A stretch of 64,000 nt of DNA from the NCBI GenBank assembly GCA_951406725.2, contig OX597831.1, forward strand, positions 69,998,001 to 70,062,000, given 5' to 3'. Below, one piece after another: positions 1 through 64,000 of this stretch (the first letter of the stretch is position 1; every line of letters starts with the position of its first letter). A program made the position numbers and the translations under genes. The notes under the pieces were generated by a model. It was not told the DNA's origin and made no database searches. It saw only the letters and a program-made list of their open reading frames with translations. Origin of the DNA: Octopus vulgaris. Lineage: Eukaryota.

Positions 1-360
1 CTGGAGCACCGCCTTTAGTCGAGCAACTCGACCCCGGGACTTATTCTTTGTAAGCCTAGTACTTATTCTATCGGTCTATTTTGCCGAACCGCTAAGTGAC
101 GGCGACGTAAACACACCAGCATCGGCTGTCAAGCAATGCTAGGGGGACAAACACAGACATACAAACACACACACACACACATATTTATACATATATACGA
201 CAGGCTTCTTTCAGTTTCCATCTACCAAATCCACTCACAAGGCATTGGTCGGCCCGCGGCTATAGCAGAAGACACTTGCCCAAGATGCCACGCAGTGGGA
301 CTGAACCCGGAACCATGTGGTTGGTTAGCAAGCTACTTACCACACAGCCACTCCTGCGCC
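1..360 (-). mobile_element. tRNA-derived SINE family A (3' end cut by window edge)
   Basis: Reverse complement of the ~400-bp unit repeated across the window; head has A-box TGGCTGTGTGG and B-box-like GGTTCAGTCCC, central TA/TG microsatellite. Confidence 0.9.
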
Positions 361-763
361 TATTCGTTGTTGTTTAATTCCACCAGACCTATTCCAACTG
401 TGTGCAGGGAACCCAGTTATTATGACTGACTGAGTCAGTGCAGTAGTCGCAGTTGCTGTATTCTGTGACGGTGTCATGGCAACAGTGATTCTTTTTAATG
501 TTGAAGTAATGGTGGTAGATAACTCACATAATAAATCTGGTTGGTAGTGGTTGCTCAGATTCTGCTATGATGTAGTGTAGCTCAAGAGAAAATTGCATAA
601 AGCCACAACAGAAAATTAATTAAATGTGATTTAATCTCATGCATTTCAAAAGTAAGATTATCTTGTCACCTAACTCCAAATCAATTGAGATATACACATA
701 TACTTACATACGTATATAATCAAATATATATATATATATATAGAATATATATATATATATATA

Positions 764-799
<36 letters not shown>

Positions 800-1459
800 A
801 ATATAGAATATATGTGTTATAATCAAATATGTACATATGCATGCACACACACACACATATATATATACAACATATATAAACTAGTTTTTGTTAACTTATT
901 TTTGTTACATATAGACTATACGATTTGCAGTCACATGTAGCTTTTAAAAGTGTGCATAATTACATACACACCAAACTGTACTAGATGGAAGCTTTTTGAA
1001 AAATTTGCCTGTCTTCTGAGGAATCAATTCAAGTAATATGAAGTGCCACTGAAACAAGCTTTCTATCAAAGATTGGTTTTCTCAAGAACTTTATGCATTT
1101 GTTTGGACGATTTTTTCCTCTGTTTTCACTGTAAGGACTTTTATACGCATCTCTGCACATAGATTTTAACCTCTCCTATTCTTTGCTTCCTTTATTGTTA
1201 AAAAAGTTTTTATGATATATATTATCTCCTTTATCCAGTATGAAAAGGATTTAGGAATAAATGTCCCTAACAGGTCTACAAATCTATGCTTTAACCCAGC
1301 CTGCATGGCAAATAAGGTTAACACCCTGATTGTCTAAAAAAGGAGAGTAGATAGTTGTGTGTGGTCTATAAGAGGCAACATATAGTCCATAAAGTTGTGT
1401 ACATTCATATATAGCCTATGAAGTTGCATATAGATTAAAATATTCTAAAATGTTTGCCA

Positions 1460-1890
1460 AGTTGTGGTTGTGTGGTAACGGGTTTGCTTTCCAACAGCAG
1501 GATTCTCAGTTCAGGCCTACCACTGCATGGCATCTTGGTCATGTGTCTTCTACCATAGCTCCAGGTTAACCAAATCCTTGTGAATGGATTTAGTAGACTG
1601 TAAAGTTGTTGGCATTTGGAAGGGCATCCAGCTGTAAAAAAAAAACAGGCCAAAACTAACCTTGCTTGTGCTAGTGCCACGTAAAAAGCACTGAGTCCAC
1701 TCTGCAGAGTGGTTGGTATTAGGAAGGGCATTCACACGTAAAAATCCTGCTGAAACAGAGTAGCAAATGGTAGCTTTTCTACCTGGCCAGCTCCTGTGAA
1801 ATGTTCTACCTATCCATGCATGCATTGAAGATGAACGTTAAATGATGATGATGATGATGATGATGGTGATGATGATAATGATGGTGATGA
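1460..1890 (+). mobile_element. Degenerate chimeric SINE: family-A-like head with RTE-type tail ending in (GAT)n
   Basis: tggttgtgtggtaa...catcttggtcatgtgtcttct head, then gaagggcatccagctgta and aacgttaaatgatgatg tail shared with family D copies. Confidence 0.6.
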
Positions 1891-4800
1891 TATATATATA
1901 TATATAAGATGATATATATATATATATATAAGAAGGGAAAAAGGGATTAAGAAATCCAAGCACTCAGTTTTAAACGAATTTGGTTAACTATATCCAACAA
2001 TCAGACACCAATAAATACAAGTAGAGTACTCATACAAGTTAATTCCTCAGGTATGACAAGAAGATCCAAATATAATTTAGAAGACTTTCGTATAGAGATA
2101 GAGAAAAATCACATCTTTAATTGTTTAATTCCCCATACAATGTCAACGATTGCTTCTGTTGTATCACCATTTTTAGATACAGAAAATATCATTGAAATGA
2201 ATATATCCAAAAATACATGTTGACATAACGATTTCAAGGCAGTCCAAAACTAGTTAAATTCAGAGTGAACTAAGAAAATGTCTCTAGTAAATGAATGCAT
2301 ACAAAAAGAACTTTATGAAGAAATATATTCTAAGAAAAACCTTTTTAATATTCCACTTTTGGTGATGTAAGTGGATAATGAAAGAATAAAAAAGAAAGAT
2401 ATGAATTCTACATTACAACAATTACAAACATAGAAATTCTACATCATGACAATTAGTTATCTATCTATCAAATACGTTTTATTATATAATATAGGAAAAG
2501 CAATTATACTTAAGAATTGAAATATTTAAACACATTCCTAAATTTGTGACATTTCATTATAAAATTACCATTATTATTTAATACTAATAAAGAAGTAATT
2601 ATATGATACTTTTCTTCAAGGCAAAGATCACATTTAGAATTGTCAATATTGTAAGATGGTGTGTAACTAATAATGGATCACTTTAAATCATACTCAACGT
2701 TCTTACCTTTTAAATTCCAAATGCATTTGGAAATTCTGTAGAATTACCTTTTCTTCTGTACTTAAATGAATGAGAATGAATATGAAATCTAGATTTCCAA
2801 AGTGTAGCAGATGAACAAGGAATCATGATACTTATGATTCCTTGTTATTACCTTACATTGATACGCTATATCTTTCCTTAACCATCGATTTTCTAAAAGA
2901 AACAGGCGATTTTGTTTTTACAATTATACTGGCCTTTCTTCATTTGTATTTATAACTCATGGTTAAAAGAATTCCTGCTCATCCTCCTTTCAGATTCAGG
3001 TGTCAAAGCTGCAAGGGCTGTCATTTCTTTTCTTATTAAAACAATAAAAGGTTGTAACCTCTGATTTCTAATTCCAGTTTTCCACTGAAGACATTTGCTT
3101 GAGGTTGTCATTATGTTCTGTAGTGGGTTCAGTTATCTCTGGAATGAAGATAACTGATAGATGACTATTGCCAGTACACAGGTACAGCAGATCATACGCA
3201 TATACACTTGACAATTACTTCAACGCTGAACTTTATTAAATGACTAACCCTAATTGCTGAAGTTGCTGTTATTTAGCCCCAGATCAGGACTGGTTGAACA
3301 GACCTATGGTCAAAGACATTCCAGCAATGACATCCTATCCTTCTCTTGGGCATTTACACTTACATTATCCAATCCACCTCACCCTTTTCACATCAGTTGG
3401 GTGAAATTTAGTGGAAATTTTGCTCTTCAGCTAATTTCAGCAGGTTGAGTAACTACATGGCACGTGGATGCTCGTCTGCCATCACGAGATCTGTGGCCCA
3501 AAATACATGGCCTTCATTCCAAAGCAAGTCAGAGGTTTATAGAAAAAGTTTTGTCATTACATGGAATAATTACTTTCTCTGGCATTGTTTGCTTGTTTTT
3601 CTATTGATTTTTTGTATATTTTAATTAACAGAGGCAATTAAAGGCATTTTAATTGACTTCTCTATTGATATCTTTAAGCTGAGGAATTTCATGTGCACTG
3701 TGGCTGTCATATTTATTTCACTAAGCTGAAATCAATCTTAAGGTAACTTTATATATAGATATTTTGTAAGAAATAAAACTAAAGTTTATCAAATCTTGAC
3801 TTGATTTCCATTCTTAAAAGCTAATAGCATTCAGCTTTGATTTCTTAACCCACTTTGTAGAAAATTGGGTTAAACGAACTTAAACCTCAATGAAGGGTCA
3901 TGTTGGGAAACGAAAATGTAAGAAAGGGAGATAAATGCGAGCGGGTAAATAAAAATGTAGGATGATAAAGAAAACGAAAAGAGAGATGAAGAAAAAAGGA
4001 GTTGAGTGAGAGGATGAGGGTGAAAAAGAGAGATGAAAGGTAAAGAAAGAAGAGAAAAAGAAAGATGAATGAGAGAGAAGAGAAAATTATTTTATCAAAA
4101 TCTTATTAGTTTCCAGCATGATTATCCTGGAGCTAAGAAATACTGCTTTTTTTCTTTTCTTCTTCTTCTTCTTCTTCTTCTGGAAATGCTAATAAAGCAA
4201 GAAAGAATGATAGTTATTTCGACCCTTTCATCTGTTCACAGTATTAAAGGTCAAACTAATAATAATCCCTGCTATTTCTTGGAATTTATTTTTAGAATTC
4301 ATATCCGTTGCTTTGATGTCTTTGTACTTTTTCTCATTCAAACAGATATGAAAGGGATTTTAATTTTGAGGATAATTCCATTTATAAATGTCTTTTATGC
4401 TATGGTTATGTATGTGTGCATGTGCATATGCATGCATGAATGTATTTACACACACACACACACACACAACTTATACAATTGTGTGTGTGAGACAGAGAGA
4501 GAAAGTGATTCCAAAAGAATCTACTACAAATTCTACAACAAAAGGATGATTTAACATTCAATATTTGTTTCTGTATTATTTCCTACTATCGGAAGATAAT
4601 GTAAACAATCTTAAGCTTTTATCCAACAGTCAACAATGGAAAAAAAAATTTATCAAATATGAGGAAATAAAGAAAGGTTCTTTTTCTCATGTCCTAAGTT
4701 TTCAAGAGTGTCATAGATTGCTATGTCAAGGCAGGCCCAAATTGACAGCCAAGGGATGTACTCATAAAGAAGCTAAGTACAGTAGGACACAGTCATCTAT

Positions 4801-4917
4801 CATTCATGAGTGAATATGACTCAATAACATCTACCAGATAATTGGCTTTATAGGACTCAAAGGACTCAACAAGCTTTATGGAGGTGTGAGAGAATACCAT
4901 GAAAAAATAAATTGTAG

Positions 4918-5325
4918 ACACAGGAGTGGCTGAGTTGTAAGTAGCTTGCTTACCAACCACATGGTTCCGGGTTCAGTCCCAATGCGTGGCATGTTGGGCA
5001 AGTGTCTTCTACTATAACCTCAGGCAGACCAAAGCCTTGTGAGTGGATTTGGTAGACGGAAACTGAAAAGAAGCCCGTCGTATATATGTATATATATATA
5101 TGCATGTGTGTGTTTGTGTGTCTGTGTTTATCCTCCTAGCATTGCTTGACAACCGATGCTGGTGTGTTTATGTCCCCGTAACTTAGCAGTTCGGCAAAGG
5201 AGACTGATAGAATAAGTACTGGGCTTACAAAAGAATAAGTCCTGGGGACGAGTTGCTCGATTAAAGGCGGTGCTCCAGCATGACCGCAGTCAAATGACTG
5301 AAACAAGTAAAAGAGTAAGAGAGTT
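4918..5325 (+). mobile_element. SINE family A, full length
   Basis: caggagtggctgagttgtaag head through ggtgctccagcatgaccgcagtcaaatgactgaaacaagtaaaaga tail. Confidence 0.9.
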
Positions 5326-5875
5326 AATGTACACACACACACACACATAGAGTCATATTAAAAATCAGCAGCTAAGAGAACTATCTCAGAGTAGCCAGTG
5401 ACATGAATTTGGATAATAAAAAGCCAAGAAAGGTATGCAAAATACCACACAAGATGAATTCGTCATTTAGTGACATTGTTTACATTTCAATAGAAAGTGA
5501 ACAGCACCTAGCAGCAATTGCAAATGATTCTGAAATGGAAGGGTAGATAATCTGAAGTTATCAACATTCTCCATGATTCAAATGCCATTAAAGAAATGGC
5601 AGTGTGTTTTTATTCTAGAGACAAAAAGCCAGTTTGAAAATGCCATTGTCTGAGTGGCTATCATTTGTCATTCAGATTGCCCTACTTTGATCACCAGTCA
5701 TATGTAAGACTTAGCAGACTATATACAAAAAGAGTAGATAATGCTTATGACCTCAATTAATTGCATAATAAAAGCAAGTGGAATGAATTTGAATTATAGA
5801 TAATATGTACATATAGATAGATAGATAGATAGATAGATATATACATACATACATATACATATACATATATATATA

Positions 5876-6010
5876 GGCGCAGGCATGGCTGTGTGGTAGG
5901 AAGCTTGCTTCCCAACCACATGGTTCTGGGTTCAATCCCACTGTGTTGCACCTTGGGCAAGTGTCTTCTACTGTAGCCTCGGGCTGACCAAAGCCTTGTG
6001 AGGGGATTTA
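5876..6010 (+). mobile_element. SINE family A head, 3'-truncated
   Basis: ggcgcaggcatggctgtgtggtagg...ggttcaatccc...ccttgggcaagtgtcttct. Confidence 0.8.
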
Positions 6011-8261
6011 GTTTCTTTCAGCTGATTATTAGACTATGCATCTTTATTCAAGGTTCAGCCATTGACATTGTCTGAAGCAAACTTAGGGCATGTAAGATTA
6101 GCTAGCGTTATATTTGGGAGGTGACTATAGATTTTGAATGCAAAGACTGTGAGAGGGAGATTTGGGAACCTGATACTGCTATGAGGTTGACTCTCTCCTG
6201 ACTCCAGGGTTGAATTTCAAATTGAGAATACTAGACCTTTAATCAGGTCAAATTATATTTTTTTGAAAACTCTAGCCTTAAGTGGCTTAGTGAGTTTCAG
6301 ATATTGTGTACAATAGCTGGTCACTAATTCAGATATAATTTGAATATATATGTAGAACTTACTTGTGAGGCCAATTCAAACTTTTCTTTGTATAAATCAA
6401 GTTTTAATTTATATCTAGTTTCTTTGTCCTATACATGTAGCAAGAATTTTCAAATATATAGTTTTACTTATGGAGAATACTGATTACTACTTAATGTAGG
6501 CAAACTACATATTATACTGACATTTACTATGTAAACTTAGGCACCTCCAATTTAAGTGGTGCATACTTTATTAAAACCCCATTCTATGGGCATATTTGAA
6601 TGCTTTTCTGTAAAGGTGCAGACATGTTGAAGACTGTTGTTGCCTACTGTTAAGCAACTGGTGTTTAAATGTGAAAATATGGAGTATTTCTTCTATGCAT
6701 AAATTGCATCTTTTTCCCTCACTTATTTCCCATTCTATATTAAAGTTAGTGTTTCTCTCCATAGGTAACTGGATGCAAATGCAATGGTGAGATGTCTCTA
6801 CAGTAGAAACATGCATTAGATATATTTAATCAAATATTTTGTGTAATTGACTGTAGTAATAAAAAAAATATGATTATGCAAGTGTACTAATCTCTGTTGA
6901 GTAAAACATCCTGTATGTAACAGCTGCAGGAGGAGAGGACTACATTAGCACTGGGCTTGTATGTTATTTATAAATTCCCAAAAGGATGAATACAATGCTA
7001 ACCTAAAGCAGATTTAAATTCTAAGTACAGAAAGCCACAACAAATAATAGTATAACACATGCTAAACAAGGCTCTAACAACACAGTCAATCAACAGCCTT
7101 ATACATACACACACACATCCATACACCCTCACACACACACACACGACAACAACAACAGGGGACATATACACATATGTATGTGTGTATGTGCTATGTTATA
7201 CTACAGATTATATCTAAAGGTATTTCCTGCACTGCATGCATTGACAGCTGCAAACAACTTGGCTTTATTAATCCAGATGTAGAGTTCACTGGAGAATTTT
7301 TTTTTTTTTAAATTTCAGTCAGAAGAGAAAGCAGTGCCCAAAACTCTTTGCATGTCCTTCAAAATTTATAAGATGCAGGCGGGTATTCTGAAAATAGAAG
7401 CCTTGCTCTGATGCTTGTTATGGTGGGACCTCTGCTACTCAGTTAAAGACAACTCAAGGTACTGGTTGGTTATGTGAAACTGGTTGCAGGATTTGAACTT
7501 ATGACACAAAATTCTGCAACAAATACCATAAGACACCCAGTCAGATGTTCTTACAGTTCCACCAACTCATCACCCTGAAATAGTTCTTGTTTCATTGACT
7601 CTGAAAGGATTGAAAACAAGATTAACTTTGTCAGGATTTGAACTCTCAGAATAGAGATTGAAAACAAATGCTAAAGGCATTTATCAGATATTTTAATGGC
7701 ACAGCCACATCACTGCTTAGAGATATATTTCTTAATACAGTATAACACTGAAACAAAACACTGCTGACACACCAATAATATGTATGCATTTAAATACAAC
7801 CATGTGGTTAAGAAGTTTATTTTGCAACCACAGGTTTCAGGCTCATTCATATGACATGGTACTGAAGACTTCTACTATAGCCTCAGAGTAACCAACACCT
7901 TGAGAGTAGTATTGGTAGACAAAAACTGTAGGCAGCTCAGGTGTGTGTGAGGGGAAGTGTTTTTATCTTACCATTGGCTTATTCTTTGTGCATTAGCTAA
8001 AAACAGTGATGTCTTCATTTATACAAATCTCCAGCAAAAACATGTCCAGCTTTAAATTGCTCATTATCTGAAGAACCAGAACAAATTTTACCCTATTTGG
8101 AAACATGTCAGGGTTGTTAACAGAAGGAGCATGTGAGCATAGAAAACTGCCTTGAAGAGTTTTTTTCTGACCCATACCAGTTTGAAAAGTGGGTATGATG
8201 ATAGTTATGTAATCTAGCTAGCTAGTTATTTACACCCATCTGCCCACTCAAACACACAAGT

Positions 8262-8305
<44 letters not shown>

Positions 8306-8369
8306 GTGCGCGTGCACACACACACATACATGCAGAAACACACACACTCACACACACACACACACATCT

Positions 8370-8584
8370 CTTTTCTCTTTTCCTCTTTTGCTTGTTTCAG
8401 TCATTTGACTGCGGCCATGCTGGAGCACCGCCTTTTAGTCGAGCAAATCGACCCCAGGACTTATTCTTTGTAAGTCTAGTACTTATTCTATCGGTCTCTT
8501 TTGCCGAACTGCTAAGTAACGGGGACGTAAACATACCAGCATCGGTTGTCAAGCGATGTTGGGGGGACAAACACAGACACACAA

Positions 8585-8618
<34 letters not shown>

Positions 8619-8765
8619 GTATATATACGACAGGCTTCTTTCAGTTTCCATCTACCACAAGGCTTTGGTCGGCCCGAGGCTATAATAGAAGACACTTTCC
8701 CAAGGTGCCACGCAGTGTGACTGAACCCATGTGGTTGGTAAGCAAGCTACTTACCAAACAGCCAC
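8370..8765 (-). mobile_element. SINE family A
   Basis: Reverse complement of family A unit with small internal deletions. Confidence 0.85.
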
Positions 8766-9610
8766 ATATGTGTATATATATTATATATATATAATTCAAA
8801 AATAAAAAAAAGAACATGTAGCATTAAAAAACAAATAAACAAGGTGTATAAGGTTGATGCTCTGAAAAATTGAAAGAAGGTTTTTTACATTATGAGCCTA
8901 TGCACTTCTGTAGATGAGGAGAGAAAAAATATTGTTTCTGAATAATGTTCCCCGCATGCTGAGGTGACAAACAGGCATATGTGTCTGACGAAGCACATGT
9001 GTGCCTGTGAAACTGAGGTGTGTGTGTGTGTGTGTGTGAGTACGTGTGTACGTGTGCATGCACATGAGCAAGCACATGTGTGTGCATATAAACCTGTATG
9101 TGAGTGTCTGCATATGTGCATGTTTGTACAACCATGTATGTGTATGTCTATGAAGTAATACAAACATCAATACCCTGAATGTCTATGCACCTGTATATTT
9201 GTGTATGTGTGTGCGTATGTATATGTGAGTATACGCACATACACACACACACACACAAATACACACACACACTCACACACACACATATATATATAAACTA
9301 ATTTGTTTGGCATAAGTGTGTATGCTGTGGAAAAAACGGAATCTAATGGTTGAGGTCTAACACTTCATCTGACAAAATATATCAGCAACTTCAAAAAATA
9401 CCTATTTTTCTCTCAAACACAAATGTCAAATTTCACTTCTTACAAGATATCTAGTTAACTAATCTCACAAACTTTGCTCTCTGTAGACACACACCAATGT
9501 CAGTTTTCAGATATATGATGCATCTATACAAACTTACAAATATATGCATTTGTGTGCCTCTGTGTGTGTGTATATGAATGTATATAGAAACATGGATATG
9601 TATACATGGA

Positions 9611-9994
9611 TGGAAGCACTCCGTCGGTTACGACGATGAGGGTTCTGGTTGATCCGAATCAACGGAACAGCCTGCTCGTGAAATTAACGTGTAAGTGGCT
9701 GAGCACTCCACAGACATGTGCACCCTTAACGTAGTTCTCGGGGATATTCAGCGTGACACAGAGAGTGACAAGGCCGGCCCCTTGAAATACAGGTACAACA
9801 GAAACAGGAAGTAAGAGTGAGAGAAAGTTGTGGTGAAAGAGTACAGCAGGGATCACCACCATCCCCTGCCAGAGCCTCGTGGAGCTTTTAGGTGTTTTCG
9901 CTCAATAAACACTCACAATGCCCGGTCTGGGAATCGAAACTGCGATCCTATGACCGCGAGTCCGCTGCCCTAACCACTGGGCCATTGCGCCTCC
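9611..9994 (-). mobile_element. tRNA-derived SINE family C (tail type 1)
   Basis: Reverse complement of 23638-24020; head ggaggcgcaatggcccagtggttag...gtttcgattccc with A/B boxes. Confidence 0.9.
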
Positions 9995-10030
9995 TATATG
10001 TATACATATGTGTATATAAATATATATATC

Positions 10031-10263
10031 TGTTTCTTTACTACCCACAATGGGCTAAACGCGGAGGGGACAAACAAGGATAGACAAACGGATTAAGTCG
10101 AATACATTGACCCCAGTGCGTAACTGGTACTTAATTTATCGACCCCGAAAGGATGAAAGGCAAAGTCGACCTCAGCGGAATTTCAACTCAGAACGTAACG
10201 GCAGATGAAACATCGCCAAGCATTTCGCCCGACGTGCTAACGTTTCTGCCAGCTCGCCGCCTT
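10031..10263 (-). mobile_element. SINE family B (Deu/Nin-like central domain)
   Basis: aaggcggcgagctggcagaa head; gcctttcatcctttcggggtcgataaattaagtaccag central motif; Deu/Nin assignment is from recalled similarity. Confidence 0.85.
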
Positions 10264-10466
10264 ATATATCGTTGACCACGTACTCAATACATGTGTTTTG
10301 CTAATTTGCTGCAGTGCAGCACTCTGTAGACAACTCCATTATAGCTCTAGAGGTTAAAGCACCTGAAAGACATCTCACCTCCAGTCCCATCCAGGTGTGA
10401 TAGATACTGATTGTTTATTACCAATTTTGGTTTATCAACATCACATACATGAAACAAACTGGGGAA

Positions 10467-11513
10467 CAGTGGTGGGCACGGTTCCACTAATTCGCTAATC
10501 CACTAACATTTAGTGGATTAATGATTTTGTTAACTTTAGGAAACCATTAGCAGACCAATTAGCTTCCACTAACTCTAAGTCCACTAACAAAATTCATACA
10601 TTTTTTCTTGCTTGTTGTGAGCATGTCTCAAAGAGTCTGTCAGGCATGCTATTCGCTGACCATGTGTCTATGTGACAAGATGTGATTGGTCAATGCAGCG
10701 GCAGCTAGCTGAGCAGCATTGTGTAGTTTTGCAGTTTTGAGTTGTGTTCACTTATGACGTTGTCACATTACAAACAGTCTTCCAATGTCAGCAACAGCAG
10801 TGTATGTTATCAGCTTATTGTTATGGAAGATGAAGATGCTTCTGTTTGGCCTGGGGATGAAGATCCTGTTGAGGAATCTATGATGGATGTGGCTGAGGCA
10901 GAGGTCGCCATGGAGACCATCGTAGGGACAGCCCTAAGGGAAACCAATGAAGATGGCAGAAGCACCACCAACAATGAGGATGAGGAAGGGGATTTCTTCA
11001 GCAACATCACTCAGTTCTGAGAGAATAGGAACCACAAGTGCAGAACTTGGTGAAGACCTGGCCGGAGGCTAGGTTGAGGTGATGGAGAAGGCCCAGTCAG
11101 AGTAGTACTCCTGGATCACCATCTGATCTTGGCATGATAGCTATGCTATATCATACTTTTTTGATTTGTTTGATACTTTTTGTACAGTAAATATAGTGTA
11201 TGTTGACTGAGAAACTAGTGTTTAATTTCATTTGTTCATTTAAATATTTACATACACCTTGATCCCCATCTTATCTTGGCATGCTATACCTTGCTGGAAA
11301 ACTCTATGTCTAAGCTACAACATGAAAATTTCAGCTCACTGGGTCTGTTTTTAGGGGTTTTAGAGCCAAAAAAACCAAACTGAAACTAAATTCATATGAT
11401 ACAAGTTAGTAGTTATCATTTCATGTTAGCTGCAGCTAATTTTTTTTTACTGTTTTAGTTAGCAGATTGGCGATTAGCAAAACTAATTGTTTGGTTAGCT
11501 GTGCCCACCACTA
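10467..11513. mobile_element. Non-autonomous DNA transposon, hAT-like
   Basis: TIRs CAGTGGTGGGCAC (10467) and GTGCCCACCACTA (11501-11513); 8-bp TSD ctggggaa/ctggggac (7/8 match); subterminal (C)CACTAA/TTAGC repeats; internal acidic ORF 10742-11020. Confidence 0.8.
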
Positions 11514-11941
11514 CTGGGGACAAACTGAATCGTCAGCCAATGGCTTTATACAAATAATGTATAAACAATTTTCTGGTATACCATAACGATGTATTTTCAA
11601 GAATAAATTCAATTATGAATCACACGTAGCACTAGTGTTATAAACATTAGCAATTGCATGTTACTTAATGTATGTGCTTTGCTTGTTCACTGGTTTGCTG
11701 TGGTTTTCATGATGGAGATGATGTGATAGCTGCATTGGGTTGCTGATTTGATATCTTGATATGAATATAAAATTCTCAAAGGAAGTCTCGTGTAACCATG
11801 TGAAAATCATGAGATGAAAGGTGAATGAGCTGACAATCATAAAAGGGGTGTTACTGCTACGAACAGCAGAATGCTACTAGGAAAAGAATAGTGTGCTACT
11901 CAGAAAGAGAGCTGTGTAACTTGCACTTACGAACATTTAAC

Positions 11942-12230
11942 ATATCAGAGGACCACAGCTCTTTAACATCCTCCCTAAATGCCTGAGAGAGTTGCATGGT
12001 GTGGATGTGGGTTTCTTTAAAACTAAATTGGATCTCTTCTTGTCGGGGGTCCCAGATGAACCTACCTCACGACAGGAGACACAGATGTGGGCAGCAGCAT
12101 CGAACTCCCTTGTTGACCAAGTGCCATGTATCAGAGGTGGATTCACATATTAGTGTAGCTCATTCAACGGTGGTGCCCCAGCATGGCCATGGCCTTCGGG
12201 CTAAAACATTTTTAAGGATTTAAGGATTTA
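11942..12230 (+). mobile_element. 5'-truncated LINE 3' end (CR1-group-like ORF2 C-terminus and 3'UTR)
   Basis: Translates RGPQLFNILPKCLRELHGVDVGFFKTKLDLFLSGVPDEPTSRQETQMWAAASNSLVDQ; tail (ttaaggat)n; related copy at 42480-42780. Confidence 0.8.
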
Positions 12231-12259
12231 TATGTCCTATAAGTGTGAAACGCAAGACT

Positions 12260-14400
12260 TGGTAATGAGGATGACAACATTTAAACTTGAACAACTTGGA
12301 AAAAGCTGATGCCTGGCTGATACAGTTCGAAGCAAAAATTGAATGTGATGACATTAAAGATGTCAAAAAGAAGCCAACATGTCTTTCTACCTGCGAAGTT
12401 GAAGCCATAATGAAGTTAAAAGATGCTCTTCTCCTGGTAAGCCTTCAGAATGCAACAGACCAGCAAATAATGAATGCGTTGCAACAGCTAATAAAGCTGA
12501 AGGAGAGACTGTTAATTGGGAACAGATTAAAATTATTGGAACTGAAGCAACTAGAAAAGGAGTCAATCAGCAACTTCCTTCTTAGGATTAATTCTCAAGC
12601 TTCCTTCTGTCATTTGAATAGGCTGAAAGAAGATCTGGAAGAAGAAATCATGAAACTCATTTTCATCATGGGATTGTTGTCAGCAGAGATAAAGTTTAAA
12701 ATTTTGGATCAATTACGGTGTCATTCTAAGATAAAATATGCTGAAATAGCTGCTCTCGCATACACCATTGAATCAGAAACCCTGTCTGTGAGTTGTTATC
12801 AAACAACAACAAATATTAATGTCAACAAGAATACCCCAAGTAGCAGTTTGTGGCATTGTAGCAAAATGTCAACATTGTGGGCATACACACAAAGCTCGTG
12901 TGTGTCCGGCATATGGGAAAGATTGTAATAAGTATGGCAAATTAGGGCATTTTGCATAATTTTGCCTATCTAGAAACGATCACCGTGTAGACAACATAAA
13001 TGTATCTCCAAGCGAGACTGGATCTGTCAATAGTTTGTTGCTAAACATGAACAACAATGAGAGCACAGACAACACATGTTTTTGCAAGTGCTTTATAAAT
13101 AACATAGATATGAGAGTGGATACTGGGGCAGCTTGTCCGATAGTCCTGTTACCGTTTGCTTCACAGTTAGGTATCTCAACTGAATCATGCCACAATAGAT
13201 TAACCACTCTTGAAGGTTCAGATCAAAACGTTGTTGGATCAATCCAAGTGATATTTAATCTCAACAACACCGTGTCATGAAAATTCATTGTGGTAAACAG
13301 CCTATAGTCTGTTAGGCTGATTGGAAAAGATATTAAAGGTAGTTTGTTTTGTTTCAATTTGAACGCGGATGTGTTCCCAGTTTTGTGGTCCGAGTTAACT
13401 GCTTGGATGTGAGATATAACATGATGAGTTTAGCAAGTCACATTCCAGTACATTTGGAAAAAGAAGTTAAAGCTGAATTGAAGAGGTTCGAAATGATGGT
13501 TATCATTACACCATCGGATTACTCTGGAGTCAGATGTGCCTCACCTGTGATATGGCTGAGGAAAAAAATGGATTATTTCACGTATGCACCAATTATGTGG
13601 CTTGCTGAAAGCACATATTAACACCTATTCTTTTCCCATGCTATCAATCGACACTATTTTTTTCTGGTATGTCAGATGCAAAATTTTTCTCCACTATCAA
13701 TTTAAAGCATGTGTATTGGCAAATACCTTTAGTAGTGGAAGCAAGGTGTATTTGCACTACTAATACAACCAATGGTCTCTACCTGGTTAACAGATTTCAG
13801 AATTGCATGGAAACTCTACTAAAAGGGATCGCAGGAGTCAGGTTATACCAAGATGATATCCTCATCTATGCTAGTAGTGAAGCAAAACTGATGAGCAGAG
13901 AAAATGCAGTAGTTGCAAGGTTAACCAAGGTGCAGTTCTCCATTAATAAAGGAAAGTCATTAACCAGAAGAAATGAACATATCTGAAGAGGGTATTTCTC
14001 CATCACAGTAATTGGTAACAAAACTAAAAGACATACAAGTACCAAAATCGAAGGAAGATGTTGACAAACTGTTGACTTTGACAAATTACTACAGAAGATT
14101 TGTCCTGGTGAATGCTGAAAAAGTAGAACCACTCTTATCAGCTAGATCTAAAGAATTTAAATGGGGTAAACAGCAAGATAAGGCCTTCCGTATGCTTATC
14201 ACTCATCTTTCAGAGGCTCCAGTTTTGCAGCTGTACTCAATGGAGAATATGAGCACTCTCACTGTAGATGCATCTTCGATTGCAGCAGCTGGGGTGTTAT
14301 CCCAGGAAGGATACTCAGTAGCATTCATAAGCCACACCTTTAGTCAGGTACAACGAAATTGGTCGAACAGAGAAAACTGAACGGGTCTAATTGGAACATC
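12260..14400 (+). mobile_element. Decayed Ty3/gypsy LTR retrotransposon (gag, protease, RT, RNase H; no integrase seen)
   Basis: Gag-like ORF 12287-12928; frameshifted double zinc knuckle CQHCGHTHKARVCPAYGKDCNKYGKLGHFA*FC from 12867; protease VDTGA; RT FSTINLKHVYWQIPL and LYQDD; RNase H TVDASSIAAAGVLSQ...NWSNRE; many stops and frameshifts. Confidence 0.9.
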
Positions 14401-14877
14401 GTTAATCACATGGCTTATCTTTTAATGTTGGCCTGGGGCTGAATGCCTACAACTATCCTTACTTCTATAAGCACAACTATGCAATTTCAATCATCACCGT
14501 TTGTCTCCCTACCATTCCTATCCTTATTAGGGTTGACATGGGCTAAACAATCCCAACAAAATGCAAACCTCAGCCACCATCACCACTGTCACAACCACCT
14601 TCCTTTAATACTTCCCAGCACTACCACCGTTGCCACCAGTCTAAACATTAACAGCTGAATCAGTAATGTTTTCATCTCAAAGCCAATACTTGTGTGCCTC
14701 TGTAGGAGTTAACAAGAGTACCTCTATATGATCCAGTAAAGATATCCCTTCTATTGTTGCTCAAATTGCTATAAAACGCAGTGAAATCACAATCACATTT
14801 GCCACTCTTAAAAGGAAAGGATACTTTAGATCGTTGATGCAATTTGTTGAAGGATCAAGGATGATTGTCCCTCTAAT

Positions 14878-15229
14878 CGACGCCGTGGAGATCTCATTCT
14901 TGCTCACAACATCATAAGCAGAAAGTGTAACCTCTCGAAAGAGCTGTTCTTCGCTCCTGCTCCAGAGTGTTGGCTGCGGGGTCATTCCGAAAAGCTCTAT
15001 CTGCGACGATTTCATCTCAATCAAAGGAGAGGGGCTTTCTCCGTCCGGGTTGCGGATCCGTGGAATAAGCTGCCGGACGAGATGGTGAAGATGCCGACGA
15101 CCACTCGGTTCAAAGTCTCCCTTGACCACAAATGGCCTGAACTCTTTACATGAACACCACCCTGTACATAACTCCATGTCCCCCTACATGGCCTTGCTTT
15201 TTGAGCCAAAAAATTAACTAACTAACTAA
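14878..15229 (+). mobile_element. CR1 LINE 3' end (ORF2 C-terminus, 3'UTR, (AACT)n tail)
   Basis: Open frame 14878-15153: RRRGDLILAHNII...LRGHSEKLYLRRFHLNQRRGAFSVRVADPWNKLPDEMV...FKVSLDHKW, the typical CR1 ORF2 terminus. Confidence 0.88.
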
Positions 15230-16194
15230 TCCAACTCCCATGGGTGCACAGTTGACCTCATTGGCCATTGTAGTATCTGCAAGCTGGTAGGGATGAGGGC
15301 TACCTACATTGTTTTGTTTAGCATGGTGCACATCAGTTTCATCTTGGTCTTAACAGTAAGATTGCATTGATTCCATAGCTGAGTGTCCCAGATGATTAGA
15401 GCAAGCAAAGTGTTTCAATCTTCATCCACTGTCATTGCAGTTTCTAGATTTTAGATTTCATTGCTGCTTTGGTATTTCGAGGCATGACAGGTTATCAGCA
15501 CTTGCCAAAATTGCTGCTTCAAGTCAGCTGAGGGAATAAATGTCTAAATGTTCCTTTCACATAAACTGGAAATAGATCCAAGGTCTGCCAGATCAGAATT
15601 TTTCTACAAGCTAAACAGTAGCAACAAAACAACTTGAAACTTGAAAGAAGACAGTTATTCAATCAAGTGGATGCTTGCTAATGTAGTCACCACTCATTCT
15701 AGCATTAACATCTTCAATACATTTTTAGCTCATTTCTACAGCACTTCTTACAGCCTTTCTCCTTTATTTTTTAAACACTTTTTTGTGTTTCCTTCTTCTG
15801 AGAGTAAGGGTTAATATACAAGCATCACTGCTGGGTAAATGTATGTTATTATTTTTGCAAACATTTCACACCTAATTAAGAACTGAAAGCTCATTAATCA
15901 GATTGCCAATACAATATATGTTTGCTGTTTGTACACTCCTTTTGAAATCAGCAAAAATACTGGCCTAAAATTATTTCAATGCCACACAGAAAATTCAATC
16001 TAAGCTTACATTCAAACAAGTACACACTACCTCCTCTTTGTGTTTACTAATACTTGTTAGACAGCTTGCAAATTTGATTTCTCTCAATCAATCCATTCTT
16101 TTACTGATTTTTCTCTAACACACCCTCTCTTCCTCTCTCTCTCGCTCTCTTCATTTCCCATTTATTTTGGTGGTCGAGGATCATTCACTGCTTT

Positions 16195-16247
<53 letters not shown>

Positions 16248-16759
16248 TGTGGTTTGGCACTATTATTGCTGCTGTTGTTATTGTCGATGCTGTTACAGTC
16301 TCTGTTCTGTTTCTTTTGTAGTTGATGCTGTTGTCACTACTGATATAATTGCTGTTACTATTTCATTTGTGGATGGGATTTTTTTATCTCTTCTTTTTTG
16401 CTGAGTTGAACTGTTTTTACTGTTTCTGCAGGTGTTTTGGGGACTGTTTTTGTTGACGTTGCTTCTGCTGCAAGCTGTTATTGTTACTGTTGTTGTTATT
16501 GCAGTAGTGGTGATTGTTGTTGTAGTTTCTGTTTGTAGTTGTTAGTGCCGCCCACTGTTGAAGCTGCCAGTATTGTTCTTGTTATTATTGCAGTAGTTTT
16601 GGCTCGTTTTTGTCATTGATATAGTTGCTGTTGTTATTATTGTGGTTGTGGCTGCTGTTATTGTTCAATTATTTATTAAATCGGAAATCAGAAATATTCT
16701 GTTTTGTGGCTGTAATGTTGCTGGAAGCAATATTATCAATGACAATACAGTGAAGTCTC

Positions 16760-16803
16760 ATATACATATAAATACATACTTATACATATATATATATATA
16801 TAT

Positions 16804-16854
<51 letters not shown>

Positions 16855-16990
16855 CATATACATATATATATACATACATACATATATATATATATGTATG
16901 TATGTATATATATTTATATATATATATATATGTATAGAGAGATATAAACATTTATATACATACATGCATGTGTGTGTGTGTGTGTATGCA
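16760..16990. repeat. (TA)n/(TACA)n/(TG)n microsatellite block
   Basis: Direct inspection. Confidence 0.95.
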
Positions 16991-17716
16991 TATGAATGTA
17001 TTTGGTGTTTGTGTGTTTGGTCTGTAATAAATATTTAGTTTATTTTGCTTTATTTTTTAGTTTTGTTTTCATCAAGCTGACAATAGAGTTGGTTCCCTGC
17101 TATTATAGACTTTACTTGTACTAAAGAAGAGAGGATAGCTTTAGATGGATTACATTGATGCAGTGTACAATTCAATTTCTTTCAAAGAAATGATTGTCTG
17201 AAAAGGTGAAGCAAACAGGCATTGAAATTAAAAATATATTTTCAAATCAGGTGTTTAATAGTGAAAGTATCGACATATTCTGAATAGACCTAAGTCCAGT
17301 TTTAGTAAAAAATTAACAAGAAATTTGTTGAAAATTACTCAAGTATATTACTGGTATCTATTTTAATGAATGAAAGGTAATGAAAAGCACAGCTACCTCT
17401 TTAGTAAGATATGAATTCAAAATATAGGGAGAAGTAGGTATAGCTGCATGGCTAAGCACTTTGCTTCTGAGTCTGTTCTTGTTCCGTGGCATCTTGGATA
17501 AGTATCTTCAAGTATAGCAGCAAGCTGATCAATGCCTTGTAATTGAAACTGGTTGACAGAAACTGCACAGAAGCCCATCGTATATGTAGAAATATGTGTG
17601 TTTGTTTTCTCCTTTGGGATTTATGTATTGACATAGTTTATGTGATGCACAAAATGTCATCATATAGATAGTGTTATTGTTTATGTCTACCATTAAAACA
17701 TGCCTAAGCATTAAAT

Positions 17717-18257
17717 AAACAATTGCAGCGTGGAAGGTGTTTGTAAGCCATTTAAGAAACACACAAAAGCCGTTTGATTCACTTCAACATTTAAATTTAA
17801 TTTGTCAAAATATTTTCGTTGCTTTAAGACCATGAACAGGTTGCGGTCTTAAAGCGACGAGCTGGCAGAATCATTAGAATGCTGGGCGAAATGCTTAGCA
17901 GTATTTCGCCTGTCTTTACGTTCCGAGTTCAAATTCCGCCGAGGTCGACTTTGCCTTTTATCCTTTCGGGGTCGATTAAATAAGTACCAGTTACGCACCG
18001 CGGTCGATATAATCGACTTAATCCGTTTGTCTGTCCTTGTTTGTCCTCTCTGTGTTTAGCCCCTTGTGGGTAGTAAAGAAATAGGTTTTAAAGCGACGAA
18101 AATATTTTGACAAATTAAACTTAAATGTTGAAGTGAATCAAACGGCTTTTGTGTGTTTCTTAAATGGCCTACAAACACCTTCCACACTGCAATTGTTTTC
18201 GTTTCAGCACACGATCTCAGATCAAATCACTTGCTATGCAAGTACATCTCCGTAAGT
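17717..18257. mobile_element. Fold-back element 1 (Penelope-like inverted pLTR remnant), interrupted by a SINE
   Basis: Arm 17717-17831 is the reverse complement of 17845-17860 plus 18100-18198; partial hammerhead-like motif at centre. Confidence 0.65.
17861..18087 (+). mobile_element. SINE family B with 12-bp TSD
   Basis: gctggcagaatc...gagttcaaattcc...; TSD ttaaagcgacga at 17849-17860 and 18088-18099. Confidence 0.9.
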
Positions 18258-19366
18258 CATTAAATAGTTTGTCAGAAATCAATTCAAAGGACAAGAGCAC
18301 CATGTACCTCACTTGGAAATAAGTAAGGATTGACAACAGGGAAGACATTTCGCTGGAGAACACTGTCTCAACAAGTTTCATGTAATCCTACCAGCATGAG
18401 AAAAGCAGACATGATGAGGATAATGAAGATGGTGGTGGAGTCAGAGGCAGCAGCAGAGTCAGTGGCAGCAATGGAGCGAAAGGTGATAGGTGTGATGACA
18501 GTGTTGATGGCAATGATGATGATGTTGTCAATAATGATGATAACAACAATAAATTACAGTATTTCAGATGGCTAACAAACTTTCAAAAACGAAATTTTTG
18601 GACATATTTACAAATTAGGGCCAAAAAAACATGATGACAAAGTGCGACAGATGGATAGACTGAAGCAGTTAAAGACTCCATCATTTATGGTATGTCTTTA
18701 CCAGCAATGTTCCTTGTAATGAATTTCATTTTTTACTAAGAACTTTCAAGTCCACATCGACTGGAATAGTGCACTAAAATGGATTTTATACTGTTCAATA
18801 AGGACCATTTCCATTTTAACTCAAGTAACACCAGATATATGGTTGATTTTAGTCAAAGCTAAACTTAGAAATTTTTCCAGTATGAAAAATTTGTCAGTGA
18901 AGAAACACATTTTGACAGTATAATTATTTTCACTAAAACATTTTGATAGTATTTTAGATCATAATCATTTAGTGTGCAAGCTATTGAACTGTTGTAGTTT
19001 TGTTTTGGAGAAGGCCCTGACCTAACCTTTAAGTGCACAGTTAATTATATTGTATATTTCTATCAATTTACATTGTTGACTATACAGAGACAATTAACTT
19101 TTAAATTATTGTTATCGAAAATATTGGGGTGAGTGGGGTTGGTAGGGAAATGCTTTCTAATTAGTCTTAAGAAATTTATAGTTATGTCGGATGCTAATTT
19201 CATACCAAAATGTAAGTTGAATAAAATTGTTTGTTCCTGGCTTTATTATTCTCTAGGTTTTGTTCAAGTTGGTATTTTAACTTTTTCTATGAAACCCATC
19301 TTATTCTCTAGTATCATTATAATAGAAGAATCAGTTAGATTTGTCAAGCAATGTATTTGACTGTTT

Positions 19367-19770
19367 AAGGCAGCGAGCTGGCAGAAACGTTAGCACGCTG
19401 GGCGAAATGTGTAGCCGTATTTCGTCTCCTGTTACGTTCTGAGTTCAAATTCCGCCGAGGTCAACTTTGCCTTTCATCCTTTCGGGAGTCAATAAATTAA
19501 GTACCAGTTACACACTGGGGTCAATATAATCGACTTAATCCATTTGTCTGTCCTTGTTTGTCCCCTCTGTGTTTAGCCCCTTGTGGGTAGTGAAGAAATA
19601 GGTATTTTGTCTGTGTTTACTTCCTGAGTTCAAATTCTGCCAAGGTTGACTTTGCCTTTCATCTTTTCAGGATCGATAAATTAAGTCCCAGTTGCATACT
19701 GGGGTCAATCTAATAGACTGGCCCTTTCCCCAAAAAATTCCGGCCTTGTGCCTAAAGTAGAAAAGAATAT
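19367..19770 (+). mobile_element. SINE family B with internal partial duplication
   Basis: aaggcagcgagctggcagaa head; ctgagttcaaattc...gcctttcatc...taagt module occurs twice. Confidence 0.85.
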
Positions 19771-20429
19771 ATTTGACAGTTTATAAATGTGTCACTGCAG
19801 ATTTCTTAAAATTGCAGGTTGAAGAAAATATTTCTCATGACATAGAGAAACTCTTGTTTGTTTGTTTTTTTTTTATCTATAATATCATTCTGCTGCAGTC
19901 TACAAATGTAGCTCTTTAAACAAATACTATCTTAACTCGAGGATAAAACTGAAAATGGTATATATCATACAAATTAAAATATTTGCTTAACAGTTCACTA
20001 TTAAACCGAACCAAGTGGGTGAAAAATATTTTGAATTGTAACACATACACACACACATTTACACATGCATGTGTGTGTGTGTGCGTGTGCTTGTGTGTGT
20101 GTGCATGCTGCTGTTATGTTCAGAGCCGTCTGAGCTATGAAAATCTAAGCAGTTATGTTTGCTTTCTGTATAGTTGTTAACTACTATACTGGTTAGTGTT
20201 ATCAATTACAGGGTACAGAGCAAATATCGGGAAAATAAGAATAAACACAAGTTTATATTAAAGGGAACACTCTGTTGTAGAGGTCGTGGAGTGAATGTGC
20301 ATCAATATGCATTCGGAAATTCCATCATAGGGTTCCAAATAAACATGATGGTAAAACATGCATCGGAACTTTAAAATAAACTAATGTTTATCCTTATTTC
20401 CCCCCCCCACACACACATGTATGTGTATA

Positions 20430-22085
20430 TCTCTTATTATAAAAGGCAGATTTTATCTGCCTCCCTTTGTAACTTATAGAAACCTACAATATAGGATTTC
20501 TTCAATTACAATTTACCTAGCATTTTTAAGAGTGGAATGCATCGGGTCATGCCAGGTCCAGTTTTTAAAATTTAAACTCCAATTAAGCAAAATTTACAGA
20601 AAACTCACATTCTGGTGTGTATGTCAAATGCTTTTCTTAATGTGATTTACACCACACGCACACACACAGTGTGCAACGAATAAAATGAAAGTAAATAGCG
20701 ACAGAGTGATTTGAGGAAGACTAAACTGAGAGTATTTAAACCACTACTCAAAAAATAAAAAAACACAGCAAACAGAAACAAATAAATACATAACGATTTA
20801 CTCCTCACACAATTTCTTCAATTAGAGTTTACCTAAGATTTTTCAAAGTACTCCATTCGGTCATGCCATAATATATTTCTTTCATTTTCACCCCCAATTA
20901 AGACAAAATTCGAGAAAACTCAATATTTTAACATTTCACTCCGAAAGCATTGATGTACATGTGTGCGTGCGTGAGTGTGTGTGTGTGTGTGTGTGTTTGA
21001 TGGGTTGTGCGACACAGAAAGTGTGGTGTGTAAGTGAAGTGCTTTTGTTAGTGTGTGTAAAGAGACAGACAGAGTGAAAGACAGAAATAACTGAACTTTT
21101 TTTATTCACTTTTTGTAGTGAGTGACTGAGAGAGAAAAGGGAGAGAGAGGTTATGTATGTATATATGTATGTATGGCTTCAGTGACACACACACACAAAA
21201 ACACATACCTACGTACACCTAAAGCACGCACACACACACACACAAGCGAAGCGCGAACTTCAAAATTTTGGTAGTATTAATTTGCAAGCGTACTTCTAAG
21301 CGCGCGTAATTGAAAGTTTTCACTATGATATCATCACGTGCGAAAAAATTCGAAGGGTTTTGAACAATTGAAATACACATGTCATGCCTGTATTGAAACC
21401 ATTGCTAAGCTGCCGTAATTGCTTAATTAAGACTTTGTTTAAATTGAAAGGGGCAAATATGTGACGAGGTTGAAAAAAATACCCCAGAAAAAAAAATGTA
21501 CTGCTGGTATTTATATAATTCACTACTATTTTGCTACAATGTCATGAAAAAGAAAAAAATTAGGTATGTAAATCGAATTCGCCACCCTCTTTTCCCCGTT
21601 TGCGTTTGTGTAAAAAAAATTATTATTTAAGTTTTAAAAATTATTTACTTTGTTCAAAAAATATTAATATTAATTAATTTTCAAGAATTATTTAATTTTA
21701 TTCTGTAAAATAGTAATTAATTCATTTATCTGTAAATCCGCGAGGTTGTTACTCAGGCACCTAGAATGGTAACCTTCAACTAACACTATCTCCTCCGAGA
21801 CCCTGCGGCGCAAGTTGACCAAAATTGAGTGTATGGTAGAAGAAGGGTTGCTCTTCCTTCCGTAGAACATAAAATTCAAATCGGACCATGTTAACACCAA
21901 AAATTATTTACATCAAAAAGATGCTTTTTTCTATGAAAATCCCTATTTTTTACGATTTTTTCACTGCTGTGTCGCCACTTTTCGGTGTATTTCGACCAGA
22001 AAAATGTTCACAAAATTTTTACTTTTCAAAATTACAATTCCAGCGGGTCGAAACAAATCCGAGCAACGCCGGGCGATACTGCTAG
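20430..22085 (+). mobile_element. Non-autonomous Helitron
   Basis: 5' TC (A|TCTCTTATTATAAAAG), 3' GC-rich hairpin ccgagcaacgccggg about 10 nt before terminal CTAG|T, inserted at an A/T site without TSD. Confidence 0.8.
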
Positions 22086-22248
22086 TGAATAATAACACAA
22101 ATGGACTGAGATTCACTTCAGCTGCTTCAAGTCAAATTCTTTGCAATTGCAGCATGTATAAAAACTTTTTCTTCTGGTGAATTAAAATCAAGAAGAAAAT
22201 GTTTTTATTTTTTCACATTATGTAAATGATTTGTTCATCAATAAACAC

Positions 22249-22796
22249 CATCATCATCATCATCATCGTTTAGCGTCCGCTTTCCATGCTGGCATGGGTT
22301 GGACGGTTCGACTGGGGTCTGGGAAGCCAGAAGGCTGCACCAGGCCCAGTCTGATCTGGCAATGTTTCTACAGCCGATGCCCTTCCTAATGCCAACCACT
22401 CCGTGAGTGTAGTGGGTGCTTTTTACGTGCCACCGGCACAGGTGCCAGACGAGGCTGGCAAACGGCCACGATTGGATGGTGTTTTTTATGTGCCACCGGC
22501 TCGGAAGCCAGGCGAGGCTGGCAACGGCCACGATCGGATGGTACTTTTTATATGCCACTGGCACGGAGGCCAGTCGGGGTGGTGCTGGCAATGGCCATGT
22601 TCGGATGCTTCTCTTACGTGCCCTCGGCACTGGTATCACAGCTACAATTTCAATTGATGTTGATCGATTTCAATTTTGATTTTGATTTTGATTTTGATTC
22701 TCACTTGCCTCAACAGGTCTTCACAAGTAGAGTTCTGTGTCCCAAGAAGGAAAGGTATGCATAAGTGGACTGGCTACATCCCAGGGAGAGGCCACA
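22249..22796 (-). mobile_element. RTE-type retroposon 3' end (family D) with internal ~60-bp tandem repeats and (GAT)n tail
   Basis: catcatcatcgtttagcgtccgctttccatgc...cccttcctaatgccaacc; repeated gtgccaccggc...ggctggcaacggccacgatcggatggt units. Confidence 0.75.
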
Positions 22797-22942
22797 TCAT
22801 GTCTAAAATAGCTGTAGTGAACCTCAGCCCATTGGTGTTGTAATTTATACTACATCACACTCGGAACCTTCTCTGTGTTGGATTTTGATCCTATTGTAGA
22901 CCAGGAACTGCATATCAGAGTATATACTTGTGTGATTTTACA

Positions 22943-23354
22943 GGCGCAGGTGTGGCTGTGTGGTAAGTAGCTTGCTAACCAACCACATGGTTCCGGGTTC
23001 AGTCCCACTGCGTGGCATCTTGGGCAAGTGTCTTCTGCTATAGCCCCGGGACGACCAATGCCTTGTGAGTGGATTTGGTAGACGGAAACTGAAAGAAGCC
23101 TGTCGTATATATATATATATGTATGTATGTGTGTATGTGTGTCTGTGTTTGTTCCCCTATCATTGCTTGACAACTGATGCTGGTGTGTTTACGTCCCCGT
23201 CACTTAGCGGTTCGGCAAAAAGAGACCGATAGAATAAGTACTGGGCTTACAAAGAATAAGTCCCGGGGTCGATTTGCTCGACTAAAGGTGGTGCTCCAGC
23301 ATGGCCGCAGTCAAATGACTGAAACAAGTAAAAGAGTAAAAGAGTAAAAAGAGT
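22943..23354 (+). mobile_element. SINE family A, full length
   Basis: Complete head-to-tail unit with (agtaaaag)n tail. Confidence 0.92.
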
Positions 23355-23542
23355 ATATGTTGAATGTATTTGGTCTATACTTGTGGACGTATGCATAACT
23401 GGAAGGTGTATACTTTAATAAGTACATGAATTCCTGTACACACCGTTGATACATAGGTATACTGTCCTTGACCTCTGTTTAGGTGATTTTGTTATTAAAA
23501 TACCTCATTTCTATTGGATCCTGTACACACACACAAACACAG

Positions 23543-23636
<94 letters not shown>

Positions 23637-23637
23637 T

Positions 23638-24020
23638 GGAGGCGCAATGGCCCAGTGGTTAGGGCAGCGGACTCGCGGTCATAGGATCACGGTTTCGATT
23701 CCCAGACCGGGCGTTGTGAGTGTTTATTGAGCAAAAACACCTAAAGCTCCACGAGGCTCTGCCAGGGGATGGTGGTGATCCCTGCTGTACTCTTTCACCA
23801 CAACTTTCTCTCACTCTTACTTCCTGTTTCTGTTGTACCTGTATTTCAAAGGGCCGGCCTTGTCACTCTCTGTGTCACGCTGAATATCCCCGAGAACTAC
23901 ATTAAGGGTACACGTGTCTGTGGGGTGCTCAGCCACTTACACGTTAATATCACGAGCAGGCTGTTCCGTTGATTCGGATCAACCGGAACCCTCGTCGTCG
24001 TAACCGACAGAGTGCTTCCA
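23638..24020 (+). mobile_element. SINE family C (tail type 1)
   Basis: tRNA-like head TGGCCCAGTGG / GGTTTCGATTCCC; near-identical to 9611-9994. Confidence 0.9.
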
Positions 24021-24046
24021 TCCATATGTATATATATACATATATG

Positions 24047-24331
24047 TGAAAAACAAGTCAAGATAGAAAATGCTAAAATGATTTTATAAAGAACATTTCA
24101 GTACCGGTTTCAATCATTTGAGACCTTTTCAACTGTAACTATTAAATAATTAAATTTAGAAAAACTTTTCTTTTAATTTTTCTAAATTTAATTATTTAAT
24201 CGTTACAGTTGAAAAGGTCTCAAAATGACTGAAACCGGTACTGAAATGTTCTTTATAAAATTATTTTATCATTTTCTATCTTGACTTGTTTTTTCAAATA
24301 TATCAACTCTGTGTGTCCCTTTTCATCCTTG
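24047..24331. mobile_element. Fold-back element 2 (Penelope-like inverted pLTR remnant)
   Basis: Arms 24047-24164 and 24176-24296 are near-perfect reverse complements; lies in TA-rich microsatellite. Confidence 0.75.
24203..24246 (+). ncRNA. Minimal type I hammerhead ribozyme-like motif, U3-A8 variant
   Basis: CAG-TTGAAAA-GGTC(tcaaaat)GACT-GAAA-CCGG-TA-CTG; mirrored copy on minus strand at 24096-24138. Confidence 0.65.
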
Positions 24332-24483
24332 TATATATATATATACACATACATACATATACAAAAAAATTTTCAGAATGAGATAAAAATCCAAGGCTGT
24401 GAAAGATTTTAGAACATTTATAAATTGAAGGTCTTACAGCTGTTTCTGATAAAATAACTATTGCTTAACCATTTTCTCACACC

Positions 24484-24531
24484 GTCTCCGATGAAAGGAT
24501 ATATAATATATCCTGAAAACAGCTGTAAGAC
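24484..24531 (+). ncRNA. Minimal type I hammerhead-like motif, CCGAUGA core
   Basis: GTCT-CCGATGA-A-AGGATATA(taa)TATATCCT-GAAAAC-AGCT-GT-A-AGAC; stems I, II and III all pair; one extra A after GAAA. Confidence 0.6.
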
Positions 24532-24566
24532 CTTCTATTTATAAATGTTCTAAGATCTTTCACAGC

Positions 24567-24971
24567 CATTCCTGTGGCTGTGTGGTATGTAGTTTGCTTA
24601 CCAACCACATGGTTCCAGGTTCAGTCCCACTGCGTGGCACCTGGGGCAAGTGTCTTCTACTATAGCCTTGGGCTGGCCAAAGCCTTGTGAGTGAATTTGG
24701 TAGACGGAAACTGAAAGAAGCCCGTCGTATATATGTATATGTATATATATATGTGTGTGTTTGTGTGTCTGTGTTTGTCTCCCCCAACATTGCTTGACAA
24801 CCGATGCTGGTGTGTTTACATCCCTGTAACTTAGCAGTTTGGCAAAATAGACTGATAGAATAAGTACTAGGCTTACAAAGAATAAGTCCTGGCCGTTGAT
24901 TTCCTCGACTAAAAGCAATGCTCCAGCATGGCCACAATCAAATGACTGAAACAAGTAAAAGAGTAAAAGAG
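24567..24971 (+). mobile_element. SINE family A nested in fold-back element 3
   Basis: Family A body and tail between the two pieces of the right arm. Confidence 0.9.
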
Positions 24972-25235
24972 CCTTGCATTTTTATCTCATTCTGAAAATT
25001 TTTTTTGTATATACACATGCTGATATATCAAGAAGGTGTCACTGACCCACAACACCACTTTTGAAAGCACTAGGATTACATGTAGGGTTCGAACTCACTC
25101 CCGTTTCGTAAACATGATAAGGCTCACGAATGCATCTTTATGAAAAGCATGATGCATATTCGAAATGTTGACTCATTGAGTATAAAAGGCACCTACATTT
25201 AAAAGCCTGTCAGTCGTTTCCTGAACACAGCAAGC

Positions 25236-26464
25236 ATGCCAAAACTGACGGAATCAGAGGGATTAAGCAATTGGGTGTCTCCGTGCTGGTCAATGTCCAT
25301 GGTTCATGACTAATGACGTGAACTGTAGTATTTGGATGACTGAGCAGCCAAGGGAACAATACAATGCTACAAACAGCACTGATGATTGTCCACCCTGTGG
25401 CCAACCGAGGGTCATAACAGCTCATCAAGATAACCACCTGCACTGACAACACTTGCAGGACCGATTCTGGAGGACAATGGAATCAGTAATGCAGACCATA
25501 GTAACTCACCACAGACCCATTTGTGCAAAGACGGTTCTCCGCAGGCTGAGATCTTTTAATTTGTCTGGTCAACATCTGGCTAAAGAGTCCCATCTTCACA
25601 GATCGTCATCAACGGGCACATCTGCAATGGGCTCAAAAACGTAAGAACTGGCAATATCAACAGTAGAGGACTGTAATTTTCTCTGACAAAAGTTGATATT
25701 GCATTTATGTAGCAGATGGCAGAGCTAATATTTGGAGAAGAGGTGAACATCATGCTGATGGCTGTGTGGTGGAGAGAAACTCATGGGGAGGATAGAGCAT
25801 CATGTTATGGGGCAGGATTGCACTCACCTAGTAACTTTGACCAGTGGTCTTCCAAAACATCGCCAAGGCCAGGGCAACGGAGTAACTGCTTCTTGCTACA
25901 ACAACCAAGTGTTGACGCTTCACCTTGTGCTATACTTTGCTCGTCATCGGAATCACGGGTTCCAACATGACAACGCCCCTGCCCATACTGCCAGGTTGGC
26001 AACAGATTTCCTCCAGCAGCTCAACATCCAGACATTGCCATGGCCTGCCCTAAGTCCAGACTTGAACCCTATAGAGCATCTGAGGGATGAAGTCCAATGA
26101 AGGCTAAATGACCTCCGTCCAAGGCTGACAACTGCAGCACAACTCAAAGCAAACAAGTTTTAACAGAGTGTAGGCTGCTGTCTCCGTGACCTTCATCAAC
26201 CGTTTGGTGCATTCAATGTACAGAAGATGCCTGGTGGTAATTAACGCTAACGGTGGTCACACATGATATTGAGTTCACCTCTTTGGATTCAAGACATTCC
26301 GTCATCTAGTAACACCAAGTGATGTCAAACACGTTTCAGGAAATGACGATTTATCATTAGTAAAGAATGGTTTATTAATTAGCACTCTTCAATCAATGTT
26401 ATGGCTGTCTGTTAATAAACTGGTTTCTATTTAGTATGTGCAATATTTCTTTTGTGGTTCAGTA
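25236..26464 (+). mobile_element. Decayed Tc1-family transposon (DD34E transposase pseudogene)
   Basis: ATG at 25236 (MPKLTESE); IFSDKS first-D region; FQHDNAPAHTAR...WPALSPDLNPIEHL; terminal GGHT*Y* at ~26272; probable right TIR ending ttcagta; left TIR not found. Confidence 0.88.
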
Positions 26465-26852
26465 CACACACACACACGCATGCGTGCAAGCACGTGCACA
26501 CACACATGTACTCACACATACACATGCACACAAACACACACATGCACACACACACGCGCACACACATACACATGCACACACACACATGCACTCATACACG
26601 TACACATACATACACATGCACACACACATGCACACACACATGCACACACACACACGCACACACATACACATGCACACACACATGCACTCACACATGCACA
26701 CACACATACACATGCACACACACACGCACGTACACACATACACATGCACACACACACATGCACACACACACGCACACACACATACACATGCACACACACA
26801 CACATGCACACACACACATGCGCACACATACACATGCACACACACACACATG

Positions 26853-26884
<32 letters not shown>

Positions 26885-26885
26885 T
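26464..26885. repeat. Compound (CA)n/(CACATG)n microsatellite
   Basis: Direct inspection. Confidence 0.95.
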
Positions 26886-26892
26886 ATTGCGA

Positions 26893-27215
26893 AGGCATAT
26901 GGCTAAGTGGTAACTGTATTTGGCTCGTGATTGTAAAGTTGTGAGTTCAATTTTCGGCAGTGCATTGTGGCCTTGAGCAAGACACTTTATTTCAAAATGT
27001 CCCAGTCCATTCAACAGGCAAGAAAAATAAGTTGTAATTGTAATTCAAAAGGCCAGCTGTGTTCATATTCAGCATGTCACGTTGAATCTCCTTGAGAACT
27101 ACATTAACGGTACACTTGCCTGTGGAGTACTCAGCCACTAGCACTTTCATTTCATGAGCAGGCTGTTCCATTGGTTGAATCAAATGGAACACTCATCATA
27201 CCTGATAGAGTGCCC
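26893..27215 (+). mobile_element. Degenerate tRNA-derived SINE family E (shares tail type 1 with family C)
   Basis: tggctaagtgg...gagttcaatt...ccttgagcaagacacttt; gagaactacattaa...ctcagccact...gagcaggctgttcc. Confidence 0.7.
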
Positions 27216-27544
27216 ATCAGTATACATACACACAAACACCACACACATGCACGCTTGCACACACACACGTTTTTCTTTTTTAAGTTTCATCTCAGAGCTG
27301 TGGCCCTTCAGTTTACATGGTTTTGCTGGATTTCTTTGAGGTAGATTTTCTACAAATAGAGAGAGGCCTTGAGTCAACAAGTTTTGGGATCTGATGATAT
27401 GCTGTAAAGCTAAGCACTTTATGGATGTGAAACCCAGGGTAATCCCATAGACCAGCCTTATCTAACTTTATTTATATTATATTCTGCTCTTAGAATGTGC
27501 TTCTTTTTCGGCTTTATGTTTTACCATTGATCGATATCTATCTA

Positions 27545-27577
<33 letters not shown>

Positions 27578-27819
27578 ACACACACACACACACACACACA
27601 CATATAGTCAAATCAAATAAGCAAACATGGAAAACAACAATAATAAAACAGCAAGAAGACATGCACATGGTATGTATCAGTTTGACGCTCAGTAAAGGTG
27701 GAAAAAAAGAGAGGGATTTTGATGTTTCGAGCATAGCTCTCTGTCAGAAAAGGAAACGGAAACTCCAGAGAAGGAAAAATATCACCAACAGCACGTGTGG
27801 TGAGATGGTAAACATTGTC

Positions 27820-28160
27820 CTTTATGTTGAAAGTGACGAACGTTCTGGGATCCCAGCCACCAACAGATCTGAGAAAAACATCACAGATGTTCATACAGCT
27901 GTGAGGGGGACATTGTCAAATTCCCATCCGTGAATTATCAGAGGATGTGCAGATTAGTTACAGTTCATTGCAGTCCATATCACTGAAGATTTGGGTATGA
28001 GATGCATGTCTGCCAAGTTTGCATCAAAACAGCTTTCAGCTGACCAAAAGGACACTCAGGTTTCAGTTGCGCAAAATCTCCTTTGAAAACCTTGTGTAGG
28101 CTTCTGAGCAGGTATCTCTATCCCCAAGCTTTTGGTAAAGTTTGATGCAGATTCTCTGCC
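27820..28160 (+). mobile_element. Mariner transposase N-terminal relic followed by an inverted 5' fragment
   Basis: VESDERSGIP...IRELSEDVQISYSS...EDLGMRCMSAKF...LSADQK; 28090-28160 on minus strand reads QRICIKLYQKLG. Confidence 0.7.
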
Positions 28161-29024
28161 TAACTTTCTTTTGTATAAGATTAATATTAGACTTATGCAA
28201 CACAAAAATGGAAGTAGCAAGCATTTAATAGCAAATTATTTCTGAACCAGACAGCTTTATGTTGCTGATTTTATGTTCATATATCATTATATAAGATTAT
28301 TCTTAAGAATAACTATATAAATAGATAACTATGATCCAGCAACAGCTGTGCGTTGGTGCTTTCTCAAGTAGAATGTGATTAAAAGTAGTTGGATTTTTTT
28401 GAATCCCTCATATATACCATGTTGATTTTTCTTCACTAGTCAGTTCATAAGTTTCTGAGCTGCACATACTGTGGTACTAACACAAAAACAAATACAAAAG
28501 TAAGATCATAATAATAGTGTGAACAACATTAACAAACCAAAATAAGAGTGACCTTAATGATTCCAATAATAATAAAAGTAACAGCAGAATCAAATCTGTT
28601 TGAGTGGTAGTGAAGAAAAATAAAATCAAGAATAAAACTCAACGATGTTTTTACCAATCAAATGGACAAAGTGTGTCAATGAAGAACAAAAGAATTAATA
28701 AAACTACAAATTCTTTTATTCCCATATTTTTTACATCCACTTTTACCTCATATATATATATATATATATATATATGCATCATACACACTCTATCATTCCT
28801 AGTTGTTGTAACTAACTGATGTAACATATGGGCTTTTGTGGTTTTCAGATGATTTGAAGAACAGAAAGAAGTTACAATAGTTCTCTGTTTTCATGGCTGT
28901 GCATTTTTTTCAACCCTAAACATCTATTTTGTATCATCTATTATCATTATGTTTTCCTGTTGTTTGGCTTCAAATGGCCCTTCTGAACCCTGCTTACTTG
29001 TAGTCTTAATTCCTTTTCTACATT

Positions 29025-29426
29025 ATTCTTTTACTTGTTTCAATCATTTGACTGCAGCCATGCTGGAGCACCACCTTTAGTCGAGCAAATCGACCCCAGG
29101 ACTTATTCTTTGTAAGCCCAGTACTTATTCTATCGGTCTCTTTTGCCGAACCGCTAGGTGACGGGGACGTAAACACACCAGCATCGGTTATCAAGCAATG
29201 CTAGGGGGAACAAACACAGACACACAAACACATACACACACACTTATATATATATACATATATACGACAGGCTTCTTTCAGTTTCCGTCTACCAAATCCA
29301 CTCACAAGACATTGGTCGGCCCGGGGCTATAGCAGAAGACACTTGCCCAAGATGCCACGCAGTGGGACTAAACCCGGAACCATGTGGTTGGTTAGCAAGC
29401 TACTTACCACACAGCCGCTCCTGCGC

Positions 29427-29428
<2 letters not shown>
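29025..29428 (-). mobile_element. SINE family A, full length
   Basis: Reverse complement of family A unit. Confidence 0.92.
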
Positions 29429-29459
<31 letters not shown>

Positions 29460-29539
29460 TCCTGTTTATTTACTTTTGCTCTTGCTTTTTAAACATACAT
29501 GTGCAACATCATACACTTACATTTTTTAAAATCTAGATT

Positions 29540-30680
29540 CACACTCATACATGTTCATAAACTCTCTGCTCCCGCTGCCGATCTTTGACCAGTCTTCCCT
29601 TACTCAAACATGAGGTTTGTTTACTGCCTGTGTGCTCATTTTTTCACATCCACTTTTACCTCATCTGTGTCATGAAATCTTTGATTCCTAAAACAGTCCT
29701 TCATTGGATAAAACAGGCAGAAATTAGAGAGCCCCTGATCCGTGCTTTGTGGTGGAAGGGGAAACACTGACCAGTCCAATTTATCAGTTGCTTGATTTGC
29801 TGCTGAATATGTGTTTGATCGCACATTGTTTGATCATGGTGAAGAAAGATTTTTTCAGAATTTTGTCTGGTCTCTTTTCCCTGATGGCTTTCCTATGTGT
29901 TTTGAGTGTTTCAATGCACACAAACACATCCCAGAATATCATCATCATCATCATCATCATCATCATCGTTTAACGTCCGCTTTCCATGCTAGCATGGGTT
30001 GGACGGTTCAACTGGGGTCTGGGAAGCCAGAAGACTGCACCAGGCCCAGTCAGATCTGGCAGTGTTTCTACAGCTGGATGCCCTTCCTATCGCCAACCAC
30101 TCCGAGAGTGTAGTGGGTGATTTTATGTGCCACCGACACAGGTGCCAGACTAAGCTGGCGAACGGCCACGCTCGGATGGTGTTTTTTATGTGCCACCGAC
30201 ACCAATGAGAATAATGTCCATGTCATTCTCCTAAACAGTCACCACAACTTTGTGCCAATCACTGGCTTTTGACTTTCTTAGGCCTTGGTGGAGAGATGTA
30301 ACACCTTTCCATGGATTAAGCTTTCATTTCTGGATCAGGAAGATATGCACCATGTTTCATCCCCTGTCAACCAATCACAAAAAAAAAGCAAGACATCTTC
30401 ATTGGTTTCAAACTCTTCCAGCAGATTAAAGCAAACTTCCACTGTTCTATCTTTCAAATTGGGTATCAACTGCCTTGGTACCCACGTTGCACATACTTTC
30501 TGATCCCCAAATTCTTCCATCACCTTCTAGACTGTACTGTGACCACAGTTCAGTTGTACAGCAAGCTCATGGATTGTACTCCTTTTGTGCACACAAATCA
30601 TCTCATCCACTTAATGGTGATTCATGTCAATGGTCACGCTTGGTAGTTTCCCATTACATGGTTTGTTTGTGCTGCTAGTT
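29540..30680 (-). mobile_element. Decayed mariner transposase, interrupted by a family D insertion
   Basis: KVCATWVPRQL and TGDETW motifs (30335-30523); degenerate LHHD and PPQSTDQGLSNFCLF...RF...DEVK (YSPDL region) at 29636-29850. Confidence 0.8.
29938..30205 (-). mobile_element. RTE-type retroposon 3' end (family D)
   Basis: (CAT)n then cgtttaacgtccgctttccatgctagc...ggatgcccttcct. Confidence 0.8.
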
Positions 30681-30744
30681 TGTCTTTCTTTAAACATTTT
30701 TATCATGCAGATTCATTAAGCATTCCATATTTCTAGAAAACTAA

Positions 30745-31140
30745 CAGGTGCAAGTGTGGCTGAGTGATAAGAGGCTTGCTTCCCAACCACATAGTCCTGA
30801 TTTCAGTTCCACTGCATGGCACCTTGGGCAAGTGTCTTCTACCAGAGCCCCTAGCTGGCCAAAGCATTGTGAGTGGATTTAGTAGATGGAAACTGAAAGA
30901 ATCTCATCACATGTGTGTGTGTGTGTGTGTGTGTGTGTTTGTGTCAGTGTTTATCACCCATCACTGCTTGACAACTGGCGTTGATGTGTTTACATACCTG
31001 TAACTTGGCAGTTTGGCAAAGAGACTGGTAGAATAAGTATCAAGCTTAAAAACTAAAAAAGTTCTGAGGTTGATACATCCAACTAAAAATTCTTCAAGGC
31101 AGTGACCCAGCATGGCCCCAGTCTAATGACTGAAACAAGG
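30745..31140 (+). mobile_element. Older SINE family A-related copy
   Basis: gtggctgagtgataag...ccttgggcaagtgtctt...cagcatggccccagtctaatgactgaaac. Confidence 0.8.
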
Positions 31141-31463
31141 AGCACTCTATTGGTTACAACGGTTAAGGTCCCAGTTGATACAATCAATGGAACAGCTTGC
31201 TCATGGAATTAATGTGTAAGTGGCTGAGCACTCCACAGACACAGGTACCCTTAATGCAGTTCTCAGGGAGAATTCAGTGTAACACAGAGTGTGACAAGGC
31301 TGGCCCTTTGAAATACAGGTACAACTCATTTTTGCCAGCTGAGTGGACTGGAGCAATGTGAAATAAAGTGTCTTGCTCAAGGACATAACACAGTTGCCGG
31401 GAATTGAACTTATGACCTTACAATCGGGAGTGAAATGCCCTAACCACTAAGCCACACACCTTC
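31141..31463 (-). mobile_element. SINE family E inserted in the tail of the preceding SINE
   Basis: Minus-strand tggcttagtggttagg head, ccttgagcaagacac, tail type 1; host tail (aaaagat)n resumes at ~31470. Confidence 0.8.
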
Positions 31464-31567
31464 ATGACTCAAAGAAGTAAAAGATAAAAGATAAAAGAAT
31501 CTGTGCACATTGCTATTGCCAAAGGTCTTATTCCCATAAACAACATGTGGCCTTCTGTGGATTTCAG

Positions 31568-31716
31568 ACAGCCTGCACTCCTTCATCAGAACTCAACGAG
31601 GGCCCAATGCTTCTTCTTTGGACCCATTATCTGCAAGCAGTGAAAAGGGACAGAAAAAGGAGTTACCATGGAGGAAAAGTTACAAAGTCACATACCAACG
31701 TGTGCGATTTGAATGA
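31568..31716 (+). CDS. Candidate terminal coding exon of an unidentified gene
   Basis: tttcag acceptor; phase-1 frame xSLHSFIRTQRGPNASSLDPLSASSEKGQKKELPWRKSYKVTYQRVRFE*; higher GC than flank, followed by ~900 bp repeat-free AT-rich UTR-like sequence; no homology recognised. Confidence 0.3.
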
Positions 31717-32719
31717 CCTAATTGAGATAATAAAGAAGTTATGACCTACTTAGCTTTACTTTTGATATAAGCCTTGTACTGCATTTATACTTCTTTGTTG
31801 TTGCCTCAAATAGGTTAGAAAATGTGCAAAAAGAGTAGAAAAATTTCTAGTCTCACAGGTTTCACTTGTAAATAATCTTTGTTTCTTGGGGAAATGGAAA
31901 GAAAATTGTTGTGATTTTGTGATTTTCCTTTATGTACATTCTAATATTATGTGAAGTGAATTTATTTCTGAAATTGAACTAATCAATTTAGTTTTTAAAG
32001 ATTTATTCATGATTCTAACTTAAGAGGTTCCAATTAATGAATTATCAAAAAATCATTTTTCAGGATATATTGTCAGGAATTATTGAAAAAACTAGAATGC
32101 TAATTTGAGTCATTGCAATGGTTTTGTCATTTTAATTTTCTTTTTTATTGAGACAGAAAAACATTTTGCTTTCTTTCACATTTTAGATTTTAAAAAAAAA
32201 ATGTATCTGCAAAATTCACAAGATTAATATATTGATTCAATCACATTAATATCTTTGAGGGAGGAAAAGCAATGTTCAATACTTAATGGTTTTCTTTATT
32301 AAGTTTTAATTTAAAATATTTCATATCTGAAGATAATAGTCAAGTTTTCTGTACATGTAAATGCTCTCTAAAATTTTCCAAAATTTTCTATAAAAACAAG
32401 CTTTCTGTCATTTGAAGGGAATTTTTATCAATCATTTTTTAAACTACATTTTGTTTTGTGCAGCATAATACTATTAATAGTAGTGATAAAGTCGAATCAG
32501 CATGATCAGGTTTTTCACTCAAACTCATGCAAAATTTATGCTATCATGACATTCAGACACCATTTAACTTAAAGTATTTGTTGCATATCCACTAGATGTC
32601 CATCATTAAAGAAAACCCGTTACTTGGGCTTAAAATGAATCTTTTAATACATTTTAGAAATGCATAAATTTATGATATAACAGATATCTGTATACATACA
32701 TAAATATATACATACATAA

Positions 32720-33065
32720 TGCATGGCACCTTGGGCAAGTGTCTTCTACTATAGCCTCGGGCCGACCAAAGCCTTGTGAGTGGATTTGGTAGACGGAAAC
32801 TGAAAGAAGCCCGTCGTATATATGTATATATATATATGCATGTGTGTGTTTGTGTGTCTGTGTTTGTCTCTCACAACATCGCTTGACAACCGATGCTGGT
32901 GTGTTTATGTCCCCGTTACTTAGCGGTTCGGCAAAAGAGACTGATAGAATAAGTACTGGGCTTACAAAAGAATAAGTCCCGGGGTCGATTTGCTCGATTA
33001 AAGGCGGTGCTCCAGCATGGCCGCAGTCAAATAACTGAAACAAGTAAAAGAAAAGAAAAGAATAA
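32720..33065 (+). mobile_element. SINE family A, 5'-truncated
   Basis: Starts at gcatggcaccttgggcaag, complete tail. Confidence 0.9.
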
Positions 33066-33081
33066 ATACATACATATGTGT

Positions 33082-33383
33082 GGAGGTGCAATGGCCCAGT
33101 GGTTAGGGCAGCGGACTCGCGGTCGTAGGATCGCGGTTTCGATTCCCAGACCGGGCGTTGTGAGTGTTTATTGAACGAAAACACCTAAAGCTCCACGATG
33201 CTCCAGCAGGGGGTGGTGGCGATCCCTGCTGTACTCTTTTGCCACAACTTTCTCTCACTCTTTCTACTGCTGGCCTGCTCACTTAGCCTGCGGTGTGGCG
33301 TCATTTGAAGGCTAAAACAATGCGAAGTGCATTGTGACCAGCGATGTGTAGCAACATCTGATAGCCTGGTCAGTCACGGTGAC
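33082..33383 (+). mobile_element. SINE family C head with tail type 2
   Basis: Same ~180-nt head as 23638, then an unrelated tail ctgctggcctgctcacttagc...gtcagtcacggtga. Confidence 0.8.
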
Positions 33384-33565
33384 ATACATATGTATGTGTA
33401 TGTATGTGGGTCGGTTTTTTTTTGTGATTTTCACCTACCTTTAATGATCACTCTCTGTCTTTCTATAATCACATCTGTTGCCACCTACAAACATAACATT
33501 TCTATAGAGTGACAGAACCAACTAACAAAACGAAGTGATCTGAGACTACCTTTCAGCTAAAGAGA

Positions 33566-33708
33566 TCATCATCATCATCATTTAGCGTTCGTTTTCCATG
33601 CTAGCATGGGTTGGACGGTTCAACTGGGGTCTGTGAAGCCGGAAGGCTTCATCAGGCCCAGTCAGCTCTGGCAGTGTTTCTACAGCTGGATGCCCTTCCT
33701 AACGCCAA
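33566..33708 (-). mobile_element. Family D 3' fragment
   Basis: (CAT)n...ccatgctagcatgggttggacgg...ggatgcccttcctaacgccaa. Confidence 0.8.
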
Positions 33709-34321
33709 TATCTGAGCATAAATTGTTAATAAGAAAATTGGAAAAAAAAATTTTAATCATTGATAAAATTATTATATTCAAACACACACAATACTCAAAC
33801 ACACACGCACACAAACACTCAAACATGCACATACATACAAATGCATATCTTGGAACAGAGTAGGAAAGAGTTGGTGTTTGTCGAGGATGCATGAAGATAT
33901 AATTACAAACATTTAAATGCATACATCTGTACATATCTGTATGTATCTTTTATTGCTTTCAGTCATGGACTGTGACCATGCTGGAGTCACATCTTCTGGA
34001 TTCTTTTGTCTGGTATTTATTTGTTGATGGATTGGCAGAATCAATGGAACATTGGACAAAATGGTCCAGTGATATTTAAATGTCTCTCTCTCTATGTTTT
34101 GAGTTCCAATCCCACCAAAGTAAACTTTGCCTTTTCTCCTTCTGAGAGTTATTAAAATAGAACATTAGTCAAGTACTAATTCAGGCTGGATGTGAATAGA
34201 ATACACCTTTTTTCTTTTATTTGTTTCAGTCATTTGACTGTGGCCATGCTGGAGCACCACCTTGAAGAGTTTTAGTTGAAATAATCAACCTCAGGACATT
34301 TTTTTATAGCCTAGTACTTAA

Positions 34322-34535
34322 CCCTTTAATGTTCACATTATTCTGCCAAAATTAATGCTTCTTCATCCACATTGTTTTGAATTAATAATGCATTATCTTG
34401 TAGCTATAAGATTTCAATGAGTTAGCTGTTAATTTTTAAGATGAAATTGTAGGGTTGGTGTGAGAGACCAGATCTGGCCAGTTTGAACAGGCAGAATATT
34501 TTTGGCTGGATATGGCCAGTTTAAATGCTAAAGGG
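34322..34535. mobile_element. piggyBac-type MITE
   Basis: TTAA|CCCTTTA...TAAAGGG|TTAA: TTAA TSD on both sides and CCC/GGG termini. Confidence 0.8.
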
Positions 34536-34701
34536 TTAATCACACAGGAGTGGCTGTGTGATAAGAAGCTTGCTTCTTAACCACATGGTTCTGAGTTCAG
34601 TCCCTCTGCATGGCACCTTGGGTAAGTGTCTTCTACTATAGCCTCAGGCTGACCAAAGCCTTGTGAATGGATTTGGTAGACGTAAACTGAAAGAAGCCTG
34701 T

Positions 34702-34753
<52 letters not shown>

Positions 34754-34756
<3 letters not shown>

Positions 34757-35146
34757 AATAAGCAACAAGGATATCCAAGGTAGTGTAGTACCATCGTTTC
34801 ATGCTACTTCATTTTATTAAACACTGTAAGTATTACATCAGTTTTAAAATGTCGAACAATCTTCAGCCACATATAGAATGAAATAAGTATAAAAATGTGC
34901 ATTGTCTGTTTAATTAAAAAAATTTATATGTGGCTGAAGATTGCTTGACATTTTAAAACTGAATATAATACTTACAGTGTTTAATAAAATGAAGTAGCAT
35001 GAAACAATTGTACTACTCTACCTTGAATATCCTTGTTGATTATTTTGATTATAATCACACCATTTGATTTATATGGATAATACCATACAAAATTCTGGCG
35101 CCTTTAACTTAAGTACCATATTCATCTGAATCTAAATTTTGCTGAA

Positions 35147-35148
<2 letters not shown>
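34754..35148. mobile_element. Fold-back element 4 (Penelope-like remnant)
   Basis: Arms 34754-34874 and 34926-35047; flanked by (TA)n on both sides. Confidence 0.75.
34930..35016 (+). ncRNA. Type I hammerhead-like motif with canonical core and long stem II
   Basis: GTGG-CTGAAGA-[tTGCT...AGCAt, ~60 nt]-GAAAC-AATT-GT-A-CTAC; mirrored copy on minus strand at 34785-34870. Confidence 0.65.
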
Positions 35149-35222
<74 letters not shown>

Positions 35223-35607
35223 TGTATGTATGTATGTATGTAGGTAGGTAGGTAGGTAGGTATGTAGGTAGGTAGTTGTGTGTCAGTGTTTATCCCCCCA
35301 CCATCGCTTGAGAACTGATGTTGGTGTGTTTACATCCCTGTCACTTAGTGGTTCAGCAAAAGAGACCGATAAAATTAGTACTAGACTTACAAAGAATAAG
35401 TCCTGGATTGATTTGTTCGACTAAAGGCGGTGCTCCAGCATGACTGAAATAAGTAAACGAATAAAAGAATAAAAGAATTATATCGGTCTCTTTTGCCAAA
35501 CTGCTATGTTACAGAGATGTAAATACACCAACACTGGTTGTGAAGCAGTAATGGAGGAAGAAACACAAAGACACACACGCACATAGATGCACGCACACAC
35601 ACACATA

Positions 35608-36256
35608 GACAAGAGGAAGCCAAAAATTATCCGCACTTTCACCATAACATAAATTTATTATTGTCACACTGCCTTCTGCGCATGAGTGCTTATAGTTGGT
35701 ACTATTGTCGTCATATGATCGAAGTTTGAGTTTGATCATACCATTTTTCTTTCAGCTTTACCGTGTAAGCATGGCTGCTCCACTAGCAATGTGGACCAAA
35801 GAAGAACAGAGAGCAGTGATCCAAGAGATTGTAATGGTGAACTGTTTCGCCATTACCATCTCTTGAGCTAGCTAAATCTTCTCATCAGTGGTGGAGGTTG
35901 ATGGGCGACCTGCTCCCTCTTCGCGTATCATGATAGTCCAGCCACTTTTAAACTTCTCGATTCACTCATACACATATCTACACAGTAGTGCTCTGTTCCA
36001 GTATTGTGCTAAAAGCCTCCGATGGATTTCAGCACCTGACACACTTTTTGACAAGACAAACCAGATCACTGCACTTTGTTCTTTTTTGGTGCACATTGTT
36101 AGTGGAGCAGCCATACTTGCACTGTACAGTCAGAAACAAAAATGGCTCAATCAGACTCAAACTTCGATCATGTGGCCGCAAGAGTACTAATTATAAGCGC
36201 TCATGTGTAGAAGGCAGTGTGACAATAATAAAGATGTTTTTTGACTTCCCTTCATA
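35608..36256. mobile_element. Mariner-derived fold-back element made of two left ends, nested in a minus-strand family A SINE (35480-36440)
   Basis: Plus ATG 35771 MAAPLAMWTKEEQRAVI; minus ATG 36114 MAAPLTMCTKKEQSAVIWF...AEIHRRL...GAGRPSTSTTDE; termini gaggaagccaaaaa / ttttgacttcccttc. Confidence 0.8.
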
Positions 36257-37315
36257 AATATATATATATATGTATGTGTGTGTGTGTGTGTGTGTGACGA
36301 GCTTCTTTCAGTTTCCATTTATCAAATCTACCCACAAGGCTTTGGACAGTTCAAGGCTTTAGTAGAAGACACTTGCCCAATGTGCAACACAATGAGATAG
36401 AACCTAGAACCATATGGTTGGGAACCAAGCTTCTTCAGATAATATAACTAGAATGTAAAAGAGCATGACCTTATGCCACAATATGTTTTACCAACATCCC
36501 TTACCGATGTATGTATACACACCCAAATACATATGCACATACTTATGTATATATAAAAGCCTATGTTGTTATTTTGTTTGTTGGTTTTGTCACGTTGTAA
36601 GAATATCAGACACACACACACACACACACCTACACACACACGCATATACACACACACACACTCACAGCACACACATACACACCTTTAAATAGAACCTCTC
36701 ATTTTTGAAAAGTATTATGTCAGCCTATACATATTTTAAATATATTTTTTGTTTGTTTAAAAAAATCTTAATGTATAAAGAAATATTACCAATTAATTTT
36801 TTTTTAAAGTTAGCACTGAAATTTATTGTCACTCAATCATATTTTTTATTCTTGTTTTGTTTCTGCTAACAAGTTCTATTGCTTACCAAAGTCATGATAA
36901 ATAGAATCAATCTAATGATAAAAGTAATAAGAAAAAAAAGAAACAAATAAAAGATCTCCACAAGAAAAAGAATCACAATTTCCATTGATGTTCAAAAGAC
37001 TGATATTCTTTAATCTTCTAGATATTAACTAAAAATGCCAATAAGTTGTAGATTGACTATTTCCTTTTCACCATTTATCACTGCTTCTGGTTATAAATCT
37101 CAAGAAATTACGTCATACGAACTTGATTTTTATGCATACATGTTGGTTAAGTTCTTTCAGCACACATACATAAACTCTCTCTTTTCTGTCTGTCTGTCTG
37201 TCTCTCTTCCCCCACAAACTACTCCATTTTCATTTTATCTTGAAGAATTGATATTGTGTTTATGCACCACTATCCCCTGCTTTTAATTGCATGGATTCAC
37301 ATCATATTTCCACAG

Positions 37316-37324
37316 CATTAGGAG
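37316..37324 (+). other. Candidate 9-nt microexon
   Basis: atttccacag|CATTAGGAG|gtaagt; consensus donor, upstream pyrimidine tracts, TGC motifs and TGCATG at 37288. Confidence 0.35.
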
Positions 37325-38030
37325 GTAAGTTCTTCTGTAATGGATCTTGTTTCAGTTCAAACTGGTTTATATATGGTATAATTACAGATCAATAAAAGCA
37401 GTAAAGGAAATGACTGTTCAATACTGTTAAAAGCAACCTGCTGAGTCAATGACTCAGAAAGTAAGGCAAGGCTCTGCAAAAGTAGGAATAAATCCATTTT
37501 TTAATACCAGTAGAGCAATCATTAATTAATGTTAGCCACCAATGTCTAATTTGTGCTCTCAGAATCTGATTTCGACAAAAGATTTATTTCAGTTGAATCT
37601 TTTTTGCACCGTTAAAGAACATAATCTTCAAATCTAATTACTGCCACTTGAATGGCAGCTTACTAGGAATTCCAGTTATGTTTTATGTTCGGAGACAAGG
37701 CTGAGAGAGCATTTCAAGTAGCTTTTGCTTTTTCCTTTTTTTCCTTCTGACATATATCTCCGTTCCATTTTCCATTTGATCATTTTAGTGTGTGATCCTA
37801 TATTTTATTCCACGTATCGAACAATAGACTTGATTAGTATTGAAGAGCGATGCAGTATGGTGCAGGTTAAGTAGCTTGCTTCATAATCACGTGCTCTGGA
37901 TTTAATGTCACTGCATGACACTTTGGACAGGTGCTTTCTGCATTGTTTGTCTTGTAAGTCAGAGCTGACCAGAGGCTTATGAGTGAACTTTATTAGACAG
38001 AAGCTGTACAAAAAAGCCAGTTTTGTGCAT

Positions 38031-38061
<31 letters not shown>

Positions 38062-39514
38062 CGTGTGTGACATAAACATAGAGTAAGAACCAGTACATTC
38101 AGGCAAAAAAGTTTTATAGAATTTTGGTCCATACATGTATGTTCTGGGTTTTAATCCTATCCAAATTGCTTTCCATCCCATAATATTTGACATATGTATC
38201 AATATCGTTATCATGTTGAAGTTAAACCAATAGACTACACCACTTATCTGCTAAGAGCCAGGCAATGCTGTTAAACTGAATGATGGCTAAAGGCTGACAT
38301 TTAAGTAGGGTGAAGCAGAACTTGAATTCAGAGGGAAAAGAACTGGAACAAACAGAGTAAGACATCCACTCTGATGCTGTAATGATTCTGATAGTCCACC
38401 GCTTTAGACAGGTACTTATTGATGGAAGGAAGGAAATGAAAGTCGACCTTGCCAATAATCGAACTCAGTATACAAGAAACTAGAACAAATACCTCAAGAC
38501 ATTCTATCACTGCCTATTAGATTCATATTAATGTACAATCCTTATTAGATTCATATTCATATGCAATCCTATTCAAACTTCATAACAGTTGCTTTTTAAG
38601 ATATGGTTGTTTTAGAAACATTGATTGCATAGCTTATTACAGTCCAGCTGAAATGAGAGTGTATGTTATAAGAGATTAATATGATTAACACTAATTTTGA
38701 AGCAAGTGTGATTTAGTTTGATGTTTGACTAAGATAAATAGGTAGAGAAATGAGGTCTGACCTTTGGAAGAAAGAAGAAAACTGTACACATTATTTATAC
38801 TTCTGAGAGCTAACACAGAAGGAGGCAGACATTATTAGAAAAAATGATTAAAGTATTATTGATGCTTGTGAGCCAGAAATGTTTGGTGAAATAGAAGTAT
38901 TTAAGAATTTGTATTGGTGAGTGAGCAAGTGATTTTAGGTACTCTGCAAAAAAACAGTTCTTGATGAATCAGAGGAACTTCATCTATGTTATAGCATCCT
39001 CAACATCAGTTTTAGAGATAGGGAATAATCCCCTAACCCTAACCTTTTGGTAATCCTTCTTTCCTTAAGCACTAATCACCAGGTGTTAGTATCCTTCTTT
39101 AGCTACCAATATTTTTTCCTTATGTTAAAAGATTTCTTTAGTCCCAGATCATTTTGAAGCATTTTCAGCCAAGTATTTTAAACATTTTTGTGTAGTTTCC
39201 ATTCTCGTGGTTGAAGACCTACGAATGATTTACATGGCAATCTGGAATGATTATTTCATTCCAGCGACCAGGTCAGCATAATTACTGTTTATGAAGGAAT
39301 TTAGAAAATAGTTGGCTAACAAGAGCAATTTTGTTGAATATGAGACAGTCAAACCAAACCATTCCAAATATTCAACAAAGATATTAAATTTAGGTAAATT
39401 CCAACATATCCAATCCATGTAGGGATAGTGCATATGATTTGGTACCATGCAAAAAGTTAGTGAATACAGAAGATTAATAAATGTAAATGATGGCATTTAA
39501 TAAGATATCATTTT

Positions 39515-39570
39515 ATCATTTTATCTAGTTTCAGCTCACGAGCTGTGGCCATGCTGGGGCACTGCCATTC
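39515..39570 (-). mobile_element. LINE 3' tip (same family as 42480-42780)
   Basis: ctagtttcagctcacgagctgtggccatgctggggcactgccatt. Confidence 0.7.
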
Positions 39571-39811
39571 GACTATACTCAACAATTAATGAGGTCAAAG
39601 CCAAAAGTTTTAAACTAATTCTATTTTTGCTATCTAACGACATGATAATCTTTTTCCTTCTCCTCTGGAAGGAAAGAAGTGTGTTAGTTCAGCCGCCAAA
39701 AGAGTACTTGCGCATTTCTTATGAGAATAAGGCAACATTTACTGTTTAACAGTGAACTGTGATCCACTCTAGTATCAGATGAGTAGTCTACTTTGTAACA
39801 ATTACCATTTT

Positions 39812-40056
39812 AACTCTTTACTCTTACTCTTTTACTCTTTTTACTTGTTTCAGTCATTTAACTGCGGCCATGCTGGAGCACCACCTTTAATCAAGCAACT
39901 CGACCCCGGGACTTATTCTTTGTAAGCCTAGTACTTATTCTATCGGTCTCTTTGCCGAACCACTAAGTGACGGGGACATAAACACACCAGCATCGGCTGT
40001 CAAGCGATGTTGGGGGACAAACACAGACATACAAACTCACACATACACATATATAT
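39812..40056 (-). mobile_element. SINE family A, tail half only
   Basis: Family A tail up to the central microsatellite. Confidence 0.88.
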
Positions 40057-41686
40057 GTTTAGTATCTGTTGTTGCTGAACATTCCCTTCAACTGCAAATA
40101 AGCAACACTGGACAAGATCAACTTGTCACTGAAAACAGTATCAACAGGGTAAATATGATAAGAGGTTTGTACTGCCTGCAGCACCACTGTAGCATAGAGA
40201 GGAATAAGTTCTACCTGGCTGATTGGCTTAGAATTCACTGTATGAAGATGGAGTCTTTACATGTTTTCCTATGATACAATAAGTTTATCGGATTTACTAT
40301 TGATAACACATGAGACACATGTAATTTATGCTAAATATATTTTTCCTTCCTTATCTTGTTGCAGTCCAGCTCTCTTACAATATTTTCTTTCAGTTTAAAT
40401 CACATGAACACACTGTGCGGAAAGCAAAAACTATGTCACCTACTACTTTCTAACACTCAGTGTACTTTTAAAAATATTATTACTCTTAAACAAATATCAA
40501 CACACTGGTTATGATCCAAAATGTCTTTTAAAAATATATTCAGTATTTTATCAATACATTTTCTTTCATGGTTTCTCTAATGGTAAATATATTCATGACA
40601 TGTCAGTAAAATATTATTTGTATCTATTTAACAGTTTTAGGATTATTTATAAACAGACCATTCTGCCATTTAGATATGTGACATATATTTTATAAAACGG
40701 TCTTCAATCATAGTTATAACGTTCAGTATTTATATCTCAGATGTGTTTTGATGTTCAACACATTCTGTTGCATTACACACAGTACATCACTGCCTCCAAT
40801 ATTTCCACATTTTGTTGACAAGTTGTTCTTTCCAAGCAATCAATTTATAGTTTGATGTTTAATTTTTTTATGTTTTATAAGAGAGGAAGGGATAGGAAAA
40901 ATAACATATTTGAAATTCCTGAACAGTATTGGTAGAGAAAACTTCAAAGTTATCAGTTTTCCCATAAAAGAAGAAGTGACAATATTTCCTCAAAAAGACA
41001 AAGTATCTTATAAAGCCAGCAATATAGTTGTAATGGAAAACTCAAAGTAATTCAGTCTTTGATACCAACTGCATAATACAGAAAATCTAATAAAATCTTT
41101 TGGTAAAAGTCTTTCCTGTCTTCTCTTATAAGAAACCATACTAATGATTTATTGCCAAGCAATAATTTCACTTCAACTCCCTCCAGAAATCTTTAAGATT
41201 ATCTTAGCCTGCTAACTAAATTATTAATGCTGATAAGGAAGGAAGTCTGCTACTTCTTGCTCAAATGAGTTATGTAGAAGATAATGAATAAATACTTCTG
41301 GCAGCTTAATCTCTGTTGAAGAATTAGAATTAATAGATATTAATGGGTTAAAGATCACACATGATAATGCAGTATTTGTGTGAGGCCTCTGTGCTAGTAT
41401 TCCTGGATTGTATTACAATGTACCCAGGGACTCATAAATTATCGTTGATAATGATAGCTAAAGGGTAGCTTGGTGGAAATAAGTGGAAAGTAGAGAATGT
41501 AAACTTTAACCTGTCAAATAAATATACATATTCTGGAAATTGCCAAACGTAACTTTGGTGCTTTTCTGGATAAGAAGTTAATTCAAACCAGTCCTTTCTT
41601 TCTGTTATATTATAAGAGAGGCAATAATGATTTGTTGTTATGTAACCCTGGTCAGTGTGTTCAAATAGATCTATGACATATAAATA

Positions 41687-42105
41687 GGCGCAGGAGTGGC
41701 TGTGTGGTAAGTAGCTTGCTTACCAACCACATGGTTCCGGGTTCAGTCCCACTGCATGGCACCTTGTGCAAATGTCTTCTACTATAGCCTCGGGCCGACC
41801 AAAGCCTTGTGAGTGGATTTGGAAGACGGAAACTGAAAGAAGCCCGTCGTATATATGTATATATATATATATGTGTGTGCGTGTATGTTTGTGTGTCTGT
41901 GTTTGTCCCCCTAGCATTGCTTGACAACCGATGCTTGTGTGTTTATGTTTCCATCACTTAGCGGTTCGGCAAAACAGACCGATAGAATAAGTACTGGGCT
42001 TGCAAAGAATAAGTCCCGGGGTCGAGTTGCTCGACTAAAGGCAGTGCTCCAGCATGGCCGCAGTCAACTGACTGAAACAAGTAAAAGAGATAAAAGAGAT
42101 AAAAG
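41687..42105 (+). mobile_element. SINE family A, full length
   Basis: Complete unit. Confidence 0.92.
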
Positions 42106-42479
42106 TTATTGAGGCAAGTTGGTGTAATCCAGGGGTCCACCACTCTAAACATACTATGCCTCTGTCTGGCTGCGGATTGCACTATACACTGATCAGTTCA
42201 TTTTAACATGTAACAAAAAGTGGGCGACTGAACATGTGTTTCTATTACCACACAATCTGCTTCTGTATGGCTGTATCTTATCTTCAGGTAGTGACCACAG
42301 TTGAAAAAAATCCGACATATGTAGATCACATATGTATAAACCACAGTAAGGTTTTACATAATAAGTCTAAGCAGCCATTTTGCTATTTTCCTTTCTATCT
42401 TACTGTCAATATTATTTCTAACATACTGCGACAGTAACTTTAAATATTTAGATACAGCAGTAAACAAAATTTTAGTTTT

Positions 42480-42780
42480 ATTTTATTTATTTTATTTTAT
42501 CTAGTTTCAGCTCATGAACTGTGGCCATGCTGGGGCACTGCCATTTGGTGTTGCTACATGATTTTACTTCACGAATGCTTTTTAGCAATTGCCATTTGGT
42601 GCATGAGAGAGTTCGATGCAGCTGCCTTCATCTGCACCTCCTGCCGTGAAGTTGGTTCATCTGGGATACCTGACAGGAAGAGATCCAGTTTTATTTTAAA
42701 GACATCTGCATCCACCCCATGCAGGTCTCTCAGGTCCTTCAGGAGAATATTGAAGAGCTGTGGACCTCTGAAGCCCAAAT
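42480..42780 (-). mobile_element. 5'-truncated LINE 3' end (CR1-group-like)
   Basis: GFRGPQLFNILLKDLRDLHGVDADVFKIKLDLFLSGIPDEPTSRQEVQMKAAASNSLMHQ; 3'UTR and (TAAAA)n tail. Confidence 0.82.
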
Positions 42781-43107
42781 ATAAACTGCAATGTTAAGGC
42801 AACCATGTTTACCTTAATTTGAATATCATGTTACATTACCTTTAATGGTCACACAAAATCTCTAACAATAATTACAGTACAACTCCAAGGAAGTTTAGGA
42901 CTTTCTGTGATTTGCTTCTATTGTAAAGAAGTATATTACCCTAATACTCCACGAAATATTCTATCTGAAACGGTCAATTATAATAATTCACAATGAAAGT
43001 GTCATCTCATGTACACAGGAAAGGATTTTTCTTGTTCTTTTCTACTCTTCCTCTTTGTATTTTATTAATAATATTTTTATGAATGACCAGTCATGGAAAG
43101 GAGAGGT

Positions 43108-43265
43108 ATCATCATCATCATCATCATCATCATCGTTTAACGTCCATTTTCAGCGCTAGCACGGGTCAGACGGTTTGACCGGGGTCTGGGAAGCCAGGGG
43201 CTGCACCAGGCTCCAGTCTGATCTGGCAGTGTTTCTACAGCTGGATGCCCTTCCTAACGCCAACA
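43108..43265 (-). mobile_element. Family D 3' fragment
   Basis: (CAT)n...ggatgcccttcctaacgccaac. Confidence 0.8.
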
Positions 43266-44782
43266 ATAAAATGTTATTAAAATTTTATGAATGGCATATT
43301 GACAAGATATGCTCTTTAAAAGTCTGCTGAGCTGATTACAAGCAATCACCAATAATTATGAATGTTAGATGACATTAATCCAATTCAGACTGAACCCTCA
43401 TTGAAGTTTCAGGAAATCAGCAGAAGGTACAATGGTTTGTTTCTGTATTTGGTTTGCAAGATTCTTGATGTCGAATCATATGTTGAAACAGATTTTTGTA
43501 TCTTGGAAGTATCATTATGCCAAATAAATACACATGTACTGGTTCTCTTTCACTTGCTTAATTATTATAAGTCAACTAGTTAATCGTTTCACTTACTTTT
43601 ATTAGTCTTATTAGTCAACTAGTTGACCATTTAACCAGTTAATGAAATAATTGTTCAATTAGCCATTTGGTCAATCAATCTGTCAAATAGCTTCACGAGA
43701 GTCCTTTCATTGTCATCTGTGACCTTGTCAGTAACATGTCCTGACTATTCCAGGGCTCCAGACAAGTAACTGATTAGTTAATTGAGTAAATGGTTAACTA
43801 ATTGGCTAATAATAATAAACGAAGGGAAAAAGAATGAGTGTGTGTTTCTTTTTAGCATAACGACCTTCTCAAAGTTCATCAAAGTACAATGGTCTCTTTA
43901 TTGTCTCTACAACTCTGAGGCATAACTTAACATTGTAATCAAAGAACTGTATTTCTTAATGAGGGTTGAATTCATTACTGAGGTGACTTACGCTGGAACA
44001 GAACTTTATGAAGAGAAAAGATTTAAATGGGTTCCCTTAACAATCCACCAAATAATGAGCAATGTTCCTCTAAAGTTTCAATGAGTAATACATTGAAGAA
44101 ATACGATGTGCACATATTTCCTCATGACTAAAAATAATCAGATGCCAGATGCTTGAATAAATGTAATTCTAAAACATTAAGGTAATTTTGGTCTAAGAAA
44201 TAACAAAAAAAAAACCAAAAACAAAGCATAAGTTATGATTGCCTTGTAAGAAATATCCTGGTCCATTAAAGATACATATAGCATATAAACAATGCAACTA
44301 TTTTTCTACATGTGTATTTATGTTCTACTTGTAGTAGTTCGATTTCCTTTGTGCTCTAATTCAGTTGTACATGTTCATGTTCCTGTGTTCTGCTAATAAA
44401 TAGCATTGGTTATATGATTAACATGAACACGCAAAAACATACATTGATGTATACGCTTGTATATGCATACACAAACACATGTGTGCCTTTATATCATACA
44501 TACACAAAGCAACACATACATAAGCAAATAAACAGCCTCCAGTAACTCATTGCAATATATTCATAACCAGTCGATCTGACTAATAAGTAATAGTTACTCA
44601 GTTGGCAGCCTTTCTTACTAGTTAATCAATGAGGACAAAAAAAATTCTATTGAATTCTGGTTTCTTAGATGGAGACTACAGAATTGATGGAGATTTCTTA
44701 CTTTACTTGCAATAATAAGACTGTACAGCAGTTTTTGTTTCTGTTGTTGGCCCATTAGCTTGGTACTTATTTATGTTTCCAC

Positions 44783-44784
<2 letters not shown>

Positions 44785-44839
<55 letters not shown>

Positions 44840-45055
44840 GCACACACACACACACACATATATATGTACATATATGTATACATATAGATATAGATGTATG
44901 TATGTATGTATGTATATATGTATGCATGTATGTATGTATGTATATATGTATGCATGTATGTATGTTTGTATGTGTGTATGTATGTATGTATGTATGTATG
45001 TATATATGTATCTATCTATCTATCTCTCTATCTCTCTCTCTCTCTCTCTCTCTCC

Positions 45056-45088
<33 letters not shown>

Positions 45089-45092
45089 GATA

Positions 45093-45125
<33 letters not shown>

Positions 45126-45145
45126 TGTGCAGGTGTGTGTGTGGG
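44785..45145. repeat. Compound microsatellite (TA/CA/TATG/TCTA/TC)
   Basis: Direct inspection. Confidence 0.95.
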
Positions 45146-45717
45146 ACTGTGTACTTGCATCAGAGTAAGAAATATATTCATAAATGTGTTTGCAGTGAAA
45201 GAGAACATGGAAATGCTCGCTATTTTTTCATTATGCCTGCCTTCATTCTAGTAGATGTTGTAAAATGATAAATAAAATGATAAATAAATATGTAATAAGA
45301 TAGAAAAAGAAACACGGTTTGAGCCAATTATATAAGATCTGAAATATCTTGAGAATTAGAATGGTTAATCTCCATTTACTTTCGCTGTTGTCACATCATG
45401 TCCGTCATGATCAATGAAAAAATACCTTTCTGGCTTTCATCATTCTGTCTTTTTATACATCTAGAATTATATCATCTAATGTTTACTGTCTTTTTTAAAA
45501 ATTGTAGGGTGTTACGTGAGAAAGATTTAGCTAATATCTCTTATGAGCTGAGGGATCTCATAAAGGTTCACGGATTTATTCGTCTTCATTGACGGTACTT
45601 TCACTGATTAGTGTCAGTAAGCTTTGCTTAAACAGACGAGTAAAAGAAATTTACTGACATTCTATAATTAATACTTGATCCCAAATTCTTATGTGGGACT
45701 ACGCAGTAAATCATGCC

Positions 45718-46140
45718 GGGATCTTTTCCTTTTAAAGGCCAGATTTCAACACAATTTCTAGTTAACTAAACACTTTAAAACTTCGTATACTGGTAGAATG
45801 TGTCAAAATAAAACATTATTTTCACTTGGCTTTCTTGATAAATTTGTAATTCGTTTGTTTAACGTAGTTTAATTTTTCGAATTTTAACCAATCCTATGCT
45901 CTCTTTTGAGCTAAAATCATTTGCTGCGTCTAAAACTGAGACAACATCCTGTCACTAACCCTAAACCTCACCCTAACCCTAAATTATTTTCTTCTTAATT
46001 GTTAAATTAACTTAATTGTTACACGTGTAAAGAAAACTAAAGCAATGGAAAATAATTTAAACAATTAACATACAAAATAATTCTATAATTTTTATACACA
46101 CGCTTTCCGTAGTGTACCTGATGTAGCGTGTCCTTAAAAG
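45718..46140. mobile_element. Probable non-autonomous DNA element carrying degenerate (TAACCC)n
   Basis: Starts gggatcttttcc; ctaaccctaaacctcaccctaaccctaa at 45955-45982; second terminus not identified. Confidence 0.4.
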
Positions 46141-47175
46141 TCTGATGTCCAAGGTAGTTCAATGTGAATGGGGAATGATTCCTTGAAAGTTTCAGAATTG
46201 GAAACTCAGTGCAGAAAATTGTTTATTGTATTTATGGATCATACTGTGTTTGGTATGGATACTGCATGGCCAATTGATTAAGTATCATTTCCCAGTCATG
46301 GCATTCCAAGTTTGGTTCCACTGTGTAGCATCTTGGACAAGTGTCTTTCACAACGACCTCGCATTGACCCTAACAATGGGGTGAAAATAAAGAGAGACAG
46401 AAACTGTATGGAAACCTTGTAAATTAAAAGGCAAGTCTTAACACACTTGTCATGCAGATTGTATCTGAGAATGACATTAAGGGTGTATGTGCCTGTGAAA
46501 CATTTAATCATTTAATAATTACTTACTAATGAAGTCAGTGAGCAGGTGCTACAATTGTTCAAACAATTGAATATTCATTGCTGAAAGTGAGATTTATTTA
46601 TTTCATTCTGGTGAGGCCTTATGATCTGGATTACTTCACATCTACTGATATTCAAAGTATTATCAATAAAACCTTTAAACAAGAATACTATAATTGTTAT
46701 GGCATAATGTTAACATATGTCTAAATGTTTCAAGCCAACTATTATGATGTATAAAACTATTGCTTTTGAAACATTGCGACCTCTTTATAAAATAGGATAC
46801 ACATTCAGCAGAAGTCTTCTTACATTAAACCTAAAAGAGATGTAAGAATAAAGATATAATACATTGTACCAATTTATCAACTGAAAAGAAACTTGTCACT
46901 AAACAAATAAATTTTCAAAAATATATCCAAAATAGAGGGCAGATAATCTCAATAATCTTAAAAAGTACAAAGACTTGAGAAAGAAAAAAAATGAGAAAAA
47001 TTAAACAAATGCACTGATACTTTCACACACATACACGTGCACACATGCACACACATACACACAAGTGCACACACATACATACACATATACATCTGTGTGT
47101 TTGTGTGTGTATATATATATATGTAAGTATATGTATATGTGTGTGTGTGTGTAAGTATATGTATGTGTATGTGTG

Positions 47176-47207
<32 letters not shown>

Positions 47208-47483
47208 CAGAGAGAGAGAGACAGAGAGATTCAGCAGATTTATTATTAGCATAAAGAAATAGATAAACTTGCATATAAAGAAGAAAAAAAGGTAATAACA
47301 AATAACAGAAGAACAACAACAATAGCAGTAGATACAACAATGCATTTTACTGGAATAATTATTCACTTATTTATACAATTTTCCCTTCGCTTGTTAGATT
47401 TATGTTTCTTTCTGTGTAAATTGTTGCAGAGAGATTGTTCCAGAATATTCAGGTGTTTTTCTTTTTTATATATATATTTATTC

Positions 47484-47486
<3 letters not shown>

Positions 47487-47562
<76 letters not shown>

Positions 47563-47582
47563 TTTTTTTTTTTTTTTTTTTT
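47487..47582. repeat. (TTA)n plus poly-T tract
   Basis: Direct inspection. Confidence 0.95.
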
Positions 47583-48384
47583 GTCATGTCTCCTACATGG
47601 AAAAGAGAGATTATAGCATCCATATGATAATTCACTTTGGATTTTGAAGCAAAATATAAAACAAGAACATGCATGAAAAAAAATAATCAATTTATAAATA
47701 AAATAAAATAAAATAAATCAAGAAACAACACTACATTGAGAAGATCATCATCATCATCATACACACCACCACCACCGCCAGCAACAACAACAACAACAAC
47801 AACTATTTCTTAACGTTGTCTGTTTACATTTTGGCTATCTTCTCACTGAGAGATGTGAAAAAGTTCACATTTGTTTCAATAGTTTTAAGATGATATAATT
47901 TCTAAAAGGAAACCAAAGAATTTTACAAAGACAACAATGTGTGTGTGTGTGTGTGTGCGTGTGTGTTGATACACAAATATATACATATATGTGTGTGTGC
48001 ATGTATGTATATATATATGTATGTATATTCAATTTACATTCTGACTTTGTTACATTTTCTCTATCTCTTTCTCTCTCTCTCTCTCTCTTTCTCTATATTT
48101 GTCTCTAGTCTATCTCCATTTTGCTTTGCCCATTTTCATTTACCCCCCCCCCTCTCTCTCTTGACTCTTTTCTTTCCGTATATCTCAATATATTCTCTTT
48201 CACTTACTCTGCTCTAAATCTTTTCCCCCCTCTCTTCTTCTTACATCTTCTTTTACTCTCCTACCTATTCTGTATTTTCCATGCACATCCTCTCTTTCTT
48301 AATTTGTCCACATCATCCTCTCTCTTCTACTTCCTTCACTTTTTCTGCTTGTAATCTTTGTCTCTCTCTCTCCAAGACTCTCTC

Positions 48385-48610
48385 TTATTTCTTTATTGCC
48401 CACAAGGGGCTAAACATAGAGGGGACAAACAAGGACAGACAAAGGGATTAAGTCGATTACATCGACCCAGTGTGTAACTGGTACTTATTTAATTGACCCC
48501 GAAAGGATGAAAGCTAAAGTCGACCTTGGCGGAATTTGAACTCAGAACGTAACGGCAGACGAAATACCGCTGAACATTTCGCCCGCTAACGTTTCTGCCA
48601 GCTCGCCGCC
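48385..48610 (-). mobile_element. SINE family B
   Basis: Reverse complement of family B unit. Confidence 0.88.
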
Positions 48611-49108
48611 ATATCTCTCTTTACCTCTCTCTCCCTTCTCCCCTGCATCTTCTCACTCTCTTCCTCTCTCTCTGTATCTGCTTCAGCTTTTCTTTCTGTT
48701 CTTTCTGTGACCAAGGTACAACAACAGAGATTTCTTTCAGTGATCTAATCAAAGGTATCACCATTCCCGCTCAAGAATTCTGGCTGTGTCTCCTTGTCTC
48801 CCACTTTCTCTCACAATGTCTCCCTATCACTTTATATCTCTCATACCCCTCTTTCACTCTTCTCTCTTCTCTCTTTCATTTTCCAGTATCATTATCTCAC
48901 CTTTTACTCTCACTACTCACATAATAACAATAATGTAAGAACCAAACACAAGATAAATACTTTTTCTTCACTTAGTGTGAAATAAACAAAGAAAGAGAAT
49001 CCATTCTCTCGAATTTTCTTTTCTGTGTGGAAAGGATAAAAGTATTACAGTTGTGAAATGGAAAATAAAAATTGCAGAAAAGAAGCACAAAAAGAGAACA
49101 TAACATCA

Positions 49109-49503
49109 ACAGGAGCGGCTGTGTGGTAAGTAGCTGGCTAACCAACCACATGGTTCCGGGTTCAGTCCCACTGCGTGGCATCTTGGGCAAGTGTCTTCTG
49201 CTATAGCCCCGGGCCGACCAATGCCTTGTGAGTGGATTTGGGAGATGGAAACTGAAAGAAGCCTGTCGTATATATGTATATATATATGTGTGCGTGTGTG
49301 TGTTTGTCCCCCTAGCATTGCTTGACAACCGATGCTGGTGTGTTTACGTCTCCGTCACCTAGCGGTTTGGCAAAAGAGACCGATAGAATAAGTACTGAGC
49401 TTACAAAGAATAAGTCCCAGGGTCGATTTTCTCGACCAAAGACGGTGCTCCAGCATGGCCACAGTCAAATGACTGAAACAAGTAAAAGAGTAAAAGAGTA
49501 AAT
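49109..49503 (+). mobile_element. SINE family A
   Basis: Complete unit. Confidence 0.92.
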
Positions 49504-50679
49504 ATAATACAAAAGTTAGAGTTGTTTGTACTCTACAACAAGCTGACTGCAGTTACGTAGCCTCAATGGCTTGCTGCTATTTCTGTTATAAGGAGCTGCA
49601 CACTGAGTGGTGAATGACTGTGTGACATTTTATAGCCACATCATAAGCAGAAACAGCTGAAAGACAATGCATGTTATTAAGTAACTCTTGTTCTTTCATA
49701 ATTTATTTATTACTTAAATGTATGCTCAGCATTTATTTAGTTGTTCAGTTGTGAGGATGTCAGTGAATTCACACAAACTCACTGCCAGATGCCATTATAA
49801 GTACTCGCAGAAAGACCGCCCTCTTGATGGTTTTCTGCTAGCCACTCAATAATATTTCCACATATGATTCCCAATACTAATAGTTTTTATGATATTTTAA
49901 GGCTAATTACTTTTTTTGTATTATAGTGCTCACTTGCTTAGTAACCATTGCTTTCATTATATTATCACAGTCATAATCTCTCTTTTTTAAGCAAACATCA
50001 AAGTAGTCTAACTACGTTTAATGTGCCAAAAATTGCAGCGATCATATAGAGATATCTTAATACCTGTAGCATATCAAATAGCCATAGCAACAAATTCCTT
50101 TGCTAATTCTTAGATAACGATGGAAAGGAAATAAGTGACATGAGTCCACAGCTACAGTAAGTTTTAATAAATTGTCCAATATAATTTATTTTCAGTATGT
50201 ATAAACGATAAAATGAAGGCATTTACACAGCGAATTTAAGTCAACAAAATACCTGATTTCCTTATCTGAAATAACAAAATAAAACTTGAAATGAAAAAAT
50301 TGCAATGAATAATATATTAAGTAGATTATTAATAATGAAAACAATTAGAGGCAAGAAAGAAAGTGAGAAACTGTGTTGCAAATGGAAGTGAAAAATTTTG
50401 CCAGAACATATTAATATTGTTTATCAAACATTAAAATCTACTCTGCAGTGAATGTAAAGCTTGGCAACAAATGTCTAACTTTGTGACAGTAAATAATAAC
50501 AGATACCTCAAAAGTGCTTTTATAAAATTTATGAATATCTTCTAGAGAGTCAAACCTGGCTATTATGGAAGGTGTGACTAACTAACGGACATCACAGAAA
50601 TTCATATGTAGATATATAGCAGAGTCAATCTGTTATATATATTCATCATTAGTAATTGGCAGAAATTACATAGGTGTGC

Positions 50680-50935
50680 ATAGATAGATAGATAAATAGA
50701 TGGATGGATGGATGGATGGATGGATGGATGGATGGAAGGACGGACGGACGGACGAACCGACGGACCGACGGATGGACGGACGGACGGACGGACCGACCGA
50801 CGAACCGATGGACGAACGGACCGACGGACAGACGGACCGACGGATGGACGGACGTACGGATGGGCGGAGGGACGGACGGACACACACACACATGCGCGTG
50901 CATGCACACACACACACAGACACACACATTCACAC
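50680..50935. repeat. Compound tetranucleotide microsatellite (GATA)(GGAT)(GGAC/CGAC) then (CA)n
   Basis: Direct inspection. Confidence 0.95.
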
Positions 50936-51113
50936 AAAAAATGCTTGGTGCTGTGAGAACACATAGGAATGGTGTTTCCTCATATTTTCATGAAGATCTA
51001 AGGAGTCCATGTAATATCTCCATATCCATCTTTGAAATGAAAGCTGCATTAGTTTTAGATCAAAAAAAGTATAATGGAGAGGACTGTCAGAGGAGAGTAT
51101 GATGTTATGCATT

Positions 51114-51257
51114 AGTTGGCGTTAGGAAGGGCATCCAGCTGTAGAAACTCTGCCAGATCAAGATTGGAGCATGGTACAGCCATCTGGTTCGCCAGCCCTC
51201 AGTCAAAATCGTCCAACCCATGCTAGCATGGAAAACGGACGTTAAACAATGATGATG
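51114..51257 (+). mobile_element. Family D 3' fragment
   Basis: gttggcgttaggaagggcatccagctgtag...ggacgttaaacaatgatgatg. Confidence 0.8.
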
Positions 51258-51519
51258 TTTCCAGGCTGATTTGAAACTTTGTCCATGACATGGCTAATAA
51301 AATATCATTAATCAACTGGAGTTAATTCAATGAAATAAGCTTTCTGATCTTATGCATTAATTATGACTATTACTATGTATTAGCTCACACATTGCATGTT
51401 GTGAGTGGCTGTTACTACAAAGGGAAGTATCTACCTCCTTACAACCCGAGGCAGGATTAGGAAATTGAATTTGAAATCAAAGAATATGAAAAGGATACAA
51501 AGAGTTCTTATATATAAGA

Positions 51520-51905
51520 ATCTTTTATCTTTTACTTGTTTCTGTCATTAGATTGCTGCCATGCTGGGGCAGTACCTTGAATTTTTAGTTGAATGAATCG
51601 ACCCCAGTACTTAATATTTTGTAAAGCCTGGTACTTATTCTGTTGGCCTTCTTTTGCTGAGCTGCTAAGTTACAGAGATGCAAACATACCAAGCACCTGT
51701 TATCAAGCAGTGGTTGGTGGGGGGACAAACACAGACAGAAAACCACACATAGATATACTTACATATATACATATATATATGATGGGCTTCTTTCAGTTTC
51801 CAGCTACCAAATCCGCTCACAAGGCTTTGGTCAGCCTGACGCTATAGTAGAAGAATCTTACCCAAGGTGCCAAGCTGTGGGTCTTACCACATAGCCATGC
51901 CTGCA
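51520..51905 (-). mobile_element. Older SINE family A-related copy
   Basis: Diverged reverse complement of family A. Confidence 0.75.
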
Positions 51906-53274
51906 TCTAATTTAATTTTCTTTTTTTTTTTCATCTATGGCAATGTTCTAACAATTCTCTAGTTAGTCTAATCATATATATTAAGGTTTCATCAATTTAG
52001 GAATCTGCAGTATGAGCCAACCCGTAAATTTATTAATTAGCTATATTATAAGCATAAACTGATATCTTTCAATACACAGCTCTCTTCTTTAACATCACAT
52101 TTTTTTCAGCTGATATACATTACACTGATATCATACTTGACTTTCACTTTTGATGTCCACCTGTTCACGTTTCCTAATTTCTTTCTCACATTTGCCACCC
52201 CCATTTCTGTATATTTCCATATGCAGCAAGATATCTGGTAATCTAGAATGTTGTGTTGCCTTGAGCATTATTGTATAAATAAAGTCTGTGTTAGGTTTTG
52301 GTCTTTCCATTTGACATTTAAGTTCTTTGTCTGAAACAAGGGAGTAGAACTAAAGAAAGCATTGACATCAATGGGCAGCTTTTCATTTTCCCTCTGCTGT
52401 CTCATTTCATATGCAATATTCTTGGAATTTGTTTCTGTGTATATGTTAATAGCACTTCTGTGAAACTACACACAAAAACACATGGATTCAACCCTCCTCA
52501 TTCCACTATATCACAGCAACTACTCAGAGGCATGGTACGATTAACAAGTTTGCTTTACAACCATATGGTATTTGGAATTGGTTCACTTCTTATACATATA
52601 TACATACATTCACACACACGGGAAATTTCTAATTAAAAGCATCTCTCAGATCTAATATATATACAGCTACAATGAATTTGTAAATCATTTTAATTTAATA
52701 TAATAATTCCATAAAAAGTTATCTAAAATCAATGAAAGTTTGCCTTGGTATTTTAAGTCCCACTTTTAGTCAATATCACAGCAACTTCCAGCTGGTTAGG
52801 CATAGATTTGTTTAAATTATCAGTGACAGACTGATCCATGTTTATCCTCTTTTAAGTCAATGCTTCCTTTAACTCTGTAATTGATGTTTCTACAATCTTC
52901 ATCACAACCTTCTATAAAATGTTTCTATATGTTTTCTTTTAGATTAAGATCAAGGCTTTGAGCAAAAACATTTCAGTGACTTGATTCTGTGCATTCGTTT
53001 CTAAATTTGTGTTACCTTTGTGGTACAACATGGGATGTAATTTTCTTGAAAGGCAAAAGATTGCTTGACCTTCTTCAAGAAGTTAACATTATTCTAGTTC
53101 ATTCAAATGATATTCAGCAAAAATAAGCTCTGATCACCCTCTTGCCCAAACTGTCCTCCTGCCTGTAAGTCCACGTTTATCTGTTTCCTGCGAACAGCTT
53201 AGCTTCCCTATTATAGTTTTGATTTATTACACTATATCTGCCTTGAGTCGCAAAGTTGGATGAATTTACTTCCT

Positions 53275-53681
53275 CTTTACTCTTTTACTCTTTTACTTGT
53301 TTCAGTCATTTGACTGTGGCCATGCTGGTGCACCACCTTTAATCGAGCAACTCGACCCCGGGAGTTATTCTTTTTGTAAGCCCAGTACTTATTCTATCGG
53401 TCTCTTTTGCTGAACCGCTAAGTAACGGGGACATAAACACACCAGCATCGGTTATGCTAGGGGGACAAACACAGACACACAAACAAACACACATACATAT
53501 ATATATATATACATATATATGACAGGCTTCTTTCAGTTTCCGTCTACCAAATCCACTCACAAGGCATTGGTCGGCCCGGGGCTATAGCAGAAGACACTTG
53601 CCCAAGATGCCATGCAGTGGGACTGAACCCGGAAGCATGTGGTTGGTTAGCAAGCTACTTACCACACAGCCACTCCTGCGC
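53275..53681 (-). mobile_element. SINE family A
   Basis: Complete unit. Confidence 0.92.
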
Positions 53682-53859
53682 AACATTTACAATAATTTAC
53701 AATAATTCTGCAACATTTACAATAATTAACAATAATTAACAATAATTAACAATAAGGGTGATCAAAATGCTTACCCTTGTTGCCGAACTCCTTAGACCAG
53801 GCGAACATATTGGACTTACTAGCTTTTCAGATCATCAGTTTCTTTCTTACAATTTTTAT

Positions 53860-53990
53860 TCTTGTGGAAGAGGGAGACCCAGGAAGACACGGATGGAAGT
53901 GGTAAGGAGCAATCTCAGGATGTTGGGCCTCATAGGGGAAATGGACCGTGATGTCTGGTGATATAAAATTCTTGAGGACATTTACCTACA
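53860..53990 (+). mobile_element. RTE LINE ORF C-terminal relic
   Basis: CGRGRPRKTRMEVVRSNLRMLGL...DRDVW matches the RTE terminal pattern RGRPRKTW...V..DL...DR..W. Confidence 0.7.
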
Positions 53991-54484
53991 TCAGTGAAAT
54001 TGTGTTCTAGAAGCACAGTGTGTTCCACTCACATGTAACAAGAAAATTTTTCATACAACATTTCTCAATAAAACTTTGCTTATTGTTACAAGTTGATGTT
54101 TCTACAACATCTAAATTTATTGATATTGTTTTTCTCAGTGGTTTTCTTTGTTGTGTTGATTAATTTGAACTAAAACAAGTATTTATATGAATATTTTTAC
54201 CTTTGCACTAATTCAAAATTCTATAGAATCTGATTGCAGCTCGGAAGATATATTAGCTATTCAAACACACACAAACACAGTTTAATTCACTCAAACATTT
54301 ATTTTCTGTCAAAAATTTTGTTGCACCAACTGCAACCTAGTCACTGATGTAATTCCAGTGCATCTGAAGTTAACAAATTTTGTGTGATTTTGAATGAGGG
54401 ATATTAGTTTCAACACACAATCTCAAATCAGATCATTGCTAAAATTTATAGACTTTGTTTTATTTATTCTGTAAGACTTTTTGC

Positions 54485-54884
54485 TCTTTTACTCTTTTAC
54501 TCTTTTACTTGTCATTTGACTGCGGCCATGCTGGAGCACCACCTTTAGTCGAGCAAATCGACCCCGGGACTTATTCTTTGTAAGCCCAGTACTTATTCTA
54601 TCGGTCTCTTTTGCCGAACCGCTAAGTGACGGGGACATAAACACACCAGCATCGGTTGTCAAGCAATGCTAGGGGGACAAACACACACACATACACATAT
54701 ATACATATATATACATATATACGACAGGCTTCTTTCAGTTTCCGTCTCCCAAATCCACTCACAAGGCATTGGTCGGCCCGGGGCTTTAGCAGAAGACACT
54801 TGCCCAAGATGCCACGCAGTGGGACTGAACCCGGAACCATGTGGTTGGTTAGCAAGCTAGTTACCACACAGCCACTCCTGCGCC
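54485..54884 (-). mobile_element. SINE family A
   Basis: Complete unit. Confidence 0.92.
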
Positions 54885-56065
54885 TAAGACTGTTTTTATA
54901 AGGAAAAGAAGGATAGGGAAAGTTGAATTGAAGCATTTATGGACTTATGTGACAACTGGCAATCAAAAATGCTGCATATGAATTCAGTGAGCCATGAACT
55001 GGCTTCAAATCAGAGTTTAGAACTGAACTTATAATGACAAAATTTACACAGTATTCTATTGTATTATAGTATATAACTGAAGGTAAGAGCCAGTAATAAA
55101 CTGGGTATCAATTTAATTATTTTTCCTCCCCTGCCTAGTTAAGAGAAATTAAAATCTTTACTAGACCTAAAATTGGCAATATAACACATGGATTTATTCG
55201 CTGGGACATTATCTTATCATAGATGTTTCTGGAAGTTGTTTAAAGCAGTAATAGTTCCATACATAATGCTAATTGTAAATCTGTAGACAGAGAGTAGATT
55301 TGTTAATCACCATATTTATTGGGGCTAATTTTTATTTGATAAATCCAATTGAGCAAGTATATATTAGATCCACTGCTAGCATTTTATGATGCAGCCATAA
55401 TTCAGAGATTAGAATTAACCAAGTTCATAAGTTTCTATATTTAAAGACATTTGTATGATTTACAGTTCAAATTTACAGTTTAGTAATTTGCATAAAATGA
55501 TACAGGGATATTAAGTTGCAAGTGTATATTCCAAATGTCAGTTTAATGTTGCAGACAATCTGGAAGTGGAACAGAGCTTAATGATAGCAAATTGTTATTG
55601 GAATGGATAAATTTAATAACTTTATGTCGCCAGCTGCAACATTGTAAAAGAATTATAATTAAGAAAATATTTATCGTTTTTCCTGTTATATATTTATGTT
55701 TCTGCTATAGTATTCAGACAACTAAGATAAATGTTTAGAAATGTTTACAGAGTCCACTTGTCTGCATTGCAATTGCATTTATAAAGACCAGTTCACTATC
55801 TAAACTTTGTTCTATAGATTTTTGCTATGCACATTGAGATATTAATATGTCTTAATTTTACAGCATTTACAACAATATTGTGAATAATGAAGACTGTCTT
55901 TTGCAATGGTGAACCATGTATTTTTGCAGACTTTTATTGCTAAATGTAGTTTACCAAGTTAGCAGAGATTGTTCCACTTTGTTGGACCGTTTGAATTTAC
56001 ATGCTCTGTTTACTAAAGGAATAACGGGATTAGTGAAACTGACTACTTCAGCAGCAGCAGCAAGT

Positions 56066-56450
56066 GGAGGCACAATGGCCCAATGGTTAGGGAAACGGAC
56101 TCGCGTTCGGAGGATTGCGGTTTCAATTCCCAGACCAGGTGTTGTGTGTGTTTATTGAGCGAAAACACCTAAAGCTCCACGAGGCTCTGGCAGAGGGTGG
56201 TGGCGACCCCTGTTGTTCTCTTTCACTCCAACTTTCTCTCACTCTTTCTTCCTGTTTCTTGTCCCCGACTTCCTCTGCTACTGCTGAGCCTGGATGCACA
56301 TTCATCCATCCGTTGATGCTCTCGGTGTCGGGGGTTGACCTGCTTTCTCTTCTGCGGGTCTTACGAATAGCAAAGGACCACATTTCGGACTTCTTCCAGT
56401 GGACGAAGACTGCTACGCTCAACAGCAACAGCAGCAGCAGTAGCAGCAGC
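56066..56450 (+). mobile_element. SINE family C head with tail type 3, ending in (CAG/CAA)n
   Basis: Same head as 23638; unrelated tail gtccccgacttcc...gactgctacgctcaacagc. Confidence 0.78.
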
Positions 56451-56785
56451 ACCAGCACCATTGGCTCAGTAAGGAGAATAGCTATTGTTATTTAGACTCA
56501 AGATGAAGTGCATATGCACCTGCAAATGTCCTGGCTGGACATCATCAATGCTTTCAAAATCCTCATCATCATCATCATCATCATCTTTGTGTATATGCCT
56601 ACTTTTTTCGTACTAGCATGGATTAAACAAGACTTGAGACAACATTCTACAACTAAAAGTTCTTCCTATCATCAATCCTCTCACTCTGGTTTCCACATGT
56701 TGAACCACTGATGTGGAAGGCATATTGTTTATTCAAAGTATAAACAAATGTTACTACTTCTAAGCAGTGTCACTAAGATGACATA

Positions 56786-57434
56786 TGGCAAACTGGCAGA
56801 ATCATTAGAACACCAAGCAAAATTTTTAGTGGCATTTTGTCTGTTTTTATGTTCTGAATTCAAATTCCACTGAGGTTGACTTTGCCTTTCATCCTTTCAG
56901 AGTTGGGAAAATAAGTATCAGTTGAGCACTGGAGCCAATGTAATCGACTTACCCACTCCTTCGAACTTTACACTATTAATGGATATTTAAAGAAGAATTG
57001 ATAAATCTAATTGAGTCTGCAAGATATTCTTATGAAGTTTTACTACCTGAGAGAACCGACTGATCCACAAAACAAAGTCTTTACATATTTATCTGGTGTT
57101 GTCAGAACATAAATTCACAAAAAGTTACAATACAAAATTATCATAATTTTGTATTGTAACCTTACAGGTTATGTTCCAAACACCAGCTTAATAGTGATCT
57201 CAAATTTTAGGACTAGGCCAGCAATTTTTTTGGTGAGGTTGGATGGGAGAATGAGGATGGTTAACTCGATCCCTCCTCTCCTTCCCCAGTACTCATCTGG
57301 TACTTATTTCATCGATTCTGAAAGGATGAAAGGCAAAGTCAACCTCAGCAGAATTTGAACTCAAATGTAAAGAAGGAGGAAATGCCACGAAACATTTTAC
57401 CTGATGGACTTACAATTCTGCCAACTCACCGTCT
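56786..57434. mobile_element. Two diverged family B SINEs (56786-56960 plus, 57285-57434 minus)
   Basis: gactttgcctttcatcctttc motif in both orientations. Confidence 0.7.
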
Positions 57435-57463
57435 TACACTGGAGTTATTTTGCTAGACATCTC

Positions 57464-57696
57464 CGGCACATAAAAAGCACCATCCGACCGTGGCCGTTTG
57501 CCAGCCTTGTCTGGCACGTAAAAAGCACCCACTACACTCACGGAGTGGTTGGCGTTAGGAAGGGCATCCAGCCATAGAAACATTGCCAGATCTGACTGGG
57601 CCTGGTCCAGCCTTCTGGCTTCCCAGACGCCAGTTGAACCATCCAACCCATGCTAGCATCGAAAGCGGATGCTAAACGATGATGATGATGATGATG
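57464..57696 (+). mobile_element. Family D 3' fragment
   Basis: ggcacataaaaagcacc...ggaagggcatcc...(GAT)n. Confidence 0.82.
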
Positions 57697-57849
57697 TTAT
57701 CAAAACATTGTTTTTCATTAGAAGAACAGAGTATTTCATTTGGAGTATAGCAACAAAAGTGTTAACAGCTGTTCATTAACTATTAGATAGCAGGTGTCAG
57801 ATAAAAAAAATATTAATTACCCTCTGATAAAGAGTAGTTATAAACAATA

Positions 57850-58272
57850 GGTGCAGGAGTGGTTGTGTGGTAAGTAGCTTGCTAACCAACCACATGGTTC
57901 CGGGTTCAGTCCCACTGCGTGGCATCTTGGGCAAGTGTCTTCTGCTATAGCCCCGGGCCAACCAATGCCTTGTGAGTGGATTTGGTAGACGGAAACTGAA
58001 AGAAGCCTGTCGTATATATGTATATATATATAAGTGTGTGTGTATATGTTTGTGTGTCTGTGTTTGTCCCCCTAGCATTGCTTGACAACCGATGCTGGTG
58101 TGTTTATGTCCCCGTCACTTAGCGGTTCAGCAAAAGGGACCGATAGAATAAGTACTGGGCTTACAAAAAGAATAAGTCCCGGGGTTGATTTGCTCAACTA
58201 AAGGCGGTGCTCCAGCATGGCCGCAGTCAAATGACTGAAACAAGTAAAAGAATAAAAGAGAGTAAAAGAGTA
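57850..58272 (+). mobile_element. SINE family A
   Basis: Complete unit. Confidence 0.92.
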
Positions 58273-59414
58273 ATCCATTTAAGCACCATGCATCAGTGGT
58301 ATAATTCTAATGTAGAGCCGAATCCACACTGCATGTCTGAATTTCTCTGTCGTCATTTCCCTGCATTCATTCCTCATAATAGCAATTTCTGATAAATAGC
58401 CAAAAGCCTGAAAAGAGACGCTTCTTAACTGGTTGATGTTACTGCTTCTCATTGCACTTTATAAAGGGTGAACTTTCACTGTTGACCCAAGAAACCATTA
58501 ACTGCTACTTGTTTATTAGCCTTCAGTAATCTGGAACTTGTTACACTGGTGAAATGAAGTGTTTATAAAGCTGTGAGTCCTGTTATTGTTTATGTATATT
58601 TCTTCCTCTCTTTCTTCAGCAAATACAGTACACTGATTAATACAAGTGCTGCAGTTGTACTTTAATATTCAACATCATCAGTATCATCAACATTGGCAAT
58701 GGTGTCATTGTCACTATCATCTTCTCCTCCTCCTTCTTTTGAACCTCTTCCTCCTTCATATTTCCTCTCATCTTCCTTTCTTCTGGGGTAAATCTAATCA
58801 ACTGCAACACTTGGTTGGTACATCAGTCTGTCAGAGGGCCGCGCTCTCCAGGTTATCTCCCCTTCAAAATTTCAAGCCCTTGTGTCTATGTTAGAAGCAA
58901 TTAATGTTATTATCAATAATATTAATATGCTTAGTTTTGTTTTTGCTTGTACCTGTGATGTATGTCACACTTCAAAGGAAGATGTGATTGGCAAAGAAAG
59001 AGAAAAGGGGACAGAGAGGAAGTAAGAGAGAAAGAGAAAGATTGAGAGAGAGTGAGAGAGAAAGAGAGAGATTGAGAGAGAGTGAGAAAGAAAGAGAGAG
59101 AGTGAGAAAGAAAGAAAAAGAGAGAGTGAAAGAGACAGGGAGTGGTAGTGGCGTTTGTTTTGTGTTTTTAATTGTTTATCACATCACAAGAAAAGTAGAT
59201 ACAGAGATCAAAAGAAAAGTTGATCGATATATACACACATAGTTAAATTAAAAGCGGGAGAGAAAAGGGACATAGAGGAAGTGAAAGAGGAAAAAGAACG
59301 TGAGAGAAACAGTAGATACATAGACCCAAAGAAAAGTTGATACATAGAAACATAGACACGGCATATATTGGATGTCACTTTCACTTTTCATTACCATACA
59401 AGGATAAAATTAAC

Positions 59415-60130
59415 TCACTGGTGGCTGAGCACTCTACAGACATGCATATCATTAATGTAATTCTCAGGGAGATTCAGCTTCACACAGAATATGACAAGGC
59501 TGGCCCCTCTGAATTACAGCTCCAACTCATTTTGGCCAGCTGAGTGGACTAGAGTGAGATAAACCTTCAAGCGGTTGAAAAAAAATTAAAAAAAGATCCT
59601 ATATTGGGGCAGGAAAATCTTTTTAGTCATTAGGGTCACTATGGGTGTTAATCTGGTCCTAACAGTGGTATTTGCACAGGCTGTTGTTATCAAACTGAGC
59701 ATGAGTCGAGGGCAAATATATGATGGAGTAGCAATTATTTCATCTTAGCTTTCACTGCTTATACTAATCACTTGACATTTTTACCTTACAATATGGAACA
59801 TTTCCTTTCCTTTCACTCTTTTTAAAAAATGGCACTCTGCCGGTTATGATGATGAGGTTCCTGTTTATCCAATCAATGGAACACTCTGTTCATAAAATTA
59901 ATGTGCAAGTGGCTGAATACTCCACAGACAGCCATACCATAAGGTAGTTCTCAGGGAGATTCACCCCCACACAAAATGTGACCTCTATGAATTGCAACTA
60001 CAATTCATTTTTGCCAGCTGAATGGACTGCAGCAAGGGGAAGTGGAGTAACTTGCTCAAGAACACAGCACACCGCTGGGAATCATCCTCATCGTGGGCTG
60101 AATTCTCCTAACTACTGAGCCATGCACCTT
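59415..60130 (-). mobile_element. Two diverged family E SINE fragments (59415-59560, 59830-60130)
   Basis: gtggctgagcactc...ttctcagggagattc...tttgccagctga motifs. Confidence 0.65.
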
Positions 60131-60634
60131 CAGTCTCTTAACCATAGAGAAAAAGAGTGAAGTGATAGAGATAGAGAAAGAAAAGCCTCAATAATTTACA
60201 ATGATAATTAGACTGAAATATTATTGATCTTTTAACAACGAAGAAGAGGGAAAGATATTTAAGTAATGAATAGAGGGAAAGTCTTTCAGGTGTTTACGTT
60301 TTTATTCTGGGTGTTCTAGAAGGATCGAATATTAGCTGTCTCATCTTTCCCCCTCCCCTGGTACTTATTCATCTTCTTCCATAGTTCTTCTTATCTTTTA
60401 GTTGATGGTGGGGAGACCATGGTTTATTTTTCAAGCACATCCAATGTTTTCTCTACAAACTACTAACAACCCCTCTCCCTTCCTGTTTTTTTCATACAAA
60501 GACTAATGCAGATTTTGAACAGGGTATAGCTGTTAAAAGAGCCCAGAAAATTGGGTAATACCTCCTGCAAAATGGGTGGGGAGAAAAGTTGCCAACAGGT
60601 GGCTACACTAAATTCAACTATATACTTTAAAGGG

Positions 60635-60940
60635 TGCTTTCTACTATAGCCTCTGGTTGACCAAAGCCTTGTGAGTGAATTTGGTAGACGAAAACTGAAA
60701 GAACCCCATCATATAAATATATATTTATGTGTCTGTTTGTGTCTGTTTGTCCCTGCCCCCATTGTTTGACGACCAATGTCGGTGTGTTTGCATCCTTGTA
60801 ACTTATCAGTTTGGCAGAAGAGACTGCTGACGGAATAAGCACCAGGCTTAGAGGGACTAAGTCCAGGGGTCGATTTCTTCAGCTAAAGGGTGGTGCTCCA
60901 GCATTGCCACCATCAAAGGACTGAAACAAGTAAAAGAATA
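60635..60940 (+). mobile_element. SINE family A-related, 5'-truncated and diverged
   Basis: ctactatagcc...ggtgctccagcattgcc...actgaaacaagtaaaaga. Confidence 0.78.
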
Positions 60941-61196
60941 CCAGAAGAACATTCCGTACCACTAAACCAAGAGGGTTCTTTGAATATGTACGATGTACTT
61001 TAAGGTTATATAGTAACTCTGTTTACGTTTGCATGACTGAGATATAGTTATTGGTTTTACACTTCTTCCTATATTCTGTGTCACAATATTCTATATTCTG
61101 TAAGTGTCACAATATTGAAAACTTTTTCATGGCACCAGCACACTATGTTTTCTGTGAATTTTTTACGGGTCCAGCTAGTTATTATTATTATTATAA

Positions 61197-61427
61197 TGTG
61201 GTGAGCTGGTAGAGTCGTTAGCACTCTGGACGAAATGCTTAGCAGCATTTCATCCGTCTTTATATTCTGAGTTCAAGTTCCACCAAGGTCAACTTTGCCT
61301 TTCATCCTTTCGGGGTTGATAAATTTAGTACCAGTGAAATTCTGGGGTCAATGTAATTGACTAGACCCCTCCCTGAAAATTTCAGGCCTTGTGCCTATAG
61401 TAGAAAGGATTATTATTATTATTATTA
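61197..61427 (+). mobile_element. SINE family B, diverged
   Basis: gagctggtagagtcgttagc...gcctttcatcctttcggggttgataaa; (TAT)n tail. Confidence 0.78.
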
Positions 61428-61904
61428 TGATTGGCAAAAACCATTATTGTGTCATAGAAAAGTATTTGTGGGACTTCTTCAGGCTCTTTATTTGCTAAGC
61501 TCAAATCCCATTGAGTCAGCTTTGCCTTTCATATTTTTGGGGCTGATAAGTCAAGTACTGGGGCTGACGTAATCGACTTTATCTTTCCCCTCAAAATGAC
61601 TGCCCTTGTACTAAAATTAGAAAGACTTATTACCATCTAGAGGAGGTAGTGGTGCTGAATGTGTTTTACCAAGCTTGCAGACTTACCAGTTTTTTATTCT
61701 TTTACTTGCTTCAGTTATTGGACAGCAGCCATGCTTGGACACTGTTTTCTACACAGCTTCTTTCTACAACATTCATTCACAAGATATCAGTTTGCCTAGT
61801 CTATAGCAGAAGATAATTGTCCACAGTTCCACACAGTGAGACTGAACCCAAAGTATACTTCCAAAACTCATCCATGCTTGCACCATATTGAAAATGTTTT
61901 GACC

Positions 61905-62380
61905 ATTGTTGTATTTCGGAATGGTCGTTTTGCCAGTTTAGCCAATAAAAACACACGCACTATATATTTGGTGTTCTTTTGCTTCAGTGTTATTTATTTT
62001 TTACATTAATCTTAATTTTATTTGGGCCAGAGTTCTTTCGTCACACTCCTGTGACCGCATCAGGGGTCCTTTGCTTGCTTTCTTCTTTCTTATTTGTGTG
62101 TCTCTCCTTACTAACCGTCAACCATTTTGTATTTCTATTGAAATAAGAAAGAAGAAAGCAAAGGACCACTGATGCGGTCACAGGAGTGTGACGAAAGAAC
62201 TCCTGGCCGAAATAAGATTAAGTTTAATGTAAAAAATAAATAACACTGAAGCAAAATAACACCAAATATATAGTGCGTGTGTTTTTATTGGTTAAACTGG
62301 CAAAATGACCATTCCTAAATACAACAATATCTGTTTCAACACACGATTTCACATAAAAAATCTTGCACAACAAATATATA
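61905..62380. mobile_element. Fold-back element 5 (Penelope-like remnant)
   Basis: Arms 61905-62095 and 62141-62328 are near-perfect reverse complements. Confidence 0.75.
62163..62208 (+). ncRNA. Minimal hammerhead-like motif, CUGAUGC core variant
   Basis: GGACCA-CTGATGC-G-GTCACA(ggag)TGTGAC-GAAA-GAAC-TC-cTGGCC; mirrored copy on minus strand at 62024-62069. Confidence 0.55.
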
Positions 62381-62870
62381 AACGTTTTCACCATTATTTT
62401 GCTTAAAAAGAAAAATAGTTTGGAATAGATTAATATCTATTCTGTTTACTTCAGGATGGAAGAATATAGTTTGTCATCAGACATATTTAAATTTCATACT
62501 TTGTAAATATTAATTTACTTGTGATTTAGTATTCTTCTAATAGAGTAGCAGAGACAGGTGTTAGTCACAGGTAAACTGGTGTCAATCACACTCTGAACAA
62601 AAAGTTGGGAAAACTATAAATTTTTTTTTTTTTTTAAGCGCAGAGAAAAGTATTTTTAAAAGAACAGAAAAAATTAGAGTAAATGAATATCATTTTGATA
62701 GGATATTCAGACTTTTCTAAAATAGATAATGTTATTGTTGATAATTTCAAATGAAAGAGAAGCAATTTTGCTAGCATTGTGAGTGAAAGGAGATAGTGTT
62801 TTGTTACACTTTGTCTGTGTTTGCTGGGTTCAAACTGAAAAGCGAAAAATACACAGAAATACAGAAACTT

Positions 62871-63290
62871 GTGCAGGAGTGGCTGTGTGGTAAGTAGCTT
62901 GCTAACCAACCACATGGTTCCGGGTTCAGTCCCACTGCGTGGCATCTTGGGCAAGTGTCTTCTGCTATAGCCCCGGGCCCACCAATGCCTTGTGAGTGGA
63001 TTTGGTAGACGGAAACTGAAAGAAGCCTGTCATATATATGTATATATATATATGTATGTGTGTGTGTGTGTTTGTGTATCTGTGTTTGTCCCCCTAGCAT
63101 TGCTTGACAACCGATGCTGGTGTGTTTACGTCCCTGTCACTTAGCGGTTCGGCAAAAGAGACCAATAGAATAAGTACTGGGCTTACAAAGAATAAGTCCT
63201 GGGGTCGATTTGCTTGACTAAAGGCGGTGCTCCAGCATGGCCGCAGTCAAATGACTGAAACAAGTAAAAGAGTAAAGAGAGAAAGAGTAA
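62871..63290 (+). mobile_element. SINE family A
   Basis: Complete unit. Confidence 0.92.
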
Positions 63291-63532
63291 ATCCAAAATT
63301 TGAACTTGAAGATTCTGTGTTCTTTTTAGATAAAATAACATCATTAATTTTCACATATATATAACTAGTAACAAGGGAAAAGAAAAAAATTTGAATCCGA
63401 GCAAGACAGACATACTGCCAAAATATTGTTCAGTTCAATAAGCAGAGTCAATCTTTATTCCTCACAAATCAGATTGTACTCCTCTTATTGTGTACTTACT
63501 TTCAGGGAAGAGTTATGCCAATCTTTATAAAC

Positions 63533-63958
63533 TTATTATTATTCACTTAACTGATTTATCAATGTCTATGTCACATTTCAGCTCCATCTTGCAGCTCAGA
63601 AATGAAACACTTTCCTCAACAAAAGCTATTCTAAGTATCACAACTATCTGATTACTTCCTAAGAAGTTTGGGATTTGCAGCTTTTGATGCCAGAGTATTG
63701 CTCTCTTTGAGATCGATTAAGTATACCAATCACAATAGGTACCACACGCACTTTTGAGGGTCTATGAATTTTTTAAATTTCCAATCATAAGTCTTGGTAC
63801 TTCCCAACTTTTTCACCTGCTGTCCTAGCAATATTTTGGTCTGCAGGTATAGCTATGTTGATGCAGGTCCATTCTTTGGACTCCTTCAGTCAAAGAGTGA
63901 TATCTGGACGATTATGTTGCAACTTTTTGCCTGGACATATTGATATATCCCATGTGAG
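63533..63958 (-). mobile_element. Decayed 3' end of an RLE-type non-LTR retrotransposon (R4/Dong-like)
   Basis: Minus strand reads WDISICPGKKLQHNRPDITL*...NIAIPADQNI...EKVGKYQDL*LEI...VRVVPIVIG, the restriction-like endonuclease pattern RPDI..D/E..K..KY; short (TAA)n tail at ~63533. Confidence 0.75.
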
Positions 63959-64000
63959 ACCCACCCATCATCATCATCATCATCATCATCATCATTATAA

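Follow-up and report, generated by a model that had tools for sequence, protein, structure and literature searches.

Endonuclease-positive Penelope-like elements (EN+ PLEs) are described, in the accessible text of PMC8557442 and PMC3846280, as inserting at (TA)n targets with a head-to-head inverted copy, a fixed pLTR end and an optional tail, usually quoted as 30-40 bp, and as containing an ORF with a C-terminal GIY-YIG domain in their long copies. The minimal hammerheads of metazoan PLEs, in the available portion of PMC4209133, have a short stem I, a palindromic stem III and an AU-rich 3' flank, include forms with an extra base between 9 and 10.1 and a U3-A8 variant, and occur as opposite-strand pairs 100-700 bp apart. 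For PAc, a Poseidon element of Anolis, the accessible sections of PMC11167929 report that two RT start sites define the tail, that hammerhead mutants insert normally in vitro, i.e., the hammerhead is dispensable for insertion, and that cleavage is partly restored in an engineered C3G/G8C double mutant; engineered G3-C8 is also mentioned in PMC3884650. Short tandem type I units characterize non-LTR retrozymes (available parts of PMC7229834 and bioRxiv 10.64898/2026.07.22.740005), and natural U3-A8, a U10.1-U11.1 mismatch and viroid U4C are reported in the accessible text of PMC3088659. What hammerheads do in PLEs is still treated as an open question in the available parts of PMC8557442 and PMC11167929.

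The window (the whole 64,000-nt stretch of Octopus vulgaris DNA analysed here) contains five inverted repeats, E1 to E5, with the insertion layout of EN+ PLEs and tails of 27-92 nt; unlike canonical EN+ PLE insertions, these copies are without any ORF sequence. Their hammerhead motifs share the metazoan PLE features listed above, including the opposite-strand pairing, the extra base (E1, E5) and U3-A8 (E2), and differ in that stem II of E4 is about 25 bp (by eye) and stem III of E5 is non-palindromic. The one-sided tails match the two start sites of PAc, and U3-A8, the U10.1-U11.1 mismatch and U4C recur in E2, E4, and E3, respectively. Like the retrozyme units, one E1 array has a short tandem unit (166 nt); however, this array is a single locus elsewhere, the window elements are inverted pairs, and each of the five families extends into PLE ORF sequence, in contrast to retrozymes, which are without an autonomous ORF. 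Family-wide G3-C8, U4C, and A9C were not found in the accessible text of PMC4209133, and that of PMC3088659 names neither G3-C8 nor A9C as a variant. Searches of the published literature found no natural G3-C8 or A9C; Lunse et al. 2017 may already report G3-C8. Unlike the engineered pair of PAc, the G3-C8 pair of E1 is natural and fixed in >1000 copies.

It is very probable that the five hairpins are 5'-truncated pLTR insertions of five EN+ PLE families, in which the hammerhead motifs are predicted to cut as dimers and to be buried, and in which E1 was likely copied from the template modelled below. The overall element type is an ordinary one of a known kind, and family membership, ORF links, the fixed pLTR end, the one-sided tail, the core states and the pile-up of E1 start sites are directly supported.

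Results

Layout and copy number of the five inverted repeats

Self-BLASTN recovered five inverted repeats at the places named in the original prediction, spanning 17717-18198 (E1), 24040-24303 (E2), 24357-25012 (E3), 34748-35053 (E4), and 61905-62328 (E5), with arm complementarity of 76-96%. Their features are as follows.

17717-17831, minus strand: E1 inverted short arm, which stops at the pLTR end fixed in this family (self-BLASTN)
17832-17859, plus strand: E1 direct arm, 5' part, which retains core remnant TGAACA and the 5' strand of stem II and has lost that of stem I
17860-18087: SINE-like repeat inside the E1 stem II/GAAA junction (8 window hits)
17849-17859 and 18088-18098: 11-bp TSD of this repeat
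18088-18198, plus strand: E1 direct arm, 3' part, with stem II 3' strand, GAAA, palindromic AATATT, UUU triplet, stem I 3' strand and, lastly, the AT-rich pLTR remainder
18199-18255, plus strand: E1 one-sided tail, 57 nt, resembling the E5 tail
24040-24164, minus strand: E2 inverted short arm, its hammerhead copy with a 1-nt core deletion (self-BLASTN)
24155-24303, plus strand: E2 direct arm, the pLTR of a Neptune-type PLE family whose linker is CX4CxxC
24206-24243, plus strand: complete hammerhead of E2, of the minimal type I kind, with the U3-A8 core TTGAAAA and a palindromic ACCGGT; cleavage predicted 3' of 24240
24304-24330, plus strand: E2 one-sided tail, 27 nt
24357-24446, minus strand: E3 inverted arm, stem III outward (self-BLASTN)
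24450-24567, plus strand: E3 direct arm with hammerhead 24484-24531
24568-24969: SINE-like repeat within the E3 direct arm, ~400 bp (24 window hits)
24970-25012, plus strand: E3 direct arm 3' end; copy without tail (self-BLASTN)
34748-34879, minus strand: E4 inverted short arm, complete hammerhead, core at 34866, predicted cut 34789
34877-35053, plus strand: E4 direct arm with complete hammerhead 34930-35016, predicted cut after 35012
35054-35145, plus strand: E4 one-sided tail, 92 nt
61905-62140, minus strand: E5 inverted short arm with hammerhead copy 62017-62071 (self-BLASTN)
62141-62330, plus strand: E5 direct arm with hammerhead 62163-62208
62331-62385, plus strand: E5 one-sided tail, 55 nt

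The core and stem III words stand in the sequence as first described, pointing outward and followed by an AT-rich arm, and the longer arm noted in four hairpins corresponds to the one-sided extensions of E1, E2, E4, and E5. The five repeats had also been called mutually dissimilar: nine pairs are indeed at chance level, but E1 and E5 are related. Their tails are identical at 27 of 34 nt (score 33; 200 shuffles reached at most 26), and their ORFs share 45-50% identity. In a 47-row pLTR tree, E1 and E5 form supported clades; this tree was not used for the order of events, as its bootstrap is unsettled and flanks distort the inner branches.

All arms are members of high-copy families in the 2.8-Gb genome (492-2633 first-look candidates per arm, best copies at 91-99%). 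5' truncation, an adjoining inverted copy and a one-sided tail occur together in these insertions. At other loci, the inverted arm was present upstream in 56 of 141 cases, and the long arms continue by the tail, the E3 query having extended up to its SINE. The outer end of the inverted arm is fixed, lying at 132-134 in 8/8 E2 copies, 191-195 in 10/13 E5 copies, 154 in 6/9 E4 copies and query position 105-111 in 13/17 E1 copies. The E4 insertion target is (TA)n.

Linkage to PLE ORFs

No PLE protein match was obtained in the window itself. Longer copies joined to PLE ORFs, proposed as a check on the original prediction, were found: PLE ORF sequence lies upstream for all five families, so that the pLTR with its hammerhead motif is downstream of the ORF, and the RT and C-terminal GIY-YIG of EN+ PLEs were recovered in an intact ORF for E2 and otherwise as parts, namely the endonuclease (EN) for E4, the thumb region and EN for E3, and RT YVDD and EN, identified by BLAST and eye, for E1 and E5. 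The E2 arm is downstream on the same strand at 29 of 30 GIY-YIG loci, and an intact ORF of 784 aa matches RVT_1 (E 2.9e-8) and GIY-YIG (22.4 bits, cut-off 22.6). For E4, a Neptune-type ORF beside L109/L160 was considered and rejected: it is the insertion target, and the E4 arm is present at only 1 of 30 loci of this ORF, whose family carries its own U3-A8 hammerhead; Pfam gave nothing useful on the L160 piece. The ORF of E4 itself was located by upstream walking, with 8/30 loci leading into an endonuclease above the Pfam GIY-YIG cut-off. Colinear thumb and EN pieces of E3 match a Penelope-type ORF (tblastn, E 1e-19 to 1e-4). Among 30 acceptor-pattern E1 loci, four run colinearly into a GIY-YIG-type ORF, with RT YVDD in L359, and endonuclease-region hits were obtained at 11 of 29 non-window E5 loci (query from one of them, L017), the RT with YVDD lying farther upstream. 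Because Pfam hits on the E1 piece, the E3 pieces, and two E5 pieces were below cut-off or absent, these three links depend on BLAST similarity and on by-eye readings of motifs.

By linker motif, in the scheme given in the accessible part of PMC8557442, E2 (CX4CxxC) appears Neptune-like, E1 and E5 have a CX3-4CxxC linker, and E3 and E4 presumably resemble Penelope/Poseidon. Given the published PLE insertion layout, the five hairpins are stubs of autonomous families and not a new ORF-less class, and the ORF-less mini-elements of the original prediction were an overstatement.

Hammerhead cores and predicted fold

Among 139 Rfam matches in the window at E<=5, the hammerhead family was absent. A relaxed type I descriptor, written post hoc once the motifs were known, found three cores in the window, whereas 30 block shuffles gave 0.3 on average (max 2); with a palindromic stem III added, it found two, and none in any of the 30. 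A hammerhead motif had been seen in every hairpin; within the window, the fold is complete only in the E2 right arm and both E4 arms, and E1, E3, and E5 are damaged. The E1 copy has lost stem I and G3 through 5' truncation and is split by the 228-bp SINE, E3 has a G12->A change in family register, and E5 has a copy-specific extra C at the right-arm cut site, while in its left arm the first pair of stem I is broken.

At the family level, the E1 core is GTGAACA (G3-C8), which corrects the earlier (A)TGAACA; this swap is present in 98/100 among the matches listed, the exact core is kept in 87/109 copies across diverged E1 subfamilies, and an old decayed copy retains it. The U3-A8 core is exact in 64/67 E2 copies. 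E3 has a U4C core (CCGATGA), A.G at 10.1/11.1 and palindromic ACAGCTGT, its three-way junction being a by-eye reading; U4C is the family state (36/60 copies in one sample, and 79/100 among the matches listed in another search). The E4 core CTGAAGA, previously counted as a variant, is the canonical CUGANGA, exact in 34/36 copies and accompanied by a long stem II, U.U at 10.1/11.1 and palindromic ACAATTGT. E5 combines the A9C core CTGATGC and an extra G with non-palindromic AGAACT. Judged against CUGANGA plus GAAA, or its 3-8 Watson-Crick swap, E4, E2, and E1 conform and E3 (U4C) and E5 (A9C) do not.

A9C had 3518 exact matches (94 C, 3 T, and 3 A in 100 listed) and marks the youngest and largest E5 subfamily, with a median divergence of 2.4% (n=20) against 4.0% and 5.8% in two A9 groups (n=11 each; p 0.0013 and 1e-5). 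The sister families are canonical in core (1728 matches); by these sequence comparisons, A9C is a derived state within E5.

The three-way junction of stems I and II and the A15.1-U16.1 pair is supported by covariation in E1, E5 and the sister families and by the fold in E2 and E4. In a structural alignment of 11 hand-picked, related E1, E5 and sister copies, 90% of cells were paired (28-51% in slid controls), 5 of 11 pairs had two-sided changes, and the 3-8 pair was CG in 7 and GC in 4 copies. The stem covariation proposed as a check is thus present in these 11 copies, which, with the ORF links and the covarying 3-8 pair, bears out the reading as PLEs with hammerheads. A covariance model built from them recovered both E5 arms (training family) and the old E1-like copy, and gave weak matches only (E 0.02-0.06) on the SINE-split E1. 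The paired changes to G3-C8 and U3-A8 suggest that the fold has been under selection over longer times.

Stem III is palindromic in E1 to E4, with self-duplex energies of -0.2, -8.3, -11.1, and -6.4 kcal/mol, and not in E5; the hammerheads are predicted to cut only as dimers. In every hairpin the ribozyme has its antisense next to it and burial is predicted, since constraining the hammerhead fold costs 56 kcal/mol (E2) or 104 kcal/mol (E4) relative to the long hairpin.

5' ends of E1 copies

In 99 E1 arms, chosen by a pattern 3' of the cut site, 44 begin 56-63 nt upstream of the predicted cut site, 4 begin no more than 3 nt from it and none begins right at it, and 15 extend upstream toward the ORF. 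An extra G precedes 11/12 arms that start exactly at the modal A, compared with 8/64 shorter ends (p 1.4e-7), although the inverted arm could supply 4 of the 11 and a single duplicated locus accounts for two rows. At 30 further E1 loci with unrelated flanks, G makes up 18 of the 20 preceding bases that the inverted arm does not explain. The E1 templates were therefore likely capped, uncut RNA, and the genomic copies, through the extra G and the missing cut-site ends, add in vivo-type evidence for such templates to the in vitro results on PAc. The extra G could alternatively come from a terminal-transferase preference or from the end of a spliced upstream exon.

The E1 start site also resembles a splice acceptor; a matching donor was not found in 4 long copies, and splicing is a less likely but conceivable source of the G.

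Among the five families, a sharp start site was seen only in E1. None was apparent in E2 to E5 in best-BLAST-match samples, which are biased to copies of at least the window copy's length; their 5' ends scatter from 28 to >330 nt upstream of the core. Because of this scatter, the central place of the hammerhead in these hairpins comes from truncation, and a recurrent system centred on a ribozyme is too strong a description, as the hairpin would also hide the ribozyme. The observations of the original prediction are thus partly confirmed and its interpretation partly supported.

Discussion

In the proposed route, the RT-GIY-YIG protein would nick AT-rich or (TA)n DNA, and reverse transcription would start internally at the end of either the pLTR or the tail, the two start sites seen in vitro for PAc. 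The first strand would stop early, and a second, inverted copy would then be added, likely during integration. For E1, the commonest template was likely a capped 5' leader of an uncut transcript from an internal promoter of the pLTR, and copying through to the cap would leave the extra G and thereby place the hammerhead ~16 nt from the hairpin centre. Copying likely does not require ribozyme cleavage, so that cores that look impaired (A9C, U4C) could spread.

E1, and perhaps other families, might instead be non-autonomous and retrozyme-like, the hammerhead cutting tandem pLTR RNA into circles that a PLE protein copies in trans. E1 copies are mostly about 215 nt, array L254 (166-nt head-to-tail unit) contains 30 cores of the G3-C8 type and has 27 of its 3' halves intact, array L162 has 4 units of 232 nt, and such tandem elements derived from pLTRs are known from the accessible text of PMC7229834 and bioRxiv 10.64898/2026.07.22.740005. 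However, the array units are separated by (TA)n and a locus-specific spacer, a pattern that duplicating a single insertion locally would give, the dispersed copies begin at the capped-looking start and not at a cut or ligation junction, the 15 arms noted above go on toward the ORF, and hammerheads of published retrozymes are canonical, not minimal. This alternative, also raised in the original prediction, is therefore considered unlikely; one E1 tandem array fits it, at a single locus, but the five window elements are inverted and not tandem. Still less can be said for MITE-like or foldback DNA transposons, or chance inverted repeats with a coincidental likeness to hammerheads. Long terminal inverted repeats, AT-rich targets, the Rfam result and the post hoc descriptor would suit them, but 85/141 other loci lack an inverted arm within 1.5 kb, the centres of the hairpins vary by locus, the tail is on one arm, and the continuation of the arms into RT-endonuclease ORFs already refutes this explanation, which retains a negligible probability.

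Given truncated EN+ PLE insertions, the variant cores may be dead or dying hitchhikers, with G3-C8, U4C, and A9C as drift fixed by the amplification of single master copies. The A9C state of the youngest, largest E5 subfamily beside canonical sister families, the uncut-looking templates, and the Naiad PLEs that thrive without hammerheads (accessible text of PMC8557442) agree with this. Against it, G3-C8 needed two changes and its pair is preserved across diverged E1 subfamilies and in the old copy, and stems I and III covary with the sister families. Such drift has an appreciable, though minority, chance of being correct overall, and it is compatible with the main explanation for E5 and E3 but less so for E1 and E2.

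A joint reading, in which a working G3-C8 was fixed in E1, a disabling A9C arose in the youngest burst of the sister lineage, and capped uncut leaders were reverse-transcribed, is put forward tentatively and is rather doubtful as a whole. If true, the ribozyme would be selected in vivo and yet act outside or against copying, e.g., by limiting its own transcripts. The families offer matched natural pairs, namely the G3-C8 family and its C3-G8 sister families, and A9C and A9 subfamilies that differ in age, and a cap-like G together with no ends at the cut may serve as a genomic signature of an uncleaved integrated template. Thousands of these motifs would be missed by CUGANGA descriptors and Rfam; as anticipated in the original prediction, a strict CUGANGA search misses four of the five cores in the window.

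Inverted repeats and hammerhead motifs in the window

All five inverted repeats (E1-E5, which also name their families) were recovered by self-BLASTN where the original prediction had placed them, and sequence inspection bore out its cores, its stem III words and the outward direction of the motifs. Here, arm denotes a hairpin's copy of the pLTR, the hammerhead-bearing terminal repeat of a Penelope-like retrotransposon (PLE). Of the window's remaining inverted pairs, most belong to the two SINE-like families listed here.

~17717: E1 inverted repeat
~24040: E2 inverted repeat
~24357: E3 inverted repeat
~34748: E4 inverted repeat
~61905: E5 inverted repeat
24568-24969: example of an abundant SINE-like family (24 window hits)
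17860-18087: example of a second abundant SINE-like family (8 window hits)
35654-36232: another long inverted repeat, the sixth (arms of 169 bp, 84%), no hammerhead by descriptor, resembling the remains of a MITE or DNA transposon
54233-54352, minus strand: E1-like copy, old and decayed, core position 3 still G (covariance model E 2e-4; BLASTN 75%)
43439-43522, minus strand: decayed fragment like an E5-clade pLTR end plus tail (78%)
12275-12928, plus strand: 217-aa stop-to-stop frame, by eye a retrotransposon gag-like region

The proposed search with a relaxed type I descriptor, composed post hoc with the motifs already known, was run on the window and found three complete folds (in the right arm of E2 and in both arms of E4), against a mean of 0.3 matches in 30 shuffles. 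No hammerhead family was among the Rfam matches of the window at E<=5. Compared with their family loci, the other window copies are damaged: the E1 copy begins within the core, and a SINE with an 11-bp TSD interrupts it, and E3 has G12 changed to A and a SINE inside the arm. In E5, an additional C lies at the cut site of the right arm, and a stem I pair is broken in the left arm.

Families and links to Penelope-like ORFs

Each arm had 492-2633 first-look candidates in the assembly (2.8 Gb, 227 contigs), of which 40 per arm were scored and 30 loci retained. The anticipated longer copies joined to PLE ORF sequence were found for E1-E5, so that the description of these families as ORF-less mini-elements overstates the case. 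No PLE protein sequence was found in the window itself. The E2 arm lies downstream of the endonuclease in 29/30 loci, these having been retrieved with an endonuclease query, and L257 holds a full E2 element that comprises an inverted pLTR, an RT-GIY-YIG frame of 784 aa, and a pLTR plus tail. For E5, endonuclease-region sequence occurs in 11/29 other loci, with RT sequence additionally in L151 and L163. Four of 30 E1 loci, retrieved with the E1 upstream pattern, continue into an endonuclease frame, and RT was found additionally in L359. Walking upstream of E3 gave thumb and endonuclease pieces that resemble a Penelope-type ORF, without a Pfam match. A first ORF link for E4 was rejected, as that ORF was an insertion target; in a second upstream walk 8/30 loci were colinear, with a GIY-YIG domain over the Pfam cut-off.

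PLE copies of different families are often nested or adjacent (L160, L156, L200, L205, L259), which can mimic ORF links. A sixth PLE family (L377, L386-L389, L391, L393) has a Neptune-type ORF ~55% identical to that of E2 and, ~700 nt past it, its own U3-A8 minimal hammerhead, whose stem III is palindromic; other copies have a diverged stem II.

The five elements had been called unrelated, which holds for nine pairs, at chance similarity, and not for E1/E5, whose tails match at 27/34 nt and whose ORFs are 45-50% identical. Among named relatives, the one closest to the E1 protein is a hypothetical protein of Octopus vulgaris (52%).

An origin of the hairpins from DNA transposons is excluded by the ORF links of E1-E5. 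A retrozyme-like side branch of E1 is a minor possibility, in keeping with an array at one locus of 30 units of 166 nt each (L254:1574-6600; G000:C2:17.908-17.913 Mb); this array, with 30 G3-C8 cores and an inverted tail before it, is a candidate substrate for dimer cleavage. For the families as a whole, both the PLE element type and the ribozyme architecture are known. What is added is a natural, family-wide G3-C8 core with canonical sister families, the A9C core of the youngest burst, and 5' ends whose cap-like mark suggests uncut templates.

Hammerhead core variants

The core states are family-wide traits. With positions 3 and 8 left free, the E1 core pattern has 1047 exact matches in the assembly; among 100 matches listed, G3-C8 (core GTGAACA) occurs in 98 and C3-G8 in none, and 87/109 fetched copies carry the exact core. 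Sister families with similar stems have the canonical core (1728 matches). Across 11 chosen copies, pair 3-8 was CG in seven and GC in four, two-sided changes were seen in 5/11 pairs, and 90% of cells were paired versus 28-51% in slid controls, counts that are inflated by the relatedness of the copies. E4 has the canonical core, and its stem II is long.

In the hammerhead core A9 forms a pair with G12, and cleavage is impaired when A9 is altered. E5 has C at this position in 94 of 100 matches listed of 3518 (3 T, 3 A). Median divergence is 2.4% for its C9 copies (n=20, sampled in genome order), lower than the 4.0% and 5.8% of two groups with A9 (n=11 each; p 0.0013 versus the first, 1e-5 versus both). 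E3 shows U4C (79 C, 21 T among 100 matches listed of 1789), and its T forms are consistent with CpG decay because the opposite-strand change is seen too. In E2, U3-A8 is present in 64/67 copies.

U3-A8 is a known natural variant (PMC4209133, PMC3088659), U4C is reported from a viroid, with low in vitro activity (PMC3088659), and an engineered C3G/G8C double mutant partly restores cleavage in the Anolis PLE, PAc (PMC11167929). No natural G3-C8 or A9C was found in the literature searched, which did not cover Lunse et al. 2017. Pure drift would account well for A9C and U4C, less so for G3-C8.

Hairpin geometry

An inverted arm lies upstream in 56 of 141 loci (five window loci and four duplicates removed). 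Its outer end is fixed per family, and the direct arm extends beyond it by the tail, which is the published PLE structure (PMC8557442, PMC3846280); in PAc two internal RT start sites delimit the tail (PMC11167929). Minimal hammerhead pairs on opposite strands, 100-700 bp apart, were already noted in PMC4209133. With head-to-head arms, transcription of either strand yields the antisense arm first, and in predicted folding the hammerhead costs 56 kcal/mol (E2) or 104 kcal/mol (E4) relative to the long hairpin. Accordingly, the hairpins should be silent as ribozymes and incapable of a cis dimer.

5' ends of E1 copies

The proposed system centred on the hammerhead is an overstatement for E2-E5, where the motif is central because of 5' truncation, the ends being scattered from 28 to >330 nt upstream of the core (length-biased samples). 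E1 differs in having a preferred start. Among 99 distinct E1 arms, scored from 100 matches listed to a pattern lying 3' of the cut site, 44 begin 56-63 nt upstream of that site, 15 extend further upstream, and four begin within 3 nt of it, none exactly there. In twelve arms the first base is exactly the A in an initiator-like TCA, and G precedes 11 of these, where long copies have C, versus 8/64 shorter ends (p 1.4e-7; four of the 11 G's may derive from the inverted arm, and two rows represent a single duplicated locus). When copies with any base but C before the start were searched for separately, the base was G in 77 of 100 matches listed of 432, and G precedes 18/20 starts that inversion leaves unexplained and that have unrelated flanks.

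An extra G at retrocopy 5' ends has been ascribed to cap copying (PMC4038843), and PLE pLTRs contain internal promoters (PMC2377424). E1 copies likely derive from the leader of an uncut, capped transcript: with the first pLTR's tail as its starting point, reverse transcription would copy the leader only, through to the cap. The start site is also acceptor-like, overlapping a branch-point/acceptor-like stretch; four long copies yielded no donor that would account for the G. A splice-donor-like GTAAGT marks the end of the E1 tail in the window (18255-18260) and in L125, L133, L144, L147, L149 and L150, and, given this tail end and the acceptor-like start, an intron in the E1 leader is possible.
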